Assembly (NCBI GenBank): GCA_034667465.1
Contig: JAXDJV010000010.1
Coordinates: forward strand, 6,874 to 70,873
Length of the DNA stretch: 64,000 nt
Direction of reading: 5' to 3'
Source of the DNA: Acidobacteriota bacterium
GTDB lineage: Bacteria > Acidobacteriota > Thermoanaerobaculia > Gp7-AA8
In this document: positions 1 to 64,000 of the stretch, one piece after another
How the letters are laid out: every line of letters starts with the position of its first letter
Numbering within the stretch: position 1 is the first letter of the stretch
Program-made: the position numbers and the translations under genes
The notes under the pieces: model-generated
The model's input: the letters and a program-made list of their open reading frames with translations, nothing else
The model's database searches: none
What the model was told of the DNA's origin: nothing

Positions 1-197
1 GCCCACTGCGTCGCACCGCGGGTAATGCCCGCGCGGATCGGAGAAGCCGGTTTTGGGGTGTGCATCCGGCGGTCGGATAGAGCGTCCTTCCTGCCAGAGT
101 GCCTCTGTCTGTTAACCAGCTTGAAATGAGTAATTTACGTGAAATTGACGCGCGATCTCGTCGCTCGCGATCCGCACACCTGTCCAGCAATCAGACG

Positions 198-989
198 TTA
201 TTCGAGCCGGAAACTGACCACCAGCTCGTGCTCGACTTCGTGCGCTTCGCCGTCGACTTTGAAAGGACGGAAACGCCACGTGCGGATTGCGCGGACGGCC
301 GACTCCTCGAACTTCGGCCAGCGGGGATGTTCGAGCACGACGACCTCTCTCACGTGGCCGTCTTTCCCGATGACGTAGCGCAGCGTGACGTCGTCTTCGC
401 GATGCAGCATCCGGGCATCTTCCGGATATTGCGGGAAGAGCTTCTTCTCGACGTAGAGCGGCAGGTTGACGTTCCGTCCGAAAAGCACGCGATCGCCGAC
501 CATCACGCCGCCCAGAAGTCCGTCCCGCTTTCCCTCCGCAACGCCGTTGCCGCTGCCGCTCCCCGATCCGCCGCCCGTTCCATCCTGTCCGTCGCTCGCG
601 CCTGTGGGCGAAGGGAGCGCCGTGAACGCGGCGAGTGAGAGCGTCGCGGTGCGCATCGGCACGACCGGAATCGAATCAGGGATCACGGTCGGCGCCACTT
701 CCAGCTCGGGTGGCGGCGCAACCGGAGTTGACGCCGGAACCGGCGTCGCAGGATTCGCCGGACGCGCGGGAGCGCCGGACGGAAGCGGGGGCGGGGGAGC
801 GGGGGCGGCGGCGATGGAGTACGGACGGACGAGCCGCGGCGGCTGATCGGGAAACACCGCACGCCACTGCGGCGCAATCAGAAACACCGCGAGGATGATG
901 ACGTGCGTCGCGATCGAGACCGGCAGCGATCGGTACGCCGCCTGGTGCGTACGCGTATGAAACGCCTCCGGAGCAACGGTCTCGAACAT
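198..989 (-). CDS. TonB family energy transducer (TonB C-terminal domain protein)
   Basis: N-terminal TM anchor (SIATHVIILAVFLI), Pro-rich and Gly-rich linkers, C-terminal YPEDAR...VTLRYVIGKDGHV...AVRAIRTWRFRP typical of TonB_C. Confidence 0.85.
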   Translation of the reverse strand: MFETVAPEAFHTRTHQAAYRSLPVSIATHVIILAVFLIAPQWRAVFPDQPPRLVRPYSIAAAPAPPPPLPSGAPARPANPATPVPASTPVAPPPELEVAPTVIPDSIPVVPMRTATLSLAAFTALPSPTGASDGQDGTGGGSGSGSGNGVAEGKRDGLLGGVMVGDRVLFGRNVNLPLYVEKKLFPQYPEDARMLHREDDVTLRYVIGKDGHVREVVVLEHPRWPKFEESAVRAIRTWRFRPFKVDGEAHEVEHELVVSFRLE

Positions 990-1030
990 TCGGTCTGCAG
1001 AGCTTAACGCGCCGCGGAGACCTCATGCGG

Positions 1031-1375
1031 TTACATGCGCGATTCGCGCAGCAGGCGATTGGCGCGCGCCACACCGACGCTCGTCACGATGATCGCGCCG
1101 ACGACGATCGCGGCGAGGTTCGCGCCGACGTAAATCTCCTGCGGCATCGTCGCAACGAGCGGAGTGGCGGCGATGACCAGCTGAACGATTCCGAGCCGGA
1201 CAAAATCGCGACCGGTCGCTTCATTCGCGTCGTACCAGACCGATTCACTCGCGGCGGTGGCGGGGAGGCGCAGGCCATACCAGGGATTCGGTGCGACACG
1301 ACGCTGCTTCAGCGGAATCCCCAAACCGGTGACGAGCAGCCCGGCGGCGAAGAACATCAATTCAAATCGCAGCAT
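1031..1375 (-). CDS. SdpI/YhfL family membrane protein
   Basis: 114 aa, three hydrophobic segments, PNPWYGLRLP...VWYDAN motif resembling the SdpI family GxR...W...N signature. Confidence 0.7.
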   Translation of the reverse strand: MLRFELMFFAAGLLVTGLGIPLKQRRVAPNPWYGLRLPATAASESVWYDANEATGRDFVRLGIVQLVIAATPLVATMPQEIYVGANLAAIVVGAIIVTSVGVARANRLLRESRM

Positions 1376-1425
1376 GGCGGATCAGGTCGCCGGTCCCGGT
1401 TCTCTCGCGTCCGGATAGACACCCA

Positions 1426-4158
1426 TCAGCGGCCTCCTCCGTAATCATATCGCTCGAACTCGATCGTTGACGGCCTGCCGGTTCGCGCCGACTCGGCATA
1501 CGCCTCGTACATCCGCTGCTGCGTCGGGAGCCATCCCTCGTGCAGGTCGCGTCCCCGTTTCATCGCCGCTTCCGCCCCTTTGTAATCGCCGCGCGCGTAG
1601 AGCAGGCGCGCTCTCGCGGTCAATGACGCCAGGTTGACTCGTACTTTCTCCGCACGATCGAGCATTCGCTGTGCTTCATCGAGCTGACCGCGACGCGTCA
1701 GCAGATAGGCGCTGTTCGCGTCGACGCGTTGCGCGACATCGGGACTTCCGAGCGGATCGCTGACCGCTCGGGCCTGATCGAATGCGCGCTGTGCCGCATC
1801 GAACTGGCCGAGGTATGTGCGCGCGAATCCGATGTTCACGAGCGCGATCGCTTCCACGCGCGGGTTATGAATCTGTGCGGCGATCGTTGCCGCTTCCTGC
1901 GTCTGCTGCAGCGCTTCCTCGATGTGGTCCATCGCCCAGAGCGCGATGGAAAGATTCACGAGCCCGAAGATCTCGTTGCCGCGGTCGCCGCTCTTTCGTG
2001 AGAGCGTCAGCTGGCGTCGTGCATAAGCGGCAGCACCCGGATAATCGGTCGCATCGAGGCGTGTTGATGCGAGATTGCCGAGCACTTTTACGGTCATCGG
2101 AAAGTCGTTGAGCTTCTCCGCCATCTCGAGCGTTCGCAGGTAGTAGCGTTCGGCCGCGGCGCTGTCTCCCTTCTCAGCCTCGAGGATGCCCATGTTGTTG
2201 TACACGCGTGCGAGATCGCTGGCACTGCGCAGAGACGTGAACGTTTGCAGCGCGGTGCGGTTCCACCCGCGCGCGTCATCGAGCCGGTTCTGATGCCAGG
2301 CCACGACGCCGAGGAGCCGCTGGGCGTGGCCGGCCATCTTCAGATCGCGCAGCTGTTGCGCGACGACGAGCGATGCGCGCGCGATGCGATCGGCGTCCGC
2401 GTACTGCCCGCGATCGATCAGATCGTCGGCGCGGGTGAGGTCGATCTCCGCGACGAGCCTTCGATCGCCTTTTCGGGTGGCGAGTTTCCGCGCGTCGTCG
2501 AGCAGTGCGTCGGTGCGGGCGACGTCGCCGGTGAGACTGCTGCAGCGCGCCAGCTGTACTTCCGCCCAGGCGAACTCCGGGTCACGATCGATGCAAACTG
2601 TGAAGTACGGCACGGCGGCCTGCGGCCCTTTCGTCAGGAACTGCTGCACGCCGATCGCGTATGCGACGTTCGCGAAGTCATCGAACGAATAGCGCTCGCG
2701 AATGTCGATCCTGCGCGCTGCCGGATCGAGCCGAGGGGCGAGACGCGAAGTCAGGTCGTTCGCTGCATCGGGAAGAGTGGCCGCCGACACTTTGCCCGGC
2801 GCTTCATCGCCGTCGCGAAGGAGCAGGCGATAGCTGATTCCGTACTGCCCCTCGCTCGAGGTGACAGTGGCGGCGAGGAGCGTATCTGCGCCGAGGACGT
2901 CGAGCAGCCGCGTGCGCGCGCCAGGTGTGAGCGCGGAGGTGCGCGCGATGCCGAGGTTCTTCATCGCTTTCAGCACGTCATCGGCGGGGACGAGCTGTAC
3001 GCGATGGAGCCCGCCGAGCCCCTGCATCACCATATCCATCAGCCCGAGCTCGACCCATTCGGTCCCGCGCTGGTTTGTCTCGTTGCGGAACGGCAGCACG
3101 GCGATTTTTCCATCGCCGTGTTTCGTGAACAGCGGTCGATCGGCAAGGCGTTGTGTGATGAACATCGCCACGACGGCGACGGCGATGATCGTCGCTCCGA
3201 CGGCCGCGAGGATGGCGTTGCGGCGAACGCGTTGCGGACGCGATGCGATCCGCTCCAGCTCGCGCACCGTTGCTTCAGCATCGGGACGCTCTTCCGGATC
3301 GGGATCGGTGAGGCCGCGGACGAGACGCGTGATGTCGCGATCGCCGGTGCCGGTCAGCGTGAGATCGGCCTTGCGAACTTTCGCGAGCAACTCCGTCGTC
3401 GACGGCGTTTTGCCGTATGGGCTCGCGCCGTGATTGAGCAGTTCGTACAACAGGATGCCGAACGAGTAGAGATCGCTCGCGGCGGTGAGCGGGAGTCCGC
3501 GCGCCTGTTCGGGCGACATGTAGTGAACGGTGCCGACAAGCGTGCCGGCCGACGTGCGCGCCCAGTCGATCGATTGCATCGGCTCGGTGCGGCGTTCCAT
3601 CAGCACGGTTTTCTCCGTCGCAGCGACTTCGGGCTCGGGCATCACCAGTTCGGCGGTCTCGTCGATCGATGAATCGTCGTCCTGCACGAGACGGGCGAGA
3701 CCGAAGTCGAGGACTTTCACCTCGCCGTCGCGCGTCAGCATCACGTTGTCGGGTTTCAGATCGCGATGGATGATTCCGCGCGCGTGAGCGAAGGCGAGCA
3801 CGCGCGCGAGCTGCACCGCGACGCTGACTCCTTCGGCGCCGGCAAGCCCTTCCGCGATCGCCGTTCGCAGCGTGCGGCCTTCGATCAGCTCGAGGACGAG
3901 ATAGTTTCCGCTCGCTTCCTCGATGACGTCGTAGATGCCGCAGATGTTCGGATGATCGAGCTTCGAAAGCAGACGCGCTTCGCGCAGAAATCGCGAACGG
4001 ACGCCGGAGTCGACGAGCTTGTTCGGCTGGATGACTTTCAGCGCGACCGGACGTTCGAGCCGCTCATCCCAGCCGCGATAGACCTCTCCCATTCCGCCGG
4101 CGCCGATGAGCGCGTCGATGCGGATTCGTCCGATGTGGCTGCCGGGCGGGAGCGACAT
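1426..4158 (-). CDS. Hanks-type Ser/Thr protein kinase with TM segment and TPR repeats
   Basis: [40 protein letters not shown] and DLYSFG motifs; TM helix [20 protein letters not shown]; helical TPR-like C-terminus. Confidence 0.95.
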
Positions 4159-4313
4159 GGTTTGCGTGGATGAATCTTAATCCTGCCGCGCCCCGCGGAA
4201 GGCTCTGCCTCTTTTGTTACGGAAGGCGGGTAGGGAAATCGCCCCGGCCGTCACACCTCAGAGTGGAGCGTCCATTCGTCTGGCAGGTCGATCAACCGGG
4301 GGAGGCCTCGTTT

Positions 4314-4952
4314 ATGGGACAGGCAACACGATCGCTCGAGCGCGCCCTGCTCGAGAGATTGAGCGTCGGTGACTGCGACGCGTTCTGGAGTCTGTGGATG
4401 CTGCACCGTCCGCATCTGCATGCGGTTTGTTACCGCCAGATGCAGTGGGTCGTCGCTGACGCCGACGACGCGGTCAGCCGCTCGATGCTCCTCGCGCACG
4501 CGAAGCTGCCGGAGTATGCGATGGAGATCGTCGACGTCGAAGCGTGGCTGACACGCCTGACGTGCAACGTCTGTCTCGACATCAAGAAAGAGCGCGGCCG
4601 CGGCGTGCGAAAAGCGGAATCGCTCGACGAACAGTCGCTGACGCGGCGCGAAGCGACGCTCCCGGAGCCGCTCTCGCCGGAGGATGCGTGCGTCTCGACG
4701 CAGATGCGCGAATCGATTGCCGGCGCGATCGGACGACTGCCCGAGCCGCTGCGCATCGTGGCGCTGATGCGTTTCGTCCAGGAAGCGTCGTATACGGCCA
4801 TCGCCGAAAAGCTCACCATCAGCGAAGCGAACGCGCGCAAGCGCGTGCAGCAGGCGCGGACGATGCTGCGTCCGCAACTCGTTCACCTGCGCGGCGACGA
4901 GCTACGCGTCACTGCGCCTGGAGCACGAGGAACTGCGGATTGCTCGCCCTGA
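4314..4952 (+). CDS. ECF-type sigma-70 factor
   Basis: Region 2 (DADDAV...AWLTRLTCNVCLD) and region 4 (LPEPLRIVALMRFVQEASYTAIAEKLTISEANARKRVQQAR). Start moved to ATG 4314 because GGAGG lies at 4301. Confidence 0.88.
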   Translation: MGQATRSLERALLERLSVGDCDAFWSLWMLHRPHLHAVCYRQMQWVVADADDAVSRSMLLAHAKLPEYAMEIVDVEAWLTRLTCNVCLDIKKERGRGVRKAESLDEQSLTRREATLPEPLSPEDACVSTQMRESIAGAIGRLPEPLRIVALMRFVQEASYTAIAEKLTISEANARKRVQQARTMLRPQLVHLRGDELRVTAPGARGTADCSP

Positions 4953-6720
4953 GTCCCACCGACGGGCATTCGACGTAAACGTAGTAAACACCCGGCGACG
5001 GCGAGGTGAAGTCCACCTCATATCGCCCGTCGCCGCGCGGCTGCAGCGCCAGCCGTTCCGACCACGCGCCGTTCGCCTGCATGATCAGCGCGCGGGCGTC
5101 GGCCAGCGCGTTCGCCGGCAGCTTCGTCTTCGCATCGGTGAGACGGAACGCCAGCTGCGTCTTTTCGCGCGCCGTGATGATCCGCTGTTTCGTCAGCTGC
5201 TCGATGTTCAGCGGTACGCGCGGCTTCGCCGCGGCGATGTCGGGATTCTCCGCGACGTTCACCGTGAAGCAGGAGATGACGCGCGGTGAATCGATGAAGA
5301 CGGCGACGTCGTAGAGTCCCGCCTCCGGCATCGTCGCGGTCGTCGTAAACGTTCCCGGCTTTCCTTCGCGCAGGCTGCGATTCACGACGAGTACCGCCTG
5401 CGGCGGATGGTGGTAGTTCGAGAAGTGGCCGATTGGTGCCGCCATCCCTTCCTTGTAGAAGTAGACCTCGCCGTCCGCCGGGTTCGCGACGAGCACGGCG
5501 TTCTCGCCGGCCGCGGGCACGATGCCGTCGGCGGCGGTGAGTCGCGGCATCTTCCCGAAGTTTTCCTGGCCGCCGGGAAACTCGACCACCGCAAGCGCGC
5601 GTCCTTCTTTGCCGATATTCGCGAGCGGAATCATCAGCACCAGTTCGCTCTCGCGGCGACGAACGTACGCCAGCGAATCGGTGAAGGTCACTTCGAACGG
5701 ACCGCCTTCAAGCTCGCCGGTCTGGATGACGCGATTCGACGACACGTCGACGATGTGCATCAGGTCCTTCGCCGGATTGAGCGTGAATCCGTAGCGGCCG
5801 CCCGGCGCGAAGCGAATCCGTTCCAGTCCCGGCTCGGTCATGATTCGTCCGACCGGTTTCTTCGCGCGCGGATCGAGGACCGTGATCGCGCCGTCGCTGC
5901 TGGCGATGTAGGCGAGGTTGCTGAGCGGCGACCAGTCGACCGACAGCGGTTTCGCGCCGGCCGGTCCGCGCGCCACCTCTTTCAATGTGGCGACGTCGAT
6001 GATGCTCACCGTGCCGTCGTCGCCGTTCGTGACGATGATCGAGCGATTGTCGGGCGTCGCGGCGAGATCGTGCGGCCCTTTTCCCGTTGCGATCTTCGCG
6101 GCGACGGTGAGATCGGCGGGGCGAAGCGCTGTGACGCCGTCGCGCGTCGAGATCCAGACGTAATGTCCGTCCGGCTGTTCGACGATGCGCCGCGGTTCGA
6201 TGCCGGCGTCGAACGTCGAGATGATCTTCCAGCGACCTGTGTCGATTGCCGTTACCTTTCCGGCGGCCGGTGACGTGACGAGGAGACGCGCGCCGTCAGC
6301 TGTCAGCGTCCAGTCGAAGCCGGGCGACGGGAGCTCGAGCATGCCGATGAGCTGCGTTCCGCCGAAGCTGAAATGCGGATCGACGATGGTCAGCGTGCCG
6401 TCGCCGTTCATCGCCACGACGTAGTAGACGTTGAGGTCGAGCGAGGGACGTTGATAGACATTGCCGGCGACGAACGTCGCGACGGTGGCCGTGCACTGTT
6501 TGCGGTCGAGCGGCTTGTCGCCGGCGGATTTGTTGAACCACGCGGTCGGAAAGACGCCGCCGAGCGGAGCGCCGGTGGTCTGATCGCGCAGCGTCACTTC
6601 GACGCGGGCGGTGTCGCCTTCACGTGCGTTCGCGACGTCGAGACCGACGACGATCCCGCCGTCCGTCACCTTCTGAGAGACGAGCGCCGCAAGCGCCAGC
6701 ACACCGAGGAAGTTCGTCAC
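4909..6720 (-). CDS. Secreted YVTN/cytochrome-d1-type beta-propeller protein with C-terminal Ig/YtkA-like domain
   Basis: Repeated propeller blades (TADGARLLVT, TPDNRSIIVTN, APGGRYGFTLN); signal-like N-terminus from GTG 6720; C-terminal GRYEVDFT...PGVYYVYV. Confidence 0.75.
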   Translation of the reverse strand: MTNFLGVLALAALVSQKVTDGGIVVGLDVANAREGDTARVEVTLRDQTTGAPLGGVFPTAWFNKSAGDKPLDRKQCTATVATFVAGNVYQRPSLDLNVYYVVAMNGDGTLTIVDPHFSFGGTQLIGMLELPSPGFDWTLTADGARLLVTSPAAGKVTAIDTGRWKIISTFDAGIEPRRIVEQPDGHYVWISTRDGVTALRPADLTVAAKIATGKGPHDLAATPDNRSIIVTNGDDGTVSIIDVATLKEVARGPAGAKPLSVDWSPLSNLAYIASSDGAITVLDPRAKKPVGRIMTEPGLERIRFAPGGRYGFTLNPAKDLMHIVDVSSNRVIQTGELEGGPFEVTFTDSLAYVRRRESELVLMIPLANIGKEGRALAVVEFPGGQENFGKMPRLTAADGIVPAAGENAVLVANPADGEVYFYKEGMAAPIGHFSNYHHPPQAVLVVNRSLREGKPGTFTTTATMPEAGLYDVAVFIDSPRVISCFTVNVAENPDIAAAKPRVPLNIEQLTKQRIITAREKTQLAFRLTDAKTKLPANALADARALIMQANGAWSERLALQPRGDGRYEVDFTSPSPGVYYVYVECPSVGLRASNPQFLVLQAQ

Positions 6721-6757
6721 CTGACGAGGATAAGACGTTGCGGGTGGTGAGGATGTG

Positions 6758-6887
6758 AAGTCAAAGTCGGGGGTCACATCTGGAAATTTGACTTTAGCAA
6801 CCGGGAATCCGGCCTTTCAGCCGTGACGCCTGAGTGATCAGGCAACCGTTAAGTCAAATTTCCAGATGTGACCCCCGACTTTGACTT
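6758..6887. repeat. Perfect 37-bp inverted repeat (6758-6794 / 6851-6887) around a 56-bp spacer
   Basis: AAGTCAAAGTCGGGGGTCACATCTGGAAATTTGACTT and its exact reverse complement read directly from the sequence. Confidence 0.97.
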
Positions 6888-6948
6888 TCCATTCACAGTC
6901 GGCCGCGGCGCGTCGTCTTTTAGTAGACAAACGGTGTCCAAATCCTCC

Positions 6949-8433
6949 ATGTCCAGCGCCACCGTAGTTGCCGTACTCGATGCTCGCCCGACGGGCGAGT
7001 TGATCGCGACCGTCGCCCGAAACGCGGGCTGGCTCGAAGTCCGAGCCGATCTCCTCGGCGATCTCGACGCTTCCTGGCTTCGCTCGCACTTCCCCGGCGC
7101 GCTGCTCTATTCATTGCGCAGCCAAGCCGAGGGCGGGGCGGCGGAAGGTGACGCCAGCCGCCGCGCGCGACTCATCGCCGCCGCCCGCGACTACGACTTC
7201 ATCGATCTGGAGCTCGGCGATCTCGTTCCCGCCGTGCTGAAAGCAATCCCGCCGTCAAAGCGGATCATTTCCTCGCGCCGCTCCACGCCCGAGCTCGCCC
7301 ATCTCGGCGACCGGCTGCGCGTCATGACGTCGGTCGAAGCGCACCTCTATCGCATCTCCGCCATCGCAAAGCGCAGCGGCGATGAGCTCGCGCCACTGCA
7401 GCTCCTCAAAGAAACGGGACGCACCGACGTCACCGCGTACGCGACCGGTCCGATCGGCCTCTGGTCGCGCATCGTGGCGCCGTGGCTCGGCGCGCCGATC
7501 GTCTTCGGCCGCGTTGGCGACGACGACACCGCGGAAGGGTTGCCGTCGATCGATCGCCTCGTCGGCAGCTTCGGTTTTCCCGATCTCCCCGAAATCGATG
7601 AGCTGTTCGGCATGGTCGGTGCGCCGGTCATGCATTCGCACTCGCCGCGCATCCACAACACCGCGTTCCGCGCCACCGGCCGCAACGCGCTGTACGTCCC
7701 GTTTCACGTCGACGAGTTCTCCGACTTCTGGTCGCGCGTGATCAGCAACGGCGCGCTGGAGTCGCTCGGATTTTCGATCAACGCGCTCTCCGTCGTCTCG
7801 CCGCACAAAGCGATCGCGCTCGGCGCGGCACGCTCGAAGAGTCCCGTCGTCCGGCGTGCCGGCTCGACGAACTTCTTTCGACGCGGCGCCGACGGCGAAT
7901 GGGTCGCGGAGACGACCGACGCCGAGGGCGTGATACTCACGCTGCGCGAACGTGGCATTCCATGCGCGAAACAGCGTGTGGCCGTCATCGGCTGCGGCGG
8001 CTCCGGCCGCGCGATGGCGGCAGCGCTCGATCAGGCAGGCGCCGATGTCACGCTGGTCAATCGCGGTCTCGAGCGCGCGTCGCTCGCCGTGCGACTGCTT
8101 CGTCTGCCGTTCATGCCGCTCAACTCGTTTTCCGGCGACGGATTCTCGATTGTCGTCAATGCGACGCCGGTCGGACGCGACAGCGACGAGATCTCGTTTC
8201 CGATCGAAAGCCTCAAGCGCGACGCCACGATCGTCGATCTCGTCTATCGCGACACGCCGACGCAGCTCATGACCCGCACGCGCGGTCCCGGACGAATCAC
8301 CATCGACGGCTGGGACATGCTCATCACGCAGGCGCTCGAACAGTTTCGATTGATGACCGGCGACGAAATGCCGGAAGGACTGGCACGCCAAACCCTCGGT
8401 CTCGAACCGGCCGAGTTGATTGCCGAATGCTGA
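6949..8433 (+). CDS. AroD-AroE-like fusion (type I dehydroquinase-like domain + shikimate dehydrogenase)
   Basis: N-domain LEVRAD, SLRSQAEGG, FIDLE; C-domain HSHSPRIHN, SPHK, TTDAEG, IGCGGSG, VNATPVG, DLVY, ML..QA. Confidence 0.88.
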   Translation: MSSATVVAVLDARPTGELIATVARNAGWLEVRADLLGDLDASWLRSHFPGALLYSLRSQAEGGAAEGDASRRARLIAAARDYDFIDLELGDLVPAVLKAIPPSKRIISSRRSTPELAHLGDRLRVMTSVEAHLYRISAIAKRSGDELAPLQLLKETGRTDVTAYATGPIGLWSRIVAPWLGAPIVFGRVGDDDTAEGLPSIDRLVGSFGFPDLPEIDELFGMVGAPVMHSHSPRIHNTAFRATGRNALYVPFHVDEFSDFWSRVISNGALESLGFSINALSVVSPHKAIALGAARSKSPVVRRAGSTNFFRRGADGEWVAETTDAEGVILTLRERGIPCAKQRVAVIGCGGSGRAMAAALDQAGADVTLVNRGLERASLAVRLLRLPFMPLNSFSGDGFSIVVNATPVGRDSDEISFPIESLKRDATIVDLVYRDTPTQLMTRTRGPGRITIDGWDMLITQALEQFRLMTGDEMPEGLARQTLGLEPAELIAEC

Positions 8434-8448
8434 CCGGAGGAAGACGGA

Positions 8449-8871
8449 ATGGGTGAGCCACAACAGTCGCGACGAAGCGTCGAGCAGATGCCGATGGACG
8501 CTCCGCCGCCGCGCATCGAAGCCGAGGCGATGGACGGCCGCTGGTACAAGACCAGCGACAAACCGCAGTGGATCGAGCGACTCGAGCTCGACACCGCCGG
8601 CGACGCGACGTACGTACACATTTTCGGCGGCGCCTCGCCGTCGCCGGCCGACTGGGGCCGCGTTCGCATTCAGTGGCCGTATGCCAGCGCGTCGAACACG
8701 TCGAGCGCGAAGGCGGGCGGATTCGTCGCGCAGTACGACTTCGACGAGATGTCGGTCGAGGTCCAGGCGAACTACAACCTCGGCCTCCTCGTCGTGGCGA
8801 CCTTCGTCACCTTCAAACAACCGGGCGCGCTCTCCGACCGCTTCACCCGCGAGTTCTTCTTCCGCGCGTGA
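8449..8871 (+). CDS. Small hypothetical beta-rich protein (paralog 1)
   Basis: 140 aa; shares G.W, (D/E)W..V, QAN...G.LVVA.F and REFF.R motifs with the next ORF. Confidence 0.8.
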   Translation: MGEPQQSRRSVEQMPMDAPPPRIEAEAMDGRWYKTSDKPQWIERLELDTAGDATYVHIFGGASPSPADWGRVRIQWPYASASNTSSAKAGGFVAQYDFDEMSVEVQANYNLGLLVVATFVTFKQPGALSDRFTREFFFRA

Positions 8872-8890
8872 TCTCGATGAGGAATCGATC

Positions 8891-9283
8891 ATGACCGCAG
8901 CTGCCGAAACCGCCGCACTCGCACTCGACGCCGCAGTGCTCGCCGGCGAATGGATCAACACGAATGCCGAAGCCGGCATCGCCCGCATCGTCTGCACCTC
9001 GCAACCGGACGGCACGATGCGCGTTCGCGCAACGGGGCGCACCGCCGGCGGCGAAATGGAAGAGTGGGACGAAGTCGACGCGCCGCTCTACTCGTTTACC
9101 TTTGAATCGCGTCAGGCCGGCGCCTTCAGCGCCGTCTTCGACCTCGGCTACGAAGAAGTGCGCATGCAGGCCAACGTGAAAGCGGGCGTCCTCGTCGTCG
9201 CCAGCTTCAATCGCTTCAAGGACGACAGCGGCCGCTCGAACTACTTCGACCGCGAGTTCTTCCACAGGATCTCGAAGGGATGA
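8891..9283 (+). CDS. Small hypothetical beta-rich protein (paralog 2)
   Basis: C-terminal part of track ORF 8420..9283, start at ATG 8891; GEWINTN...QANVKAGVLVVASF...REFFHR; stop overlaps the next ATG. Confidence 0.8.
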   Translation: MTAAAETAALALDAAVLAGEWINTNAEAGIARIVCTSQPDGTMRVRATGRTAGGEMEEWDEVDAPLYSFTFESRQAGAFSAVFDLGYEEVRMQANVKAGVLVVASFNRFKDDSGRSNYFDREFFHRISKG

Positions 9284-10512
9284 CCGTCGCGGTGGAAAGC
9301 GGCGAGCGGACGTTCGCCGATACGTATCTGGGCGACTCGCAGCGCGAGCTCGTCCATCGGACGGCGCGTCTCGCGCAGGAGCGGCTCGCGCCGCGCGCCG
9401 CGCACTACGACCGCACCGCTACGTTTCCACTCGAAGACTTCGATGACATTTTCGCCGCCGGCCTTCACGCGCCGACGGTGCCGCGCGAGCACGGCGGACT
9501 CGGACTCGGCCCGTATCGCGGCGACGTCTTCACGCTCTGGATGATGACGAAGGAGATCGCGAAAGCCGATCTCTCGCTCGCCCGCTGCTGGGAAGGTCAC
9601 GCGAACTCGCTCGTGCTGCTCGACGGCATGGCCACGCCGCAACAGAAAGCGCGCTGGTTCGAAGGAATCGTCGCACGCGGCGAGAAGTGGGTGGCGTGGA
9701 GCGGCGAGCCGCAATCGCGCGCGCCCGGCGACACGCAGAGTTTCGGCACGAGCGTCGAGCGCGTCGAAGGCGGTTACGTCATCGACGGGAAGAAAGCGTT
9801 TTGCACGAGCGCCGGCGGCGCGCGCTGGGCGCTGCTGCTCGTCAACACGGCCGGTCCCGGCGGTGCGCGTCACGCGACGGCTGACGCAGCTGCGACGCTG
9901 TTACTCATCGCGTGCGATCTCGACGACCCATCGATCGGCTTCGACGGCTCGTGGTGGGATCCGATCGGAATGCGTTCGACCGTCAGCCACGTCGCGATCT
10001 TCGATCGGACGTTCATCCCTGAAGAGAATCTCGTCGGTGAGCCGGGCCAGTATCTCCGCGAAGGATGGCAGACCTGTTTCGTGCCGCACTACGCGGCGGC
10101 GTTTCTCGGCGCGGCAGAAGCGGCGTACGACTACGCGCTCGCGCACATCCGTTCGCAAAACAAAGGGGACGATCCGTACGTCCAGCATCACGTCGCGAAG
10201 ATGGCGATGAACGTCGAGACCGCGCATCTCTGGCTGAAGCACGTCGCCGGATTGTGGGAACGCGGCGCGTACGGCGAAGCGCAGGTGGCGGGCAGCCGCG
10301 CGCGGCATCTCGTCGAGCATCTCGCGGTCGAGACCGTCGACCATTGCATCCGCGCGTGCGGCGCGCGTGCACTCAACCGGCCCAGCCCGATGGAACGCGT
10401 CCTTCGCGATCTCGCCATCTACGTGCGGCACGACAACGACGATCAGGTGCTGGCGACGATCGGCAAGTCGATCCTCGGACGCAGTTTCGATTCGTCGTTC
10501 TTCAAGCCCTGA
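9280..10512 (+). CDS. Acyl-CoA dehydrogenase-fold flavoprotein (DszC/SfnG-like monooxygenase possible)
   Basis: ATFPLEDF, IDGKKAFCTSAGG, WWDPIGMRSTVS, GSRAR, MERVLRD motifs of the ACAD fold. Confidence 0.88.
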   Translation: MTVAVESGERTFADTYLGDSQRELVHRTARLAQERLAPRAAHYDRTATFPLEDFDDIFAAGLHAPTVPREHGGLGLGPYRGDVFTLWMMTKEIAKADLSLARCWEGHANSLVLLDGMATPQQKARWFEGIVARGEKWVAWSGEPQSRAPGDTQSFGTSVERVEGGYVIDGKKAFCTSAGGARWALLLVNTAGPGGARHATADAAATLLLIACDLDDPSIGFDGSWWDPIGMRSTVSHVAIFDRTFIPEENLVGEPGQYLREGWQTCFVPHYAAAFLGAAEAAYDYALAHIRSQNKGDDPYVQHHVAKMAMNVETAHLWLKHVAGLWERGAYGEAQVAGSRARHLVEHLAVETVDHCIRACGARALNRPSPMERVLRDLAIYVRHDNDDQVLATIGKSILGRSFDSSFFKP

Positions 10513-10527
10513 GGGAATGGAGACGCC

Positions 10528-11979
10528 ATGTCGAAGCCGGCGCATCGGATCATCTGGGCTTTCGCACTCGGCTACTTCGCGTTCTACGTTCCTTACAGCG
10601 CGATCGTAAAACTGGTCACCGCCGGCGCGCGCAAAGCGAACGGCGTCGGACTGCTGCCGGTCTCGCTGCTGACGACCGTCGTCATGCTGCTGATCATCGT
10701 GACGATGCTCGGCTGGTGGAAGTACGCCGCGTGGCCATCGCGCGCGGTTGTGATCTCCGGCGCCGGCGTGGCGCTCATCATCGCGTCGACGACGCTCGCG
10801 TATACATTCAAAGGGATCTCCGTGATCCTCGCGCTGCTGCTCATGCGCGGCGGCGTCCTGACGATGGCGCCGATCATCGACAGCGTCCTGAAACGACGCG
10901 TCCGCTGGTTCTCGTGGGCCGCGCTCGTGACGAGCCTCATCGCGGTCGGCGTCTCCATCTATCGGACGATCGACCACAGCGTCACCGCGATGGTGCTGCT
11001 TAACCTCGCGGCGTACCTGACCGGCTACGCGCTTCGTTTGCCGTGCATGACGTACGTGGCGAAAGTCGATGATCCCGCGATCACGCGCCGCTACTTCGTC
11101 GGAGAGATTCTCGTCGCCTGCGTGCTCCTGACGATCGTGCCCGCCGTCTTCGCCGTCGGCGGCGTTGGCGCATTGCGCAACGGGTACTTCGATCGCTCGC
11201 TGACGACCGTGATGATCGGTTTCTTCTACGCGTGTCTCTACACCTTCTGCACGCTCATCTATCTCGACCGCCGCGAGAACACGTTCACGATTCCGCTCTT
11301 CTGCGGCTCGAGTCTCCTCGCCGGCATCACAGCGACGTATCTGCTGCATCGGTTCGGCGGTTTCAAGGGCGTGTCGGCCGGCGATCTGACCGGTGCTTCA
11401 ATCATGGTGATCGCGCTGCTGTTCCTTTCGCCGCTGCATCACCTCGACGAATACGTTCGCAACTCGATCCGCCTGGTGCGCGATCCGCGCACGCGCGCCG
11501 AGGTCGTCACGGGAAGCGGTCCGGCCGAAGCGGTCGCGCGTGTGTATCTCTTCGTCTGCAGCGGCAACACCTGCCGCTCGCCGATGGCGGAAGCGATCGC
11601 GAAGGCCGAGAGCGCCGCGCTCGGCGCACGCATTCACATCCGCAGCGCCGGAACGTCGGCGAAAGCAGGCGAGGCGATGACCGCGGAAGCGCGCACGGCG
11701 CTGGAGCTGCTGACGATCAAGCCGCACGACCACGCGTCGCAGCCACTGACGAACGACCTGGTCGACGAAGCGTCGGCGATCTTCTGCATGACGTCGAAGC
11801 ATCGCGATGCGGTTCTGGCGTCGCGTCCGTCGGCGGCCGCGAAGACGTACACGCTGAATCCTGCCGGCGACATCGACGATCCGATCGGCAAACCGCTCGA
11901 CACTTACGTCGATTGTGCGCGCGCGATTCGCGAACACATCCGAGTGCGATTCCGCGAGCTCGGCGCCGGAGTGGCATAA
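10528..11979 (+). CDS. Multi-pass membrane protein (DMT/EamA-like) fused to a low-molecular-weight phosphatase (LMW-PTP/ArsC) domain
   Basis: About 10 hydrophobic segments, then FVCSGNTCRSPMAE (CX5RS P-loop), SAGT and DIDDPIG. Confidence 0.85.
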   Translation: MSKPAHRIIWAFALGYFAFYVPYSAIVKLVTAGARKANGVGLLPVSLLTTVVMLLIIVTMLGWWKYAAWPSRAVVISGAGVALIIASTTLAYTFKGISVILALLLMRGGVLTMAPIIDSVLKRRVRWFSWAALVTSLIAVGVSIYRTIDHSVTAMVLLNLAAYLTGYALRLPCMTYVAKVDDPAITRRYFVGEILVACVLLTIVPAVFAVGGVGALRNGYFDRSLTTVMIGFFYACLYTFCTLIYLDRRENTFTIPLFCGSSLLAGITATYLLHRFGGFKGVSAGDLTGASIMVIALLFLSPLHHLDEYVRNSIRLVRDPRTRAEVVTGSGPAEAVARVYLFVCSGNTCRSPMAEAIAKAESAALGARIHIRSAGTSAKAGEAMTAEARTALELLTIKPHDHASQPLTNDLVDEASAIFCMTSKHRDAVLASRPSAAAKTYTLNPAGDIDDPIGKPLDTYVDCARAIREHIRVRFRELGAGVA

Positions 11980-11982
11980 ACG

Positions 11983-13053
11983 ATGGCGCTCCGCTTTCAC
12001 TGGAGCATGTCGTCAGCCGGCGGAAAGCTTCGCGGCGCGCAGGCTCGCGGAGCGCTGGCCATTCAGTCGCTCGATTCGATGCTGCGATTCGCTCGCCACG
12101 CCGAAGAGTGCGAGATCGAATCGCTGCTGATGGCGTTCGGCTTTCATCGCCCCGATCCCTTCACCGTCGCCGCCGCACTCGGCGCGCTGACGACGCGCAT
12201 CAAGTTCATGGTGGCGATGCGCTCCGGCGTCATGTCGCCGACCTATTTCGTGCAGCAGGTCAACACGGTGGCGATGCTCACCGGCGGCCGCATCTGTCTG
12301 AACATCGTCGCCGGACACACGCCGGACGAGCAGGGTTACTACGGCGATTTTCTCAAGCACGACGAACGCTACGAGCGGACTGACGAGTTCCTCCGCATCT
12401 GCGCCGCGTTCTGGCGCCGCGACGGCGACGTCAACTTCGAAGGACATCACTACCGCGTCGTGAACGGGAAGCTCAATCTCCAGTTCACCGCTCCCGATCG
12501 CAGCGCGCCCGAGATCTACCTCGGCGGCAGTTCCGCGGTCGCCGAACAACAGGCCATCGCGCATGCCGACTGTCTCTGGCGTCTGCCCGACACGCCCGAC
12601 AAACTGCGCGCGCGGACGCTGGAGATCGTCGAGCAGGGGACGGAAGTCGGACTGCTCGTATCGCTGATCGTCCGGCCGACGCACGCGGAAGCCGTTCGCG
12701 CGGCGGAAGCGATCCTCGAAGAGGTCGGACAGCAACCGAAGCGAACGCACGAAGAGTTCGCGCGCCGCTCCGATTCGGTCGCGTTCACGTCGACCTACGC
12801 GCTGGCCGCGCAAAGCGAGTGGCTGACGCCGTATCTCTGGTCGGGCGCCGTGCCGTATCTCGGCGCGCCGGCGATGGCGATCGTCGGATCGCCCGATGAA
12901 GTTGCCAATGCGCTCTTCGATTTTCGCGCCGCCGGCATCACGCAGTTCCTCTTCATGGGCTGGCCGGACATGGAAGAGATGACGAATTTTCATCGCGACG
13001 TCCTGCCGCTCGTGCGGTGCCGCGAGCAGCGCGAAGAGGCGCGTGCGGTATGA
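11983..13053 (+). CDS. Luciferase-like monooxygenase (LLM) family oxidoreductase, SsuD-like
   Basis: ARHAEECEIESLL, KFMVAMRSG, GGRICLNIVAG, HDERYERTDEF, PEIYLGGSS, IVGSPDEVA. Confidence 0.92.
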   Translation: MALRFHWSMSSAGGKLRGAQARGALAIQSLDSMLRFARHAEECEIESLLMAFGFHRPDPFTVAAALGALTTRIKFMVAMRSGVMSPTYFVQQVNTVAMLTGGRICLNIVAGHTPDEQGYYGDFLKHDERYERTDEFLRICAAFWRRDGDVNFEGHHYRVVNGKLNLQFTAPDRSAPEIYLGGSSAVAEQQAIAHADCLWRLPDTPDKLRARTLEIVEQGTEVGLLVSLIVRPTHAEAVRAAEAILEEVGQQPKRTHEEFARRSDSVAFTSTYALAAQSEWLTPYLWSGAVPYLGAPAMAIVGSPDEVANALFDFRAAGITQFLFMGWPDMEEMTNFHRDVLPLVRCREQREEARAV

Positions 13054-13802
13054 ACGGCGTCGTCGATCGCGATCCGTTTCCGCACGTCGTCATCGATCAC
13101 GCGCTCGATGATGATTTGTATCGCGAGCTCGTCGCAACGATGCCGTCGGACGATGAGCTGCTGCGCGGACGCGAGCTCGAAAGCAACATGACCTATCGCA
13201 CGTCCGCGGAGTGGCTGCTGCGCGAAGGGCCGCCGGTCTGGCGCGCGTTCGCGGAAAGACATACGTCGCGTGAGTTCTTCGCGGAGGTCGTGGAGTTGTT
13301 CCGCGACGAGTTGCGAACGTTCGCGGATGCGCGAACGAGCATTCGCTTTGTCGAGCCGTTCGCCGACGTCGCGCTCGACTGTCAGCTGATGTGGGGCTCG
13401 CCGGTGAAGCGCTTGTCGCGTCCGCATCCGGTGCACGTCGATCGCGAATGCGCGCTGTTCGCGGGGCTGCTCTACTTCCGCCGCGATGACGACGATTCGC
13501 GCGGCGGCGATCTCGAGCTCTATCGCTGGCGCGGCGACGCGCGCGCGTACGACGAAGGACGCATCGTTCCGGACAAGCTCGTCGAAAAAGTGAAGACGAT
13601 CGGATACGCCGCGAACCGGCTCGTCCTCTTCCCGCATTCGCCCGACGCGCTGCATGCCGTCTCGCTTCGTTCGCTCACGCCGTACCCGCGCCTCCACGTC
13701 AACTTCCTCGCGGAAACGCAGGAGCCCAATCGTCAGCTGCCACACTCTGCTTCAATGTGGGGGCCGGCGCTCTCGCCGGCCCGCGCCGAGGGCGCCTCAT
13801 GA
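13050..13802 (+). CDS. 2-oxoglutarate/Fe(II)-dependent oxygenase
   Basis: DPFPHVVID N-terminus, HVD (HxD), GGDLELY, NRLVLF, distal LHAV and conserved Arg; start ATG 13050 overlaps the upstream stop. Confidence 0.85.
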   Translation: MNGVVDRDPFPHVVIDHALDDDLYRELVATMPSDDELLRGRELESNMTYRTSAEWLLREGPPVWRAFAERHTSREFFAEVVELFRDELRTFADARTSIRFVEPFADVALDCQLMWGSPVKRLSRPHPVHVDRECALFAGLLYFRRDDDDSRGGDLELYRWRGDARAYDEGRIVPDKLVEKVKTIGYAANRLVLFPHSPDALHAVSLRSLTPYPRLHVNFLAETQEPNRQLPHSASMWGPALSPARAEGAS

Positions 13803-14506
13803 TCGCCATCGACGAAGCCACCGCCGTCATCGTCTGCGCCGGCCCGTCGCTCGAATCGCTTTCCGCGCGCGCCTGGCAACAGCTCGCGAACGCCGGCGCG
13901 ATCGCCGGAGTCAACGGCGCTCCCGCCGCCGATGCGTGCGTTGCGAATGGCGTGAAGTTCACGCTCCTTGCCGCGATGGATGTGCATCGCGGTCTCTTCA
14001 CTCGCGTGCCGCGCCTCGAAAAAATCTGGAACACGACCAGCGCGTGGCGCGTGACGTCCGTCGACGGACCCGACATTCCGGCCGATTCGTACCTCGTCGA
14101 AGTCGATGAAGTCGACGGCGGCGTTTACGGCTGGAGCGACGATCCGAACGAGGGCTACAAAGGCGGCAGCACCGCGATGGTCATAGGCAACTGGCTCGGC
14201 AATCCGTGGCCGGATGGAGACGTTGCATCGCGGCATCCGCGCGGCTTCCGCACGCTCGCGTATGTCGGACTCGACATGCATCGCGACGACGGCCGCCACG
14301 CGCCCGGGGCCGGCCAGCATTCCAGTGGCTTCGCCGATTCGTCCGATCGCTACGCGCGTATCTGCCGCAGCTGGCGATTGTTGTGCGACGAAGCGGCGCG
14401 GCGCGGCATTCGCGTCGTAAACCTGACGCCGGGAACCGCGCTCGCCGAAATGCCGTACGTCGAGGTTCCTGACGAATGGCTCGTGCCGCTGGAGGTCGCG
14501 CGATGA
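13799..14506 (+). CDS. DUF115/Maf-like (CstII sialyltransferase-like fold) protein
   Basis: VIVCAGPSL, GVN, GGSTA and YVGLD motif order typical of this fold. Confidence 0.6.
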   Translation: MIAIDEATAVIVCAGPSLESLSARAWQQLANAGAIAGVNGAPAADACVANGVKFTLLAAMDVHRGLFTRVPRLEKIWNTTSAWRVTSVDGPDIPADSYLVEVDEVDGGVYGWSDDPNEGYKGGSTAMVIGNWLGNPWPDGDVASRHPRGFRTLAYVGLDMHRDDGRHAPGAGQHSSGFADSSDRYARICRSWRLLCDEAARRGIRVVNLTPGTALAEMPYVEVPDEWLVPLEVAR

Positions 14507-15462
14507 GCGGCGACGTCGCCTTCATCGCCTGCATCGAGCGGGGAGAGCTCGAAGAAAAAGCGCTGCTGCTCTGCCGCAGCATCCGCCGCTTCGGCGGTCA
14601 GTACGGCGGCGCGCCGATCTACACCTTCCAGCCGCGCGCAGGCACGACCATCACCGCGAAGACTGCAGCCCGACTCGACGGGCTCGGCGTCCATCACATC
14701 GATGAAGTGCTGAATCGCGACTTCCCGCATTACGCGATCGCGAACAAGATCTTCGCCTCCGCGCGCGCAGAAGAGCTGGTGAGCGAAGAGATCGTGGTGT
14801 TCCTCGATAGTGATTCGCTGATCACATCGGAACCGTCGGATTTTTCGCTTCCGCCGCACATCGACGCGGCCGTTCGTCCCGTCGACATTCATCGCATGCC
14901 CGGCGAACCGGACGATGACGGCGATCCGTTCTGGCGCTCGCACCATCGCCGCATCAGTTCATCCGGCCCCGGCGATCCAATCGACGACTGCTGGCTTCGC
15001 ATGTACGAACTGCTCGGCATCCGGCACGAGCCGTTCGTCGAAACGACCTGCAGCCGCCAGCGCATCCGCTCCTATTTCAATTCCGGACTCATCGCCGTCC
15101 GCCGCTCCGCCGAGCTCTTCACGCAATGGCGCGAGGACTTCCTCGCGCTCTGCGCCGCGAATCTCGTTCCGCGCGGCGGCGAGCTGCACTACATGGATCA
15201 GTTCTCACTCGCCGCGACGCTCACACGCATCTGGCCGCGCGTGCAGATTCTCGATGGCCGCTACAACTATCCGCTGCCCGGCCGCGCCGCGCTCGCTGAG
15301 CCGTTTCGCTCGATGCCGCTCGAAGAGCTCGTGCACGTTCATTACAACCGGTCGCTCCGCATCGCCGATGACCTCGCGACGATTCAGCCGCCGATCGATC
15401 TGCGAGGAAAGGTTGCGCGCTGGCTGGAGCCGCATTTGCCGCTCGTCCTGGAGACCGCATGA
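14503..15462 (+). CDS. GT-A fold glycosyltransferase-like protein (GT8-like)
   Basis: NKIFA, VFLDSD (DxD), YFNSG, MDQ, YNYP, VHVHY pattern. Confidence 0.72.
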   Translation: MSGDVAFIACIERGELEEKALLLCRSIRRFGGQYGGAPIYTFQPRAGTTITAKTAARLDGLGVHHIDEVLNRDFPHYAIANKIFASARAEELVSEEIVVFLDSDSLITSEPSDFSLPPHIDAAVRPVDIHRMPGEPDDDGDPFWRSHHRRISSSGPGDPIDDCWLRMYELLGIRHEPFVETTCSRQRIRSYFNSGLIAVRRSAELFTQWREDFLALCAANLVPRGGELHYMDQFSLAATLTRIWPRVQILDGRYNYPLPGRAALAEPFRSMPLEELVHVHYNRSLRIADDLATIQPPIDLRGKVARWLEPHLPLVLETA

Positions 15463-16223
15463 CACTCTCGAACACGCAACTCGCGCAGATGGCGAGCGAC
15501 GGCTACCTGCTGCTGCCGGCGCTCTTCGACGCCGATGAGGTGGAGCTGCTCCGCGCCGCGGTGCCGGAAGTGATCGTGCGCCGCGGTCCGGAGGTGATCG
15601 GCGAGGACGATGATGCGTCGATGGTGCGGATGATCTTCGCCGCACACGCGTTCAACGAAACGTTCCGCCGCCTGACGCTGCATCCGCGGCTGATCTCGCG
15701 CGTCGAGCAGCTGTTCGGCGAGCCGGCGTATCTCTTTCAGTCGCGCTTCAACGTCAAGTCGAGCTTCCATTCCGCCGGCTGGGCGTGGCACCAGGACTTC
15801 AATCAATGGCATCGGCTCGACGGAATGCAGACGCCGAACGCGATGGCACTCGGCGTGTTCCTCGATGATGTGAATCCGTGCAACGGTCCGGTGATGGTGA
15901 TCCCCGGTTCGCACAAACGCGGTCACATCTTCAATCCCGACGGGATGGAGATTCCGGACGCCGACGTCGCCGCGGCCGCGAACGATCTCGGAATCATCCC
16001 GCTGATGGGACCTCCCGGTTCCGTCGCGCTCTTTCACTCGCTGATCATTCACGGCTCCGCGCCGAACGTCTCGCCGTGGCCGCGCCGCATCTTCTACATG
16101 AACCTCAGCCCGATCTCGAACCGCTCGCTGAGCCCGAAGCGCGAGTGGTTTCACTGCGACCCCGACGGTCCCGCGCTCGTGCCGCTGTCGGATGATTGTC
16201 TGCGTCAGAAGGTGCCGGCATGA
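15459..16223 (+). CDS. Phytanoyl-CoA dioxygenase family Fe(II)/2OG hydroxylase (EctD/proline hydroxylase-like)
   Basis: WAWHQDFNQWH..DGM, NGPVMVIPGSH, GSVALFHS..IHGSAPN..PRR. Confidence 0.9.
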   Translation: MTLSNTQLAQMASDGYLLLPALFDADEVELLRAAVPEVIVRRGPEVIGEDDDASMVRMIFAAHAFNETFRRLTLHPRLISRVEQLFGEPAYLFQSRFNVKSSFHSAGWAWHQDFNQWHRLDGMQTPNAMALGVFLDDVNPCNGPVMVIPGSHKRGHIFNPDGMEIPDADVAAAANDLGIIPLMGPPGSVALFHSLIIHGSAPNVSPWPRRIFYMNLSPISNRSLSPKREWFHCDPDGPALVPLSDDCLRQKVPA

Positions 16224-17539
16224 CGGCAATCGATTCGGCCGCACAACTCGCCATCGACGGCGGCACGCCGATCCGTTCCCGTCCGTTCGCACCTAACTGT
16301 CACATCGGCGGCCGCGAGCGCGAGCTGCTGCTCGACGCGCTCGAAAGCTGCAACTGGTCCGGCTTCCGCGCCGGCGCCGGCGCGAACGTTCTCGAGCTCT
16401 GCGCGACACCATCAGCAATCGCACGCGATCTCAACGACGTGCGTTACCTCGGTGGCCGCTACGTCCGGATGCTCGAGGCGATGTTCGCCGCGCGCGCGCA
16501 GACGACGTTCGCGATCGCCTGCAACTCCGCGACGTCCGGACTCGTGATGGCGTTCGGCGCGATCGGTCTCGAGCCGGGCGATGAAGTGCTCGTGCCGTGC
16601 ATGTCGTTTCACGCGACGGCGACGGCGATCCTCGCGTTTCAGGCGGTGCCGGTGTTCGTCGAGGTCGATCCGCATTCGTTCTGCATCGATCCGCGCGCCG
16701 CCGCGCTGAAGATCACGCCACGCACACGCGCGATCGTCGCCGTCCATCTCGGCGGCGTGCCGGCCGACATGCATGCGATCGTCGACCTTGCACGGCAGCA
16801 TCGCCTGAAGGTGATCGAGGACTGCGCGCAATCGCTCGGCGCACGCATCGACGGCGTCGAGGTCGGCGCCATCGGCGACGCCGGCGTCTACTCGCTGACC
16901 GAAACGAAGAGCATTACCTGTGGCGAAGGAGGCGTCGTCGTCACGAACGACGTGCGCATCGCCACGAAGTGCCGCTTGATCCGCAATCATGGAGAAGGGG
17001 CGGCCGGCGAATCGTGGAGCGATGACGAGCTGGCGAACGTCGTCGGGATGAACTTCCGATTGACGGAACTGCAGGCGGCGGTAGCAGTCGCGCAGTTCGA
17101 GCAACTCGACGATCGCAACGAAGTGCGCAACGAAAACGCGAACGCGCTCATCGAAGGTCTGTCGCAGTTCCCGCAATTCATCCCGCAGCAGCTTGCCGCG
17201 AATGCGGAGCGCGCCTGCTACATGCCGAAGTTTCGTTACGTCGCCGGTCCGTCGATGCCGTCGCGCGATGAGCTCGTGCGCATCCTCGCCGCGGAAGGGA
17301 TCCCGCTCGTCGCCGGCTATCCGCGCCTGCTGCACGAGAATCCGATCTTCTCGCGGCGGATCGCGTACGGCACCGGCGGCGCGCCGTTCCGCGATTCGGT
17401 CGCGCGCTACGGAACGGGAACGTGTCCGCGATCGGAAGCGCTGAATCGCGAGCTGCTCTGGTTTCCGTTCGTCAATCCGCCGAATACGATCGATGACATG
17501 CGCGACGTCGTGCGCGCAATCGAGAAGGTGTTCTCATGA
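16220..17539 (+). CDS. DegT/DnrJ/EryC1/StrS PLP-dependent aminotransferase
   Basis: NSATSGL, GDEV, AVHLGG, IEDCAQS, SLTETKSITCGEGG (PLP Lys), NFRLTELQAAV. Confidence 0.93.
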   Translation: MTAIDSAAQLAIDGGTPIRSRPFAPNCHIGGRERELLLDALESCNWSGFRAGAGANVLELCATPSAIARDLNDVRYLGGRYVRMLEAMFAARAQTTFAIACNSATSGLVMAFGAIGLEPGDEVLVPCMSFHATATAILAFQAVPVFVEVDPHSFCIDPRAAALKITPRTRAIVAVHLGGVPADMHAIVDLARQHRLKVIEDCAQSLGARIDGVEVGAIGDAGVYSLTETKSITCGEGGVVVTNDVRIATKCRLIRNHGEGAAGESWSDDELANVVGMNFRLTELQAAVAVAQFEQLDDRNEVRNENANALIEGLSQFPQFIPQQLAANAERACYMPKFRYVAGPSMPSRDELVRILAAEGIPLVAGYPRLLHENPIFSRRIAYGTGGAPFRDSVARYGTGTCPRSEALNRELLWFPFVNPPNTIDDMRDVVRAIEKVFS

Positions 17540-18270
17540 CCGCGTTCGCGCAGGACGGCGTCCGCTTTCCGATCCGCGTCCTGAGCGACGAGGAGTTGCG
17601 CGCCGCGCAGCAAAATTACGCACGCATCACCGCGACGTACGACGAGCCGCTGAAGCGCTTCGACCGCTCGCATCTCTATTTTCGATGGGCGTACGAGCTC
17701 GCGCGCCATCCGCGTGTCGTCGATGAAGTGGTGTCGCTGATCGGCGACGACGTGATCGTCTGGGGAACGCTGATCCTCTCCAAGCCGCCGCACGATCCGA
17801 GCTTCGTCGCATGGCATCAGGACGGCGCCTACGCCGGCTTCCTGGGCGACGCGCCGAGCGTCTCCGCCTGGATCGCGCTGAGCGACAGCACCATCGAAAG
17901 CGGCTGCATGCGCGTCGTCCCCGGATCGCAAAAGCGGAAGCTCGAGCACGCCGAAACAAACAAGCCGCTGAACATGCTCAATCACGGCCACGAGATCGCG
18001 GTGGAAGTCGACGAAGCGGATGCGGTCGATGTGCAATTGCGAGCGGGCGAGATGTCGCTGCATCACGTCGACATCATTCATGGCAGCAACGCCAATCGCT
18101 CCGACTGGACCCGCACCGGATTCATCGTCCGCTACACGACGCCGGCCATGCTCCGCTCCGTGACGCCGGTCATCGTCGCGCGCGGCCGCGACGTGACGCA
18201 CCTCGAAGTCCACCGCCACCCGCCGCCCGCGGACTTCGAGGAATCGATGGCCGCGTACCGCGCGCGCTGA
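17536..18270 (+). CDS. Phytanoyl-CoA dioxygenase family protein
   Basis: VAWHQD, SAWIAL, GCMRVVPGS, LRAGEMSLHH..IIHGSNAN.S.WTR. Confidence 0.9.
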   Translation: MTAFAQDGVRFPIRVLSDEELRAAQQNYARITATYDEPLKRFDRSHLYFRWAYELARHPRVVDEVVSLIGDDVIVWGTLILSKPPHDPSFVAWHQDGAYAGFLGDAPSVSAWIALSDSTIESGCMRVVPGSQKRKLEHAETNKPLNMLNHGHEIAVEVDEADAVDVQLRAGEMSLHHVDIIHGSNANRSDWTRTGFIVRYTTPAMLRSVTPVIVARGRDVTHLEVHRHPPPADFEESMAAYRAR

Positions 18271-18294
18271 GCGACGCTCTATACTGACGTCGCC

Positions 18295-18534
18295 GTGTCG
18301 AACCTCCGCAAATCCGCCGCGATCCTTTCCATCGCGATCGTTCTCGTATCGGCGCTCGTCGTCTGGCAGGCGGTTGCTGTCGTCCCGCTCGTCCTGCTCT
18401 GCGAGCTCACTTCGGTTCCCACCGCCACCACCTCCCGCCCGGTCGCGAGCATCTCGTTCGCGCGACCCACCCTCCTCGCGCTGGCGACATCCTGCCGCCT
18501 CCCGCGCGCCGGCCTGCCGGCAACCTCCCGCTAA
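18295..18534 (+). CDS. Possible small membrane protein
   Basis: 79-aa ORF with a long hydrophobic N-terminus; no clear RBS or family motif. Confidence 0.3.
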   Translation: MSNLRKSAAILSIAIVLVSALVVWQAVAVVPLVLLCELTSVPTATTSRPVASISFARPTLLALATSCRLPRAGLPATSR

Positions 18535-18572
18535 GCGCTCAGTCCCGCAGTTGCGCTCCGTGGAGGAATCCC

Positions 18573-18755
18573 ATGTCGTGGAAGAAGATGCTTGCCAAAG
18601 CCCTGATCCTTGGATGTCTGGAAATCGGCGCCCTGTCCGGTGTCCCGATCCGCCCCGAAGAAATCGAGGCGGTGATGAAGATGAGTCAGCCCAAAGTGGT
18701 ACACGTAGTCAGGAATGATGAAGGCGACGCGAAGGAGAAGAAGTTGCCGAGGTGA
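18573..18755 (+). CDS. Small hypothetical protein (60 aa)
   Basis: GGAGG RBS at 18562-18566 before the ATG; otherwise empty intergenic space. Confidence 0.6.
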   Translation: MSWKKMLAKALILGCLEIGALSGVPIRPEEIEAVMKMSQPKVVHVVRNDEGDAKEKKLPR

Positions 18756-18806
18756 GGTCGGTCGTAGCGCGGCAGGGGAGAGTCTCTTCCCGCTGGGAGG
18801 CCGGTA

Positions 18807-19223
18807 ATGCGTATGAAGTCGAAATCGTCGATTACCACTAAGTCCCGACGAGCGTCGTCCGGCAAATTGCCACCAGTTCATCCGGGAGAAGTTCTCCTCG
18901 AAGAGTTTTTGAAGCCGATGGGCATCTCGCAATATCGACTGGCAAAGGACATCAGCGTTCCGCCGCGTCGCGTGAACGAAATCGTGCTGAAGAAGCGCGG
19001 CGTCACGGCCGATACCGCCTTGCGGCTCGGCCGCCATTTCGGAACATCAGAGCAGTTCTGGCTCAATCTCCAGGGCGAGTACGATCTCGACGTGGAGCGA
19101 GATCGCCTTGGCGAGAGGCTTGTCGCTGAAGTAGCGCAGTTCGGATCACGCGATCGCGACATCCGCGTCTCGGAACCGGAAGCTCCACCAGTGCGGCGCA
19201 GGATTTCCGCGATGCGTCGCTGA
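18807..19223 (+). CDS. higA: HigA/VapI family addiction-module antitoxin (XRE HTH)
   Basis: PVHPGEVLLEEFLKPMGISQYRLAK...RRVNEIV..KRGVTADTALRL.RHFGTSEQFWLNLQ..YDL. Confidence 0.92.
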   Translation: MRMKSKSSITTKSRRASSGKLPPVHPGEVLLEEFLKPMGISQYRLAKDISVPPRRVNEIVLKKRGVTADTALRLGRHFGTSEQFWLNLQGEYDLDVERDRLGERLVAEVAQFGSRDRDIRVSEPEAPPVRRRISAMRR

Positions 19224-19227
19224 TCAC

Positions 19228-19647
19228 TCAGCACTCACTCGTGGTCGAGTTCTCCACGATCCAACAGCCGTTCTCGCGCACCATGACGATCGCATAGCGC
19301 GTTCCGCACGCGAGTCGGACAAATCCTCGCGGTATGCGCGGGACCGGACCTTTCGTCGCCTCGATCCGGATCCGATCGCTGCTCTGTTCCCATCCTGTAA
19401 TCAGAAGATAGTCATCCGGAAGATCGAGTCCCGGTACGGCGGAAACATCGCGTTGCGAAATCGCGTGCAGCTCTCGGCGCACCTGGCGCGGTAATTCGTC
19501 ACGGACGACGATCGTCGCCGCGCCGCTGACCTTCTGCAACGCTCCGCGAATTGTTTGTGAGTAATCGCACGATGGCGCCGCCGAGCTGCAGCGGAGCGCG
19601 AGGACGACGACGATCAAGCACACGGGGCGTATCCTGTGGCGACGCAC
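19228..19647 (-). CDS. Hypothetical secreted protein
   Basis: 139-aa ORF with signal-like N-terminus that fills the gap between higA and the RDD gene; start uncertain. Confidence 0.5.
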   Translation of the reverse strand: MRRHRIRPVCLIVVVLALRCSSAAPSCDYSQTIRGALQKVSGAATIVVRDELPRQVRRELHAISQRDVSAVPGLDLPDDYLLITGWEQSSDRIRIEATKGPVPRIPRGFVRLACGTRYAIVMVRENGCWIVENSTTSEC

Positions 19648-20142
19648 CTCCTCAGCATAATGCCGGACATCACAATGAAGACCCCCTGTGAACTGGCGGC
19701 GATGTATCGCTCGAAGATCGTCGCGCGGCGCTGGCTTGCGACGATGGCCGACATGCTCGTGCTCCTCGTCATCTGCGGAGGGATCGGCGCCGCCACCGAT
19801 CCGCGATCGACCGCGCTCTCCATCACGCTTTTCTTCGGCGTTCCGGCCGTCTATTACATCGTTTGTGAAACAGTGTTTGGACGGACGCTCGGCAAACTGG
19901 TCACCGGGTTGATCGTCATCAATGCGCGGGGAACTCGACCGTCCGTCGGAGAGGCAGTGATCCGTACGCTGACGAGGTTCATCGAGGTCAATCCGGTCCT
20001 GTTCGGCGGTCTGCCGGCCGGCATCATCGCGGACAGAAGCAGGTGTCGCCAGCGCATCGGCGACATGCTCGCCGGAACCTATGTCGTCTTTGCGAAGGAC
20101 CTTGCGCTGATGTCGGCGGAGAACCGCTCGGAATCGGTGTGA
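19636..20142 (+). CDS. RDD family membrane protein
   Basis: RRWLATMAD, GRTLGKLVTGL.V, IRTLTR, QRIGDMLAGTYVV; true start may be a downstream ATG. Confidence 0.88.
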   Translation: MATHLLSIMPDITMKTPCELAAMYRSKIVARRWLATMADMLVLLVICGGIGAATDPRSTALSITLFFGVPAVYYIVCETVFGRTLGKLVTGLIVINARGTRPSVGEAVIRTLTRFIEVNPVLFGGLPAGIIADRSRCRQRIGDMLAGTYVVFAKDLALMSAENRSESV

Positions 20143-20155
20143 TACCGTCCCGTCG

Positions 20156-21454
20156 ATGGTGGAATCGGTTCAGTACGACTACGACTTTGCGGTTGCCGGC
20201 GGCGGCCCTGCCGGCTGTTCGGCGGCGATCTCGCTCGCGCAGCGCGGTCACTCCGTTGTCCTCTTCGAGCGCGAAACGGGTCCGCGCTTTCATATCGGCG
20301 AGTCCTTGCTGTCGACGGCCAACGATGCGTTCGATGCGCTCGGCGTCACCGAGCGGATGGATGCGGCCTGTTTCCCCGACAAGTGGGGAGCGCGGCTCTT
20401 TACGCATGATGGCCGCAGCGGACGCGGAGTCGACTTCGCCGACGTCCGCGAGGTGACGCGGCCGAAGACGTTTCAGGTTTGCCGCGAGGAGTTCGACCGC
20501 ATTCTGATGGAGCGGGCGCGCGAGCTCGGCGTCGAAATTCGTGAAGGGCATCGCGTCAATGGCTGCTCGTTTTCGGCTGAAGACGCCGTCCTCGATTTCG
20601 CATCCGTCGCCGAGGGCGGGCCGACCGGTCGCGTGCGTGTTCGTGCGCTCGTCGATGCGACGGGGCGCAATGGTCTGATCGCGCGGAAATTCAATCTGCG
20701 CACTGACGAACCGCTCCTTGCGAACATCGCGGTTTTCTCGCACTTCAAGAACGTTCCGCGGCTGCCGGATGATCGTCCGGATGACATTCGACTCGTCGCG
20801 CGCGAGGACGCCGGCTGGTTCTGGATCATTCCGATCTCGAAAGAGCTGACCAGCGTCGGTGTCGTGCTGCCGAAAAAACTCTACGCGCAGATGGCCGGCG
20901 GTTCTTCCGAGGATTTGCTGCAACGTGCGATCGGCGATACGCCGGTCGTTGCGGAGCTGATGCGCGATGCGCAGCGCGAGTGGCCGGTGCGCGTCGAGAA
21001 AGACTTCTCATACAGCGCTTCCACCTATGCGGGCGATCGCTGGATCCTCGCCGGCGACGCCGGTTCGTTTCTCGATCCGGTTTTTTCCACCGGCGTCTCG
21101 ATCGCGATGGAGTCGGGAATCGAGGCGGCGGCGGAGCTCGACCGCGCGCTGAAGCAGAACGATTTTTCGGCCCGTTCGTTTGCGGCGTTCTCGCGTCGCC
21201 AGCGCAAGCGCTTCAGGACGTTCCGCCGTTTCGTCGTCGGTTTTTACACGCCGCAATTCCGCGATCTCTTTTTCGATCCGAACCCGCCGATGCTTTTGTT
21301 TCGCGCGGTCATCACGGTCCTCGCCGGCAAGTGGGATTCGAGTTTGCGCACCCGCTTTTTCAACAACGTCTTCTTCGGACTGGTGGCGTTTCAGAAGCGC
21401 TTCAGGATGTTCAGTCCCGCATTCCGCCGCGATCGCGACGCAGGATATCCGTGA
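20156..21454 (+). CDS. Flavin-dependent halogenase-like oxidoreductase
   Basis: GGGPAG FAD motif, RFHIGESL, FPDKWG, GWFWIIP (WxWxIP), GDAGSFLDPVFSTG. Confidence 0.8.
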   Translation: MVESVQYDYDFAVAGGGPAGCSAAISLAQRGHSVVLFERETGPRFHIGESLLSTANDAFDALGVTERMDAACFPDKWGARLFTHDGRSGRGVDFADVREVTRPKTFQVCREEFDRILMERARELGVEIREGHRVNGCSFSAEDAVLDFASVAEGGPTGRVRVRALVDATGRNGLIARKFNLRTDEPLLANIAVFSHFKNVPRLPDDRPDDIRLVAREDAGWFWIIPISKELTSVGVVLPKKLYAQMAGGSSEDLLQRAIGDTPVVAELMRDAQREWPVRVEKDFSYSASTYAGDRWILAGDAGSFLDPVFSTGVSIAMESGIEAAAELDRALKQNDFSARSFAAFSRRQRKRFRTFRRFVVGFYTPQFRDLFFDPNPPMLLFRAVITVLAGKWDSSLRTRFFNNVFFGLVAFQKRFRMFSPAFRRDRDAGYP

Positions 21455-21900
21455 AGCGTTCCGCGGCGGCGTTGCTGGTCGGCGCGTTCGTCGTTGGCAC
21501 CCTCGACCTGCTATTCGCGATCGGATTCTGGCTGCCGAAAGGCGTCGCGCCGATCCGAATTCTGCAGAGCATCGCCGCCGGCGTCCTCGGACGCGCATCC
21601 TTCACCGGCGGCAAGCAGACCGCGGTTCTGGGCGGCCTGCTGCACTACTTCATCGCGTTCGTAATCGTCCTTGTCTACTGGCTCTCCGCAAAGCGGATTG
21701 AGATTCTGCAGCGCAAGCCCATTCTCCTCGGCGCGTTGTACGGAATCGGCGTTTATCTCTTCATGAACTACGTCGTCATTCCGCTGTCGGCGGCGAAGCC
21801 GTCTCGCTTCAACCTCGTGTGGGTTGTCGCCAGCGTGATCGTTCATATGTTTCTGATCGGCGTGCCGGCCGCGATCGCGGCTCGCAAAGCGTTGCGCTGA
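21451..21900 (+). CDS. Four-TM membrane protein
   Basis: C-terminal 149 aa of track ORF 20980..21900 from GTG 21451, overlapping the halogenase stop; hydrophobic helices, LHYFIA and HMFLIG motifs. Confidence 0.75.
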   Translation: MKRSAAALLVGAFVVGTLDLLFAIGFWLPKGVAPIRILQSIAAGVLGRASFTGGKQTAVLGGLLHYFIAFVIVLVYWLSAKRIEILQRKPILLGALYGIGVYLFMNYVVIPLSAAKPSRFNLVWVVASVIVHMFLIGVPAAIAARKALR

Positions 21901-21908
21901 AAACAATC

Positions 21909-21932
21909 GCGGCGGCCGTTTCCGGCCGCCGC
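21909..21932. terminator. GC-rich hairpin between convergent genes (probable terminator)
   Basis: GCGGCGGCCG-TTTC-CGGCCGCCGC, a perfect 10-bp stem. Confidence 0.65.
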
Positions 21933-21955
21933 AACGTTGATTCACTGCTGTTCGA

Positions 21956-24900
21956 TCAGTGCGCGGGAGGAGTGGTGTTCGGTTTCTTCCCCTGCTCGAT
22001 CGGTTTCGGGGCGCTGAGTTTCGTCGGCGCCTGTTCATCCTTCGGCTTGTCTTCACCGATGTGCTGACGCGGCGACGAGACGAAGCGGCCGCTCTCACCC
22101 TGTACTTCAGGCTGCGGTGTTTGCGGCTGGCCGAGCAGAATGACGTTCTCCACCGGATGCGTGGCGATGCCGCCATTCGGAGAGATCGCGGTCACGACGC
22201 GCGGATCGTTCGTCGTGATGCCGCTGCTCGTGGTGCTGAAACTCCAGAGACCGTTTTCGCCGACCTTCACATCGGCCGACAGCTGCGTGCCGTTGCCCGG
22301 CGTGCCGGGCTGGCTGAGGAACAGCGACACGGTCGCGGCGCGGTTCCCGTTTTTCGGATTTGCGGCGCGATCGACGTAGACGGTCGTCGAGCCGAAGACG
22401 GTCAGCTCGCCGTTGCTGAACTGCGAGCCGGCGATGCGCACCGCATCCGATCCCGATTTCTCCGTGACGCGGAGGACGCCCCAGAGCCCGAGCTCGAGGA
22501 AGTTCGCCGGAGTCGTGCGCCAGAGATAGTCGCCTGCGACCGGCCAGACGTTCTTCGACATGTCGCCGCCACCGGCGCTCGGCAGATCGATCTCGTACGC
22601 CATGTTGGTGCCGAAGTTGTCGCGCGCGCCGAGGTTTTGAGAGTCGACGTTGTTGCCAATGGAACCGGAGGCGTTTGCGGCGGTGCCGGTGTACGGCAGT
22701 TCCTGCCACACGTGTCCGTGCAGCGCGAGCACCTGCTGATCGCCGGCGCCGCCGGGATGGAGCAGACGCATGCGCGCCGGCGTTCCCGCAGCCGCGGCGA
22801 AGATCGGCGTCTGCGGTTCGGCGAGCACGAGTCCGTCCGAATAGCCCTGCCAGATGTCGGTGCGACCGACGAACGTCGACGTCGCGGCGTTGAAGCGATA
22901 CGCCATCGGCTCGGTGCGGAAGTTGACGGCGACGCGCGTCGAGCCCGCGGGTGAAGTCACGGTCGTGCCGGCGGGCGGCGTCCAGGTTGCACCCGGCCAC
23001 GTCACGCTGGCGAGATCGTCCTGCGTCAGCAGCACGAATTCGCGGTAGCGCAGTCCGACCGGATTCGTGCAATCGCCGCCGTTGTAAATCGTCGCGGAAC
23101 CGTACTGCAGCATGTTGTTGCGCGGGTTGAAGATGTCGGGACAGGCGATGGTGTTCGCCGGCTCGACGACAAGACCGCCGACGAGACCGTGCAGATCCTG
23201 CTCGAGCGGATCCGACGGCGTCAGATTCACGCCGCCCAGCTCGATCGGTCTTCCCGTCACCGCGCCACCCGACGAAATCTTCGTCTGTCCGGCGTACCAG
23301 TAGAGCGTCTTCTCGCCGCCGATCGGCACTGTCTGATCGGGATTGAATCCGACGTTCATGCCTGTGCTGCGCATCGCATCGAACGACAGCAGCGCCGGCG
23401 TCAGGCTGGCCTGCTTCGACGGCAGCAGCTTAATGGTCGGCGCGAACGCCGCGGTCGATCCGCCCTCCGTGAACTGCGGCGCGGTTGGATCGAAACCGTT
23501 CGCGATCGTCAGCGCGATGCAGTCGCCGGCGTTCGCGCGCATGATCAGCGGCTCGGTCGTCGACGTGTTGTCAGACAGCGTGAACATCATCGGCTGATTG
23601 TTCGTGATGGTGTTGTTGAAGCGGCCGCCTGCGCCTGCGCCGCGGCTGTTCATGTTGAACGGAGACGGCGTCGACGAAACGACGCGGAACCGTTTGACCT
23701 GCGACGGCGAGACCGGCGGGCAGCTGTAGCCCCATTCGGCGGTGGCCGGCGGCAGCGCAGTGACGTTACGGTTCGTGCTGAGCTCCACGAGATTCGCGAG
23801 CTTCGATTTGTACGCGCGGAAGATGCCCCACGTACCGTCGACGATGCCGTGTTTCTGGTTCGACGCATCCGGCTGGTAGAGGTAGTCGGTCCAGTTGTGC
23901 GCGGCGTCGGCCGACGGGCTGGCGCGCGGCGTCTCGAAGATGAACTCGAAGTGTTCCGAGATGCCCATCGACTGCGAGCTGCGGAATCCCGACTGATCCC
24001 ACGACGGCTCGAAGAGCCACTTCATGCCGCCGACCGTGAATGCGTGCGGCAGCATGTGCGCGCCGGCGACGATGCGAACCTGCACGCGATCGCCTTCATA
24101 CGCGCGGAGCAGCGGCGTGTACGGATCGCCCGGCTGCATCCCTTCGGTGAGCGGTTTGCGCGGCCAGATGAAGCCGCCCGGTTTGGTCGGATTGATTTCG
24201 CCGCCGAGCGGCGGCTGGCTGTTCATCTGCGGATCGTTGCGGGTGATGTTCGATGCGAAGACGTACGAAAGATCGGTCGTCTTCGGATCGCTGGCGGAGG
24301 TGCCGGGCGAGACGCGCCAGGGGAGCGGCTCGTTGCGATAGTTGAATGACGTCGTTCCCTGCGTCGGACCGGCGCTGATGATCTGCGGCTGCGGCATCGG
24401 CCCGAGGTCGGTCTGCTGCGGAACCGGATCGATGACGTTCGACGGATCGGACCAGCCGACGTTCGGGTCGCTGCTCGCTTTCTTTTTGCTGGTGGCGCGA
24501 TACGCGAACTGGAAGTCCTGCATCGCCAGCGCGAATTCGCGATAGGTATTCAGCTCCTGTCCGGGAGTTTCGATGACCGCGTTCCAGGTGGTCGGGCCAC
24601 CGTCGTCGCGCGAGTGAAGCGGATCGCCGCTCTCGCCCTTCGACCACGTGCTGCCGGTCGGTTCGACGAGCAGCGCTGCGTAGAGGCCGGTCTGCTGATG
24701 CGTCGACGGACCGAAGTGATCGTGCGTGAAGACGGTGCGAAGCGTGCGCGTGCCGTTGATGTTCTCGTGCGGAATCGGATCGGCGAACCAGCGCTGTATG
24801 GTCGTCTGCGCTCCGGCCCATTCTTCTTTGCAATGTTTCGTGCGCGCCGGATCGGTCGATTCGCAGATTTCCTTCGGCGGCGCGGCCGGGTTGCGCTTCA

Positions 24901-27721
24901 CGCGTTTGGTGTTGTTGGTGTTGCACTTCTTCAGATCGTTCGCGGTCAGCGCGAGGCCGCCGCACTGGTTGATGCCTTTGAGCAGATCCTGCACTTCCTC
25001 GTAGCTGAGCGTGCCGTCCTCGTAGTTGTAGCCGTTCGCGGCGCCGTCCGATGACGTCACGTCGAACTTCACGAGGTGGATGTGTTGGCCGATGATGTCG
25101 GTCGGCGTGCGTACTTCGTAGTCATCGAGCAGGAAGTAGTTCGGCACGAGGTTGGTGTGCCAGAACTCGACGCCCTGTCCGGCGTTCGCGCGGATGAAGA
25201 ACGGCTGCGGCGGCACGTCGGAGTACGCGGTCGGCAGCACGTCGCGCCACAGCGTGATCAGTCGCGCCTGCGGGTAATGCCACCCCTTCTTGTTGAAGAC
25301 GAAGTCGGTCTGGATCACCGCCGCTTTGTATTTGATCCAGTCCGTGTCCCTGATCGGCCGGCACTGCAGATCGCCGGCCGGCGGATTGTTCTCGTCGTAC
25401 GGTATGAGTCCCGGATTCGCGTACGGTGCGCCGGAGATTCGCGTCAGGCCGTTCGTCCGATACGGACTCGCGCTCCCTTCCGGCGTGAACGACGGATGGA
25501 AACATTTCTCGTGGTAGGTCATCGCCACTTTTTCTTCCGCGGTGCCGTCTTCCGGCAGCTCGTAGGCGTTGACCTTGTCCATGTCCTTGCTGAAGTTCAG
25601 CGTGGTGTGCTGCTCGTTGTAGATGTTCGCGTTGATGATGAGATGCCGCGGCAGGCCGCCGTCGTACGGCTTGTTGGCGGCGTCGGTCGCGAAGTCGAGC
25701 GGCGGATGCGGCGCGCGAACGCCGGCCACGCCGGGGATGAAGAACGGGAAGCCGGGGTTGATCCCTTTGTTCATGTCGCCCGCGTCGACTTCCGCTTTGA
25801 AGCCGACCGGCTTCACGCCCGGGGTGCCGTTCGGATCGTTCACCGGGACGAGCTTGACGGCGGCCGGCATCGGCGGCATCGCAATCGTCGGCATCGGAAT
25901 CAGCGCCGGAATCGGAGTGCCGTCGGCGATCTCGCCGTCGGGCAGAGCGCGCGTTTTGTAGCGCGCCAGTTTGTCGAATCCGGTGCTCGCATACGGCGAG
26001 CCGACTTCGTACACGTCATGCGAACGCCAGAGCGCCCACATGCCGGCCGCGAAGTGCGGATAGAAGTGGCAGTGGAAGATCGAATCGCCGACGACCTTGT
26101 TGCGATTGCCGCCGCCGTTGAATGCGATCTCCAGCGTGTACGCGCTGCCGGGATTGATCAGCTGACTGTCGAGATACGCCGAGCCGTCGCTGTTCGGCGA
26201 ATGCACCCACTGATGCGCGTGCAGATGATGAACGTGCGAAACGCCGGTGCCCGAATGGAGGATTCGGAACTTCACCCGGTCGTTGATGTAGCTGTGATAG
26301 ACGTTCGACGGGTCGTCATCGAAGAGCGCCTTGTGGGCTTTGCGCACCGGAATGACGCCGGTCGGCGCATTGCCGGCCACGCCTTCCTTGCACGGTACCG
26401 ACGGAACGCCGCTGATCGTGACGGCGGTCTGGTTTTCGAAGCCGTCGCCGCATGGCACGTTCGCCGGCACATCGACGAGCATGGCCGGATCGCCGCTCGA
26501 CCACGCGCTCAGGAAGAATTCTTCGAAGCGGCAGTCGGGGCAGCTGCCCATCGGTCCGATGCCGAAACGATTCGCGAGAATCTCCGCACCGATGCCTCCG
26601 GTGCCGTAGTTGATCGCGAACGCGTCGCCTGCCGCGCTCAGCGTGTTCGCGATGCCGGCCGGCGCGCCCATGATCGGGAAAGCCTGCACGGCGTCGTTCA
26701 GCTCGTGATACTCGATCGTGAATTCGCGATACGGATCGAGACGATTCGGTTCGATGTTGATCTTCTGCAGGTTCGGATCGCTCGTGCCGGCCGGGAAGCG
26801 GCCGTGATGCGGTCCGGTGATGACCGCGGTCAGATCGGTATGAACGATCTCGTTGCGATTGTCGAGCATTGCCAGGACCGGCGTGCCGGCCATCGGATTT
26901 CCCGGAGGATAGACGGCGTCGTATTTGATGAACGGCTGGCCGATCGGACTGAAGCCGCCGCCCTGCGTCGTGTCGATCGCGAACTCGAGATCGGAGTGCG
27001 TGACCTGGCTGCGATACCACTCGGCGCCGCGCGGCTGCACGTTGACCGCGCCGAAGAGTCCGGCCGTCTGTTGCGCGCCGTCGTTCGGCTGGTTCTGGCC
27101 GCCGAACGCTGCGCCTTCGCTGTTGAGCAGGAAGGTTCCTTCTTCGGTCGCGCGCAGCGTGTACGTGATCGATTTCGTATCGTCGGGCGGAATCGTCGAG
27201 TTGGCGTTCGCGCCGACGAACGAGCCGTCGTCGAGAATCGTGTTCACCATCTGCATGCCGGCGACATGGACCGATGCGTAGCGCGTTGCCGGCTGCGTCG
27301 CCACCGGCGCATCCGCGAGCAGGTTGCGGAAGGTGATGGCGAGACAGTCGCCGACGTTCGCGCGCAGCACGATCGGGCGCGGACGTTTGCCGTAGCGCAG
27401 CATCACGTTGCCGTGCGTCAGCGTCGTTCCGGTTCCGCTCTTCGGCACGACGTCGCGTTCGAGCGCGAACACCATTCCTTCGGGCATCGCAGCGCCGAGG
27501 CGGTTCACGAGATACGGCTGATCGAGTGCGACGACTTTCGCGGTGATCGTCCGTTCGCATCCGGTGTTGCCGGCCATCGGAGCCGGTTCCGGCGCCGGCA
27601 TCGGCGCGGGCTGCGGAGCCGGTGCGGGCTGTGGTGCGGGCGGCGCGCCGTACGACGTGCACGAGGCGAACAGGAGTCCGAGGATCAGGGCGAACAGACC
27701 ACGGACACGAAGTGCTGGCAT
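21956..27721 (-). CDS. Very large multicopper oxidase lipoprotein, MnxG/McoA-like (putative Mn(II) oxidase)
   Basis: Copper-ligand motifs HVHHLHAHQW, HCHFYPHFAAGM, HTNL, HIHLVKFD, HDHFGPSTHQQ, HGHVW; lipobox LFASC. Start placed at ATG 27721 (GGAGG upstream). Confidence 0.82.
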   Translation of the reverse strand: MPALRVRGLFALILGLLFASCTSYGAPPAPQPAPAPQPAPMPAPEPAPMAGNTGCERTITAKVVALDQPYLVNRLGAAMPEGMVFALERDVVPKSGTGTTLTHGNVMLRYGKRPRPIVLRANVGDCLAITFRNLLADAPVATQPATRYASVHVAGMQMVNTILDDGSFVGANANSTIPPDDTKSITYTLRATEEGTFLLNSEGAAFGGQNQPNDGAQQTAGLFGAVNVQPRGAEWYRSQVTHSDLEFAIDTTQGGGFSPIGQPFIKYDAVYPPGNPMAGTPVLAMLDNRNEIVHTDLTAVITGPHHGRFPAGTSDPNLQKINIEPNRLDPYREFTIEYHELNDAVQAFPIMGAPAGIANTLSAAGDAFAINYGTGGIGAEILANRFGIGPMGSCPDCRFEEFFLSAWSSGDPAMLVDVPANVPCGDGFENQTAVTISGVPSVPCKEGVAGNAPTGVIPVRKAHKALFDDDPSNVYHSYINDRVKFRILHSGTGVSHVHHLHAHQWVHSPNSDGSAYLDSQLINPGSAYTLEIAFNGGGNRNKVVGDSIFHCHFYPHFAAGMWALWRSHDVYEVGSPYASTGFDKLARYKTRALPDGEIADGTPIPALIPMPTIAMPPMPAAVKLVPVNDPNGTPGVKPVGFKAEVDAGDMNKGINPGFPFFIPGVAGVRAPHPPLDFATDAANKPYDGGLPRHLIINANIYNEQHTTLNFSKDMDKVNAYELPEDGTAEEKVAMTYHEKCFHPSFTPEGSASPYRTNGLTRISGAPYANPGLIPYDENNPPAGDLQCRPIRDTDWIKYKAAVIQTDFVFNKKGWHYPQARLITLWRDVLPTAYSDVPPQPFFIRANAGQGVEFWHTNLVPNYFLLDDYEVRTPTDIIGQHIHLVKFDVTSSDGAANGYNYEDGTLSYEEVQDLLKGINQCGGLALTANDLKKCNTNNTKRVKRNPAAPPKEICESTDPARTKHCKEEWAGAQTTIQRWFADPIPHENINGTRTLRTVFTHDHFGPSTHQQTGLYAALLVEPTGSTWSKGESGDPLHSRDDGGPTTWNAVIETPGQELNTYREFALAMQDFQFAYRATSKKKASSDPNVGWSDPSNVIDPVPQQTDLGPMPQPQIISAGPTQGTTSFNYRNEPLPWRVSPGTSASDPKTTDLSYVFASNITRNDPQMNSQPPLGGEINPTKPGGFIWPRKPLTEGMQPGDPYTPLLRAYEGDRVQVRIVAGAHMLPHAFTVGGMKWLFEPSWDQSGFRSSQSMGISEHFEFIFETPRASPSADAAHNWTDYLYQPDASNQKHGIVDGTWGIFRAYKSKLANLVELSTNRNVTALPPATAEWGYSCPPVSPSQVKRFRVVSSTPSPFNMNSRGAGAGGRFNNTITNNQPMMFTLSDNTSTTEPLIMRANAGDCIALTIANGFDPTAPQFTEGGSTAAFAPTIKLLPSKQASLTPALLSFDAMRSTGMNVGFNPDQTVPIGGEKTLYWYAGQTKISSGGAVTGRPIELGGVNLTPSDPLEQDLHGLVGGLVVEPANTIACPDIFNPRNNMLQYGSATIYNGGDCTNPVGLRYREFVLLTQDDLASVTWPGATWTPPAGTTVTSPAGSTRVAVNFRTEPMAYRFNAATSTFVGRTDIWQGYSDGLVLAEPQTPIFAAAAGTPARMRLLHPGGAGDQQVLALHGHVWQELPYTGTAANASGSIGNNVDSQNLGARDNFGTNMAYEIDLPSAGGGDMSKNVWPVAGDYLWRTTPANFLELGLWGVLRVTEKSGSDAVRIAGSQFSNGELTVFGSTTVYVDRAANPKNGNRAATVSLFLSQPGTPGNGTQLSADVKVGENGLWSFSTTSSGITTNDPRVVTAISPNGGIATHPVENVILLGQPQTPQPEVQGESGRFVSSPRQHIGEDKPKDEQAPTKLSAPKPIEQGKKPNTTPPAH

Positions 27722-27744
27722 GCGGGATTCCTCCATCTGACTAA

Positions 27745-27805
27745 AAGACGCGTTTCCGTCCCCTTTCGTGAAGGGATTTCACGAGGGGCGAGGGGAGCGC
27801 GTCTT
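27745..27805. promoter_or_regulatory. Nested inverted repeat in the divergent intergenic region (candidate operator or hairpin)
   Basis: AAGACGCG (27745-27752)/CGCGTCTT (27798-27805) enclosing TCGTGAA-N5-TTCACGA (27766-27784). Confidence 0.4.
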
Positions 27806-27817
27806 CCCGTACAGAGC

Positions 27818-28597
27818 ATGCTGAAGGTCGTCATCAACTGCGGCCGTTGTGAGGCGTTCATCGGCGACTGCCTTGCCTCCGTCCGGCGGCAGAGTTACGG
27901 CGCGTGGCAGGCGCTGGTGACGGTCGATCGCCGCGGCGACAAAACGTACGAGCGCGCACTTGAAGCGAGCGGCGGCGACGAGCGTTTCGTGATCGTGCAA
28001 AACGCGCGGCGCCGTTATCCGATGCGCAACATCGTCAGCGCGATCGAACGGAGCGGCGCCGAGGCGGAAGACATCATCGTCATCCTCGATGGCGACGACT
28101 GGCTGATCGATGACGACGCGTTCGCGCGCATCGCCGCCGCCTACGAGGAGACCGGCTGCTGGATGACGTACGGCAGCTGGATCAGCAATCAGCCCGGACA
28201 TCCGGGGCGCTGGCCGGCGTATCGGGATGACGTCGCCGACTTTCGCGGCGAGCGCTGGCTCGGCACCGCCATTCGTACGTGGAAGAAGTGGCTGTGGGAT
28301 CTCATCGATCCGAATGATTTTCGCGACGAGCGCGGACGCTGGCTGCGGATCACCGAGGATCTCGCCTGCATGTTTCCGATGTTCGAGATGGCGACGACGC
28401 GGCGCGCGCATCACATCGCCGAGCCGCTCATGCTCTACAACCGGCTGAGCCATCACGATCCGAAGCGGCGCATGGCCGAGGAGGGGATTCGCAACGCGGC
28501 GTGGCTGCGGACGCGGCCTCGTTACGCGCCGCTGACATTCACAAAAGAGGCTGTCGAATCGTCTTTGCAGACGACAGAAGCGCGTTTCCCGGCATAA
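27818..28597 (+). CDS. Glycosyltransferase family 2
   Basis: C-terminal part of track ORF 25076..28597 from ATG 27818; FIGDCLASVRRQSY, VILDGDDWL, ED, LMLY. Confidence 0.85.
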   Translation: MLKVVINCGRCEAFIGDCLASVRRQSYGAWQALVTVDRRGDKTYERALEASGGDERFVIVQNARRRYPMRNIVSAIERSGAEAEDIIVILDGDDWLIDDDAFARIAAAYEETGCWMTYGSWISNQPGHPGRWPAYRDDVADFRGERWLGTAIRTWKKWLWDLIDPNDFRDERGRWLRITEDLACMFPMFEMATTRRAHHIAEPLMLYNRLSHHDPKRRMAEEGIRNAAWLRTRPRYAPLTFTKEAVESSLQTTEARFPA

Positions 28598-28608
28598 GGA
28601 GGTAAGTC

Positions 28609-29040
28609 ATGGGTGGCAAGACCAATGGTGGCGGTGGTGGTGGCGGCGATGTCGTCGTAATCACCGTCAGCCGCGCATGCGCCAAAGAGTTCCTGACCGC
28701 GATCACGATCGCCCTCGGCTCGAAACCGATCAAGAAGATCACCAAGGGCAAGAAGGGTAAAGGCGGAAAGGGCGGCGGCAAGTCGACCGGCGGCGGCGGA
28801 AAAACGACGACGGGCGGCAAGACGACGACCGGCGGCGGGAAGACGACGACGGGCGGCGGAAAAACCACGACCGGTGGCGGAAAGACCACGACCGGTGGCG
28901 GCACGACGACGGGTGGCGGCAAGACGACGACGGGTGGCGGCAAGCCTCCGAGCGGCGGCAAGACGACCACGGGCGGCGGGACGACCACGACCGGCGGCGG
29001 CAAGTCGACCACCGGCGGCGCCAAAACCGCTAAGCGGTAA
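28609..29040 (+). CDS. Gly/Lys/Thr tandem-repeat peptide (putative modified precursor)
   Basis: AGGAGGT RBS at 28597-28603; short helical N-terminal segment, then about 10 GG(G)K/TTT-type repeats. Confidence 0.75.
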   Translation: MGGKTNGGGGGGGDVVVITVSRACAKEFLTAITIALGSKPIKKITKGKKGKGGKGGGKSTGGGGKTTTGGKTTTGGGKTTTGGGKTTTGGGKTTTGGGTTTGGGKTTTGGGKPPSGGKTTTGGGTTTTGGGKSTTGGAKTAKR

Positions 29041-29049
29041 CGCCTTCGC

Positions 29050-31119
29050 GTGTCGAGCATCTCTCCGGGGCGCGAGCGTTTGCTCCGCCCCACGATGCGA
29101 CCGGTTCGCCCGCCGCGGCCGAGCGCACGCGTGGAGCGACTCGTGCGCGAGCACGCTGGCGAGCATCGCGATCTCGCGCTGCTCGTCGACGTCGTGCTCG
29201 CGCAACGCGGCTATCTCCGTGCGCTCGCCCGGACGGCAGCGGAGCTTGCGCGCAACGGCGCGGAAGCGTGGCCTGTGCGCCGCGCGGCGACGCTCGTTCT
29301 CGAACATCTTCTCCTCCGAACGGACGACGTCTCCGAATGGCACTGGTGGATGCGCGAGCTGCACATCACCGGCATCGACGCGCGACAACTTCGCGCGCGA
29401 ATGTCGCGTCTCTCTCGCGTTCATGAATCGATCGCGACCGATTCAGGGCTCGGCGACTTCTTCCACATCGCCGCACGCGATTGCCGGCTGACGCTGGCGC
29501 GATACACCTTCGGCGCGAACGAAGTGATCGCCCAAATCGAGCGCGATCTCCGCCGCTCGCGCGGCCTGCGCAGCAAGCCCGATTACGGTCATCGTCTCGT
29601 CTACGAAGAGGCCGATCACATCCTCGACACGCTCGCGCCGATGGATCGCGCGATCATCGAGCACCTCGGCCGCGACGCAACCATTCGCTTCACCACCGAG
29701 CGGACGACCGACGACATCAACACGCTCATCGAGCATCCGGTCGGTACCGTCGTCGCGGTGATCAAGCCGCCCGGCAGCGACATCGAGATCGAGATCAAAC
29801 GCGCCGGCGTCCGCGAGCCGTTTCCGTTCGACGTCGTCTTCGCGCGCGGCGGCTACATCGTTCCGAACTCGCACTTCCTGCACGGCGGCTCGATGGAACA
29901 CCTCCTCGCATTCGAGACGTCGCAGGCGAGCGTGCTGTCGCGGCTCTATCGCAGCGTGCACGGCGTCGACGCACCGATGTCGCGCACGATTCACCTCGCC
30001 ACCGTCTACACGATTCCGACTCCGGATGGCGAAGTCGACGTGCTCGATTACTTCACCGATCCGAGCGTCTTCGGTGAGCGCTACAAAGCGATGCGCGCGC
30101 GGATGGATGACTGCGTCGCGGAGCTCGCGAATCAGCAGAAGAAGGATCGCGAGCCGCCGATCAACGAGCTGTCGCTCACGCTCGAGTTCCTCGGGCAGAT
30201 CAAGCCGGCGCAGGCGGTGCAGGTCGGAACAACATCGTTTCGTTTGGAACGGCTCGCCGCCTATCTCGCACCGAACGGCGACGCTCGTTTCTTCGGCCGC
30301 GATCGCGGCGTCGACTTCACACCGGCCGCCGCACGGCGTTTCGCTGATGAACTGCTCGACGAGATCCTCTGCGTCTACGAGCCGCCGCGCGTTGCGTATC
30401 GCAGCTACGCGAGCTACCTCGACGCCGCGTATGCGGTGCGCGCGAATCGCCGCCGCGCGAACGCGAACTACCTCGACGCGATGACGCAGTTCGGCCGCAT
30501 GTGGGGAACGCTCCTCGCCGCGCGCGGACACAGCGAAGGGGAATCGTTCGTGTCGCGCAACGCAGGACTGCGCAGCGTCTTCGCGGACGGCCAGTGGCAG
30601 CTGCGAATGGTCTTCATGGACCACGACTCGCTCTCGTTCGCGTCGCGCCATCGCAACGCCTACCATCCCGCCGGATCGGTGCGTTGCGCCGCGAAAGACG
30701 CGCGCTTCATCTTCGGCGGCTACTCGGGCAAGCGATACGTGCGCGGCTCCGTCGATTACCTGCGCGAGATCTATCGCGTGAATCGCGTCACCGAACGCCG
30801 CGGCATGACCGCGATGCGCGAAGCGATGAAAGCCGCGTACGACCTGACGCAATCGACGATGCGCAACGACGCCGCGACGAGCGAGCTGTTCCAGGTCGCG
30901 TTCATGGAAAAACTCGGCGACTGGGACCGGGTCGTCGGCCGCTACATGCGCACGCCGCGCAACGCCGCCGCGCGCAACGCGTGGAAGAGCGAGACGCGCG
31001 CGTTTCTCGCGGAGCGCGGCTACACCGAGCCGCTCGCGAACGAGTACGTCGAGACGATCATGAAGTACTCGCGCTTCCTGCGGCGGATCGCGTTCCTGTT
31101 CGCCCCCCCGTCATCCTGA
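29050..31119 (+). CDS. Hypothetical 689-aa protein with atypical protein-kinase-like motifs
   Basis: EIEIKRAG (beta3 Lys-like), GHSEGESFVSRN (catalytic loop-like), VFMDHD (metal-binding-like). The ORF is solid; the function is inferred. Confidence 0.6.
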   Translation: MSSISPGRERLLRPTMRPVRPPRPSARVERLVREHAGEHRDLALLVDVVLAQRGYLRALARTAAELARNGAEAWPVRRAATLVLEHLLLRTDDVSEWHWWMRELHITGIDARQLRARMSRLSRVHESIATDSGLGDFFHIAARDCRLTLARYTFGANEVIAQIERDLRRSRGLRSKPDYGHRLVYEEADHILDTLAPMDRAIIEHLGRDATIRFTTERTTDDINTLIEHPVGTVVAVIKPPGSDIEIEIKRAGVREPFPFDVVFARGGYIVPNSHFLHGGSMEHLLAFETSQASVLSRLYRSVHGVDAPMSRTIHLATVYTIPTPDGEVDVLDYFTDPSVFGERYKAMRARMDDCVAELANQQKKDREPPINELSLTLEFLGQIKPAQAVQVGTTSFRLERLAAYLAPNGDARFFGRDRGVDFTPAAARRFADELLDEILCVYEPPRVAYRSYASYLDAAYAVRANRRRANANYLDAMTQFGRMWGTLLAARGHSEGESFVSRNAGLRSVFADGQWQLRMVFMDHDSLSFASRHRNAYHPAGSVRCAAKDARFIFGGYSGKRYVRGSVDYLREIYRVNRVTERRGMTAMREAMKAAYDLTQSTMRNDAATSELFQVAFMEKLGDWDRVVGRYMRTPRNAAARNAWKSETRAFLAERGYTEPLANEYVETIMKYSRFLRRIAFLFAPPSS

Positions 31120-31202
31120 GCGAAGCGAAGGATCCGGGCGGTGGGACTCGCTGCGGTAGCGCGCCCCGCCCACGCAGATCCTTCGCTAACGCTCAGGATG
31201 AC
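31110..31202. repeat. 93-bp palindromic REP/MITE-like element
   Basis: GTCATCCTGAGCGAAGCGAAGGATC...GATCCTTCGCTAACGCTCAGGATGAC; second copy at 56295-56390. Confidence 0.88.
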
Positions 31203-31909
31203 GTTTGCGCGTACCGCCGCTTCAACTGCTCATACGTCGAGCGCGGATCGTGCTCCGCATCCTTGTCGCGGCCGCCGCGCCGCCACATCTCATTCCAGAG
31301 ATGCACGGCGACGCACGATTCCGGCAGCGGCGGCGGATCGGGTGCAAGCAGCTGATCCCACTCGCGATATCCGATCGGACAGAACACTTCCGGCGGACGG
31401 ACGAAACGCTGCAGCGCGAATTTCTCGACGGTCGCGCCGACCAGCGCCGGTCCGGTCTCGCCCCAGCGGATGTTGTCGCGATCCTTCGCCTCGCACGTCT
31501 CCCACGCGAAGCGCATCGCGTCGCTGCCGCGCGGCGCTTTGATGAAGCCGGCGTTGATCACCGCCCCTTTCGGCGAGTCCTCGCTCGAGAAAACGTACTC
31601 GTCATCAAAGGCCAGCGGCCGCAACGCGATCATGTCGGTGTCGGCCCAGCATCCGCCGCGCTCGAGCAGCAGCTTGTAGCGAAAGAAATTCGAAAAGCCC
31701 GAATACGAGCGGTGCTCGCGATAGAAAAAGATCGCCGACTCCGGCAGGATCTCGCGGCCGTCGCGCACCACGACACCGGACGGCACGCCGTCGACCTCAC
31801 CGTACGTGTAAAGATGAGTCTCGTGGCCGTTCGCGACGAACGACGTCAGCGCGAGGCGCTCCATCACCGACAGCCGCGGCCCGACCCACAGCATCTGAAT
31901 CAACTCCAT
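31193..31909 (-). CDS. GT32/Gb3-synthase-like DxD glycosyltransferase
   Basis: IQMLWVG, FSNFFRYKLL.ERGG.WADTD, WGETGP.L, F.PI, VHLWN. Confidence 0.85.
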   Translation of the reverse strand: MELIQMLWVGPRLSVMERLALTSFVANGHETHLYTYGEVDGVPSGVVVRDGREILPESAIFFYREHRSYSGFSNFFRYKLLLERGGCWADTDMIALRPLAFDDEYVFSSEDSPKGAVINAGFIKAPRGSDAMRFAWETCEAKDRDNIRWGETGPALVGATVEKFALQRFVRPPEVFCPIGYREWDQLLAPDPPPLPESCVAVHLWNEMWRRGGRDKDAEHDPRSTYEQLKRRYAQTSS

Positions 31910-33045
31910 CCGAGCAGTTCCTCCCACTGTCCCATGATGCGCGACGCGCTGAAGCGCTCGACGATCTCCGGCGCGCGCGCAGCGAGTGCACGACGCTCCT
32001 CATCGTTCGACATCAGCCGGTCGAGCGCCGACGCGAAGTCGCGAATGGCATGACTGCGAACGAGCAGTCCATCGATGCTGTCGCGCACGATGTCGCGAAC
32101 GCCGGCGCCGCAATCGACGACGACGGCGGGAAGTCCCGCTGCCATCGCCTCGCAAAGCGCATTCGGAAATCCTTCCGTCGCCGAAGTCATCGCGAAGATG
32201 TCGCCCGTTGCAAGCGCGCCATAGACGTCACGCGTCGCGCCGTGCAGCGTAATGAGCTCTCTCATCGAGAGCCGCTCGACATGCGCATCAAGCCGCGCGC
32301 GCTCCGGCCCGTCGCCCCAGATATCCAGCCGCCAATTCGGATGTTGCGGCGCAGCGCGCGCAAATGCTTCGATGAGCATCCCGATTCGCTTCGCCGGATC
32401 GAGCCGCGTCACGGTGACGACGCGAAAGAATCCCTCTCCCTCCGGGAGAGGGTGCCCGAAGGGCGGGTGAGGGGCGACAAACGAAGAGACAACGTGACAC
32501 GTCACCCCATACCGCCCAATGACGCTCGCCGCGTCAGCAGTCAACGTCACCACCGCATCCGCCCGCGGATAAAATCTCCCCCGCAAAACCTCCCAGTCGC
32601 CGATCGTGCAAAGCCGCGGATCGCAATGCTCCGACACGATCCGCCGCATCGGCAGTCCATCAGTCGCGAGCAACATCCGGATGTTCGTCGAATCCCCCAG
32701 TGAGATCACGGCAAGAGGATCAGTCTCGATGATCGTCCGCCGCAGCAGCGCGACGAGCACCACATCAGCGAGCAGCGTCTCCTCCGAATCGCGCGACAGA
32801 TTCATCGCTCGCGCCACGGCGCTCATCGTCTCCGCATCGAGCTCATGATCGCGCGGCGCGCGAAACCAGCCGACGTCGCGCACGGTGACGTTCGGATGGA
32901 GATCGAACGCGATCTCGCGTTCGCGCTGATAGATCGTCACGATCGACGGCCGCCACCCCTTCGCTGCCCAGTGGTTCGCCATGTTCGCGGCGACACGCTC
33001 CTGCCCGCCGGCGCGCAGACTGCCGACCACGATCGTCACCCTCAT
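31900..33045 (-). CDS. Glycosyltransferase family 4
   Basis: GGQERVA, SEH, RLDPAKR, WGDGPER, EGFPNALCEAMAAGLP; start at ATG 33045. Confidence 0.92.
   Translation of the reverse strand: MRVTIVVGSLRAGGQERVAANMANHWAAKGWRPSIVTIYQREREIAFDLHPNVTVRDVGWFRAPRDHELDAETMSAVARAMNLSRDSEETLLADVVLVALLRRTIIETDPLAVISLGDSTNIRMLLATDGLPMRRIVSEHCDPRLCTIGDWEVLRGRFYPRADAVVTLTADAASVIGRYGVTCHVVSSFVAPHPPFGHPLPEGEGFFRVVTVTRLDPAKRIGMLIEAFARAAPQHPNWRLDIWGDGPERARLDAHVERLSMRELITLHGATRDVYGALATGDIFAMTSATEGFPNALCEAMAAGLPAVVVDCGAGVRDIVRDSIDGLLVRSHAIRDFASALDRLMSNDEERRALAARAPEIVERFSASRIMGQWEELLGWS
32432..32474. repeat. Palindromic repeat remnant inside the GT4 gene
   Basis: CCCTCTCCC-TCC-GGGAGAGGG hairpin plus GGGCGGGTGAGGGG; translates on the minus strand as PHPPFGHPLPEGEG. 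Confidence 0.55.
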
Positions 33046-33133
33046 CGTCTGCGAGGAAGACGCCGAGCCGCGCGCCGGCGTGAAAGAGGGTAGGGAAATG
33101 GTCACTTCCGACACTCCTTCAGTGGAGCCCCGA

Positions 33134-33715
33134 ATGAATCGTCCCTTCCTCCTGCTCTGCGCGCTCGCCATCGCTGCGCCCGCCATTTCCCAGGAACATC
33201 ATCATCATGTGATGGCTTCGCCGCCCGCCGCGTCGCGCACCTACACGATCCCCGACGTTCCGATGCGCACCGCGACCGGCGAGCAGGTCCACTTCTACAC
33301 CGACCTCGTGAAAGGCCGCGTCGTGGTGATGAACTTCATCTTCACGAGCTGCACGACGATCTGTCCGACGATGGGCGCCACGTTCGCGCGCGTCCAGCGC
33401 CTCCTCGGCACGCGCAACGTGGCGATGATCTCCGTCAGCATCGATCCGACTGTCGACACGCCGGAGCGGCTCGCCGTCTGGAGCAAACGTCTCGGCGCGA
33501 AGCCGGGATGGACGCTCGTCACCGGCGAGAAGACGGATGTCGATCGGCTGCTGAAATCGCTCGGACTCTTCAACGCCGATCCGGCCGCGCATTCCCCCGT
33601 CGTGCTCGTCGGCGATGAGAAGATGGGACGATGGGAACGGATCGACGGACTGGCCGCGCCCACATCGATCGTCGCCGTCATCGATCGGATGAGCGCCGAA
33701 GAGAAGGGAAAGTGA
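33134..33715 (+). CDS. SCO1/SenC family copper chaperone
   Basis: Signal peptide, HHHH, FIFTSCTTICP (CxxxC), SIDP..DTPE.L, W..VTG, conserved His. Confidence 0.92.
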   Translation: MNRPFLLLCALAIAAPAISQEHHHHVMASPPAASRTYTIPDVPMRTATGEQVHFYTDLVKGRVVVMNFIFTSCTTICPTMGATFARVQRLLGTRNVAMISVSIDPTVDTPERLAVWSKRLGAKPGWTLVTGEKTDVDRLLKSLGLFNADPAAHSPVVLVGDEKMGRWERIDGLAAPTSIVAVIDRMSAEEKGK

Positions 33716-34293
33716 TGCGCCGATTCGTTTTCGCATTCGTGCTGCTGGCCGCCGTTTCCGCGTTCGCGCAGGAACCGCCGAAGACTCCCGCCGCCTCGTA
33801 CTTTGCGAATCTCTCACTCGTCGATCAGGACGGTCATCGAGTCGATCTCTACAACGATCTGATGAAGGGAAAGACGGTCGTCATCAACTCGTTCTTCGCG
33901 AGCTGCACCGGCAGCTGTCCGGTGATGGGCCGCGCGTTCCTGCACGCGCAGCAGCAGCTCGGTCCGCGCCTCGGCAGCGAGGTGAATCTGATCTCGATCA
34001 CCGTCGATCCGGTCAATGACACGCCGGCGGCGCTGCACGAATACGCGAAGAAGATGAACGCGAAGCACGGCTGGTATTTCCTCACCGGATCGCCGGCGGA
34101 AGTTGAGGCGGCGCTGAAAAAGATCGGACAGTTCGTGGCGACGCGCGAAGAGCATATGAACCTCATGGTCGCCGGCAACGACCGCACCGGGCTCTGGAAG
34201 AAAATCTTCGCGCTGGCGAAGCCGAAGGACGTTTACGACGTCATCGTCAGCGTCGCGAACGATCGCGGCGAGACGCCGGCGGGCACGCACTGA
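33715..34293 (+). CDS. SCO1/SenC family copper chaperone (second copy)
   Basis: FFASCTGSCP (CxxxC), ITVDPVNDTP, WYFLTG, EEH; TGATG-type overlap with the previous gene. Confidence 0.92.
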   Translation: MRRFVFAFVLLAAVSAFAQEPPKTPAASYFANLSLVDQDGHRVDLYNDLMKGKTVVINSFFASCTGSCPVMGRAFLHAQQQLGPRLGSEVNLISITVDPVNDTPAALHEYAKKMNAKHGWYFLTGSPAEVEAALKKIGQFVATREEHMNLMVAGNDRTGLWKKIFALAKPKDVYDVIVSVANDRGETPAGTH

Positions 34294-34297
34294 TCGC

Positions 34298-35497
34298 ATG
34301 ACGCGCGCTCGCGCCGTCACGCTCGCGCTGCTCTTCGCCGCTCACGCGCTCGCAGCCGCGACGCTCACGCCGCAACAGCTCCGCGGACGCGCGATCTATC
34401 GCACGGGAGAGACTCAGTCGGGCACGGCGATCGTCGCGCTCGTCGGCGCCGAAGATGTCGAAGTCGCCGCGACGTCTCTCCCATGCGCGAGTTGTCACGG
34501 TCGCGACGGAAAGGGACGCGCGGAAGGTGGCGTGACGCCGTCCAATCTGCAGTGGGACACGCTCGCGAAGCCGTACGAAGTGGCGACGGCCGGCGGACGA
34601 ACGCATCCGCCGTACACGCTGCCGCTGCTGAAGCGCGCCATCGCGATGGGAAGCGATCCGGCGAAGAATCGTCTGCTGCCGGCGATGCCGCGCTATCGGA
34701 TGTCGATGCGCGATCTCGACGATCTCGTCGCCTATCTCCCGCTGCTCGGCAGCGATCACGATCCCGGCATCAGCGATGACGCGGTCGCCGTCGGCGTCAT
34801 CGTCCCGCCGAACGACGGCGGCGTGCGCGATGTGGTGAGCGCTTACTACGCGAGCATCAACGCGAAAGGCGGCATCTTCGGACGCCGCATCAAACCGCGA
34901 TTCACGTTCGATGAGGAGCCGTTCGCGATCGCGCCGTCATTCGGAACGGCCGACGCGCACATCCCGACGATCACCGCGCTCGGTACCGGCGGCTTCCAGC
35001 TCCTCGCCGGACTCGAAGAGCAATGCCACGCGCTCATCACATCGACCGAAGGAAAAGTGCGCGTCATCGGAAACGCACCGCGCGATCTCGGCGACCGCAT
35101 CACGACCGATCCCAACGCCCCAAACATCCTTGTGCTTGGTACGCCGTTGCCGCAGACGACGAGCACGCTGCTCGTTCCCGCCGCGTACTACGTCCCCCCG
35201 CCCCCGCCCGGCGCGAACGTGTTCGTCGCCGTGCCGTGGTCGAGCGCCGACGTCACCGCCGCCGGCCGCGCCGAGCTTCCCGCCCCAACCCCCGCCCGCG
35301 CCACGGCGCTCGCCGCCGCAAAGCTGTTCGTCCGCGCACTGGAACGAATCGGCCGCGACCTCGATCGCGAGTCACTCACGAAAATGCTCGAGTCGTTTTA
35401 CCAGGAGCCGACGGAGCTAACGCGGCCGGTGACCTGGACGCCGAAGAATCATGTGGGGAATGGGGAAGTGAGCGTGGTGCGGATGAGTGGGCGGTGA
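34298..35497 (+). CDS. c-type cytochrome fused to a periplasmic-binding-protein-like domain
   Basis: Signal peptide, RGRAIY, CASCHG heme motif, MPRY axial Met, then GGIFGRRI typical of Leu/Ile/Val-type binding domains. Confidence 0.82.
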   Translation: MTRARAVTLALLFAAHALAAATLTPQQLRGRAIYRTGETQSGTAIVALVGAEDVEVAATSLPCASCHGRDGKGRAEGGVTPSNLQWDTLAKPYEVATAGGRTHPPYTLPLLKRAIAMGSDPAKNRLLPAMPRYRMSMRDLDDLVAYLPLLGSDHDPGISDDAVAVGVIVPPNDGGVRDVVSAYYASINAKGGIFGRRIKPRFTFDEEPFAIAPSFGTADAHIPTITALGTGGFQLLAGLEEQCHALITSTEGKVRVIGNAPRDLGDRITTDPNAPNILVLGTPLPQTTSTLLVPAAYYVPPPPPGANVFVAVPWSSADVTAAGRAELPAPTPARATALAAAKLFVRALERIGRDLDRESLTKMLESFYQEPTELTRPVTWTPKNHVGNGEVSVVRMSGR

Positions 35498-35498
35498 G

Positions 35499-36770
35499 TT
35501 AGTCGGACTTGCGGGTCGCTCGCAGCTTGCCGAACCATTTCCCTGTTTCGACTGTTATCGCCATACCGATCAGCCACGCGCAAAGGGGCGGAGCCCACGC
35601 GGCGACGCTGATCGCGGCTGACGTCGCAAGAAGCCGCCAGCCCTCGCTGTCGCCGTTCGGCCAGAGCTGTGTGCTCTCCAGTTGCGACATTTTCCTGATC
35701 AGGTTCGCTGCTTCGATGTCGTCTCCCCGTTTCTTCGCCTCTTCATGAGCACGCGCCGACTCCGCCCAGAGATTGTCGCGTCGTTTGCGTACGTACCTGC
35801 GCAAGGTCCATAACGGGAAATAGGCAGCGACAATGAGCGGCAGCGTCATGAAGATGAGCAGCGCCCATAGCCCGGCGTCGATCGTGTGCCATTGGTACAT
35901 TTGATCGGACAGAACATTTGCGAGCAGATGTCCTCGATCTGCAAGTGCGGTCACATAAGCGGACAGCGTGAAGTCGCCCGCTTTATCGATCAACTGCAGT
36001 CGCCGCCCCAGTACATACGCCTCGAAGATGATGACGAGGAGGAGGTACAGGTTCATGAACGCTCCGAGCGGCCGCAACCCGAGGCGCTGATCGGGGTCGT
36101 AAATCAAAGGATCGAAGGTGTAATCGGTCGAATCATCACGCAGCGCACGCGAAAAAATATTCAGAAAGAACCAGAATTTCAGCACGAAGAAGAAGCCGAC
36201 GAAGATGACGAAGCACTCCACCGAGTAGGCCAGCAGATCGAAGGCGACGTTCGATGTGAAGGCAATCCTCCCGGTCGTGAATTCTGTTGTCCAGTCGAGA
36301 ACCGGCGGGGTTCCTTCACGTGTGATGAGAAATCGAGCCAGCGTCGCGCCATGGACGGCCGTCAATACGGCTGCGAGCGAGATACAGAGCCATCGGAAAC
36401 GCGTCGCACCGGCGGCCATCCGGTTGGCGATGTATGCCTCGAAATCGGTCGCCGGCTCTCCGTTGCGGAGGATGACTTTCACCTCCGTCGTCAGGCGTCG
36501 CAACGCGTCGCGCATCAGCGAGATCACGTGAACGAGGCCGCCGAACAGACACGGGAAAACAATCACATACATCAGCGACCAGTTCGGCTCGAACCAGAGA
36601 CCGCGATCGTCGCCCGGCAGCGGGAAGGAATGCACTCCTACGATTGCCGCGGGCAGGAGCAGGAGGAAGGCGGACGCGACGCCGAGGCGCACGCCGAAGG
36701 CGACCGGTCCCAGGTCGATGAACCGGCTCATTACGGGATGACCTGAGGCGAAAAACTGTGCGTCGGTCAT
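35499..36770 (-). CDS. Hypothetical multi-pass membrane protein
   Basis: 423-aa ORF with about 7-8 hydrophobic segments; no recognised family motif. Confidence 0.7.
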   Translation of the reverse strand: MTDAQFFASGHPVMSRFIDLGPVAFGVRLGVASAFLLLLPAAIVGVHSFPLPGDDRGLWFEPNWSLMYVIVFPCLFGGLVHVISLMRDALRRLTTEVKVILRNGEPATDFEAYIANRMAAGATRFRWLCISLAAVLTAVHGATLARFLITREGTPPVLDWTTEFTTGRIAFTSNVAFDLLAYSVECFVIFVGFFFVLKFWFFLNIFSRALRDDSTDYTFDPLIYDPDQRLGLRPLGAFMNLYLLLVIIFEAYVLGRRLQLIDKAGDFTLSAYVTALADRGHLLANVLSDQMYQWHTIDAGLWALLIFMTLPLIVAAYFPLWTLRRYVRKRRDNLWAESARAHEEAKKRGDDIEAANLIRKMSQLESTQLWPNGDSEGWRLLATSAAISVAAWAPPLCAWLIGMAITVETGKWFGKLRATRKSD

Positions 36771-36793
36771 ATGAATGTAGTGACCGAATTATC

Positions 36794-37306
36794 TCACGGC
36801 ACGTTGCGCAGCGGCTGGTCGAATGCATCGAAAACATCCGGCGCAAACAGCGCGAAGATCACCGTCTCGACCGCGCCGCGCTCGAGTGCCGCGCCACTTT
36901 CACGAATTGCGATTACGGCCGCTTCCGTTTTCGGATAGCTGTAGATACCGCAGCTGATCGCGGGAAAGGCGATCGTCCGGACACCATGTTTCTCTGCGAG
37001 CGCGAAGCAGCGCTGATACGTTTGCGCCAGCCGCTCCGCCTCGAAATTATCGCCGCCGTGCCACGACGGTCCGACCGCATGAATGACGTATTTCGCGGAA
37101 AGGCGGTGAGCTCCTGTAATGACGGCGTCGCCGGGATGACAGCCGCGCATAAGGCTCATGCACTCGTCGTGTAATCCCGGTCCGGCCGCGCGATGAATGG
37201 CGAGGCCGACGGCGCCGCCCGGCGTCAATCCCGGATTTGCGGCATTGACGATGGCATCGACGCTGAGCGTCGTGATGTCACCACGAAAGAGCTCGATTCC
37301 GGCCAC
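36794..37306 (-). CDS. Macro domain O-acetyl-ADP-ribose deacetylase (YmdB-like)
   Basis: GDIT..VDAIVNAAN..L..GG.V..AIHRAAG, YVIHAVGP, IAFPAISCGIY.YP. Confidence 0.93.
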   Translation of the reverse strand: MAGIELFRGDITTLSVDAIVNAANPGLTPGGAVGLAIHRAAGPGLHDECMSLMRGCHPGDAVITGAHRLSAKYVIHAVGPSWHGGDNFEAERLAQTYQRCFALAEKHGVRTIAFPAISCGIYSYPKTEAAVIAIRESGAALERGAVETVIFALFAPDVFDAFDQPLRNVP

Positions 37307-37309
37307 GCT

Positions 37310-38086
37310 TCAAGTTTGTTGTTTGATCGCGGACGCGATCAATTCCGGCAGCATCGCAATTTCGAACGGCTTGCGCAGAATCCCGGCAACCGCGGCACGC
37401 TCGATGAACTGCAGCGATTCGTCGGTCGCCGCGGTCATGATGAACGTCCGTTTGAGCAGCGCCGGTTTGCGCACGATGATGTTTCGCAATACGTCGAAGC
37501 CGCTCAAATGCGGCAGCATCAAATCGAGCAGCACGCAGTCGAACTCGCGCAGGAGCAGCTGTTGAATGGCCGTGTCGCCGTCAGTGACGACCGCGACGTC
37601 GTATTCCGGCGCGAGCACCGACGTTACACGATCGGTGATCATCGGCTCGTCCTCGACGAGCAAAATGGACGGACGCTGTCCCGCTTTCGGCGCAGATGAT
37701 TCCGCGACAGAAACCAGCGATTCTTTCCTGTTCGCGACGACGAACCGAGTGACCGCGCCGATCAACTTGTCGCGCGTCAGCGGTTTGCAAATCCATCCGT
37801 CCGCATCCGACGCCTCGAACAGACGGCGCAGATGCTCCTCCGCCAGCGCCGACACGAGCACGATCGGAATCGAGCGCCGCGAACGAATCAACGTCCCGAG
37901 GCGATGCCCCGGAATCTGCGGCAACTCGATGTCGACCAGCGCGAGATCGGGCATCGCGCTGCTCAGCACTGCCGCCAGCTCAGACAGCGACCCGGCCGTC
38001 ACCGTCGCGAATCCCTCCTCGGCGCAAAGCCGCGCCGCCTGTGCACGAAAAGAGGCGTTGTCGTCGACGACGAGGATGGTAAGCAT
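37310..38086 (-). CDS. Response regulator with two receiver domains and no output domain
   Basis: ILVVDDN...LVDIELP...KP and ILLVEDE...LLDLMLP..SG...KPF. Confidence 0.88.
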   Translation of the reverse strand: MLTILVVDDNASFRAQAARLCAEEGFATVTAGSLSELAAVLSSAMPDLALVDIELPQIPGHRLGTLIRSRRSIPIVLVSALAEEHLRRLFEASDADGWICKPLTRDKLIGAVTRFVVANRKESLVSVAESSAPKAGQRPSILLVEDEPMITDRVTSVLAPEYDVAVVTDGDTAIQQLLLREFDCVLLDLMLPHLSGFDVLRNIIVRKPALLKRTFIMTAATDESLQFIERAAVAGILRKPFEIAMLPELIASAIKQQT

Positions 38087-38175
38087 GGGAGCCCCGACTT
38101 TAGCATGACGGCGTCGCCGCCACCGGCGGGTAGGAGAAGGGGCCGCTCACGACACTCCGGGTTCAGGAGGCGGTC

Positions 38176-39000
38176 ATGACGGAGAGCGAGGATCGCGATC
38201 GGGACTATCAGTTTTTCAAGCAGGCCATCGAGACGGCATATGCGAATGCAGCTTCGCAACTCGAGTTGCGATCGCACCAGCTCGCGACTGAGATTCGCGA
38301 GGATTTCTATAAGCGCGTGCAACGCATTATGTGGACGGTTGGCGTTGTAGGCGTGATCGCCACGCTGGGTGGTTTCGTCAGCATCAACGGCATCGTCAAG
38401 AACGCCGTCGACGAGCAGATCTCCGCGCAATAGAAGGAGATTGAGAAGCTGAAGAGTACCGCGCTCGAAGACGTGGTGGCGCTGAGAACCCAGGCCGGCG
38501 TCGCCGCAAACCAGTCCAAAGAAACGGCCGAGAAATCGCAACGCGAGATTCACGATGTACTTGCGTCCTCGAAGGCGAACTTGGCGGCGCAGTCAACGGA
38601 GATGAACCAGCAGATTGCTGCCGCGAAACAAGTGATCGCTGACACCGTCTCGTGGTGGGAAAGTGTCAAAGAAGTGCACAAAGCAGCGAATAGGGAGGCG
38701 ACGAAGGATGTCGCGAAAGATCCGGGAAAATCGGGTGGGGCGGCGGTGCCGGACGCGAGCGACTCGGCTCAAAAGCGCGAGCACGACGCCATCCTGCGTA
38801 TGATGAAGTGCCTCAAAGAAGGAGGCGTCGTCGATGCCGACGTCGACCTTTTCATCGCCGTGATGGAAGGAGATCTCGAGGCCACAAAACGGGCCGTCGA
38901 CCGCGGAGGGAATCCCGTGGCGAGAGACGTCGCTGTCCTCAGAAAGCACAAGGACGTATTGACCAGGCAGTGCCCGGGACTGGTGCCGAACGGCCTCTGA
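38176..39000 (+). pseudogene. Membrane-anchored coiled-coil protein interrupted by one in-frame TAG (38431-38433)
   Basis: ORFs 38176..38433 and 38473..39000 are in the same frame and read continuously as ...EQISAQ*KEIEKLK... Confidence 0.62.
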
Positions 39001-39575
39001 TGATGATTTTCGTCCGCCGATATGCGTTGCTTCTCCTTTGTTGCGCGGCCGCGTCGTGTGCCGCGGGCAGAGTGTCAAGCGCCGAGGAGCGCCTGTCGAC
39101 GGCTGACGATCTCGACAAAGAGACGAACGTTCTGATCAACTCAGTGCTCGATGACGTGATCGATGTGCGCGGATTCGATCCAAAGCAGTCGTTTTGTGCG
39201 GCGCTGTCGATGGCGCTCGTCGACATCGAGTCGCACACCTGTGCAGACGCCGGGATGCAGACGCTGATGGATCGATGGGAGCAGAGCGACGGAGAGACGT
39301 GGTTCATAGCGGCCGACCGGTTGAGCGAGTTCCTGGTCGCGCGGCCGGAAGCATTCCTGAGGGGATTCATGTCGCGGCCGGAGCATTTCCAGGTGTGGCT
39401 CGACTCGCTGAGCGGTACGACGTTCCGTGACTTCGGCGGAACCTTTGCGGACCGCGTGGCATTGAGGCAACGGATGCTCGACGCGCTCGGGCGCGTCACT
39501 CTGCCGGAACTTCAGGAGTCGAAAGCGCGCGCACTCACCACAATTCGAAGAACACCGGTGACGAGTGTGAATTGA
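39000..39575 (+). CDS. Hypothetical lipoprotein
   Basis: From ATG 39000 overlapping the upstream stop; hydrophobic leader ending AASC. Confidence 0.6.
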   Translation: MMIFVRRYALLLLCCAAASCAAGRVSSAEERLSTADDLDKETNVLINSVLDDVIDVRGFDPKQSFCAALSMALVDIESHTCADAGMQTLMDRWEQSDGETWFIAADRLSEFLVARPEAFLRGFMSRPEHFQVWLDSLSGTTFRDFGGTFADRVALRQRMLDALGRVTLPELQESKARALTTIRRTPVTSVN

Positions 39576-39723
39576 GTGGCGGTGGTGCGGGACGGACACC
39601 AGAACTTATCCCTGCAAAGTGACATATTTCTGCAGCCGGATACCGGCCGTAAGACGGCTTTGGAGCCTTTCGGTATATGAGCTAAAGGAACTGTCACGTG
39701 CAGGAGTCTGCCGTGTAAACCAG

Positions 39724-40899
39724 CTAACCCCCCTTCGGCGCCGCCGCCACCACGTCCAGCATCACCCGCGCGCCCGCGGGTAATCCCAGCGCCGCGAACG
39801 CCGTTCGTGCGGGGAGCGGGGTGATTCCGCGCCCCGGGAGCCATGCGGCGTAAATGGCGTCGATCGCTTTGAAGTCTTTGATGTCGGCCATGAGCAGCGT
39901 CACTTTGACGATGTCGGCGGGGGTGCAGCCGGCGGCGTTGAGGATGGCGTCTACATTCGAGAGCATGCGGTGCGTTTGCGCTTCGAGGCCTTCTTCGAGC
40001 TCGCCGGTTTCGGGGTTGCGGCCGGTTTGGGCGGCGAGGAAGACGAGGTTTCCGGTGCGAATGGCCTGAGAGAACGTTCCAGTCGCGGGCGGGGCGGCGT
40101 TCGTCGCGATACGCGATTTGCTGACGGGCGGGTGGGCGAGCGGCTCGGCTTTGAGCGGGATCTCGAATTTCACTTTGACCGGGGTGCCGGCGTGCGGGGC
40201 GAGGTCGAGGAGCTGCGGTTGTTCGGGGTGGATGATCTGCAGGACGACCGCGTTATCGGGGTGCTCGAAGTCGAGATCGAAATAGTGGAACTCGGTAATG
40301 TTCGACGCGTAGATCCAGATGTTCTTGTTGCCGCGGATGAATTCGCGGAAGCTGTCGCTTTCCATCGGCTCGCCGCGGAGCTCCAGCGGTGATTCGAGCA
40401 TGATCTTCTTCGTGAGATCGAAATTTTCGAGTGCGTACTGCCAGCTTTCTTCATAAGAACGTTTGCTGGAGCCGCGCTCGCGCGGGAGCGCGTCCTTGCG
40501 GCGCAGCTGAATATTTTCGCGAACGAATTCTTCCTCGTCGTCGAACGCCTCGTAATCGGCATCCGTCAATCGCTGCAGGAACTGAGCGGCGTCGTTGCTC
40601 GTCGTCCACGCGCGATGGATCAGGCGGAAATAGGTAATCGCCGTCGGATTGACGTCGAAGATCGTGATCTTCTTCGGCTTCCACAATGGGATGAGATTCA
40701 ACCCGTACAGGCCGCCGACGACACTGATCATGTGGATGTTGTCGCGACGCGCGGGATCGACGCCGTCGTAGTGCGCGCGGAATTCGGCAAATTCGCGGAA
40801 GGAGCCGTCCTGCGCGCCGTCGTCGGTGCCGTAAAAGACGTTCTCGGGGTGGCCGTAATACATCTTGCGATACGAGGCGCTCGGGGCTTCTGCGGTCAC
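39724..40899 (-). CDS. Fusion of an unknown (SAM-binding-like) N-terminal domain and a RidA/YjgF domain
   Basis: C-terminal FSQAIRTGNLVFLAAQ...IVKVT....DF..I..Y...PART is Rid family; N-terminal VGGLYGLN...IFDVNP. Confidence 0.8.
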   Translation of the reverse strand: MTAEAPSASYRKMYYGHPENVFYGTDDGAQDGSFREFAEFRAHYDGVDPARRDNIHMISVVGGLYGLNLIPLWKPKKITIFDVNPTAITYFRLIHRAWTTSNDAAQFLQRLTDADYEAFDDEEEFVRENIQLRRKDALPRERGSSKRSYEESWQYALENFDLTKKIMLESPLELRGEPMESDSFREFIRGNKNIWIYASNITEFHYFDLDFEHPDNAVVLQIIHPEQPQLLDLAPHAGTPVKVKFEIPLKAEPLAHPPVSKSRIATNAAPPATGTFSQAIRTGNLVFLAAQTGRNPETGELEEGLEAQTHRMLSNVDAILNAAGCTPADIVKVTLLMADIKDFKAIDAIYAAWLPGRGITPLPARTAFAALGLPAGARVMLDVVAAAPKGG

Positions 40900-41981
40900 G
40901 ATTGATCCTCCATTTGTCGAATTCGGGGCAGGACGTCGCGCCCGAAAATCATCATTTCTTCGAGTTTGGGCCAGCCGGCGATGATGAACTGCGTCACGCC
41001 AATATTCTTATAAGCGAGAAACGCGTCGCACAACTCTTCGGGAGAGCCGACGAGGGTCATTGCGGACGAACCGTAATAAGGGACGAGTCCCGCCCAGAGG
41101 TTACGATCGAGCCAGCCGATGTCGTCGGCAGCGCTCAGCGCGTCCTTCAATCCCTTCGAATCGCTCGCCTGCAGAATGGCGCGCTCTTCCTTTTCGATCG
41201 CTTCGCTCGGACGGAGCGCTTTCGCCGCCGCGACCGCCTCGTCGTGCGTTGGACGGCAGACGACACAGAGACGGAGACAGCTCTCGATTCCTCCGGCGCG
41301 CATCTTTGCAACCAGCGGTGCGAGCTTTTCGGGCGTGTCGATGAGACGCAGCCATGCGGATGCTTTCGAGAATGCGAGGCGTTCGGCGGCGTCTGAATGT
41401 CCGGAGACGTAAATTTCCGGCGCATTGCGCGAGGGATCGACGAACGGCGTGTTGATCTGACCGTTCTCGACCCGATAGTAGTTGCCGTCGAAATTCACGC
41501 CGTCGCCGTCGCGCCAGAAATCGTGGCAGATGCCGAGGAATTCGTCGGCGCGCGCGTAACGCTCGTCGTGTTCGAGGTAATCGCCGTAGCCGCGCTGCTC
41601 CTCATTGGAACTGCCGGCGACGATGTTCACGGCGACACGCCCATTCGTCAGCGCTGACACGGTGTTGATTTGCTGGACGAACGTCGCCGGCTGCATGAGT
41701 CCGGAGCGGTATGCGACGATGAATTTCAATTTCGTGGTCGCGCGTCCCATCGCGCAGGCGATGAGAATCGTGTCGGGCTCATAGCGGCTGAACGACAGCA
41801 GCACCGATTCAATCCCGGCCGCTTCCGCGCTGCGTGCGAAACGCGTCCACCCTTCGATGTCGGGGATTGCCGCCGGCGATTCCGCCTTTCGCGTGGCGAC
41901 GCGACTCGTTTCCTGCGCGGTCCGCATCCCGACCTCGCCGCCCTTCGGCATCATCCAGTGAAAGCGGAGCGCGTCGTTCAC
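40896..41981 (-). CDS. LLM family oxidoreductase
   Basis: LRFHW, LKFIVAYRSG, GRVAVNIVAG, HDERYARADEF, PEIYVSGHS, LVGSPEE. Confidence 0.92.
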   Translation of the reverse strand: MNDALRFHWMMPKGGEVGMRTAQETSRVATRKAESPAAIPDIEGWTRFARSAEAAGIESVLLSFSRYEPDTILIACAMGRATTKLKFIVAYRSGLMQPATFVQQINTVSALTNGRVAVNIVAGSSNEEQRGYGDYLEHDERYARADEFLGICHDFWRDGDGVNFDGNYYRVENGQINTPFVDPSRNAPEIYVSGHSDAAERLAFSKASAWLRLIDTPEKLAPLVAKMRAGGIESCLRLCVVCRPTHDEAVAAAKALRPSEAIEKEERAILQASDSKGLKDALSAADDIGWLDRNLWAGLVPYYGSSAMTLVGSPEELCDAFLAYKNIGVTQFIIAGWPKLEEMMIFGRDVLPRIRQMEDQS

Positions 41982-43057
41982 GCTACACCTCGCATACGGC
42001 TCTCGCGTTCGCGGACGCGTGGCAGTACTTCGCGGCCGAAGAGATCGAGCTCGGCGATTTCCGGCCAGCCGGAGAGGATGAATTCACTGACGCCGATTCT
42101 CTTGTACTCAATGAATGCTTCGGCGACATCGTCGGGCGTGCCGACCAGGGTCGTCCAGACCGGACCGTAATGCGGCGCGAGTCCGGCCCAGAGCCACGGT
42201 TTCAGGAAATAGGCGTCACGCTCAATGGCCGCCGACTCCGCATACATGCGCGAATCGTCTTTGACCGCGGTCAGATTCGACGTTGTACCGGCAGGCAGCA
42301 TGCTCTGTGCGTGGCGAATCGCTTCGTCGCGCGTCGGGCGGCAGATGATGCAGACGCTGAGACAGACTGCCGTGCCGCGCGCTCGCATTCTGCCGACGGA
42401 CGGCTGGAGTTTTTCCGGTGCGTCGGCGACGCGCAGCCAGGTTGTGCCCTGCGAGACGGCCAGCTCTTCCGACTGTTCGGAATGGCCGGAGATATAAATC
42501 TCCGGTGCCGGTCCGCCGAGCGTTGTGTGAATGCGGCCGCGCTCGACCTGATAATAGCGGCCGTCGAAATCGACGTCGTTGCCGCGCCAGAACGCGTGAC
42601 ATACAGCGAGAAACTCTTCGGCGCGCGCGTACCGCTCGTCGTGCGAGAGAAAATCGCCATAACCATGCTGCTCGGCGGTCGAGCTGCCGGCGACGAGATT
42701 GAGTGCGACACGGCCGTCAGCGAACCGCGACAAGGTATTGAATTGCTGGACGAATGTCGCCGGCTGCATGAGTCCCGATCGATACGCGACGATGAATTTC
42801 AGCTTCTCCGTTTCCTGCGCAAGCGCACAGGCGACGAGCAGCGGATCGGGCTCATGACGCGTCAGCGCAATGAGCGACGAATCGATTCCTGCTTCCTCGG
42901 CGTGCTTCGCGAATGTCAGCCAGCCGTCCATGTCGGTAAGCCGCGCCGGCGACGTCCGGCTGGTCATCGACTCGCAGCGGAAACGGACGGCGTCGAGCGC
43001 CGTCGGCATCGCCACTTCGCCCGGCTTCGGCAGCATCCAGTGGAAGCGGAGATCCAT
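41978..43057 (-). CDS. LLM family oxidoreductase
   Basis: LRFHW, LKFIVAYRSG, GRVALNLVAG, HDERYARAEEF, PEIYISGHS, LVGTPDDV; start at ATG 43057. Confidence 0.92.
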   Translation of the reverse strand: MDLRFHWMLPKPGEVAMPTALDAVRFRCESMTSRTSPARLTDMDGWLTFAKHAEEAGIDSSLIALTRHEPDPLLVACALAQETEKLKFIVAYRSGLMQPATFVQQFNTLSRFADGRVALNLVAGSSTAEQHGYGDFLSHDERYARAEEFLAVCHAFWRGNDVDFDGRYYQVERGRIHTTLGGPAPEIYISGHSEQSEELAVSQGTTWLRVADAPEKLQPSVGRMRARGTAVCLSVCIICRPTRDEAIRHAQSMLPAGTTSNLTAVKDDSRMYAESAAIERDAYFLKPWLWAGLAPHYGPVWTTLVGTPDDVAEAFIEYKRIGVSEFILSGWPEIAELDLFGREVLPRVRERESRMRGVA

Positions 43058-43059
43058 CG

Positions 43060-43908
43060 TCAGACCTCCACCGTCCATGGCACGGTCGGCGGCATGACGC
43101 CGGCGCGCGACGCCCAGTCCTGTAATGCCCACGGCGGCGTGTCGATATCCTTGTAGCCACCGAGGAGCTGGCGGGTGATCGGATCGAGCATCATCAGGCG
43201 GCGGTCGTCCGGACTCTCGAGATAGACCTCCGGTTTCATCCAGCGATAGGCGTAGCCGTACATGACGACTTTCGACGTCCGCTTACTGAAATTCGGCGCG
43301 GCACTGTGGAAAATGCGATTCTCGAAAATGAGCGCGTCGCCGGCATTGAGCTTCATGTCGCAGACCTCGACGTCGGCCGGATCGACTTCGCCCTTTGGCA
43401 GCGCCAGCGGATCGGTCTTCTTATGGCTGCCGCGCGCCATGAGCGTCATCCCGGAATCGCGTTCCGGAAAATCGGTAAGGCAGTAACAGACCTTGATGCC
43501 GACACGCGGCAGACCGCTGTGGCCGAGATCGCGCGGAATGCGAATGTCGCGATGCCAGCCGATCCGGAACGGCGTACCGTCTTCGCCGGCCCAGCGCTTA
43601 TAGATCATTGCCGTCGAATGGAGGTGAATATTCGGCGACAGCAATTGCACGATGAGCGGCACGGCCGGCGATTGCGTGACGAGCGAGAGGAACGGCTTTT
43701 CGCGCAGAAGACCGGGTCGGAGATCGAGGTGGTTGTAATTCGTCTTATGCGAGACCGGCGGCTTGTCGAGGAACGAGCCGGCCAGCCGATCGCCGGCTCT
43801 GACGAGCGCGTCGACGGTCTCGGCATCGAGCGCATTCCGAAGCACGAGAAATCCATCCTCATCGAATGAGCGTCGCTGTTCGGGCTCCAGCCGGTTGAAC
43901 TCCATCAC
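43060..43908 (-). CDS. Phytanoyl-CoA dioxygenase family protein
   Basis: FDEDGFLVL, GWHRD (HxD), GSH, AGDALIF..RIFHSAAPN. Confidence 0.9.
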   Translation of the reverse strand: MMEFNRLEPEQRRSFDEDGFLVLRNALDAETVDALVRAGDRLAGSFLDKPPVSHKTNYNHLDLRPGLLREKPFLSLVTQSPAVPLIVQLLSPNIHLHSTAMIYKRWAGEDGTPFRIGWHRDIRIPRDLGHSGLPRVGIKVCYCLTDFPERDSGMTLMARGSHKKTDPLALPKGEVDPADVEVCDMKLNAGDALIFENRIFHSAAPNFSKRTSKVVMYGYAYRWMKPEVYLESPDDRRLMMLDPITRQLLGGYKDIDTPPWALQDWASRAGVMPPTVPWTVEV

Positions 43909-44639
43909 GATCTCCGAATGACGCAGCAGTGCTGCATTTCATTGTTCGCAGGCGGCAGGATCGTCGCGTGCGGAAACAGCGATCGCATGTAGCCGACGGT
44001 GTGGAAGACATGACACGTCTTCTGTTCCGACGGCGAATAGGGACGAATATCTTCGCGCTCGACGTAAAGATCTTCGCCATTGACGAGCATGAACCAGCTC
44101 GCTCCTTTGACGCGCTTGATCAGCTCCTGTGTCTCCGCGGTCATGACATCGCCGCGCTCCTGTTCGAGGCGCCATTGATAGTTGTTGCCGCCATATGCGG
44201 GCCACGAGCGATGATGCGGATCGATGAACGTAAATGCGAGCACGCCGTTCGGCGAGAGCATCGATTCGAGCTGTCCGACGAGCTGGATCATGTCGGTATG
44301 TGAGGTATTCGGGAAAACCGAGTAGGCGACGATGAAATCGAACGGCCGGCCAAGCTCCGGCACCGGCAATTCGGCAACGCCGTATGGATTGAAGAAGAAG
44401 CAGTAGCGGTCGTAGAAGAGCCAGTTCGCTTTCGGGTACGCGGCTTTGCCGCGATCGATCGATTCTTCGACGACGTCGAGACACCAGTAGCGATCCTCAT
44501 CGATCGTCGACGCCGGATCGCGCAGGATATTGCCGATGTTGCCGCCGAAATCGAGCACCGACTTCCCGCGCCAGTCGTTCTCGCCGACCTGTTGCGAGAA
44601 ATAGGTGAATTGCCCTGTCTTGCGTGAGAAAAAGACCAC
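43905..44639 (-). CDS. Class I SAM-dependent methyltransferase
   Basis: VLDFGGNIG (motif I variant), CLDV, FDFIVAYSVF. Confidence 0.82.
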   Translation of the reverse strand: MVFFSRKTGQFTYFSQQVGENDWRGKSVLDFGGNIGNILRDPASTIDEDRYWCLDVVEESIDRGKAAYPKANWLFYDRYCFFFNPYGVAELPVPELGRPFDFIVAYSVFPNTSHTDMIQLVGQLESMLSPNGVLAFTFIDPHHRSWPAYGGNNYQWRLEQERGDVMTAETQELIKRVKGASWFMLVNGEDLYVEREDIRPYSPSEQKTCHVFHTVGYMRSLFPHATILPPANNEMQHCCVIRRS

Positions 44640-44640
44640 G

Positions 44641-45327
44641 TCACCATCCTTCTCTTAAGACCGATTCGATATCCGCGTACTGAAAACAGGTCACGCGCGA
44701 GCGGTCGTTGCAGTTGTAAATGCGTGGCAGCCACGGCTCGCGGCTCAATTGATTGATGCTTTTGAACGACACCGCATAAACCTCGGCTTTATTACGCGCG
44801 ACGTCGTATTCGTCGAAATGCGTCCCGTTGTCTTCGTAATAGTCGTAGCCGAGGAGATAAATCGGATCGCCGCCGAGAAGGATGGCGGTGTGCAGCGCGG
44901 TGCAGCCGGCGCCGCTGCCGAACCAGCCGTCGGCGAATGAACGTCCGACCTTCGTCGTCATCGACGTTCTGCCGGGCAACAACTCGAATGTATCGACGTT
45001 GTGGATGATCTCGAACGAATTCGCGTTCGTCGCCAGCGGCGCAGCTTTTTCGCCGGCGATGACCATCCCGTTGTAACTGCGCAGCGCGGTCGCGTGCGTG
45101 TTTTGCGCGGTGATGTCGATGAAGTGGATGATCGATGGCGCGTAGTGCTCGATGATCCGATTGATGCCGATCGTGATCCGGCCGTTCAGTCGCGAGAAAT
45201 CGAAGCCGCGCAGGCTGGTGCCGGTCGAGATGACGAAAATCGGCAGCCCTTCGTAAAGGCCATCGAGTCGATGGGCGCGGGAGGTTTGCGAACGGGTCGG
45301 CTCCGGCGCTGTGATGGCGAGGGTCAT
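44641..45327 (-). CDS. DUF115/Maf-like (CstII-like fold) protein
   Basis: FVISTGTSL, IGIN, ALHTAILLG..PIYLLGYD, HF, IYNC. Confidence 0.65.
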   Translation of the reverse strand: MTLAITAPEPTRSQTSRAHRLDGLYEGLPIFVISTGTSLRGFDFSRLNGRITIGINRIIEHYAPSIIHFIDITAQNTHATALRSYNGMVIAGEKAAPLATNANSFEIIHNVDTFELLPGRTSMTTKVGRSFADGWFGSGAGCTALHTAILLGGDPIYLLGYDYYEDNGTHFDEYDVARNKAEVYAVSFKSINQLSREPWLPRIYNCNDRSRVTCFQYADIESVLREGW

Positions 45328-45337
45328 GTCGGGCCGA

Positions 45338-45964
45338 TCAGGGATTCATGGTGTTCGGGCGGTGGATGAGAACGCGGCCGCCGCTGTCGATGACGTGCAG
45401 CCGGTCGCCGGCGCCGACGGCGTGGACGACGAGGCTGCGCAGCGTGTCTTCACCCTGCCACGCGGTGTCGCGGACGGCGAGGTCAAAGAAGCGCTGATTC
45501 TCATTGAAGAAATCGGTGCGGCCGACGTAGAAGCCGCCGATGACTTTCGTCGCGCCGGTGATTTGGAGTGCGCCGAGGTGCGCGTCGATTGTTTTTGCAC
45601 CGCGGCGCGGGCCGAAGAGCACCGCTTCGGGCTCCGCGGCGATGCTCTCCTCGACGTAGCGGAACCAGTCGGAGGCGAGCTGCACGTCGGCGTCGAGCTT
45701 GATGAAGTACGGCGCGGTGGCGAGCTTGTGGAGATCGCGGACGGCGAAGAGCTCGAAGTTCCGGTAGCCGTCGCGGCTGTGATGCGGCTCGTGAAGCACG
45801 TCGTAAAGCCCATCGAGCCGGTGCAGGTCCTCAGGCGAGAGGAAGCAGGAGCCGAGATGGACGCGTCCATGCGGAAGGAGCATCGGGAGAAGGTTCTCGA
45901 GCAGCGGGACGTGTTCTTCTCCGCCGCAAACGAATAAATCGAATGCCGTTTTGGGGTCGTTCAT
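45338..45964 (-). CDS. Hypothetical DxD-motif glycosyltransferase-like protein
   Basis: YFIKLDAD, IGGFY, GED pattern of GT-A folds; first gene of the minus-strand operon. Confidence 0.55.
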   Translation of the reverse strand: MNDPKTAFDLFVCGGEEHVPLLENLLPMLLPHGRVHLGSCFLSPEDLHRLDGLYDVLHEPHHSRDGYRNFELFAVRDLHKLATAPYFIKLDADVQLASDWFRYVEESIAAEPEAVLFGPRRGAKTIDAHLGALQITGATKVIGGFYVGRTDFFNENQRFFDLAVRDTAWQGEDTLRSLVVHAVGAGDRLHVIDSGGRVLIHRPNTMNP

Positions 45965-46060
45965 GAGGGACGCTCAACAGAGGAGTGTCGGCATCGGGGA
46001 GTTTCCCTACCCGCCCGATCCAGGGTAGGGGAAGAATCGGTTCGCGGCCCTCCCTTAGGC

Positions 46061-46411
46061 ATGGGCGACACGAGATCCTGGTGGCTGGCGGCGGCAGAGC
46101 TGTACATCGCTGAGTGTGAGGCGCACGCGAGCTCGGTCCGCGCCTCGGAGTTCGCATCGCGGATGCAGCGAACGCCGGTGCAGCTCGTCCGCGAGTTCCG
46201 GCAGTCGGTCGGTTTCTGCGTGAAGGTCTACTTCAGCAGCCGCCAGATCGCGCGCGCCGCCGAGCTGCTGCGGACGACGCGGCGAACGACGGCCGACATC
46301 GCCCTGCGCGCGGGGTTCGGGACGTCGCGATCGTTCTTCCGCGCCTTCCGGCGTTCCACCGGAATGTCGCCAGCGGAATTCAGGAAACAAATGTCACTTG
46401 GCGAGCAATAG
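46061..46411 (+). CDS. Stand-alone AraC-type HTH regulator
   Basis: L.REFRQSVG, RAAELLRTT..T.ADIALRAGFGTSRSFFRAFRRSTGMSPAEFR; no N-terminal sensor domain. Confidence 0.88.
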   Translation: MGDTRSWWLAAAELYIAECEAHASSVRASEFASRMQRTPVQLVREFRQSVGFCVKVYFSSRQIARAAELLRTTRRTTADIALRAGFGTSRSFFRAFRRSTGMSPAEFRKQMSLGEQ

Positions 46412-46624
46412 TTAGGGCATTAAGTTCCGCGTTACGTCCTCTGGTTTCCCGGTACGCGGAATTAGTGTCGATGCTTCAGCGAAGCACAGCAGGGATCCCC
46501 GGCCGTTCCGGGAAGCTCGCGCGAACACTCCTCCGCGCCGACTACTCACACCGCCATTTTCGATCACTGAGCGCCGCCCGCGGCGGCAGCTGAACCTGCG
46601 ACACAACAACGCAAGGAGCACAAG

Positions 46625-48418
46625 ATGGCGAAGAACGATCCTCCCCCGAGTGCAGACTTCATCGGCCGCGTCGTCGGCGACGCGAAGAACCCGCCGGCGG
46701 TGCGAATGCTCACCGGCTGGCTCGGTGCGTCCGGCGAAGAAAACTATTCGCGTCTCTACACCGATGCGGAGCTGAGCGCGTACGTCGACATTCCGTCGGA
46801 CGCGATCCTCTACACGGAGCCGATCCGCGACGTGCAGCCGGCCGGCGGCGTGATGGTGTGGGTGAAGAGCGATGCGGTGCTCAAGGCCGGTGGTTCCGCT
46901 GCCAGCCGCGCCGCGCGTTTCCTCCAGGGACAGGTCCAGCAGGATTTCGCCAAAGACCCTGCCGCGATCGGCAAAGCCGGATTCCGCTGCGTGACCGAGG
47001 TGCCGTGCGGTGAGCCGACCGGCTTCAGCGGACTCTGTACGAATGCGCCGCAGATGGGCGGTGCGTGGCCGTGCTTCACTGCGCCGCCGCACTGTTTCGA
47101 GCCGACCGGGTTCACCGGCAAATGCACGCCGGTGCCGTGGCCGAATCCGACCGAGTACGTCGGCTGCACCATCTATCACTGTCCGACGAACGACCTGACG
47201 CAGAACCCGCGCATCTGCCGGCTCATCGAAACGCATCTGCCGAATTGCCCGCCGGCAGGCGCTGACGTCGATCCACAGCGTCCGCCGACCTCGCTGGAAG
47301 GCTGCGGCTACACGAAGTCGTGGGGCTTGTGTGACACGCGGATTCCGAACTGTCCGCCGCAGACGGCTGGTTGTCCGGTGATCCCGACGCAGACTCCCGG
47401 CTGCAGCTTCAGTAAGAATCCGATCTGCACCGATCTGCCGGGATGCGCGACGAACACCGCGCCGCCGCGATGCATCTTCATCACACGCGACCAGGCGTGC
47501 GGCGTGACGAAGCGGCCGGGATGCGGACCCCTCTTCGCGCAAGCCGCGCGATTCGGAGTCGATACCGCGCCGATCGATACCGCGCCGGCGCCGGTGGTTC
47601 AGCCGCAGACGGTGATCAATTTCAACTGCGCGCCGTCGTTCTCATTCGACTGTCAGCCGAGCACGACGCCGGATTGCAACCCATCGGCGATCGACGCCTG
47701 TCCGACCATAAAGATATGCGTGACTACGCATTGTGATACCGCGCAACCGACGTCGTTGTGTACGCAGTTCGCCGCAGCCTGCCCGACGAAGTTCGCCGAA
47801 GTTTGCCCGACGCAGCCGCCGAACGTTTGCCCGACGCAGTCGCCGAACCTTTGCACGACGGCGTGCGGCGAGAAGTGTCAGTCGCAACAGCTCGAATGTA
47901 CGAAGGTCGGATGTCTAACCCATGTCGGTCCGGCGTGTCCGAATACCGTGTCATTCCCCGACTGTCCGCAGCCGACGGTCGATCCGAATCAGTGCCCGAC
48001 GATTCCGGGACCGTTGTGCCCGGACACGTTCGTGACGGGATGTCCTCCGTCGCAGTTCGGCGTGCCGTGTCCGACGAACGGCGGTCCTCAGTGTCCGTCA
48101 GTCGCCTTCCCGTGTCCGACCGATACAGCGCTCGATTGCACGTTCACCGTCACGCTCGACGGTGCGAATTGCCCGACGCAGTTCAGTCCGAACTGCCAGA
48201 GCGTCGTCATCTGTCAGCAGACGGTGCCCGCGCCGTGCACGATCAACGTCGCGCAGCCGTTCGCGGCCGCGCGTCAGCAGCAGGTCGCATCGCAGTTCTG
48301 TCCGCGGCCGACGATCTGGACGCAGATCGGACCGCGATGCTTTCCAACGGTGACTCGCAACATTAACTGTCTGATCACGAATGTGTGTCCGACGGTGCTT
48401 CCATTCTGTGCGAGGTGA
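46625..48418 (+). CDS. Giant Cys/Thr/Pro-rich putative RiPP (lanthipeptide-like) precursor
   Basis: 597 aa; first 121 aa Cys-free, then 53 Cys (manual count) in short C-x(3-12) units rich in Thr and Pro; directly upstream of the kinase/lyase/cyclase genes. Confidence 0.75.
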   Translation: MAKNDPPPSADFIGRVVGDAKNPPAVRMLTGWLGASGEENYSRLYTDAELSAYVDIPSDAILYTEPIRDVQPAGGVMVWVKSDAVLKAGGSAASRAARFLQGQVQQDFAKDPAAIGKAGFRCVTEVPCGEPTGFSGLCTNAPQMGGAWPCFTAPPHCFEPTGFTGKCTPVPWPNPTEYVGCTIYHCPTNDLTQNPRICRLIETHLPNCPPAGADVDPQRPPTSLEGCGYTKSWGLCDTRIPNCPPQTAGCPVIPTQTPGCSFSKNPICTDLPGCATNTAPPRCIFITRDQACGVTKRPGCGPLFAQAARFGVDTAPIDTAPAPVVQPQTVINFNCAPSFSFDCQPSTTPDCNPSAIDACPTIKICVTTHCDTAQPTSLCTQFAAACPTKFAEVCPTQPPNVCPTQSPNLCTTACGEKCQSQQLECTKVGCLTHVGPACPNTVSFPDCPQPTVDPNQCPTIPGPLCPDTFVTGCPPSQFGVPCPTNGGPQCPSVAFPCPTDTALDCTFTVTLDGANCPTQFSPNCQSVVICQQTVPAPCTINVAQPFAAARQQQVASQFCPRPTIWTQIGPRCFPTVTRNINCLITNVCPTVLPFCAR

Positions 48419-48424
48419 GCGGGA

Positions 48425-49525
48425 GTGAATCGTAACGATCTCGTTCATTACCTCATCGAGCGCGGGCTCCTCGATCATCGCGTCGTCGTCGACGGCGACG
48501 TGATGGTCGTGGAGGGGACGCGCCGTCATCACAACTTCTCCGTCATCTGCCGAGACGGCGCCGGGCTGTTCGTCAAGCAGATGCAGCCCGATCAGGCGTT
48601 CTCCGCGCAGACGCTGCAGAAGGAAGCGGCGTGCTACGTGATGATGGAGAGCGATCCGGCGCTGGCCGGTATCCACGCGCTGATGCCGCGCTTTCGTTCG
48701 TACGATCCCGATCGTCATCTGCTTGTGCTCGATCTGATCGCCGGCGGTGAGAATCTTTCCGAGTTTCATCGCCGCGTGAATGCGTTCCCGGAAGGGGTCG
48801 CACGCCGCGTCGGCGAGCTCGTGGCGCGCTATCACGAGACGTCGCGCCGCGACCTGCTGCCGCGCGCGAACGCTGCGATCTTTCAGGGACAACCGCCGTG
48901 GATTCTCTCGTTTCATCTGATGCCGCGCGGCTCGATGCAGAACCTGAGCGCGGCGAACGGACAGTTCATGACGATCCTGCAGAGCTACCCCGATTTCGGA
49001 GTGGAGCTCGACCGGTTGCGAACCGGCTGGAGGCGGGATGCACTGATGCATGGCGACATGAAGTTCGACAATGTGGTCGTGCAGACTGACGCCGCGACGA
49101 ATGAGCAGACGATGCACGTCGTCGACTGGGAACTGGCCGACGTCGGTGATTCCGCGTGGGACGTCGCGTCGATTCTGCAGGCGTATCTGACGTGGTGGAT
49201 CGCCACGCTGCAAGAGGTTCCGGCCGGTGCGTCGAATGATGCGGCGCGGTATCCGCTCGAAACGATTCAGCCGGCCATTCGCGCGTTCTGGGACGCGTAC
49301 GTATCGGCGCGCGGACTGACGTCGCGCGACGCTGACGCGGAGCTCGAGCGCGCCGTCAGCTACGCTGGCGCGCGGATGCTGCAAACCGTTTATGAATCGA
49401 TGGTGTGGGCGCAGTCGCTCACGCAGCAGGCGGTCTGGCAGGTGCAGGCCTGCATGAACATCCTGCGCGATCCGCGTTCCGCCGCCAGCGATCTCCTCGG
49501 CTTCACGGCAGGTGTCCATGTCTGA
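48425..49525 (+). CDS. Aminoglycoside-phosphotransferase-like kinase (LanK-like)
   Basis: LFVKQ, LMHGDMKFDN, VDWELADVGD. Confidence 0.88.
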   Translation: MNRNDLVHYLIERGLLDHRVVVDGDVMVVEGTRRHHNFSVICRDGAGLFVKQMQPDQAFSAQTLQKEAACYVMMESDPALAGIHALMPRFRSYDPDRHLLVLDLIAGGENLSEFHRRVNAFPEGVARRVGELVARYHETSRRDLLPRANAAIFQGQPPWILSFHLMPRGSMQNLSAANGQFMTILQSYPDFGVELDRLRTGWRRDALMHGDMKFDNVVVQTDAATNEQTMHVVDWELADVGDSAWDVASILQAYLTWWIATLQEVPAGASNDAARYPLETIQPAIRAFWDAYVSARGLTSRDADAELERAVSYAGARMLQTVYESMVWAQSLTQQAVWQVQACMNILRDPRSAASDLLGFTAGVHV

Positions 49526-50525
49526 CGAAGCGCTGCGCACTCTCCTTCGCGCCGTCGCCATCCACTCGCCGATGGAGTACGAGCTGGCCGGCCGCACTCA
49601 CAAAGTCGCGCCGTTCGGCGCCGGACAATCACCAACGTGGACGTCATGGTCCGCCGGCGAACCGCCGCTCGTCGTCGACCTGACGACGCGCATCTATGAG
49701 GAGGCGTATTGCCGTCCGCTCGGCACGCGGCAGGAGCCGCCGCAAACGAGCGTCAGTCTGCCCGTGAGTCTTATTGAGGACCTGTCCGCCGCAAACGCGG
49801 GACGCGACCGGTGGGAGAACGGCTGGACGCTCGTGCAGCTGATGCCGAACGGCCACGCGTCGGCGCGCAAGGGCGATCTTGCGAACACGTTCGCACCCGG
49901 CGAGTTCGCCGCGGCAAGCGCCGGCGCTTTGTCGCCCGGTGCCGCGGTTCACGTGCAGTTCGCGCGCGAATCGCGAACGCAGCAGCCCGGTTTCTACATC
50001 GTCAACGGCGAGACGCCGGCGCCGTCCGGTTCCGACAGCCGGATGACGCGGATCTACTGGCACATCTCCGAGGACGGTGCGGTGCCGCTGACGCGCGCGG
50101 TGTCGACGCTGCTCAATCGGTACGAGGCGCCGTTCCGTTTCAAAACGCTTGCGTACACGAGTGCGTACTCGCGTGCCGATTCGGCGGTGCTCTTCTTCGC
50201 GGCGCGCTACTTCCAGCTCATCGCACGGCTGCTGCCGGCAATCCGCGCGGAGATTCGCGATCATCTGCGCGAAGCGACGCCGCTGATGACGTATCGGCTG
50301 GCGAATGGAATTGGATTGGCCGAGGATCCGGCGACGGGGGAGAGTTTCGGAATGAGCCGGAGCCGATTGATCGCGCAGGCGATCTGGGATGCGTACGCCC
50401 GCGGCACGCAAAGCGAGGAGTCGCGCATGATGGAACTGTCGATCCAGTTCAGCCGCCACGGACTCTCGCTCGACAAACCGCATCTGCGCGCGGCCAGCGC
50501 CGACATTTACGAGGTGGCGGCGTGA
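49518..50525 (+). CDS. HopA1-like phosphothreonine/phosphoserine lyase (LanY-like)
   Basis: RIYW, PFRFK, RADSAVLF, LAEDP..GESFG.SR motifs; adjacent to an APH kinase as in class V lanthipeptide and thioamitide loci. Confidence 0.78.
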   Translation: MSDEALRTLLRAVAIHSPMEYELAGRTHKVAPFGAGQSPTWTSWSAGEPPLVVDLTTRIYEEAYCRPLGTRQEPPQTSVSLPVSLIEDLSAANAGRDRWENGWTLVQLMPNGHASARKGDLANTFAPGEFAAASAGALSPGAAVHVQFARESRTQQPGFYIVNGETPAPSGSDSRMTRIYWHISEDGAVPLTRAVSTLLNRYEAPFRFKTLAYTSAYSRADSAVLFFAARYFQLIARLLPAIRAEIRDHLREATPLMTYRLANGIGLAEDPATGESFGMSRSRLIAQAIWDAYARGTQSEESRMMELSIQFSRHGLSLDKPHLRAASADIYEVAA

Positions 50526-51787
50526 GCGCGCTTCCGCTGGAACTGCCTGGTGCCGATCCGCGGGAACGTTTTCTCGAAGTGGCGTGGTCGATCGGCATGC
50601 GGCTTTGCCGCGACGCCATTCACGACGGAGATCGGTGTAACTGGCTCGGCGATTCGATGGAAGCGCACGCGGGCGAATGGAAGGTCGCGCACAAATCGTT
50701 CGGACCCGATTTCTACGCCGGCACCAGCGGCATCGCCCTGTTTCTCGCACAGCTCTGGCGCTTCCGCCGCGATCCGCTGGTGGCCGATATAGCGCGGGCG
50801 GCGGTGCGGCAGGCGTTGTCGCGTACCGAGCGAATCCCGGCGTCGCTGCGCCATGCGCTTTACAGCGGCTGGGTCGGCATCGCGCTCGCGCTCTTCGACG
50901 TCGCGCAAATTTTCGACGACGCATCGCTGCAACGCGACGCGCTGCGTCTCGTCGACGACCAGCGCGGGTTGCCGCTCGACGCGATGTCGCTCGACGTTGT
51001 CAGCGGCTCCGCCGGTTCCATCCTCGGCCTTTGCGCGCTCGACGCGCGACTCGGCGGCGATCATTTTCTCGACGAAGCGTTGCGTCACGGCGAGCATCTC
51101 CTCGCACAGGCGCATCGCGCGAACGATGTCTGGTCGTGGACGACGATGGCGCCGATCGGCGGCCAGCAGAAAGACCTCTGCGGCTTTTCGCACGGCGCTG
51201 CCGGCATCGCGCTGGCGTTACTCGAGCTCTACACGCGAACGCACGACGAGCGATTCCGCGAAGGAGCGCTCGGCGGTTTCGCATACGAGCGGTTGCATTT
51301 CTCCGCCGAACAGCAGAACTGGCCGGATTTTCGTTCGTTCGCGTCGCCGAACGTGCAGCAACTCGGATACTCCATGGCGTGGTGTCATGGCGCGCCCGGC
51401 ATCGGTCTGTCGCGTTTGGGCGCTTATGCGCTGACCCGCGATGACGTTTTCCGCGGCGAAGCGGAGTCGGCGATCGGCGGAACGTATCGCGCCATCTCGA
51501 TGAGCAACGGCGCGGAAGGCTATTCGCTATGCCACGGACTGGCGGGCAACGCCGAGCTCTTTATCGTCGCCGCCGACATCCTCGGCGATGAGCGTTACCG
51601 CGCGGTTGCCGACGCCGCCGGCGATCGCGGCATCCACGCCATTCACATCAATCGCAACCCCTGGCCGTGCGGCGTGACCGGAGGCGGCGAAGCGCCGAAC
51701 CTGATGCTCGGCACCGCCGGTATCGGCTACTTCTACCTGCGCCTGTACGACTCCGGCGCCGTCCCCTCCATCCTCCTGCAGATGTGA
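50522..51787 (+). CDS. Stand-alone LanC-like lanthionine cyclase
   Basis: From GTG 50522; FYAGTSG, DVVSGSAG, GFSHGAAG, AWCHGAPG, LCHGLAG (Zn ligands Cys/Cys/His present), LMLGTAG. Confidence 0.92.
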   Translation: MSALPLELPGADPRERFLEVAWSIGMRLCRDAIHDGDRCNWLGDSMEAHAGEWKVAHKSFGPDFYAGTSGIALFLAQLWRFRRDPLVADIARAAVRQALSRTERIPASLRHALYSGWVGIALALFDVAQIFDDASLQRDALRLVDDQRGLPLDAMSLDVVSGSAGSILGLCALDARLGGDHFLDEALRHGEHLLAQAHRANDVWSWTTMAPIGGQQKDLCGFSHGAAGIALALLELYTRTHDERFREGALGGFAYERLHFSAEQQNWPDFRSFASPNVQQLGYSMAWCHGAPGIGLSRLGAYALTRDDVFRGEAESAIGGTYRAISMSNGAEGYSLCHGLAGNAELFIVAADILGDERYRAVADAAGDRGIHAIHINRNPWPCGVTGGGEAPNLMLGTAGIGYFYLRLYDSGAVPSILLQM

Positions 51788-51812
51788 CAGCGCGGTTCTA
51801 TACTCGCGGCCG

Positions 51813-52745
51813 ATGAGCAAGGCCGCGTTGTACCGAGGATTGATGATGGTGACGGCGGTCGGGCGGAGGCTGTCGCTCGACGCCGGACGTGCCATCGGCC
51901 GGTTCCTCGGCGCGCTCGCGTGGCATGTTGCGCGGCGCGAACGGTTGAAGGCGCTGCGGAATCTTGCGATCGCGTTTCCGGAGCTGAGCGACGCCGAGCG
52001 GCGCGCGCTCTCGAAGCGGATGTTCGCGCACCTCGGCATGTCGCTGCTCGAGCTCACCTGGATCCCGAACGTCAACGCGGCGAACAGACACGAGACCACC
52101 GTCGTCGAAGGGCTCGACAAAGTGCTCGAGGTCATCGACTCCGGACGCGGCGTCATCATCTTCACTGCGCACTGCGGCAACTGGGAATGGCTCTCGTACA
52201 TCACCGGAACGTTCGGCCGGCCGGTCTCCGTGCTGCAGCGCGAGCGCGACGAGCCGGCGATGAATCGCTACATCACCGAACTGCGCGCGAAAGCGGGCGT
52301 GAAGACGATCGATCGCGGCTCCGGTTCCGCGGCGCGCGACATGATCAACGCCATCCGCCGCGGCGGCATCCTCGCGTTCGTGCTCGATCAGAACATCCGC
52401 ACCGAAAGTGTGAAGGTCCCGTTCTTCGGACGGCCGGCGCTGACGCCGATCGGACCGGTGAGCTTCGCCATTCGCACCGAAGCGACGATCAGCGTCGCGT
52501 TCATCGAACGACGCGACGATGGGAAGCAGTACGCGCGCTTTGAGACGCCGATTCATCTCAAACGGACCGACGATCCGATCGACGTCGCCGCGCAGATCAC
52601 GCAGCGGATCGAAGAACAGATCCGGCGCGTACCGGAACAGTGGGTCTGGATGCACGATCGCTGGCGCGAGCGGCCGAAGTGGGAAGTCGATCCCGATTCC
52701 CTGCGCGACAAAACGCGAAAGGTGAGCGTGCCGGGCAGCGCTTAG
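51813..52745 (+). CDS. Lipid A late acyltransferase (LpxL/HtrB family)
   Basis: HCGNWE, DQN, FFG, EEQIRRVPEQWVWMHDRW. Confidence 0.9.
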   Translation: MSKAALYRGLMMVTAVGRRLSLDAGRAIGRFLGALAWHVARRERLKALRNLAIAFPELSDAERRALSKRMFAHLGMSLLELTWIPNVNAANRHETTVVEGLDKVLEVIDSGRGVIIFTAHCGNWEWLSYITGTFGRPVSVLQRERDEPAMNRYITELRAKAGVKTIDRGSGSAARDMINAIRRGGILAFVLDQNIRTESVKVPFFGRPALTPIGPVSFAIRTEATISVAFIERRDDGKQYARFETPIHLKRTDDPIDVAAQITQRIEEQIRRVPEQWVWMHDRWRERPKWEVDPDSLRDKTRKVSVPGSA

Positions 52746-52761
52746 GCGGACGAGTTATCAT

Positions 52762-54552
52762 GTGGCACCGATGACCACCGTTTCCCATTCGCCGACCGGC
52801 GCGCGGCGGCAGTTCTGCCTCGTGCTGGTGAAGCCGTCGCACTACGACGACGATGGATACGTCATCCAGTGGTTCCGCTCCGCGATTCCGTCGAACTCGC
52901 TGGCGTCGCTCTACGGCCTCGCGCGTGATTGCGCGCAGCGCAACGTCCTCGGCGACGACGTCGATCTGGCCATTCACAGCTACGACGAAACGAACACCCG
53001 CATCCGTCCCGATCGTCTCGCGAAGATGATCGAGCGCGCCGGCGCCGGCATGGTCATGCTCGTCGGCGTGCAGTCGAATCAGTTTCCGCGCGCGCTCGAT
53101 CTCGCACGTCCGCTGCGCGCGCTCGGCGTCCAGGTCGGCATCGGCGGCTTCCACGTTTCGGGCACGATCAGCATGCTGCGCGGCATCGACAAGGGTCTCG
53201 ACGAAGCGCGTGCTCTCGGCGTCTCGCTCTTCGCCGGCGAAGCGGAAGGGCGACTCGAAGAAGTGCTGCGCGATGCGATGAACGGCGCGCTGCGGCCGAT
53301 GTACAACTACATGGCCGACCTGCCGCACATCGAAGGAACGCCGATCCCGCTCATCACCGCGTTGCGCGCGTGGCGGACGGCCGGCGGGGTGACGAGTTTC
53401 GACGCCGGCCGCGGCTGTCCGTTCCAGTGTTCGTTCTGCACGATCATTAACGTGCAGGGGAAGAAATCGCGCCGCCGTTCGCCCGACGACATCGAACAGA
53501 TCGTCCGCGTCAACGTCGCCCAGGGACTGCACTCGTTCTTCATCACCGACGACAACTTCGCGCGCAACACCGACTGGGAAGCGATCCTCGATCGTCTCAT
53601 CAAGCTGCGCGAAGAAGGGATCAGGATTCACTTCATCATCCAGGTCGACACGCTCTGCCATCGCATCCCGCGCTTCATCGAGAAGTGCGCGAAAGCGGGC
53701 GTGCGCCGCGTCTTCATCGGACTCGAGAACATCAATCCCGACAGTCTCGTCGGCGCGAAGAAGCGGCAGAACAAGATCACCGAATATCGCAAGATGCTCC
53801 TCGCGTGGAAGTCGGCGCGCGTCATCACGTACGCCGGTTACATCCTCGGATTTCCGAACGACGATCTCGAGTCGATTCGCCGCGACATCGAGATCATCAA
53901 GAAAGAACTGCCGGTCGATCTCCTCGAGTTCTTCTTCCTCACGCCGCTGCCGGGATCGGAAGATCATCAGAAGCTCGTCGGCGCCGGCGTGCCGGTCGAT
54001 GATGACCTCAACAAATTCGATCTCAATCACGTCACTACCGCGCATCCGAAGATGTCACCGGATGAATGGGAGCGCGCGTATCGGATGGCGTGGGACACGT
54101 ATTACACGCCGGAGCATGTCGAGTCGGTGTTGCGCCGGCTCGTGGCGATGCGCGCCAGTGCGAGCAACGCCATCCTGCTGATGACGTGGTTCAAAGGCTC
54201 GATTCATATTGAAGGCGTTCATCCGCTCGAAGCGGGCCTCTTCCGCTACAAGTTCCGCGCGGATCGCCGTCCCGGATTTCCGGTCGAGCCGGCGTGGCGT
54301 TTCTGGCCTGGTTATGCGATCGAATCGATCGGGAAATTGTCGCGCTGGACGAAGACCTACTTCGGACTGCGCCGCATCTACAACCGCGTCAAGAAAGATC
54401 CGCAGCGATACGAGTACATGGACCTCGCGCTGACGCCGGTCACGGATGCGGAGTTCGACACGCTGGAGCTCTTCCATCACACCGACGCCGCGGAAGCGTT
54501 CGTGGCGCGCGAGCATCACCCGGCGGCGGTTGCAGCCGCGCCCGCTTCCTGA
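52762..54552 (+). CDS. Cobalamin-binding radical SAM protein
   Basis: N-terminal B12-binding-like domain (IGGFHVSG, GEAEG), RGCPFQCSFC (CxxxCxxC), TDDNF, GLE, YILG, PLPG. Confidence 0.9.
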   Translation: MAPMTTVSHSPTGARRQFCLVLVKPSHYDDDGYVIQWFRSAIPSNSLASLYGLARDCAQRNVLGDDVDLAIHSYDETNTRIRPDRLAKMIERAGAGMVMLVGVQSNQFPRALDLARPLRALGVQVGIGGFHVSGTISMLRGIDKGLDEARALGVSLFAGEAEGRLEEVLRDAMNGALRPMYNYMADLPHIEGTPIPLITALRAWRTAGGVTSFDAGRGCPFQCSFCTIINVQGKKSRRRSPDDIEQIVRVNVAQGLHSFFITDDNFARNTDWEAILDRLIKLREEGIRIHFIIQVDTLCHRIPRFIEKCAKAGVRRVFIGLENINPDSLVGAKKRQNKITEYRKMLLAWKSARVITYAGYILGFPNDDLESIRRDIEIIKKELPVDLLEFFFLTPLPGSEDHQKLVGAGVPVDDDLNKFDLNHVTTAHPKMSPDEWERAYRMAWDTYYTPEHVESVLRRLVAMRASASNAILLMTWFKGSIHIEGVHPLEAGLFRYKFRADRRPGFPVEPAWRFWPGYAIESIGKLSRWTKTYFGLRRIYNRVKKDPQRYEYMDLALTPVTDAEFDTLELFHHTDAAEAFVAREHHPAAVAAAPAS

Positions 54553-54588
54553 AACCCGAGCGCAGTACGCGCGTAATTCGCAGTACCG

Positions 54589-55461
54589 ATGCTCCGGATC
54601 TCAGGTCTCTCCAAAACATATTCGAATGGTGTTCGCGCGCTCGATGACGTAACGCTCTCGATCGACTCCGGCCTCTTCGGTCTGCTCGGGCCGAACGGCG
54701 CCGGCAAGTCGACGCTGATGCGCACGATCGCGCGGCTGCAGGAACCCGATCGCGGCGAGCTCACTCTCGACGGCATTGACGTCCGCCGCGAGCCTCACCA
54801 GCTCCGCCGCCGCCTCGGCTATCTGCCGCAGGAGTTCGGCGTCTATCCAAACATTTCCGCGCTGGCGCTGCTCGATCACATCGCGGTGCTCAAGAAGTTG
54901 ACCAATCGCGCCGAGCGGACCGAACAGGTTCATGCGCTGCTGCAGCTGACGAACCTCTGGGAGTTTCGGAAGAAAGCGGTGAACACGTTTTCGGGCGGGA
55001 TGAAGCAGCGCTTCGGCATCGCTCAGGCGCTGCTCGGCAAGCCGCGATTGATCATCGTCGATGAGCCGACCGCAGGACTCGATCCCGAAGAGCGCAATCG
55101 TTTTCACAATCTGCTGAGCGAGATCGGCGAGGGAGCGGTCGTGCTGCTGTCGACGCACATCGTCGAGGATGTGAGCGATCTCTGTCCGAAGATGGCCATC
55201 CTCGCGCGCGGCCGCGTGCTGATGGAAGGGGAGCCGTCGCGCGTCATCGAAAGCCTGCGCGGAAAGTTGTGGCGGAAGACGATCGCGAAGGCTGCGCTGC
55301 CTGAGTACGAGCAGGCGCACAAGGTGATCTCGACGCGGCTCTTCGCCGGCCGGACGCAGGTGAACGTGCTCGCCGATTCGCAGCCGGAAGGTGGATTCGA
55401 AGCGGTGCCGCCGGAGCTGGAGGACGTCTACTTTTCGGTGCTTTCGGGGAGCGCGCTCTGA
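54589..55461 (+). CDS. ABC transporter ATP-binding protein
   Basis: GPNGAGKST, LPQE, FSGGMKQR, IIVDEPTAGLDP, STH. Confidence 0.96.
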   Translation: MLRISGLSKTYSNGVRALDDVTLSIDSGLFGLLGPNGAGKSTLMRTIARLQEPDRGELTLDGIDVRREPHQLRRRLGYLPQEFGVYPNISALALLDHIAVLKKLTNRAERTEQVHALLQLTNLWEFRKKAVNTFSGGMKQRFGIAQALLGKPRLIIVDEPTAGLDPEERNRFHNLLSEIGEGAVVLLSTHIVEDVSDLCPKMAILARGRVLMEGEPSRVIESLRGKLWRKTIAKAALPEYEQAHKVISTRLFAGRTQVNVLADSQPEGGFEAVPPELEDVYFSVLSGSAL

Positions 55462-58400
55462 AAGAGCTCCTCCAATTCGAGTGGCGCTATCACACGCGCC
55501 AGGCATCCTTCCTCGCGGCCGCGGTCCTCTTCTTTCTCCTCGGGTTCGCAATCGCGGCGACGAGCTTCGGCCCCGGCAACGTGCTGATCACCTCGCCGTT
55601 TCTGATCACCGAATCGCTGGCGTTGCTGTCGCTCTTCGCCGCATTCGCGGTGGCGATCTTCGCGTCGAACGCCGTGCTGCGCGATTCCGAATTCGCGATG
55701 GAGGAGATCGTCTTCACGACTCCGGTCGGACGCGTCGCGTACGTCGCGTCGCGCTTCACCGGCGCATACGCGGCGGCGCTGACGGCGACGGCGTTCGCGG
55801 TGCCGGGAATGATGCTCGCGACGCGGATGCCGTGGATCGATCCCGAGCGCGTCGGTCTGTTCTCACTCCTCGCATACGCGCAGGCGTTTCTGCTTTTTGC
55901 GGTGCCGAACATTCTCTTCATCACCGCGATCCTTTTCTTCGTCGCGGTGATGACGCGCAGCGCGGTCGCGACGTACGTCGCCGCGGCGCTGCTCTACTTT
56001 TTGTACTTTGCCGCCGCCGCGCTGACGAACTCGCCGCTGATGGCCGGTTCCGCGCCGGGAGCGACGAGCGGCGCGTGGGTGGCGCTGCTCGATCCGTTCG
56101 GACTGTCGGGATTTTTCGAGCAGACGCGTTTCTGGACGATCGCCGAGAAGAACACGCGCGTCGTGTCGCTGACCGGAACGCTGCTGTTCAATCGCGTCGC
56201 GTGGCTGGCGATCGCGATGGCGCTCGGCGCGCTGCTGACGAAGATCTTCGCGTTTCAGGCGACGCCGAAACGGTCACGCAAGAGCGAACGCGCCGTCATC
56301 CTGAGCGTTAGCGAAGGATCCGGGCGGGAGGGGCGCGCCGAGGTACGTTCGCCCCGCCCTCCCGGATCCCTCGCTCACGCTCGGGATGACATCGCGTGGC
56401 TGGGCGCATTCCGATCCTCCGCGAAAATCGAGCGCTCGCTTCTCCTGCGCAGTCTCCCCTTCATTCTTCTGCTCGTTGCGTGGACGCTGCTCTCGATCAC
56501 CGAGGTCGCGTCGTCGATCACGGCGGCGGAGTACGGCTCGCTTTATTACCCGACGACGGCGCTGACGACGCGCGCGCTGCAGCAGCCGCTGTCGATCATG
56601 GCGACGCTGCTGCTGATCTGGTTCGCGGCGGAGATCTTCTGGCGCGAGCAGCGATTTCGTTTCGCCGGCATCGCGGAAAGCACGCCGCTGAACGGTTCCG
56701 AGATCATCGCGGCAAAGATCGCGGCGCTGGTCACGCTCGTCGCATCGCTGATCGGCTGCAGCATCATCGCCGCGGTCATCGTGCAAATCGCGCACGGCTG
56801 GTTCCGCTTCGAGCCGCAGCTCTATCTCGCGTTCGCGTACTTCATCGGCGCGCCGCTCGTCGCGCTGGCGATGGCGTTCGCGCTCATTCACGCCGTCAGT
56901 CCGGGACGCCATGTCGGGATGGTGGCGACGCTGCTCTTCGTCATCTACACGCGCATCGGCGGCGCGATCGGTCTCGACAATCGGTTGTGGCGCTTCGGGA
57001 CTGCAGCGACGCCCGGCTACTCGGAGCTGAACGGCTTCGATCGCGCCGCGGTCGCGTTCCACTGGTTCATGTTGCTGTGGGTGCTCGTCGGATTCGCGGC
57101 GGCGGTCATTGCGTCGAGCATGTGGCGACGCAGTGGTCGCAGTATTCGCGAACGGCTCGTGCTCGCGCGTCGCTCGAAACTCGCGGCGGCGCTGCTGATT
57201 CCGATCGTCGTCATCGGCGCGTGGATTTACTACAACACCGACGTCCTCAATCGAAACGAATCGGCCGCGCAGGTGAATGACTGGAAGGCTGCGTACGAGA
57301 AGACGTATGGCCGATTTGCGAAAGCGCCGCGTCCGCACATCGCCGAGATCGACGCCGCATTCGACCTCGCACCGGAACGGCAGAGCATTCGCGCGCACGG
57401 CACGTATCGGCTGCTCAACTCAACGAACGGACCGCTGTCGATGCTGCTCGTCTCGGTGCGACGCGATGCGCGACGCGTTGCGCTGTCCGTCGACGGCGCG
57501 CGACTGGCGTCCGCCGACACGCGCTTCGGCATGTATCGCTTCGAGCTCGCGCAGCCGCTCGCCGCCGGCGCCTCGACGACGCTGCACTACGACCTCGCGC
57601 TTGAAGAGCGCGGCTTCGAAGATGGCGCCGGCGAGAACGCCATCGTGCGCAACGGCTCGTATCTGATGAGCTTCCGGATCATGCCGATCGTCGGCTATCG
57701 CGCGACGTACGAACTGCAGGACCGGAAAGAGCGGGCGCGGCATGGGCTGCCTGCGGTCGAAGAGACCGTGCGCGACGACACGCACGGCGACGCGGAAGAA
57801 GAAGCGGCAGCCGACTGGGTGAAGTTGTCGACGACGATCTCGACCTCGCCCGATCAGATCGCCGTCGGTCCCGGACGTCTCGAGCGCGAGTGGAGCGAGC
57901 ACGGACGGCGCTACTTCCGTTATCGCGTCGAGCCGCTCGTCATCAATCGTTTCGCCATCGCGTCGGCGCGCTACAACGTGCAGCGCTGCACGCGGCAGGG
58001 GATCGACGTCGCCGTCTACTACCAGCCCGGACACGAAGTGAACGTGGCGCGAATGTGCGATGCCGCGACGTCATCGCTCGACCTTTTCACGCAGCGCTTC
58101 GGCCCGTATCCGCATCGCGACCTGCGGCTCGTTGAAGCGCCGGCGCACGCGCCGTTCGCCGGCTACGCGACGCCGTCCGTGATCTTCCTCAACGAAGGAC
58201 GAAGCTTCCTGATCGACGCGCGCGATCCCGTCCGCGTCGACCTCGTCACGCGCCGCGTCGCGCACGAAGTCGCGCATCAGTGGTGGGGTTATCGCATCGA
58301 CGCCATCACCGGACGCGGCGCGCCGGCGATCGTCGAATCGCTGACGAAATACGCCGAGCTGATGATCATCGAGAAAAAGTACGGCCGCGAAGCCGCGCGG

Positions 58401-59006
58401 CAGCTGCTGGAGTTCGAGAACGACAACTACCTCGCCGGCCGCGCCAGTGAAAACGACGAAGAAGTGCCGCTCGTCGACGTCGGCAATCAGCAGTACGTCT
58501 ATTACGGCAAAGGCGCGGTCGTGATGAACGGCATCCGCGACCTCGCCGGCGACGAGCCGATGTTCCGCGCGCTGCGAAGCTTTCTCGAAGAGCACGGTGG
58601 CCCCGGCAAATTCGCGACGAGCAACGACCTCGCGAATGCGCTGCGCGATGCGGTGCGTCCCGAAGATCGTCCATTGGTTGACCAGTGGATGCGCGAGATC
58701 ATTGTCTACGACTTTGCCGTCGAATCAGCGACCGGGACGAAGCGGAGCGATGGACGTTTCGACGTGCGGCTCAAAGTGAGTGCGACCAAGCGCAAGTCGA
58801 CAAGACGAGGCGCCGAAACGCCGATGCCGTTCCGCGAAACGATTCAGATCGCACTCGACGACACGACGGAAAGAGCCGTCATCCACGACGGAACGAACGA
58901 CCTCACGTTTGTCACGCAGAAGCTGCCACGCGCAGCGACCGTCGACCCATACGTGACGCGCATCGACACCGCCCGAGCGAACAACACGAAAGAGCTCGCG
59001 CACTAA
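55458..59006 (+). CDS. ABC-2 permease fused to an M1 aminopeptidase domain
   Basis: Two TM clusters, then HEVAHQWWG...ESLTKY (HExxH-x18-E) and YYGKGAVV. The reading frame extends 41 codons upstream of GTG 55581 to CTG 55458. Confidence 0.88.
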   Translation: MKELLQFEWRYHTRQASFLAAAVLFFLLGFAIAATSFGPGNVLITSPFLITESLALLSLFAAFAVAIFASNAVLRDSEFAMEEIVFTTPVGRVAYVASRFTGAYAAALTATAFAVPGMMLATRMPWIDPERVGLFSLLAYAQAFLLFAVPNILFITAILFFVAVMTRSAVATYVAAALLYFLYFAAAALTNSPLMAGSAPGATSGAWVALLDPFGLSGFFEQTRFWTIAEKNTRVVSLTGTLLFNRVAWLAIAMALGALLTKIFAFQATPKRSRKSERAVILSVSEGSGREGRAEVRSPRPPGSLAHARDDIAWLGAFRSSAKIERSLLLRSLPFILLLVAWTLLSITEVASSITAAEYGSLYYPTTALTTRALQQPLSIMATLLLIWFAAEIFWREQRFRFAGIAESTPLNGSEIIAAKIAALVTLVASLIGCSIIAAVIVQIAHGWFRFEPQLYLAFAYFIGAPLVALAMAFALIHAVSPGRHVGMVATLLFVIYTRIGGAIGLDNRLWRFGTAATPGYSELNGFDRAAVAFHWFMLLWVLVGFAAAVIASSMWRRSGRSIRERLVLARRSKLAAALLIPIVVIGAWIYYNTDVLNRNESAAQVNDWKAAYEKTYGRFAKAPRPHIAEIDAAFDLAPERQSIRAHGTYRLLNSTNGPLSMLLVSVRRDARRVALSVDGARLASADTRFGMYRFELAQPLAAGASTTLHYDLALEERGFEDGAGENAIVRNGSYLMSFRIMPIVGYRATYELQDRKERARHGLPAVEETVRDDTHGDAEEEAAADWVKLSTTISTSPDQIAVGPGRLEREWSEHGRRYFRYRVEPLVINRFAIASARYNVQRCTRQGIDVAVYYQPGHEVNVARMCDAATSSLDLFTQRFGPYPHRDLRLVEAPAHAPFAGYATPSVIFLNEGRSFLIDARDPVRVDLVTRRVAHEVAHQWWGYRIDAITGRGAPAIVESLTKYAELMIIEKKYGREAARQLLEFENDNYLAGRASENDEEVPLVDVGNQQYVYYGKGAVVMNGIRDLAGDEPMFRALRSFLEEHGGPGKFATSNDLANALRDAVRPEDRPLVDQWMREIIVYDFAVESATGTKRSDGRFDVRLKVSATKRKSTRRGAETPMPFRETIQIALDDTTERAVIHDGTNDLTFVTQKLPRAATVDPYVTRIDTARANNTKELAH
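56295..56390. repeat. 96-bp palindromic element inserted in frame in the permease/peptidase gene
   Basis: GTCATCCTGAGCGTTAGCGAAGGATC...GGATCCCTCGCTCACGCTCGGGATGAC; same family as 31110-31202. Confidence 0.88.
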
Positions 59007-59116
59007 GGCCCTCCGGCGGACGGCCACCCGCACAAAGCGCGGCGCCACGCGAAACGCGTTCGCACGAAAAGGTCCGCCAACCAAACGCCGCGGCCCGTGG
59101 CCGCCCGCCGGAGGCC
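59007..59116. repeat. Intergenic imperfect inverted repeat element
   Basis: GGCCCTCCGGCGGACGGCCAC (59007-59027) versus GTGGCCGCCCGCCGGAGGCC (59097-59116). Confidence 0.6.
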
Positions 59117-59134
59117 CCGTGATCTTTCCGTGTC

Positions 59135-59151
59135 CTTCACGCCGAGTTTAC
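59135..59151 (+). promoter_or_regulatory. Putative Pho box upstream of the porin-pstS unit
   Basis: CTTCACGCCGAGTTTAC: TTCAC/TTTAC 11 bp apart; 15/17 identical to 61407-61423. Confidence 0.62.
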
Positions 59152-59215
59152 GCACGCACGCATTCGTCTGCAGACCCGCTGCGTAGCATCCCGTTCAAAC
59201 AAGGAGGCTTTGCAG

Positions 59216-60310
59216 ATGAAGCTCAATCGCATGCTCGCGTTGCTCGCGAGCGTCATGATTTCCGGCAGCGCGTTCGCACAGGTCACACCGGCCGCCGGCT
59301 ACACGCCGCCCGACGACACACCGTCGTTCAAAATCGGCGCAACGATTTTCGCCGACTACACCGTTCAGCAGTCGCCTGAAACGAAAGACGCCGACGGCAA
59401 CACCGTTCGTCCCTCGTCGTTCAATGTGCCGCGGGCGTACATCAACGTCACCGGCAACCTCAATCACTGGATCGCGTTTCGTATTACGCCCGACGTCTCG
59501 CGTGAGACCGGCAGCGGCGCGTCGCTGGCAGGCAGCCAGGAGTTCCGGCTCAAGTACGCCTTTGCGCAGTTCAACCTCGACGACTGGACGACCAAAGGCT
59601 CGTGGGTTCGCGTCGGTGTGCAGCAGACGCCGATCATCGACTACACCGAACAGATCTACCGCTATCGCTTCCAGGGATCTGTCTTTCAGGAGCGCACCGG
59701 GCTGCTGACGTCATCGGACGCCGGCGTCTCCGGCCACTACAACCTCCCGGGAAATTACGGCGACATTCACGGCGGCTTCTACAACGGCGAAGGCTACAGC
59801 AAGGCCGAAACGAACAACGAAAAAGCCTTCATGGTTCGCGGCAGCATCCGTCCGTTCCCGCTCGGCGGCACCTTGCTGAAAGGACTGAGGCTCACCGCCT
59901 TCATCGATCACGACGCCTACGTGCAGGACGCGAAACGCGAGCGCATCTTCGGACAGGTCACGTACGAACATCCGCTCGTCAACGCCGGTCTCGACGTCGT
60001 TCGCGCCGGCGACAAAACCTCGCGGACGAAAGCGACGATTGATTCGAAAGGGTGGTCCTTCTGGGTCACGCCGAAGATCGGCACCAGCGGCTTCGAGTTG
60101 CTCTTCCGTCACGACGACTTCACGCCGAACGACAACTTCTCGTCGCAGAAGCAGAAGCGCAACATCGCCGGCGTCGCGTACTGGGTTCCGAACCTCAACA
60201 AAGTCACGACTGCATTCCTGCTCGACTACGACTCGCTCGAGCGCAGCGGCCTCGCCGTGCCGGTTCCGCGCACGACGAACTACGCAATCAAGATGCTCAT
60301 CAACTTCTAA
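59216..60310 (+). CDS. Outer-membrane porin, probably phosphate-related (OprO/P-like)
   Basis: Signal peptide, alternating beta-strand pattern, RAYINV, LKYAFAQ, C-terminal Phe (LINF); AGGAGG RBS; directly upstream of pstS. Confidence 0.78.
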   Translation: MKLNRMLALLASVMISGSAFAQVTPAAGYTPPDDTPSFKIGATIFADYTVQQSPETKDADGNTVRPSSFNVPRAYINVTGNLNHWIAFRITPDVSRETGSGASLAGSQEFRLKYAFAQFNLDDWTTKGSWVRVGVQQTPIIDYTEQIYRYRFQGSVFQERTGLLTSSDAGVSGHYNLPGNYGDIHGGFYNGEGYSKAETNNEKAFMVRGSIRPFPLGGTLLKGLRLTAFIDHDAYVQDAKRERIFGQVTYEHPLVNAGLDVVRAGDKTSRTKATIDSKGWSFWVTPKIGTSGFELLFRHDDFTPNDNFSSQKQKRNIAGVAYWVPNLNKVTTAFLLDYDSLERSGLAVPVPRTTNYAIKMLINF

Positions 60311-60319
60311 GGAGACACC

Positions 60320-61330
60320 ATGAAAAAATCGATCATCCTTCTCGTCGTCGCGCTCTTCGCGATGACCGCGGCCGCGCAGAACGTCCAGATCAACGGCGCC
60401 GGCGCGACCTTCCCGTTCCCCATCTATTCGAAGTGGTTCAGCGAGTACAACAAACTGCATCCGAATGCGCTGATCAACTATCAGTCGATCGGTTCCGGCG
60501 GCGGGATTCGCCAGCTCAGCGCCGGCACGGTCTTCTTCGGCGCCACTGACGGACCGATGACCAACGAACAGATCACCGCGGCCGGTTTCCGCATCCTGCA
60601 CCTGCCGACTGTCCTCGGCGCCGTCGTGCCGGTCTACAACATCCCCGACGTCAACGCCGAGCTGCACTTCAATGGCAAGACGCTCGCCGACATCTTCCTC
60701 GGCCGCATCACGAAGTGGAACGATCCCGCAATCAAAGCGACGAATCCGAGCGTCAATCTGCCGAACCTCGACATCACCGTCGTGCATCGTTCGGATGGTT
60801 CGGGCACGAGCTACATCTGGTGTGATTACCTCTCGAAAGTGTCGCCCGATTACCGCAAGACAGTCGGCGTCGCGACTTCGGTCAACTGGCCGGTCGGCGT
60901 CGGCGGCAAAGGCAATGAAGGCGTTGCCGGACTCGTCAAGCAGACGCCCGGATCCATCGGATACGTCGAGCTGATCTACGCGATCCAGAACAAGATCTCG
61001 TACGGCTCGGTGCAGAACGCGGCGGGCGAATTCGTTCGCGCCACGACGGAATCCGTTTCGAACGCGGCTGCAGTCGCGGCGAAGCAGATGCCGAAAGACT
61101 TCCGCGTCTCGATCACCAACGCGCCGGGAAAGAACGTCTACCCGATCTCGTCGTTTACGTGGCTGCTCGTGCAGCAGGCGCCGAGCGACCGAGCCCGCTC
61201 CGCGATCATGAAGGACTTCGTGAAGTGGGCGCTGACGACCGGCCAGAAGTTCGCACCGGAGCTCGGATATGCGCCGCTGCCGGCCGAGGTTGTCGCACTG
61301 GAACTGCAGGCGCTAAACACGGTGAAGTGA
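60320..61330 (+). CDS. pstS: Phosphate ABC transporter substrate-binding protein
   Basis: GAGATFP.P.Y, YQSIGSGGG, HRSDGSGT, GKGNEGV, IGYVE, YPISSFTW. Confidence 0.95.
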   Translation: MKKSIILLVVALFAMTAAAQNVQINGAGATFPFPIYSKWFSEYNKLHPNALINYQSIGSGGGIRQLSAGTVFFGATDGPMTNEQITAAGFRILHLPTVLGAVVPVYNIPDVNAELHFNGKTLADIFLGRITKWNDPAIKATNPSVNLPNLDITVVHRSDGSGTSYIWCDYLSKVSPDYRKTVGVATSVNWPVGVGGKGNEGVAGLVKQTPGSIGYVELIYAIQNKISYGSVQNAAGEFVRATTESVSNAAAVAAKQMPKDFRVSITNAPGKNVYPISSFTWLLVQQAPSDRARSAIMKDFVKWALTTGQKFAPELGYAPLPAEVVALELQALNTVK

Positions 61331-61336
61331 GTGTGG

Positions 61337-61381
61337 CGTCGGCCGCTTCGGCCGACGTGAGGCGGGCGAAGCGCCCGCCTC
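61337..61381. terminator. Tandem GC-rich hairpins after the first pstS (terminator or mRNA stabiliser)
   Basis: CGTCGGCCG-CTT-CGGCCGACG and GAGGCGGGCG-AAG-CGCCCGCCTC. Confidence 0.5.
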
Positions 61382-61406
61382 CACAGTGAACCTGAACCGT
61401 CATCTA

Positions 61407-61445
61407 CTTCACACCGAATTTACTTCGTCTCACATCGGACTTCAC
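61407..61445 (+). promoter_or_regulatory. Putative Pho box array upstream of the second pstS
   Basis: TTCAC 61408, TTTAC 61419, CTCAC 61429, TTCAC 61441 (about 11-bp periodicity). Confidence 0.62.
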
Positions 61446-61468
61446 GCGGCGCACGGAGAATGGCGGCC

Positions 61469-62542
61469 ATGCAGAAAATGCTTCGCTATCTCTCCATCGC
61501 CGCGTTTCTTTTTTCACTCGTCGCATGCAAGCCGGCCGAAGCGCCGAAGCAGTCGACCGCGGCGTCAGCGCAGAGCACCGGCGACGTCATCACCATCAAC
61601 GGCGCCGGCGCGACGTTCCCGTATCCGATCTACTCGAAGTGGTTCGATGAGTACCGCAAGCAGCACCCGAACGTGCAGGTCAACTATCAGTCGATCGGCT
61701 CCGGCGGAGGCATCAAGCAGCTCAGCGCCGGCACGGTGTTCTTCGGTGCGACCGACGGTCCGATGACCGACGAGCAGCTCAAAGCCGCTCCTTCGCCGAT
61801 CCTTCACTTCCCGACAGTTCTCGGCGGCGTCGTGCCGGTCTACAACATCCCCGGCGTCTCGTCGCAGATTCGCTTCACCGGTCCAATCCTGGCCGACATC
61901 TTCCTCGGCCGCATCACGAAGTGGAACGATGCCGCGATCGCGAAGATCAACCCCGGCGTGAATCTGCCGTCGACCGACATCGCCGTCGTCCATCGTTCCG
62001 ACGGTTCCGGCACGACGTACATCTTCTGCGACTTCCTCTCGAAGACCTCCGCTGACTACAAGCAGAAAGTCGGCGTGGCGACGTCGGTCAGCTGGCCGGT
62101 CGGCGTCGGCGCGAAAGGAAACGAAGGCGTCTCCGGACTGGTGCAGCAGACGCCCGGCGCGATCGGTTACGTCGAGCTGATCTTCGCGCTGCAGAACAAG
62201 ATTCCGTTCGCCGCCGTGCAGAACAAAGCGGGCGAGTTCGTCACCGCGACGCTCGACTCCGTCACGACCGCCGCCGCGAGCGCATCGGCGACGATGCCGG
62301 ACGACTTCCGCGTCTCGATCACGAACGCCGACGGCAGGGGCGCGTATCCGATCGCGTCGTTCACGTGGATCCTGCTCTATCAAAACGCGCAGGACAAAGT
62401 CCGCGCGAAGATCATGGTCGACTTCCTTCGCTGGGCGCTGACCGACGGCCAGAAGTACGCGACCGATCTGCATTACGCGCCGCTGCCGCAGCCGGTCATC
62501 GACAATGAAACGCGGGCGCTGGCGAAGGTTCAGGTGCAATGA
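61469..62542 (+). CDS. pstS: Phosphate ABC transporter substrate-binding lipoprotein (second copy)
   Basis: Same PstS motifs; lipobox LVAC; ATG 61469 fits the GGAG RBS. Confidence 0.95.
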   Translation: MQKMLRYLSIAAFLFSLVACKPAEAPKQSTAASAQSTGDVITINGAGATFPYPIYSKWFDEYRKQHPNVQVNYQSIGSGGGIKQLSAGTVFFGATDGPMTDEQLKAAPSPILHFPTVLGGVVPVYNIPGVSSQIRFTGPILADIFLGRITKWNDAAIAKINPGVNLPSTDIAVVHRSDGSGTTYIFCDFLSKTSADYKQKVGVATSVSWPVGVGAKGNEGVSGLVQQTPGAIGYVELIFALQNKIPFAAVQNKAGEFVTATLDSVTTAAASASATMPDDFRVSITNADGRGAYPIASFTWILLYQNAQDKVRAKIMVDFLRWALTDGQKYATDLHYAPLPQPVIDNETRALAKVQVQ

Positions 62543-63495
62543 CCCGCCGCTCGAGCGACGACCGCTTCTTCCGTCTCGGGACGGGAGCGGTCGCCGCGCT
62601 GGTGCTCCTCATTGTCATCGGCATCGGCTTCGAGCTGACGCGCCAGTCGACGATGTCGATCCGCAAATTCGGATTCAGTTTCTGGACCGGCACGACGTGG
62701 GATCCGGTCGCCGGCGAGTTCGGCGCGCGTCCGTTCATCTGGGGCACGCTCTATTCGTCGGTGCTCGCGCTGCTGCTCGCCGCGCCGGTCGCGCTCGGAA
62801 TCGCGATCTACATTTCGGAGCTCGCGCCGCGCATGCTCCGTCAGCCGCTTGCGTACCTGACCGAATTGCTCGCGGCGATTCCGTCGATCGTTTACGGATT
62901 GTGGGGCGTCTTCGTGCTCGTGCCGATCATTCGCAAGCTCGAGCTGGCCACGCCCGATTTTCTGAAGCAGTTTCCGCTCTTCAAAGGACCGCCGCTCGGC
63001 GTCGGCATGCTCGCCGCCGCCGTGATTCTCGCGATCATGGTCGTGCCGTTCACCTCGTCCGTTGCGCGCGAGATTCTGAAGAACGTTCCGAGCGCGCAGC
63101 GTGAAGCGGCGTACGCACTCGGCGCCACGCGCTGGGAAGCGATCAAGGTCGCGGTCGGCTTCGGCAGGAGCGGCATCATCGGCGCGATCATGCTCGGCTT
63201 CGGCCGCGCGCTCGGCGAAACGATGGCGGTGACGATGGTCATCGGCAACAACCCGCAGGTCTCGGCGTCGCTTTACGCGCCGCAATACACGATGTCGGCC
63301 GTCATCGCGAACGAGTTCACGGAAGCGGCCGATGAGCTTTACCTGCACGCGCTGATCGAGATCGGTCTGCTGCTGTTCATCATCACGATCGCCGTGAACA
63401 TGATCTCGCGCCTGCTGATCTGGAGCATGAAGGCGCGCGCGAATCGGAAAGCGGTCGCGATGCCGATCATCTCCGACGAGGCGGTGCCGGCGTGA
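62539..63495 (+). CDS. pstC: Phosphate ABC transporter permease
   Basis: WDP..GEFGA.PFIWGTL, ELLAAIPSIVYGLWG, REAAYALGATRWE, GRALGETMAV. Confidence 0.96.
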   Translation: MTRRSSDDRFFRLGTGAVAALVLLIVIGIGFELTRQSTMSIRKFGFSFWTGTTWDPVAGEFGARPFIWGTLYSSVLALLLAAPVALGIAIYISELAPRMLRQPLAYLTELLAAIPSIVYGLWGVFVLVPIIRKLELATPDFLKQFPLFKGPPLGVGMLAAAVILAIMVVPFTSSVAREILKNVPSAQREAAYALGATRWEAIKVAVGFGRSGIIGAIMLGFGRALGETMAVTMVIGNNPQVSASLYAPQYTMSAVIANEFTEAADELYLHALIEIGLLLFIITIAVNMISRLLIWSMKARANRKAVAMPIISDEAVPA

Positions 63496-64000
63496 GCGTG
63501 ATGGTGCGCCGCCGCATCGTCTCGCGCGTCGCCGAAACGCTTTGCGCCGGCGCCGTACTGCTCGCGCTCGTGCCGCTCGCGCTCATTCTCTTTTACGTTC
63601 TCCGGCAGGGGATCGGCGCGCTCAACATCGCGTTCTTCACCGAGATGCCGAAGCCGGTCGGTGAAGCGGGCGGCGGCATGGCGAATGCGATCGTCGGCAC
63701 GCTGATCCTCATCGGCATCGCCGCGCTCTTCGCGGTGCCGATCGGCTGCGTCTGCGGCATTCACCTCGCCGAATATCCCGACACGAAATTCTCGTCGGTC
63801 GTTCGCTTCGCCGCCGACGTCATGAACGGCGTGCCGTCGATCGTGGTCGGCATCTTCGCGTACGGGATCGTCGTCCTTCCCGTCAAACGCTTCAGCGCCA
63901 TCGCCGGCGGAATCGCACTCGGATTATTGATGCTGCCGATCGTCGTGCGAACGACTGAAGAGCTGCTGCGACTCGTTCCCGCGGGACTTCGCGAAGGAGC
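63492..64000 (+). CDS. pstA: Phosphate ABC transporter permease PstA (runs off the window end)
   Basis: From GTG 63492: ...GGGMANAIVGTL...GIHLAEY...GVPSIVVGIF...RTTEELLRLVP. Confidence 0.93.
   Translation, partial: MSVMVRRRIVSRVAETLCAGAVLLALVPLALILFYVLRQGIGALNIAFFTEMPKPVGEAGGGMANAIVGTLILIGIAALFAVPIGCVCGIHLAEYPDTKFSSVVRFAADVMNGVPSIVVGIFAYGIVVLPVKRFSAIAGGIALGLLMLPIVVRTTEELLRLVPAGLREG

Follow-up and report, generated by a model that had tools for sequence, protein, structure and literature searches.

Gene content of the locus

We analyzed a window of 64,000 nucleotides from an Acidobacteriota bacterium (GCA_034667465.1) in which five genes resembling parts of a manganese-oxidation system are spread over 30 kb: a giant multicopper oxidase, two SCO chaperones, a cytochrome c/binding-protein fusion, and a beta-propeller (Table 1). 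ORFs together with Pfam and NCBIfam matches place all five where the original prediction had put them, including the oxidase, which it had estimated at ~1,920 aa. The predicted spacing is also confirmed: The propeller gene lies on the same strand as the oxidase gene and begins 15.2 kb downstream from its stop, and the first SCO gene is divergent from it, 5.4 kb from its start.

Table 1. Genes and gene blocks of the mnxG locus (positions counted from the first base of the window)
Feature	Position	Strand	Remarks
ECF-type sigma factor	4170-4952	plus	Pfam Sigma70_r2, r4_2, ECF; convergent with propeller gene
YVTN/YncE-type beta-propeller with C-terminal Ig-like region	4909-6777	minus	622 aa; core gene 2 of mnxG operon
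Twelve-gene cytoplasmic operon	6868-18270	plus	Pfam, NCBIfam
Lineage-specific filler	18295-21454	.	Small ORFs and the two genes below
RDD-family membrane protein	19636-20142	plus	Within filler
FAD-dependent halogenase-like gene	20156-21454	plus	Within filler
MnxG-family giant multicopper oxidase	21956-27736	minus	1,926-aa ORF; NF041487; 9bxa_A; Cu motifs
Divergent block: GT2 glycosyltransferase, 143-aa Gly/Lys/Thr-repeat peptide, 689-aa kinase-like U689	27818-31119	plus	Pfam GT2
GT32-like and GT4 glycosyltransferases	31193-33045	minus	Pfam
Tandem SCO1/SenC copper chaperones	33134-34293	plus	Core genes 3 and 4; Pfam SCO1-SenC
Cytochrome c/periplasmic-binding-protein fusion	34298-35497	plus	399 aa; core gene 5
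Second accessory block: 228-aa protein, methyltransferase, PhyH, two luciferase-like monooxygenases, RidA fusion	39724-45327	minus	Pfam

The twelve-gene operon opens with an AroD/AroE fusion, two genes for avidin-like barrels, a flavoenzyme with the acyl-CoA-dehydrogenase (ACAD) fold, and a membrane/LMW-phosphatase fusion (genes 1-5), followed by a luciferase-like monooxygenase (LLM), a 2OG oxygenase, two unknowns, PhyH, a DegT aminotransferase, and a further PhyH (genes 6-12). Neither barrel protein has a signal peptide; the predicted barrel fold (AF2 pLDDT 91) is matched by Foldseek to avidin and lipocalin folds, and a profile of the two proteins finds no chain of 9bxa and no other convincing match in the PDB. 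For U689, the predicted structure (AF2 pLDDT 92.5) has YdiU/SelO as its best PDB fold match (6lna, E = 0.01, TM 0.25-0.35). The 35.5-39.7 kb segment carries a membrane protein and a response regulator.

Family and export signal of the oxidase

The oxidase has weak Pfam matches to Cu-oxidase_3/_2, and its sole NCBIfam match is NF041487, "manganese-oxidizing multicopper oxidase MnxG" (E = 0, 1,071 bits), which aligns in three stretches, the best covering residues 60-1084. This score falls far short of the equivalog cut-off of the model (3,100 bits). Since homologs in Duganella, Bradyrhizobium, Aquimarina, Pyxidicoccus, and a Blastocatellia MAG likewise reach just 1,060-1,190 bits, the cut-off appears to delimit a narrow branch around the Pseudomonas protein and not the wider family.

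Among solved structures, the only one with detectable similarity (E ≤ 0.01) is MnxG of the Bacillus sp. PL-12 Mnx complex (9bxa_A, E = 8e-78); laccase, CueO, and CotA chains all fail this threshold. The match runs through seven stretches that are collinear over the whole 1,227-aa chain, and the window oxidase is ~700 aa longer. Homologs of MnxE or MnxF were not found. Five copper-ligand motifs are visible in the oxidase: HVHHLHAHQW (501-510), HCHFYPHFAAGM (555-566), HIH (885-887), HDHFGPSTH (1005-1013), and HGH (1673-1675). Alignment A1 shows no variation at H501/H504/H506, H555-C556-H557...H561...M566, H885/H887, H1005/H1007/H1013, or H1673/H1675, and all motifs except the last (that is, HxHxH, HCH...H...M, HIH, and HDH...H) align with Bacillus MnxG. 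Judged by full-length collinear homology, by these motifs, and by the lack of a better-matching oxidase family, the protein is a member of the wider MnxG family. The predicted MnxG-like character is thus upheld, and neither the NCBIfam nor the PDB search places the protein among laccases or copper-resistance oxidases.

At the N terminus, the signal peptide contains the sequence LLFASC, which is plausible as a lipobox, and a tether rich in Pro and Ala comes next. Among 86 family members, a lipobox-like motif within the signal peptide occurs only in the window protein, in L001, L002, and L008 (79-93% relatives), and in L084. The oxidase is exported and, in its small clade, probably lipid-anchored; for the lipoprotein assignment made earlier, the support consists of the motif.

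Companion genes of mnxG

In P. putida GB-1, mnxG (PputGB1_2447) heads one co-directional operon in which it is followed by genes for a YVTN propeller, two SCO1 proteins, a binding protein that includes a cytochrome c domain, and a SurA-domain protein (PMC11409713 Table 4; PMC13689576), in agreement with what the original prediction had stated of it. The first five of these six families are present in the window, and the two giant oxidases are similar in size (1,926 vs. 1,944 aa) and have copper motifs in common. The SurA-domain gene is missing: There is no SurA or rotamase match among the ~55 window ORFs scanned against Pfam. The arrangement also differs, a plus-strand operon lying between the window oxidase and its propeller gene, and the SCO and cytochrome c genes being on the opposite strand upstream of the oxidase. 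The P. putida oxidase has an ordinary signal peptide, unlike the lipobox-like signal of the window protein.

The propeller protein matches YNCE, YVTN-repeat, and cytochrome D1 models (Pfam, NCBIfam). The longest SCO ORFs are at 32981-33715 and 33631-34293, with likely true starts at 33134 and 33715 giving proteins of 193 and 192 aa; both match PF02630 (E = 5e-16 and 2.5e-18), with the CxxxC motifs (CTTIC and CTGSC) and the hydrophobic N termini or signal anchors of SCO1/SenC proteins. The fusion protein combines Cytochrom_C and Peripla_BP_6 domains with a CASCH heme motif and a signal peptide.

We counted neighbors within 10 kb of mnxG in 36 distant loci (<50% identity, with ≥8 kb of flank on either side). 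Homologs of the propeller occur in 34, and of both SCO proteins, as a tandem pair, and of the fusion in 31 each. The window propeller, SCO proteins, and fusion are each 33-53% identical to the mnxG-adjoining copy, with 36-45% for the propeller along most of its length. The 17 control genes, which were taken from elsewhere than the cluster, reach only 0-2 of the 36 loci each, so the grouping of the core genes with mnxG is not due to chance.

Layout in related genomes

The original prediction explained the dispersed layout by later insertions of unrelated cassettes. A canonical mnxG operon recently broken in this way is, in our estimate, very improbable. The block running from the GT2 gene through the 143-aa peptide, the 689-aa protein, and the GT32 gene to the GT4 gene adjoins mnxG in L008 (93% oxidase identity), L001 (79%), L003, L009 and L168 (63%), and L010 (58%), and none of these six loci has a propeller gene within the locus DNA around mnxG. 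The SCO genes lie beyond the GT2-to-GT4 block in all but L010, where the SCO region falls outside the locus; the GT32-like/GT4 pair separates U689 from the SCO genes in L001, L003, L008, and L168. The N-terminal ~40 aa of the 143-aa peptide are conserved in L001, L002, L003, L005, and L168, and homologs of the ECF sigma factor are found within the cluster in L090 (67%), L158 (54%), L005 (53%), and L015 (40%). A 429-kb contig covered by L090 and L168 holds the entire ~43-kb cluster without a break. The relatives thus show the same dispersed layout, the outcome that the original prediction had itself named as refuting, and the recent-insertion model is already largely refuted by it.

In favor of insertion, the contiguous canonical operon is the commonest layout elsewhere (the complete gene string is present in 16 of the 36 distant loci), and two segments (18.3-21.5 and 35.5-39.7 kb, about 7 kb together) may be later additions. 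Only these two qualify, because they alone are confined to relatives of ≥91% identity: Homologs of the first occur only in L002 and L008 (91-93%). At its site a different block follows mnxG in L003 and L168; in both, the second accessory block lies directly after mnxG, co-directional with it. Against insertion elsewhere, the contents of 6.9-18.3 and 27.8-33.0 kb keep their position in the 58-93% relatives, GC content stays uniform (0.62-0.66) from 4 to 36 kb, and no integrase, transposase, or tRNA gene was seen among the gap ORFs in a general ORF scan, which was not a dedicated search for them. The gap genes also recur beside mnxG in other phyla. Within this Thermoanaerobaculia-like lineage, the five core genes would have been separated by old rearrangements rather than by recent insertions.

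Accessory genes beside mnxG in other phyla

Most gap genes are not unrelated insertions, because the same set accompanies mnxG in several other phyla; the claim that the cassettes are unrelated fails, their genes standing beside mnxG in at least three phyla. Near mnxG in the 36 distant loci we find ACAD in 10, barrels in 16, AroDE in eight, the phosphatase fusion in nine, LLMs in nine, PhyH in 10, and U689 in nine; the first five genes of the twelve-gene operon thus range from eight to 16 loci, compared with 0-2 for the 17 control genes. ACAD has a median identity of 62% in these loci, higher than that of MnxG itself (41-45%), and the LLM, methyltransferase, and PhyH genes of the second block (five to nine loci) are 54-67% identical.

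The linkage is tightest in Bacteroidota. In Aquimarina L042, nine ORFs form a string from mnxG to the phosphatase fusion with gaps of 0-16 bp (the SCO pair being read as one 401-aa ORF), and all of the first five genes, AroDE to phosphatase, stand in this one operon with mnxG. The nine-ORF operon (Aquimarina sp. RZ0, A. sediminis w01, Kordia, and others), of which we found no description in the literature searched, has the same core genes as the window and shares with it AroD/AroE, the barrel pair, the ACAD-fold enzyme, and the membrane/phosphatase fusion. It differs in being a single tight co-directional string, whereas the window genes are dispersed, and in having no LLM/PhyH/methyltransferase block, U689, or glycosyltransferases within its 10-kb flanks. 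A large accessory set interleaved with the core genes is not described for Pseudomonas.

Might the two sets be neighbors without a functional connection? An independent glycoside or secondary-metabolite cluster could have come to lie near mnxG in Acidobacteriota through shared regional ancestry, and many of the linked loci are Acidobacteriota, with a possibly common history. In a reciprocal count, mnxG occurs within 10 kb in none of 22 ACAD-centered loci of ≥17 kb, and the propeller gene in four. One lineage, L170, has a self-contained accessory cluster of ~30 kb that lacks every core gene, and therefore the accessory set can stand alone. We nevertheless regard mere co-location as unlikely. 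The linkage occurs in Acidobacteriota, Bacteroidota, and gamma- and alphaproteobacterial MAGs in at least seven different arrangements; tight operons of mnxG with accessory genes are present in six Bacteroidota genomes, AroDE-...-mnxG strings are co-directional in L015, L016, and L020, and the control genes remain at their low counts. The AroDE gene of L005 runs in the same direction as its SCO-SCO-cytochrome c genes. Functional coupling of the accessory set to mnxG is likely, rather than proven, because the set also occurs without mnxG nearby.

Proposed function

Our preferred reading, which we hold to be somewhat better than even, is a rearranged and anciently dispersed MnxG-type oxidase system, interleaved with a second conserved set for a co-used small molecule or glycoconjugate. 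The oxidase would most likely take electrons one at a time from Mn(II)/Mn(III) for transfer to O2, with manganese oxide deposited outside the cytoplasm; we infer Mn(II) oxidation by this protein from its homology. Loading of Cu(I) into the many copper sites of the oxidase is the most likely task of the two membrane-anchored SCO1/SenC proteins, given the known role of their family, and has been proposed for Pseudomonas (PMC13689576). Nearly constant companions of mnxG, the cytochrome c/binding-protein fusion and the propeller would be helpers in the periplasm.

The second set would consist of cytoplasmic enzymes (the AroD/AroE-like dehydrogenase, barrels, ACAD-fold flavoenzyme, LLM/PhyH oxygenases, methyltransferases, DegT aminotransferase, and glycosyltransferases) together with the membrane/LMW-phosphatase fusion protein and the SelO-like kinase-fold protein. 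Its probable task is to make a small molecule or glycoconjugate and to export it for use alongside the oxidase; the product could, for instance, act as a ligand, a mediator, or a template for the mineral. A more specific version, possible but doubtful, is that MnxG of Acidobacteriota and Bacteroidota forms the outer half of a two-part system, whose ECF-sigma-controlled cytoplasmic pathway makes a compound that the oxidase needs. The dehydrogenase, barrels, flavoenzyme, and oxygenases might then yield a shikimate- or sugar-derived compound, and the membrane/phosphatase fusion might export it to serve outside the cell as a Mn(III) ligand, redox mediator, or mineral template. If true, this would be an accessory function undescribed for any manganese oxidizer.

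The same gene content would suit an oxidase whose natural substrate is not manganese but an organic compound from the neighboring pathway (either phenolic or aminophenolic and derived from shikimate, or a glycoconjugate) or another metal, such as Fe(II). Its role would then be oxidation or cross-linking akin to that of laccase-type oxidases in pigment and antibiotic pathways; the operon fusion to biosynthetic-type genes in Bacteroidota speaks for such a role, as does the presence of an enzyme resembling shikimate dehydrogenase, of oxygenases and an aminotransferase, and of a possible export protein. Moreover, mnxG-like genes in anaerobic lineages have been termed "enigmatic" (PMC9224936). We give this explanation roughly one chance in six, as the only characterized relatives, MnxG of Bacillus and of P. 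putida (the latter known from genetics only), are manganese oxidases, and the core module occurs in many lineages with no accessory genes nearby, which is in keeping with a substrate taken from the surroundings. In betaproteobacteria and most alphaproteobacteria, the mnxG loci are limited to the core genes.

The description of the system as little studied in this lineage is fair, with the qualification that mnxG-like genes were previously listed for Thermoanaerobaculia and Chloracidobacteriales MAGs (PMC9224936). The P. putida type has sigma-54/MnxS1S2R regulation and dedicated type II secretion; the window cluster has an ECF sigma factor and not a sigma-54 activator.

Gene content of the cluster

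Gene order was established from a GC3-guided ORF map together with Pfam and NCBIfam scans of the window. The original prediction had described a multicopper oxidase, two SCO chaperones, a cytochrome c/binding-protein fusion and a YVTN propeller as scattered elements of one module. We confirm all five, and the distances that it gave from the oxidase (15 kb to the propeller and 5.4 kb to the SCO genes) are correct on the ORF map.

Genes and gene blocks of the mnxG cluster and its flanks (window numbering; LLM, luciferase-like monooxygenase)
Feature	Position	Strand
TonB-C protein (left flank)	198-989	-
Ser/Thr kinase with TPR repeats, 910 aa (left flank)	1426-4158	-
ECF sigma factor	4170-4952	+
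YVTN/YncE propeller	4909-6777	-
Twelve-gene operon	6868-18270	+
 start: AroD/AroE fusion, two small barrel proteins, ACAD-fold flavoenzyme		
 middle: multi-pass membrane protein/LMW phosphatase fusion, SsuD-like LLM, 2OG oxygenase		
 end: two unknowns, PhyH, DegT aminotransferase, second PhyH		
Small ORFs, RDD protein, FAD halogenase-like gene	18.3-21.5 kb	mixed
Multicopper oxidase (mnxG), 1,926 aa	21956-27736	-
GT2, 143-aa Gly/Lys/Thr-repeat peptide, U689 (689-aa unknown)	27818-31119	+
 143-aa peptide gene	28609-29040	+
GT32, GT4	31193-33045	-
SCO1/SenC, two genes	33134-34293	+
Cytochrome c/binding-protein fusion	34298-35497	+
Membrane protein, response regulator, 175-aa ORF	35.5-39.7 kb	mixed
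Second block: 228-aa protein, methyltransferase, PhyH, two LLMs, RidA fusion	39724-45327	-
337-aa protein adjoining APH-type kinase	49512-50525	+

The propeller and AroD/AroE ORFs share the initial residues MTPDFDF (6758-6887) because the longest ORFs of both genes begin within the two arms of an inverted repeat; the real starts are therefore probably further in. The small gene for the 143-aa peptide is genuine and conserved: ~40 N-terminal residues (GGDVVV.T..R.CAK.LL.AL..ALG..PIK) are retained in relatives ahead of a variable Lys/Gly-rich tail, and the TTT repeats are found in the closest relatives only. Weak homologues (33-36%) of the left-flank kinase lie near mnxG at two of the loci compared from other genomes (L063 and L083). 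The 337-aa protein has a strong Pfam HopA1-family match (E = 8e-35).

Family of the oxidase

In NCBIfam the oxidase matches one model only, NF041487 ("manganese-oxidizing multicopper oxidase MnxG"; E = 0); its score, 1,071 bits, falls short of the 3,100-bit equivalog cut-off. Since homologues of Duganella, Bradyrhizobium, Aquimarina, Pyxidicoccus, and a Blastocatellia MAG also score just 1,060-1,190 bits, this cut-off appears to delimit a narrow branch of sequences close to that of Pseudomonas within a far wider family. Among 177,635 distinct PDB sequences, the sole match is Bacillus MnxG (9bxa_A, E = 8e-78), over seven collinear stretches; the copper motifs HxHxH, HCH...H...M, HIH, and HDH...H align, and an alignment covering 47-81% identity shows no variation at these residues. 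A grouping with laccases or Cu-resistance oxidases, the outcome that the original prediction held would speak against it, is not what we find, because laccase, CueO, and CotA chains all missed E ≤ 0.01 in the PDB search. Family and gene content give good support to its core reading, that the window holds a metal-oxidising module of the MnxG type; from two characterised relatives, we infer that the oxidase would act on manganese.

Genes of the mnxG type have previously been listed for Thermoanaerobaculia (PMC9224936). Homologues of the oxidase number >4,500 in a metagenome protein collection, the nearest named ones belonging to Thermoanaerobaculia and other Acidobacteriota MAGs, and among species representatives "Acidobacteria bacterium RYN_27" is closest (93%). 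The lipobox-like LLFASC is common only to the window and its 79-93% relatives (L001, L002, and L008); L084 has an unrelated LAGC, and most of the 86 oxidase-family proteins inspected have an ordinary signal peptide.

A five-gene core across phyla

The window has the first five genes of the published Pseudomonas mnxG operon; the SurA-like gene of that operon was not found in the window. A one-genome-per-species scan with an alignment of MnxG homologues returned 80 loci from many phyla, with which each window gene was compared by tblastn. We defined a distant set of 36 loci having MnxG identity <50% and a flank of at least 8 kb on each side. The propeller is present in 34 of the 36, immediately downstream of mnxG in 21; both SCOs occur in 31, as does the cytochrome c fusion, and the complete string in Pseudomonas order in 16. 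The 17 window genes outside 4-45 kb, serving as controls, were each detected in 0-2 of these loci. These data show that, across phyla, the five-gene core is almost always present.

Several individual loci show variations. In Aquimarina sp. RZ0 (L042:17427-18632), the two SCO1/SenC units form one 401-aa ORF, possibly a fused tandem pair. One contig binned as "Candidatus Methanoperedens nitroreducens" (L066, DYGR01000032.1) has an mnxG homologue with an adjoining propeller, reflecting either mis-binning or transfer into an archaeon. Two differing mnxG paralogues lie on separate contigs of single Thermoanaerobaculia MAGs (L030 and L062; L039 and L070), and one group of these paralogues encodes just ~1,600 aa.

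Age of the dispersed layout

The gaps between the core genes had been attributed to later insertion of unrelated cassettes, a reading against which the same dispersed layout in relatives would count. Such a layout is found: the GT2/peptide/U689/GT32/GT4 block adjoins mnxG in L008 (oxidase identity 93%), L001 (79%), L003, L009, and L168 (63%), and L010 (58%), and the SCO genes lie beyond it in all of these except L010. No propeller occurs in the available DNA around mnxG of these relatives. L090 and L168 overlap on one 429-kb contig and together show the whole cluster, from ECF sigma factor/propeller through cytochrome c fusion, in 43 kb. In L005, a more distant member of the clade, AroDE is co-directional with SCO-SCO-cytochrome c; L007 has the order propeller-cytochrome c-X-mnxG, and its ACAD, phosphatase, and LLM genes diverge from the propeller just as they do in the window. 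These two layouts are what a clade with stepwise rearrangement would be expected to show.

In the 63% relatives L003 and L168, mnxG is immediately followed by the methyltransferase/PhyH/LLM/LLM/RidA block; in the window this block lies at 39.7-45.3 kb, on the mnxG strand and 12 kb upstream of that gene, which is a rearrangement inside the cluster. Only the segments at 18.3-21.5 kb and 35.5-39.7 kb are confined to relatives of at least 91% identity, and these may be later additions. Insertion of unrelated cassettes is thus not supported except for ~7 kb, since relatives of 58-93% keep the gap block and gap genes recur with mnxG. The core genes were separated long ago, and most of the genes in the gaps are familiar neighbours of mnxG.

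Accessory genes beside mnxG

In the 36 distant loci, the accessory genes found most often no more than 10 kb from mnxG are the barrels (16 loci), followed by the ACAD-fold enzyme and PhyH (T12; 10 each). The phosphatase fusion, the operon LLM (T06), each of the two LLMs of the second block, and U689 occur in nine, and AroD/AroE and the second-block methyltransferase in eight. The ACAD-fold enzyme has a median identity of 62%, versus 41-45% for MnxG itself.

Six Bacteroidota loci (L025, L042, L053, L054, L056, and L078; Aquimarina, Kordia, Flavobacteriaceae, Crocinitomicaceae, and a Bacteroidia MAG) have a single string of mnxG, propeller, SCO, SCO, cytochrome c fusion, AroDE, barrel(s), ACAD, and phosphatase fusion, with gaps of 0-16 bp in Aquimarina sp. 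RZ0; in Kordia (L054) a contig end cuts the string before the last gene. At a seventh (L046) the string stops at AroDE. Co-directional AroDE-...-mnxG arrangements are found in Blastocatellia (L016), Vicinamibacterales (L015), and a gammaproteobacterial MAG (L020), and other accessory/mnxG orders in L013, L027, L044, and L063. On a quick tree of 86 proteins of about 1,900 aa (MAFFT FFT-NS-2 and FastTree), which is a guide and not a careful phylogeny, the accessory genes fall mainly in one half of the family, made up of Acidobacteriota and Bacteroidota plus two gammaproteobacterial MAGs. The core occurs without them at betaproteobacterial loci, at most alphaproteobacterial ones, and in the group of ~1,600-aa Thermoanaerobaculia paralogues. 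Our literature search found no paper describing these genes together with mnxG.

The association does not appear to be obligate. When metagenome contigs were scanned in the opposite direction, starting from the ACAD alignment, 22 loci of 17 kb or more were recovered. In none does mnxG lie within 10 kb of ACAD, a result that is partly a limit of reach because mnxG is >10 kb from ACAD in window-like layouts; the propeller is near ACAD in four, in the window's divergent arrangement. A walk along the contig of L170, from one common lineage, revealed ~30 kb of accessory genes without any core gene. Both results are evidence against obligate coupling, and the L170 stretch indicates that the accessory set is a unit of its own, joined to mnxG often but not always.

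A 2026 review (PMC13689576) states as an open question whether Pseudomonas-type oxidases need accessory proteins. Abundant soil Acidobacteriota carry the five-gene core in dispersed form, and the core is repeatedly linked to a defined group of uncharacterised cytoplasmic enzymes and to a membrane/phosphatase fusion. Because cultured Aquimarina isolates have mnxG and the accessory genes joined in one operon, this link is open to ordinary genetics and a colour assay.

Predicted nature of the accessory proteins

The barrel protein gives a confident avidin/lipocalin-type model (pLDDT 91). Both barrels are without a signal peptide, and a PDB profile search with them returned only a chance-level match (PapE, E = 0.014); given these properties, we rejected them as counterparts of Bacillus MnxE/MnxF. 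U689 also has a confident fold model (pLDDT 92.5). A PDB profile search with it gave no match, and the only notable PDB neighbour of the model in Foldseek is the SelO-family protein YdiU, at a weak level (E = 0.01, TM 0.25-0.35); we treat U689 only as a predicted "kinase-like fold." For the ACAD-fold enzyme, the nearest proteins are those of the "type 2" ACAD fold and flavin monooxygenases of the DszC/SfnB type, and the phosphatase domain of the membrane fusion retains the CSGNTCRS P-loop and DIDDP. Taken together, these features point to an oxidative pathway in the cytoplasm that would include an export step.

Follow-up and report, generated by a model that had tools for sequence, protein, structure and literature searches.

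An inverted repeat between divergent genes of an acidobacterium is probably a doublet of a dispersed palindromic repeat family and not a promoter switch

REPINs, which RAYT Y1 transposases mobilise, are hairpin-forming doublets of REP units (Bertels & Rainey 2011, PMC3116915), and one end of the REP unit carries a tag, GTAG (or CGTC) (PMC3733652). RAYT-like 'TIRYT' genes flanked by TIRs, with one Acidobacteria-specific group, are described by Di Nocera et al. (2013, PMC3733652), who give the motif GGGGWSAS as common to several of the TIRs that flank such genes. Bacterial MITEs and IS630-type insertions typically have TA and CTAG flanks (Delihas 2008, PMC2229807). Here we compare with these systems a perfect inverted repeat found in a 64-kb stretch of acidobacterial DNA, which we refer to as the window. 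A previous sequence-only reading of this stretch proposed that the repeat is a phase-variable inverton, or else a symmetric bidirectional promoter or operator giving both flanking operons identical control elements. We conclude, with a probability of roughly 0.8, that it is a doublet of a dispersed, non-coding palindromic family that is REPIN-, TIR-repeat- or MITE-like, and not a switch.

The repeat occupies positions 6758-6887, and the 64-kb window contains no other copy. Its left unit (6758..6794, plus strand, AAGTCAAAGTCGGGGGTCACATCTGGAAATTTGACTT), which belongs to the type B described below, has 8 bp of terminal self-complementarity and contains GGGGTCAC. Sequence comparison identified the right unit (6851..6887, minus strand) as its exact reverse complement over 37/37 nt, and the two arms enclose a spacer of 56 nt (6795..6850). 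The complementarity of the arms runs on imperfectly to 47 nt at 91% (6748-6794 / 6851-6897). Dinucleotide-preserving shuffles of the window did not produce a single match to the inverted repeat, and the 166-nt region around it folds at -100.7 kcal/mol (z = -12.6). The perfect 37-bp inverted copies noticed in the sequence-only reading are confirmed, and the finer details that it gave are present as well: each arm is bounded by AAGTCAAA...TTTGACTT, and the spacer holds the hairpin GCCTGA-GTGA-TCAGGC (6828-6843) and two direct repeats of GCAACCG (6797-6803 and 6842-6848). The window has one more hairpin-forming inverted repeat, unrelated to the first (GTCATCCTGAGCGAAGCGAAGGATC ... GATCCTTCGCTAACGCTCAGGATGAC), at 31107-31204, at the 3' end of a 689-aa ORF (29050-31119); it may represent a further small family of repeats.

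To the left of the repeat, on the minus strand, lies a YVTN/YncE-type beta-propeller gene (4909-6720), to which a conserved neighbour, an ECF sigma factor gene (4314-4952), is convergent. To the right, on the plus strand, an aroD-aroE fusion (6949-8433) heads an operon of tailoring-type enzymes. Both long ORFs begin with MTPDFDF, as had been observed, and these longest-ORF starts (6777 for the propeller and 6868 for aroDE) fall within the arms, but neither of them is real. The likely start of the propeller gene is the GTG at 6718..6720, because the residues ahead of SYPRQ are not shared by the 95% and 82% relatives and because this start agrees with the 11-14 nt that separate CGTCTT from the start in the relatives. 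The 95% relative is the MAG "Acidobacteria bacterium RYN_27", whose DNA is 91.7% identical over 6.6 kb. The likely start of aroDE is the ATG at 6949..6951, since the Pfam and NCBIfam matches begin at 6949 and the gene call in the relative is 494 aa long. In RYN_27, the start of the propeller protein JWO97_4099 (L001 4001) was also called inside the arm, at an ATG that comes from the variable patch of the arm. N-termini called inside the repeat arms are annotation artefacts of the repeat. Synteny with RYN_27 stops just to the left of the ECF sigma gene (window 1-4206 vs L001 6563-9860), beyond which the window encodes a Ser/Thr kinase-TPR protein (1426-4158) and RYN_27 carries a nicotinate phosphoribosyltransferase gene. 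By its homologues, the source organism falls among soil Acidobacteriota that are related to Thermoanaerobaculia. Elsewhere in the window, at 48425-50525, the gene after one for an APH-like kinase has a HopA1 effector-family domain (E = 8e-35), which is unusual for a soil acidobacterium.

The arms belong to a family of 37-nt units of the form AAGTCAA-N23-TTGACTT. When 185,579 species genomes were scanned with the pattern AAGTCAA-N4-GGGGG-N14-TTGACTT, 11 loci were retrieved, each on a different contig of RYN_27, together with three chance matches elsewhere, and a scan of JGI metagenome contigs added 4 further copies of the unit. Further sites of the kind anticipated from the arm sequence thus exist in the genome of the 95% relative, at a minimum of 11 loci. 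The metagenome run X1, in which contigs match the window flanks at 100% identity, also appears to contain many copies of the family: the depth over repeat units overall is about 7-20 times that of the flanks, with a summed contig depth of 155 for the type-B arm vs 21 for the flank (9 contig pieces, 11-21x) and of 250-457 for type A vs ~20-21 for the flank, i.e. about 12-21 times. Additional public contigs match only 6758-6798 and then diverge into unrelated sequence. The genes that adjoin the family copies are housekeeping genes with nothing in common (YCII, DUF3617, TPR, radical SAM, PAP2, trigger factor, MBL, and Lon-N). The copies lie between ORFs, many of them directly against stop codons and some between convergent genes. 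TA is found at 21/29 outer ends, often as CTA...TAG, compared with a background frequency of 1.25%, and the full borders across the family read (C/G)TA-AAGTCAA...TTGACTT-TA(G/C). The window copy is an exception, with TG and TC at its outer ends. In the 82% relative (L002, a 4.5-kb Logan contig), both contig ends (1-30 and 4475-4509) stop inside a diverged unit, TAAAGTCAAAGTGATGGGGTCACATCTGTCAGTTTTACT, one of these ends lying at the orthologous promoter site; this indicates a related sub-family in the 82% lineage that breaks its assembly too.

Family units come in two types of 37 nt each, which agree over their first 20 nt and their last 8. Type A is a near-perfect palindrome, AAGTCAAMNTCGGGGGTC-T/A-GACCCCCGANKTTGACTT, and occurs singly. 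Type B is asymmetric and was seen only as inverted hairpin-forming doublets with the G-rich ends outward; the five doublets all have the same relative orientation, and their spacers measure 9, 16, 16, 35, and 56 nt. Conservation across copies extends over all 37 positions, not only the half-sites, and positions 8-11 form a hypervariable patch. The orthologous site of RYN_27, a separate assembly, has the same doublet architecture with 16 nt between the arms, a 40-nt indel relative to the spacer of the window. Save for a few bases the two spacers cannot be aligned, whereas the flanks are 91.7% and the arms 92% identical. The arms of the window differ from those of RYN_27 at three positions, with the same three changes in both arms, and this divergence (3/37) is about equal to the genome average of 8.3%. 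A private substitution in another RYN_27 doublet (locus L015) is likewise mirrored in both arms, and in every doublet the inner 21 nt are identical between the arms, private substitutions included. Arm-to-arm correction, through template switching at quasi-palindromes, or else selection that favours the hairpin would keep the arms identical; either process may account for the identity of the arms, and inversion by a recombinase would not be needed.

The content of a given site differs between strains. At L015 4551-4641, a gap between two convergent genes, RYN_27 has a 90-nt type-B doublet and the strains in X1, X3, and X4 have a 51-nt segment with a type-A unit, AAGTCAATTTCCGGGGTCTGACCCCGGAAATTGACTT; the filling of one gap by different family members in different strains indicates that the elements turn over. 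A comparison of four RYN_27 family loci with related metagenome contigs showed sites that were filled, sites at which contigs broke, and sites with another member of the family, and no clean empty site among them. At the site orthologous to the window repeat, the 82% relative (L002) has arm-like sequence; in the other 82-83% relative (L004), no recognisable unit was found in the 80 nt upstream. More distant relatives have an uninterrupted site at this locus, but the junctions are ambiguous.

Outside the repeat, the sequence TTCACA-N16-CGTCTT occurs once in each direction with mirror symmetry. The leftward -35-like box TTCACA (6754..6759, minus strand) shares 2 nt with the beginning of the left unit, and the leftward -10-like box CGTCTT (6732..6737, minus strand) is 11 nt upstream of the propeller start. 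The rightward boxes, identified by motif scan and orthologue comparison, lie on the plus strand at 6892..6897 (TTCACA) and 6914..6919 (CGTCTT). These divergent boxes explain why the inverted repeat runs on imperfectly past 37 nt. Between the window and RYN_27, the stretch of ~60 nt to the right of the repeat (6888-6948) hardly varies. TTCACA-N16-CGTCT[TAC] is found in both directions in 8/8 orthologous loci (16/16 sites), with distances from the -10-like box of 11-14 nt to the propeller start and 18-30 nt to the aroDE start, and relatives at 60-66% protein identity retain the same gene trio. Five of the eight loci, from three distinct genomes, have no insert. Their intergenic region is 90 nt long, and the TTCACA boxes abut in its middle as the palindrome TGTGAA(GC)TTCACA (TGTGAATTCACA or TGTGAAGCTTCACA). 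The position of the window repeat is the exact centre of this TGTGAA|TTCACA palindrome. The idea of a symmetric bidirectional promoter is correct insofar as both genes have identical, mirror-symmetric boxes; these boxes, however, flank the repeat and are kept in relatives that have no repeat.

Given the conserved 16-nt spacing to CGTCT[TAC] in both directions at the orthologous loci, the palindrome is probably formed by the -35 boxes of a pair of divergent promoters, which abut at its centre. A fixed 16-nt spacer in front of a CGTC -10 box is in the style of ECF sigma promoters, and the CGTC sequence, together with the conserved ECF sigma neighbour, suggests that an ECF-type sigma factor reads the boxes. 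The upstream region of the ECF sigma gene itself has the boxes at the wrong spacing and no well-spaced copy of the motif. A promoter scan detected neither a sigma-70-type promoter nor a promoter-like site inside the repeat. We also considered a CRP/FNR-type operator as the main reading of TGTGAA/TTCACA and rejected it, as the spacing of the half-sites varies from 0 to ~130 nt and that between TTCACA and CGTCTT is constant at 16 nt. Inserts at the centre of the palindrome are not limited to the window. One orthologous locus (L030) has a 12-nt insert at the same point, and at L031 2878-2989 (Thermoanaerobaculia MAG GCA_035525285.1) the promoter palindrome is split by a different, G+C-rich palindrome of 52 nt with AATT on both sides, resembling a 4-bp target duplication of the central AATT in TGTGAATTCACA. 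The centre of the promoter palindrome is either a permissive or a preferred insertion site.

The same motif is enriched in the window, with 6 matches vs 0.69 expected, and had 0 matches in 126 kb of unrelated loci; the 4 additional window copies were matched as TTCAC[AG]-N16-CGTCTT. A second back-to-back pair at 27745-27805 lies between two genes. On one side, a Shine-Dalgarno sequence and an ATG come after the motif in front of the gene for an MnxG-like multicopper oxidase of 1921 aa (21956-27721, minus strand); on the other, the ATG of a glycosyltransferase-like gene (27818-28597) is 12 nt downstream of the motif. Another copy (28538-28565) precedes a Gly/Thr-rich ORF of 143 aa (28609-29040, plus strand) with a GGAGG Shine-Dalgarno sequence and ATG after the motif, and the last (33057-33084) precedes a minus-strand gene near 33045. 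The Gly/Thr-rich ORF had no family match; a precursor peptide and a repetitive secreted protein are both conceivable as its product. Its GGKTTTGGG repeats are mirrored by an antisense Pro/Val-rich ORF (28539-29093, minus strand); of these two antiparallel ORFs, only the one on the plus strand has the promoter motif and a Shine-Dalgarno sequence. Judged from the motif, the linked genes look like one regulon, possibly under the adjacent ECF sigma factor (4314-4952).

The dispersal of the units, their two forms, the variable spacers, the paired substitutions, and the conserved promoter motifs that flank the repeat are the observations on which we base the assignment of the window repeat to a dispersed palindromic family. 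The element consists of two inverted 37-nt units, with their G-rich ends outward, around a freely evolving spacer, and would be a non-autonomous, hairpin-forming repeat inserted at the centre of an older, conserved TGTGAA|TTCACA palindrome. We infer that the element is mobile, and TA may be duplicated at insertion. At the window locus it is most likely a passenger and its insertion was presumably neutral; because insertion at the centre of the palindrome leaves both promoters intact, it would have been tolerated. Its persistence at the site in the 95% relative, together with the arm-like sequence in the 82% relative, could reflect co-option.

Among the described systems, REPINs resemble the acidobacterial family in being built from short palindromic extragenic units whose inverted doublets form a long hairpin, in having arms that are more conserved than the spacer, and in having copies that persist at orthologous sites. 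The acidobacterial units differ from REP units and REPINs in that they lack the GTAG tag, are 37 nt long, and are flanked by TA; the family has tens of copies, whereas REPINs have hundreds, and unlike REPINs it also has a separate, fully palindromic singlet form. The TIR repeat families are similar in their moderate abundance, in the presence of both singlets and dimers, and in their occurrence in the same phylum. TIRs of the TIRYT type, however, flank a TIRYT gene, and no such gene was seen beside the acidobacterial units in the window and the family loci. E. coli RayT and nine published RAYT/TIRYT sequences, used one by one and also combined into a profile, matched no ORF of the window or of ~150 kb of family loci; the top-scoring protein, at E = 0.06, was a luciferase-like monooxygenase. 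No transposase of any other type turned up in the window or these loci either.

With Correia/CREE elements of Neisseria and the IS630-linked RUP of S. pneumoniae, the acidobacterial element can be compared as a non-coding sequence of ~80-130 bp with long terminal inverted repeats and TA termini, with size classes that differ by an internal ~40-50 nt, with copies in intergenic regions and promoters, and with transcripts that would form stem-loops. In contrast to these MITEs, it is G+C-rich rather than A+T-rich, the window copy has no TA flanks, and its minimal form of 37 nt is far shorter than any described MITE. The clues to a mobilising enzyme diverge. GGGGTCAC in the window and GGGGTCAG in RYN_27 and in type A both fit GGGGWSAS, a motif of ~13 bits, and this fit is a suggestive lead towards a TIRYT enzyme of the Y1 type; the TA/CTAG flanks may instead point to a MITE or an IS630-type enzyme.

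Several other explanations of the window repeat were weighed against a doublet of a mobile family. The one that fares best, although we consider it unlikely, is a co-opted structured leader, in which a read-through transcript would contain a hairpin of ~130 nt that controls how stable it is or how it is translated, for instance by serving as an RNase III target. The great stability of the fold, the paired substitutions that maintain pairing, and the persistence of the element at its site in relatives are all compatible with such a role, and Correia elements are reported to have such effects (PMC2649163). On the other hand, the promoters proposed here would fire away from the element, so that neither mRNA should contain the hairpin, and the arms diverge from those of the relative at about the genome-average rate. 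An Rfam scan of 6000-7600 that included matches up to E = 10 returned nothing above noise.

The arms could also be an operator for a dimeric or tetrameric regulator, or promoter elements, that control both operons identically. AAGTCAAA-N21-TTTGACTT does resemble a spaced palindromic site, TTGACT is similar to a -35 hexamer, and the element has been retained at the locus in two or three related lineages. We nevertheless regard this explanation as quite improbable. The relatives at 60-66% keep the gene pair and TTCACA-N16-CGTCTT without the arms, and the family-wide conservation of the whole unit exceeds what half-sites alone would call for. The copies beside unrelated genes, against stop codons and between convergent genes in particular, argue that the arms are not the operator of the window locus, and no sigma-70-type promoter was detected.

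A mis-join through the repeat during assembly, as a possible origin of the whole inverted repeat or just of its spacer, had to be considered because the arms are repeats, at which assemblies break, and because the 56-nt spacer was found in no public (Logan) contig set queried, despite the presence there of 100% identical flanks. These contigs are built at k=31, at which a 37-nt inverted repeat hides the orientation of the spacer. The X1 contigs with 100% identical flanks run from the unique flanks into both arms and end exactly 30 nt (k-1) into each of them. The spacer of another doublet (L007) likewise has about zero depth in the X1 Logan contigs, so the absence of the window spacer may be technical. 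Moreover, the independently assembled RYN_27 has a doublet at the same site, and X2 contains a related short-spacer variant (joint 6796->6846) that has ACCGTTAAG in common with the window spacer. An assembly artefact is unlikely for the doublet itself, and we give a mis-join very little weight overall.

Least probable is the phase-variable inverton, in which a site-specific recombinase would flip the 56-nt spacer and thereby switch one or both operons: a perfect inverted repeat in a divergent promoter region, with the identical arms expected of an active inversion site, would suit it and recalls the inverted repeats next to promoters in fimS, Hin/Gin, and Bacteroides invertons, but, unlike in those switches, the promoter-like boxes are not enclosed by the repeat, the spacer is very short and differs in length between copies (9-35 nt in the other doublets and 16 nt in the orthologue, too short for a promoter), the same arms are dispersed over the genome at many unrelated loci, even between convergent genes, and, as the sequence-only reading had already remarked, no recombinase lies nearby, with no recombinase, integrase, or transposase domain among the 47 predicted proteins of the 64-kb window. 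Known invertible segments are far longer than 56 bp. A CRISPR array, suggested by the length of 37 nt, was rejected because the copies are inverted, dispersed, and self-complementary.

Returning to the doublet of a dispersed family, a more specific version of this interpretation can be put forward, which we hold tentatively and think more doubtful than probable. The family might be a REPIN-like system, not described before, in a lineage related to Thermoanaerobaculia, and a Y1 transposase of the TIRYT type would drive it; its forms would interconvert, and it would insert both at TA/CTAG and at palindrome centres. The perfect palindrome of 37 nt and the asymmetric doublet unit of 37 nt would then interconvert in place. 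Insertion would prefer TA/CTAG, often at stop codons, where TA and the first A of the element would restore TAA. The centres of existing palindromes would be targeted too, as the three inserts in three lineages (L030, L031, and the window element) might illustrate.

The window repeat is a worked example of a false-positive inverton. Inverted-repeat scans of MAGs, such as those of the PhaseFinder type, will flag REPIN- or MITE-like doublets, and the dispersal of the arms and the length of the spacer in relatives provide a cheap filter against such false invertons. The analysis also corrects two gene starts, at a repeat inside which callers start genes both here and in the GenBank relative. As a by-product, it yielded the conserved motif TTCAC[AG]-N16-CGTCTT, which links genes for the propeller, the aroDE-led operon, the multicopper oxidase, the glycosyltransferase, and the Gly/Thr-rich peptide. 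For the lineage, it documents a small palindromic repeat family in uncultured acidobacteria, where such elements have barely been described, with GGGGWSAS as a lead towards the Acidobacteria-specific TIRYT transposases. The main value of the repeat lies in the caution that it offers to inverton screens, and it has also led to what appears to be a conserved promoter motif.

What the first reader, a model, noticed from the sequence alone, without database searches (positions are those of the whole stretch)
6949..18270. Eleven-gene oxidative tailoring operon with no PKS, NRPS, terpene or RiPP backbone gene
Seen: genes with overlapping or near-adjacent stops and starts: AroDE-like, two small paralogs, ACAD-fold flavoprotein, membrane-phosphatase fusion, LLM, 2OG oxygenase, Maf-like, GT8-like, PhyH, DegT aminotransferase, PhyH. 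Inference: the scaffold may be a shikimate/quinate-type cyclitol that is oxidised and transaminated to an aminocyclitol, then glycosylated and exported. Alternatively the enzymes act in trans on a product encoded elsewhere in the window.
Basis: partly seen in the sequence, partly recalled or inferred. Interest (0 to 1): 0.68.

Follow-up and report, generated by a model that had tools for sequence, protein, structure and literature searches.

The report
Backbone-less oxidative operon on conserved core
A real 12-gene operon from a soil Acidobacterium, with no PKS, NRPS or peptide scaffold gene, is a lineage-specific extension of an uncharacterised gene system found in several phyla, built around a flavoenzyme and a transporter fused to a phosphatase; its product is unknown.

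Summary
The operon is real. It has twelve genes, not eleven, all on the + strand at 6949-18270, with gaps of -4 to +19 bp. Most family calls hold: SDH fusion, two small paralogs, ACAD fold, membrane-phosphatase fusion, LLM, two PhyH and DegT. 'Maf-like' and 'GT8-like' rest on motifs only.

New details:
- The dehydroquinase half of G1 has lost its catalytic His and Lys here.
- The small paralogs are calycin beta-barrels.
- G5 is a DMT (NST/TPT-like) transporter fused to a YwlE-type phosphatase.
- G4 and G6 lack the catalytic residues of acyl-CoA dehydrogenases and SsuD.

Synteny in 88 related loci:
- The full set recurs only in about six Thermoanaerobaculia-like genomes.
- The G4+G5 core recurs in 42 loci across Acidobacteriota, Bacteroidota, Cyanobacteria, Planctomycetota and one alphaproteobacterial genome bin.
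- It usually travels with G1, the calycin pair, SsuD-like LLMs, PhyH, glycosyltransferases and periplasmic copper proteins.
- It never travels with a PKS, NRPS or conserved precursor peptide.
- Two full-set loci lack G1, which weakens the AroE+DegT aminocyclitol idea.

Best reading: a scaffold-from-primary-metabolism pathway that builds, dephosphorylates and exports a small molecule of unknown structure.

The parts
6949..8433 (+). G1: fusion of a type-I dehydroquinase-like TIM barrel with a shikimate-dehydrogenase-family NADP(H) oxidoreductase (494 aa).
   Evidence: Pfam and NCBIfam; Arabidopsis DHQ-SDH (2GPT), E=7e-44. SDH residues S257, S259, K314, N335, D351 and Q488 and the GCGGxGRA / NRGxER motifs are invariant in 28 homologs. 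The dehydroquinase catalytic His and Lys are Arg and Arg here and vary in the family (His 10/28, Lys 16/28).
8449..8871 (+). G2: small calycin-type beta-barrel protein (140 aa), paralog of G3.
   Evidence: paralogy. Found as a tandem pair in at least 16 related loci. No Pfam hit.
8891..9283 (+). G3: small calycin-type 8-stranded beta-barrel (130 aa). No signal peptide was seen on reading the sequence.
   Evidence: AlphaFold model pLDDT 89.9. Foldseek: avidin, lipocalin and FABP folds, with best TM 0.6-0.7 to bradavidin2 and wilavidin, and all E>1e-3. GxW near the N-terminus and Arg in the last strand are conserved. All 120 listed homologs are 'hypothetical'.
9280..10512 (+). G4: ACAD-fold flavoprotein (410 aa), the most conserved gene of the system.
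   Evidence: Pfam. It is 54-87% identical across phyla, and 118 of 410 positions are at least 97% conserved in 36 homologs. The MCAD Glu376 position is an Asp inside an invariant YvrHDNdD motif. It scores far below every NCBIfam equivalog cut-off.
10528..11979 (+). G5: 10-TM DMT-fold transporter (residues about 1-318) fused to a cytoplasmic YwlE-type LMW phosphatase (residues about 338-480).
   Evidence: Model pLDDT 84. Foldseek: YwlE TM 0.92; SLC35B1 TM 0.71; triose-phosphate/phosphate translocator TM 0.66. Best PDB match by sequence is YwlE, and the P-loop is CSGNTCRS; the DDP motif is conserved. At least 1992 relatives at 90% clustering and at least 573 hits among GTDB species genomes.
11983..13053 (+). 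G6: SsuD-family luciferase-like flavin monooxygenase (356 aa) without the SsuD catalytic pair.
   Evidence: Pfam E=6e-44. MsuD/SsuD are the best PDB matches, and the alignment puts Leu and Ser where SsuD has Arg226 and His228. 171 bits against a TIGR03565 cut-off of 518.
13050..13802 (+). G7: probable Fe(II)/2-oxoglutarate oxygenase (250 aa).
   Evidence: 2OG-FeII_Oxy_3, E=0.0013, below threshold. H129-x-D131...H202 is invariant in 6 homologs.
13799..14506 (+). G8: Acidobacteria-restricted protein of unknown fold (235 aa); possibly a remote MptE/Maf (DUF115)-like nucleotide-dependent transferase or kinase.
   Evidence: 80 homologs, none with a Pfam domain. PF01973 E=0.22. hhalign not significant. 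Motif colinearity with the MptE-like gene of L030 is by eye only.
14503..15462 (+). G9: unknown protein (319 aa) with an invariant hydrophobic-DSD motif; possibly a GT-A-type transferase.
   Evidence: No significant Pfam or PDB match. Invariant D102-S103-D104.
15459..16223 (+). G10: PhyH-family Fe(II)/2OG dioxygenase (254 aa), nearest to ectoine hydroxylase.
   Evidence: PF05721 E=3e-31. TIGR02408 E=2e-38, but 133 bits against a cut-off of 336. An HxD motif (WHQD) is present in the sequence.
16220..17539 (+). G11: DegT/DnrJ/EryC1-family PLP aminotransferase (439 aa).
   Evidence: PF01041 E=2e-89. PDB matches are spread over perosamine synthases, 2-deoxy-scyllo-inosose aminotransferases, the Kdo8N transaminase and AHBA synthase.
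17536..18270 (+). G12: PhyH-family Fe(II)/2OG dioxygenase (244 aa). It has HxD, so it reads as a hydroxylase type rather than a halogenase.
   Evidence: PF05721 E=4e-28. The motif AWHQDG is read from the sequence.
4909..6720 (-). Linked gene: divergent beta-propeller protein (YNCE/cytochrome-D1-like) with a YtkA/FixH-like C-terminal region.
   Evidence: Pfam. A homolog lies directly upstream of the core in 11 loci, and inside the operon in Aureisphaera L030.
4314..4952 (+). Linked gene: ECF-type sigma factor.
   Evidence: Pfam. Homologs flank the core in 7 loci.
39724..45964 (-). Linked second operon: unknown-domain/RidA fusion, two SsuD-like LLMs, PhyH, SAM methyltransferase and two unknown proteins.
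   Evidence: Pfam. Homologs of its RidA, unknown-254-aa, LLM, methyltransferase and PhyH genes abut the 12-gene operon in L085/L007, and homologs lie near the core in 9-23 loci.
27818..33045 (.). Linked genes: GT2 (+), 143-aa ORF (+), 662-aa unknown protein (+), GT32-like (-), GT4 (-).
   Evidence: JGI calls with Pfam. GT32-like homologs are next to the core in 17 loci, GT4 in 24, and the 662-aa family in about 8.
33134..35497 (+). Linked genes: two SCO1/SenC proteins and a cytochrome c fused to a type-I periplasmic-binding-protein domain.
   Evidence: Homologs sit in one operon with the core in Aureisphaera L030 and near it in 10-11 loci.
21956..27736 (-). Possibly linked: 1926-aa lipoprotein-like protein with a weak multicopper-oxidase domain.
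   Evidence: Cu-oxidase_3 E=2e-6. The N-terminus looks like a signal peptide with a lipobox. Homologs are near the core in L008, L043 and L058. Ordinary multicopper oxidases are near the core in Calothrix, and in the second context of the DMT family.

Best explanation
The operon is a lineage-specific, tailoring-rich version of a widespread, uncharacterised pathway. That pathway builds a small polar molecule from a primary metabolite without any PKS, NRPS, terpene or RiPP scaffold enzyme, and then exports it.

Shown:
- The near-universal core is the ACAD-fold flavoprotein G4 plus G5, a DMT (nucleotide-sugar / triose-phosphate-transporter-like) permease carrying a cytoplasmic YwlE-type phosphatase with intact catalytic motifs.
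- G1 (an NADP-dependent dehydrogenase of the shikimate-dehydrogenase family with a degenerate dehydroquinase-like domain) and the calycin pair G2/G3 are frequent partners.
- SsuD-like LLMs, PhyH dioxygenases and glycosyltransferases are variable decorations. An FMN reductase accompanies the LLMs in some other genomes.

Inferred mechanism:
- G1 and G4 oxidise or desaturate a carbocyclic or sugar-acid-like precursor. SDH-type alcohol/ketone chemistry would be followed by flavin-dependent dehydrogenation or oxygenation using the invariant Asp of the HDNDD motif.
- G2/G3 hold the intermediate.
- G6, G7, G10 and G12 hydroxylate it.
- G11 aminates a keto group made on the scaffold.
- G8 and G9 transfer a nucleotide-activated group.
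- The phosphatase domain of G5 removes a phosphate carried by the last intermediate, and the DMT domain moves the product across the inner membrane.
- There it probably meets the co-conserved periplasmic copper and cytochrome c proteins.

The chemical identity of the product is not established.
For: - Operon structure and family assignments.
- Core conservation: G4+G5 together in 42 of 88 loci from Acidobacteriota, Bacteroidota (Aureisphaera, Chitinophagales), Cyanobacteria (Calothrix), Planctomycetota and an alphaproteobacterial genome bin. G4 is 54-87% identical throughout.
- No scaffold genes in any locus. The small ORFs downstream of G12 are not conserved.
- G5 fold and intact phosphatase motifs.
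- G1: SDH residues are invariant, while the dehydroquinase catalytic residues are not.
- Anabolic partners (glycosyltransferases, methyltransferase, sulfotransferases, DegT) sit in the same operons.
- An FMN reductase lies next to the LLMs in L030, L038 and L086, which supports two-component flavin monooxygenases.
- SCO1, cytochrome c-PBP and the beta-propeller are co-operonic with the core in L030 and flank it in 10-11 loci.
Against: - No enzyme here is assigned a substrate. Every NCBIfam equivalog score is far below its cut-off.
- G1 is absent from two full-set loci (L003, L087), and Calothrix has an SDR gene instead, so the starting chemistry is uncertain.
- ACAD-fold + SsuD-like LLM + FMN reductase is also the classic make-up of catabolic organosulfur oxidation (Dsz, Sfn, Msu).
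- DMT/TPT-type carriers can import as well as export, so the direction of transport is inferred.
- No RNA data were found.
- No literature on this gene set was found, so nothing experimental anchors the model.
Confidence: 0.45

Rival explanations
1. Catabolic or scavenging system. The DMT-phosphatase imports and dephosphorylates an environmental organic compound, for example an organosulfur or phosphorylated plant or soil metabolite. The ACAD-fold enzyme, SsuD-like LLMs, PhyH/2OG dioxygenases, RidA and DegT then strip heteroatoms from it, by analogy with Dsz, Sfn/Msu and sulfoquinovose-monooxygenase pathways.
For: - G4's best NCBIfam hits are SfnB and 3-sulfinopropanoyl-CoA desulfinase, and its PDB hits include methanesulfinate monooxygenase and DszC.
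- G6 and the two LLMs at 40.9-43.1 kb are SsuD-family proteins.
- An SsuE/MsuE-type FMN reductase sits beside them in L030, L038 and L086.
- A TauD gene is present in L086.
- A periplasmic-binding-protein domain is linked to the system.
Against: - By the alignment and my reading of the sequences, the SsuD residues Arg226 and His228 are Leu/Ser in G6 and Arg/Cys and Ser/Cys in the other two LLMs.
- All scores are far below the equivalog cut-offs.
- Glycosyltransferases, a methyltransferase, sulfotransferases and a sugar-type aminotransferase are embedded in the same operons.
- No ABC importer or TonB-dependent receptor is conserved with the core.
- G4's extreme conservation fits one fixed substrate, not a broad scavenging range.
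Confidence: 0.17
2. Cell-envelope glycoconjugate pathway. The enzymes make and decorate an unusual sugar or cyclitol unit that cytoplasmic glycosyltransferases build into a glycolipid or surface glycan. G5 plays the part of a nucleotide-sugar-type carrier with an attached phosphatase, as nucleotide-sugar transporters and phosphatases cooperate in the Golgi.
For: - GT4, GT32-like, Glyco_trans_1_2 and a strong GINT1_N match (E=1e-62 to 9e-67) lie immediately downstream of the core in Pyrinomonadaceae, Aureisphaera and Angelobacter.
- G5's best membrane-domain match is SLC35B1, of the nucleotide-sugar transporter family.
- G11 resembles PseC, LegC and perosamine-type sugar aminotransferases.
Against: - No Wzx/Wzy, ABC-type O-antigen exporter, initiating phosphoglycosyl transferase, nucleotidyltransferase or NDP-sugar 4,6-dehydratase was seen in the window or in the loci whose neighbours were annotated.
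- The glycosyltransferases are predicted to be soluble and cytoplasmic.
- The calycin pair, ACAD-fold enzyme and LLM set is atypical for glycan loci.
Confidence: 0.15
3. G1 oxidises shikimate, quinate or an inositol to a ketone. G11 transaminates it to an aminocyclitol, which is then hydroxylated, glycosylated and exported.
For: - The SDH catalytic and substrate residues are invariant, and the dehydroquinase-like domain keeps its substrate-binding Glu/Arg/Arg.
- G11 is about as close to 2-deoxy-scyllo-inosose and scyllo-inositol aminotransferases and to AHBA synthase as to NDP-sugar enzymes.
- No in-cluster NDP-sugar dehydratase exists to supply a keto-sugar, so the keto group must arise on the pathway scaffold.
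Against: - L003 and L087 keep G2-G12 without G1 at the locus.
- G11 is present in only about 6 of 42 core loci.
- The dehydroquinase catalytic residues are lost here.
- There is no cyclase or inositol-phosphate synthase.
- By my reading of the alignment, the residues that bind the shikimate carboxylate in E. coli AroE (Asn59, Thr61) are changed (SVVSPHK against NVTVPFK); this is an inference.
Confidence: 0.12
4. The enzymes tailor, in trans, a scaffold encoded elsewhere in the window, such as the Cys/Thr-rich protein of the lanthipeptide-like cluster at 46.6-54.5 kb.
For: A class-V-lanthipeptide-like enzyme set and a 597-aa Cys/Thr/Pro-rich protein lie 28 kb downstream. PhyH, LLM and methyltransferase enzymes do occur in some RiPP pathways (own knowledge).
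Against: None of the genes at 46.6-52.7 kb has a homolog in any of the 80 genome loci searched, which include 40 core loci. The operon is conserved without them. No conserved small ORF accompanies the operon.
Confidence: 0.03

Closest known systems
Bifunctional 3-dehydroquinate dehydratase / shikimate dehydrogenase (plant DHQ-SDH, PDB 2GPT; bacterial AroDE fusions)
   Same: Same two-domain architecture. The SDH catalytic Lys and Asp, the Ser-x-Ser, Asn and Gln substrate residues, and the NADP-type Rossmann motifs are all kept.
   Different: The dehydratase catalytic His and Schiff-base Lys are Arg and Arg in this window and vary across the family. NCBIfam AroE and AroDE scores are far below the cut-offs. 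The gene sits in a non-aromatic-amino-acid operon and can be missing, with an SDR gene at the locus in Calothrix.
Two-component flavin systems of organosulfur oxidation (DszC/DszA/DszD; SfnB/MsuC with SfnG/MsuD/SsuD and SsuE/MsuE)
   Same: Same trio of folds: an ACAD-fold flavoenzyme, SsuD-family LLMs and, in other genomes, an NADPH-FMN reductase in one operon.
   Different: The SsuD Arg226/His228 pair is not kept. G4 forms a separate, very tight family with an invariant HDNDD motif. The system is embedded among glycosyltransferases, methyltransferases, an aminotransferase and a transporter-phosphatase. No FMN reductase was found in this window.
YwlE-type LMW phosphatases, and transporter-LMW-PTP fusions such as the Acr3-ArsC fusion (own knowledge: M. 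tuberculosis Rv2643)
   Same: The C-terminal domain superposes on YwlE (TM 0.92) and has the CxGNTCRS P-loop and the DP general-acid motif. The logic of a cytoplasmic LMW-PTP-fold enzyme feeding a fused permease is the same.
   Different: The membrane part has a DMT/NST-TPT fold, not Acr3. The ArsC-type redox cysteines are absent, by my reading of the sequence against pI258 ArsC recalled from memory. The substrate is unknown.
Backbone-less saccharide/cyclitol clusters (aminoglycoside, mycothiol and glycoside compatible-solute logic: glycosyltransferase acting on a phosphorylated acceptor, then a phosphatase)
   Same: No thiotemplate scaffold. There is a dehydrogenase plus a DegT aminotransferase, glycosyltransferases, a dedicated phosphatase and an exporter.
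   Different: No sugar-phosphate cyclase, inositol-phosphate synthase or nucleotidyltransferase. The ACAD-fold core, calycin pair, SsuD-like LLMs and linked copper proteins have no counterpart in those pathways.

Membership tests
Bifunctional AroDE (dehydroquinase I + shikimate dehydrogenase) | Type-I dehydroquinase catalytic His and Schiff-base Lys | tested here: not met
   In the alignment to 2GPT, Arg lies at both positions. In 28 homologs, His is kept in 10 and Lys in 16.
Bifunctional AroDE (dehydroquinase I + shikimate dehydrogenase) | SDH catalytic Lys/Asp dyad, Ser-x-Ser, Asn and Gln substrate residues, and an NADP Rossmann motif | tested here: met
   S257, S259, K314, N335, D351, Q488, GCGGxGRA and NRGxER are invariant.
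Bifunctional AroDE (dehydroquinase I + shikimate dehydrogenase) | Score above the curated equivalog cut-off | tested here: not met
   TIGR00507: 150 bits against 200. NF006802: 110 bits against 598.
Acyl-CoA dehydrogenase (true ACAD) | Three-domain ACAD fold | tested here: met
   PF02771, PF02770, PF00441 and PF08028 all hit.
Acyl-CoA dehydrogenase (true ACAD) | Catalytic Glu at the MCAD Glu376 position | tested here: not met
   The alignment to MCAD 4P13 puts Asp of the invariant HDNDD motif there.
SsuD/MsuD alkanesulfonate monooxygenase | Catalytic Arg226 and His228 (residue roles from own knowledge of SsuD) | tested here: not met
   The alignments to 7JV3 and 1NQK show Leu and Ser. 171 bits against a cut-off of 518.
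LMW-PTP, YwlE subgroup | C-x5-R-S P-loop, Asp general acid, Thr in the P-loop, and the LMW-PTP fold | tested here: met
   CSGNTCRS and DDP are conserved. YwlE is the best match by sequence (E=3e-19) and by fold (TM 0.92). Activity on phospho-arginine or any other substrate was not tested.
DMT superfamily (NST/TPT-like carriers) | Ten-TM fold superposable on solved NST/TPT structures | tested here: met
   Predicted model against 9I20 (SLC35B1), TM 0.71, and 5Y78 (TPT), TM 0.66. There is no Pfam sequence match, so this is fold-level membership only.
DegT/DnrJ/EryC1 aminotransferases | Family HMM above cut-off, and the PLP-binding Lys | tested here: met
   PF01041: 300 bits against 19.8. A Lys in SLTETK is read from the sequence. 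Substrate class is unresolved.
PhyH Fe(II)/2OG dioxygenases (G10, G12) | Family HMM above cut-off, and an HxD/E metal motif rather than the HxA/G of halogenases | tested here: met
   110 and 100 bits against 22. WHQD is present in both sequences.
Maf / MptE-like (PF01973, DUF115), for G8 | Significant match to the family profile or to a family member | tested here: not met
   E=0.22. hhalign probability 0.1-0.2. 0 of 80 homologs are annotated. Only by-eye motif colinearity supports it.
GT8 glycosyltransferases, for G9 | Significant match to PF01501 or to a solved GT8 structure | tested here: not met
   Best E=0.27 in 1 of 7 homologs. The PDB profile search was empty. A DxD-like DSD motif is present.
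PKS / NRPS / RiPP biosynthetic clusters | Ketosynthase or adenylation/condensation domains, or a conserved precursor peptide at the locus | tested here: not met
   No DTACSS or SGTTGxPKG motif in the window or in 41 loci. The seven largest ORFs in related loci that were scanned are kinases, an RHS-repeat protein, an FtsX permease or have no hit. The 79- and 60-aa ORFs after G12 are not conserved. Terpene synthases were not screened in a dedicated way; none appears among the Pfam hits obtained.
Aminocyclitol (2-deoxystreptamine / scyllo-inosamine) pathways | Sugar-phosphate cyclase or inositol-phosphate synthase that supplies the carbocycle | tested here: not met
   None among the Pfam-annotated genes of the window or of L030, L038, L081 and L085-L088.

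The most novel reading that the evidence does not exclude
The ACAD-fold enzyme + DMT-phosphatase core, with the calycin pair, SsuD-like LLMs and glycosyltransferases, defines a previously undescribed, multi-phylum pathway for an exported small molecule. That molecule would work together with periplasmic copper and cytochrome c proteins (SCO1, a YtkA-like beta-propeller, a cytochrome c fused to a binding-protein domain, and multicopper oxidases). It could be a new kind of redox mediator, a laccase substrate or a copper-binding metabolite in soil Acidobacteriota.

Support: the co-operonic arrangement in Aureisphaera, and the recurrence of multicopper oxidases next to this DMT family in two otherwise different gene contexts.
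Probability: 0.15. Interest if true: 0.8.

Novelty: new variant of a known kind. Interest (0 to 1): 0.55.

Why it matters
Acidobacteriota are among the most abundant and least understood soil bacteria. Genome mining of them is dominated by PKS and NRPS detection, which cannot see this locus.

The analysis turns one odd operon into a defined gene system:
- It has a near-universal two-gene core.
- It is present in at least 42 sampled loci from five phyla, including cultured carriers (Aureisphaera galaxeae NBRC 110018, Calothrix sp. CCY 0018).
- That makes its product and role directly testable.

It also describes a widespread fusion of a nucleotide-sugar/triose-phosphate-type carrier with a YwlE-type phosphatase, for which my literature searches found no description. 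It shows, too, that ACAD-fold and SsuD-family proteins are used here without the catalytic residues of their name-giving enzymes. If the link to periplasmic copper proteins is functional, it would point to an unrecognised extracytoplasmic small-molecule/copper process in soil bacteria.

Tried and rejected
- RiPP precursor. The 79-aa and 60-aa ORFs just after G12 occur only in near-identical contigs. Rejected.
- Link to the lanthipeptide-like cluster in the window. No co-occurrence. Rejected.
- G5 as an arsenate reductase fusion. The ArsC-type Cys82/Cys89 equivalents are absent, and YwlE is the best match (residue comparison from my memory of pI258 ArsC). Rejected.
- CxxxCxxC in the LLMs as an Fe-S site. 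It lies in the strand that aligns with SsuD 'GIRLHVIV', so it is a barrel strand and not a cluster motif. Rejected.
- G8 as homolog of the MptE-like gene of L030. hhalign was not significant, with either a 5- or a 31-sequence profile.
- Profile searches of G8 and G9 against the PDB found nothing.
- The roughly 700-aa unknown proteins downstream of the core in Pyrinomonadaceae and in this window turned out not to be homologous to each other.
- Promoter and terminator scans were uninformative.
- No RNA runs were found.
- Five literature searches for this gene combination found nothing relevant; a sixth query was rejected for a syntax error.
- Two context look-ups failed because my start codons differed from the deposited gene calls.

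Full report
**Source and layout**

The window is part of an 838-kb contig from a JGI soil metagenome (3300044704, Ga0467057_0000003). Near-identical sequence is found only in soil and rhizosphere metagenomes. The closest relatives of its proteins are in Thermoanaerobaculia and other Acidobacteriota genome bins.

Twelve ATG-started genes lie head to tail on the + strand between 6949 and 18270. The gaps are +15, +19, -4, +15, +3 and then six 4-bp overlaps. This is an operon by any ordinary criterion.

**What each gene is**

- **G1 (6949-8433)** has the dehydroquinase-I and shikimate-dehydrogenase domains. Arabidopsis DHQ-SDH is its best solved relative.
  - In that alignment the dehydratase catalytic His and the Schiff-base Lys are both Arg. 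Among 28 homologs taken from related loci, His is kept in 10 and Lys in 16.
  - The SDH Lys/Asp dyad, the Ser-x-Ser, Asn and Gln substrate residues and the NADP motifs are invariant.
  - G1 is therefore an SDH-family NADP(H) oxidoreductase with a dehydroquinase-like domain. That domain keeps the binding residues (Glu57, Arg59, Arg84) but, in this lineage, not the catalytic ones.
- **G2 and G3** are paralogs. They always occur as a tandem pair and have no Pfam family. All listed homologs are annotated as hypothetical.
  - A confident model (pLDDT 90) is an eight-stranded up-and-down barrel of the calycin type: avidin, lipocalin or FABP.
  - I saw no signal peptide.
- **G4** has the full ACAD fold but is equally distant from all characterised members.
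  - The position of the MCAD catalytic Glu is an Asp inside an invariant HDNDD motif.
  - G4 is the most conserved protein of the system, at 54-87% identity across phyla.
- **G5** was modelled at pLDDT 84.
  - Its C-terminal domain superposes on the arginine phosphatase YwlE (TM 0.92) and carries CSGNTCRS and the DP acid motif.
  - Its ten-helix N-terminal part matches SLC35B1 (TM 0.71) and the plastid triose-phosphate/phosphate translocator (TM 0.66), so it has a DMT fold of the nucleotide-sugar/TPT type.
- **G6** is an SsuD-family LLM, but Leu and Ser replace SsuD Arg226 and His228.
- **G7** has only a sub-threshold 2OG-oxygenase hit but an invariant HxD...H triad.
- **G10 and G12** are clear PhyH dioxygenases with HxD motifs. 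**G11** is a clear DegT aminotransferase. Its solved relatives include NDP-sugar, inosose and Kdo8N transaminases and AHBA synthase at similar scores.
- **G8 and G9** have no significant match to anything. GLDM for G8, and a hydrophobic-DSD for G9. They are plausible but untested.

**Synteny**

A profile of G5 relatives retrieved 80 loci from one-genome-per-species bacterial and archaeal contigs. At least 573 stretches encoded a relative. Eight more loci came from exact-protein look-ups. I scored 31 gene families across these loci with tblastn.

Three results matter.

1. *The complete G2-G12 set* recurs in L003, L004, L007/L085 and L087, and partly in L001 and L054 on short contigs. All are Thermoanaerobaculia-like or unclassified Acidobacteriota, at 48-87% identity, so the operon is under selection as a unit. 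It is, however, lineage-restricted.

2. *G4+G5 occur together in 42 loci.* These span Acidobacteriota classes, Aureisphaera galaxeae (Flavobacteriia), a Chitinophagales bin, Calothrix, a Planctomycetota bin and an alphaproteobacterial bin.
   - G1 joins them in 31 loci and the calycin pair in 20.
   - SsuD-like LLMs join in 27, PhyH in 23 and GT4 in 24.
   - A GINT1_N-type beta-propeller joins in 20, and a GT32-like gene in 17.

3. *Two full-set loci (L003, L087) have no G1.* Calothrix has an SDR gene at the locus and no G1.

Aureisphaera is the clearest case. It has one 15-gene operon, in this order:
- an unknown protein;
- a beta-propeller with a YtkA-like region;
- fused SCO1 domains;
- a cytochrome c/binding-protein fusion;
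- G1, the calycin pair, G4 and G5;
- an MptE-like protein;
- two LLMs;
- GT4;
- a GINT1_N protein;
- an FMN reductase.

**The rest of the window**

Families that sit beside the core in other genomes are scattered through this window:
- the divergent beta-propeller gene and an ECF sigma factor just upstream;
- GT2, a 662-aa unknown, GT32-like and GT4 at 27.8-33.0 kb;
- two SCO1 genes and the cytochrome c fusion at 33.1-35.5 kb;
- a second operon at 39.7-45.9 kb: an unknown-domain/RidA fusion, two LLMs, PhyH, a methyltransferase and two unknowns.

In L085, homologs of its RidA, unknown-254-aa, LLM, methyltransferase and PhyH genes directly abut the 12-gene operon.

**No scaffold gene**

- No ketosynthase or adenylation signature occurs in the window or in 41 related loci.
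- The seven largest ORFs in those loci that were scanned with Pfam are Ser/Thr kinases, an RHS-repeat protein, an FtsX permease, or relatives of the window's 1926-aa lipoprotein, which had no Pfam hit in that scan.
- The two small ORFs after G12 are not conserved.
- The window does contain a class-V-lanthipeptide-like enzyme set with a striking 597-aa Cys/Thr/Pro-rich protein at 46.6-54.5 kb. None of its genes co-occurs with the core elsewhere.

**Interpretation**

*Shown:*
- an operon of oxidoreductases and transferases;
- a conserved G4+G5 core;
- an intact phosphatase active site on a DMT carrier;
- anabolic partner genes;
- the absence of any scaffold synthase.

*Inferred:* the precursor comes from primary metabolism and is oxidised by G1 and/or G4. 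The calycins bind an intermediate. The LLM, 2OG and PhyH enzymes hydroxylate it, and G11 aminates a pathway-generated ketone. G8 and G9 add activated groups. A phosphorylated last intermediate is dephosphorylated and exported by G5.

The recurring SCO1, YtkA-like, cytochrome c and multicopper-oxidase neighbours suggest that the product acts in the periplasm with copper enzymes. This link recurs in a second gene context of the same DMT family, which carries opine dehydrogenase, arginase, a flavoprotein, a glyoxalase-fold protein and a multicopper oxidase.

I put 0.45 on the general biosynthesis-and-export model.

*Main rivals:*
- A catabolic or scavenging role, suggested by the Dsz/Sfn/Msu-like trio of folds. 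It is weakened by the missing SsuD catalytic residues and the embedded glycosyltransferases and methyltransferase.
- An envelope glycoconjugate pathway, suggested by the glycosyltransferases and the NST-like fold. It is weakened by the lack of any polymer export or priming machinery.
It remains chemically possible in this window, but it cannot be the conserved logic, because G1 and G11 are each dispensable in related loci.

**Novelty**

Every domain belongs to a known superfamily, and backbone-less saccharide/cyclitol-type clusters are a known kind. What appears undescribed is the conserved combination, the DMT-YwlE fusion, and the tight G4 family. Literature searches returned nothing relevant. 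I rate it a new variant of a known kind, of moderate interest, with a more novel copper-linked reading not excluded.

Noticed in passing
window 46625-59006 (+): A class-V-lanthipeptide-like enzyme set: an APH-type kinase (48425-49525), a HopA1-like protein (49518-50525) and a LanC-like protein (50522-51787). It is preceded by a 597-aa protein (46625-48418) with 53 Cys, 64 Thr and 85 Pro. Fifty-one of the Cys lie after residue 130, and there are 11 CP[TS] motifs. It is followed by an acyltransferase, a radical SAM enzyme and ABC/peptidase-M1 genes. The 597-aa protein looks like a giant candidate substrate for lanthionine-type crosslinking. The set is not linked to the operon under study.
   Followed up: partly
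window 20156-21900 (+): An FADH2-dependent halogenase (nearest NCBIfam model CmlS, E=5e-65, far below its cut-off) followed by a 149-aa ORF, after an RDD-family membrane protein (19636-20142). No obvious substrate gene is nearby.
   Followed up: no
window 21956-27736 (-): A 1926-aa protein with a lipoprotein-like signal and only a weak multicopper-oxidase domain hit. Relatives of 1300-1960 aa lie near the ACAD/DMT core in L008, L043 and L058; a 1960-aa ORF flanks the related locus L088.
   Followed up: partly
L013, L035, L036, L040, L045, L049, L052 (around the DMT gene): A second conserved context of the same DMT family, often without the phosphatase domain: opine dehydrogenase, an arginase-family hydrolase, a 650-aa FAD/NAD(P)-binding protein, a glyoxalase-fold protein and a multicopper oxidase. 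This is reminiscent of opine-type metallophore loci with DMT exporters.
   Followed up: partly
L011 15305-16150; L030 15318-16223; L088 8236-9141: Stand-alone bacterial proteins that match the N-terminal domain of plant glucosamine-inositolphosphorylceramide transferase 1 (GINT1_N, E down to 9e-67). They are co-located with GT4 and GT32-like genes and the core. No copy is present in this window.
   Followed up: partly
window 18807-19223 (+): A HigA-like HTH_3 protein, with small non-conserved ORFs (18295-18534, 18573-18755), marks the end of the operon. GC content drops to about 0.62 here.
   Followed up: partly
window 40896-43057 (-) and homologs: The two SsuD-like LLMs of the second operon carry a conserved C-L-R/S-x-C-V/I-V/I-C strand where SsuD has G-I-R-L-H-V-I-V, so His228 is replaced by Cys. 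The meaning is unknown.
   Followed up: partly
window 1426-4158 (-): A 910-aa Ser/Thr kinase with TPR repeats lies next to the ECF sigma factor. Similar kinase genes lie within 10 kb of the core in L026 and L028.
   Followed up: no
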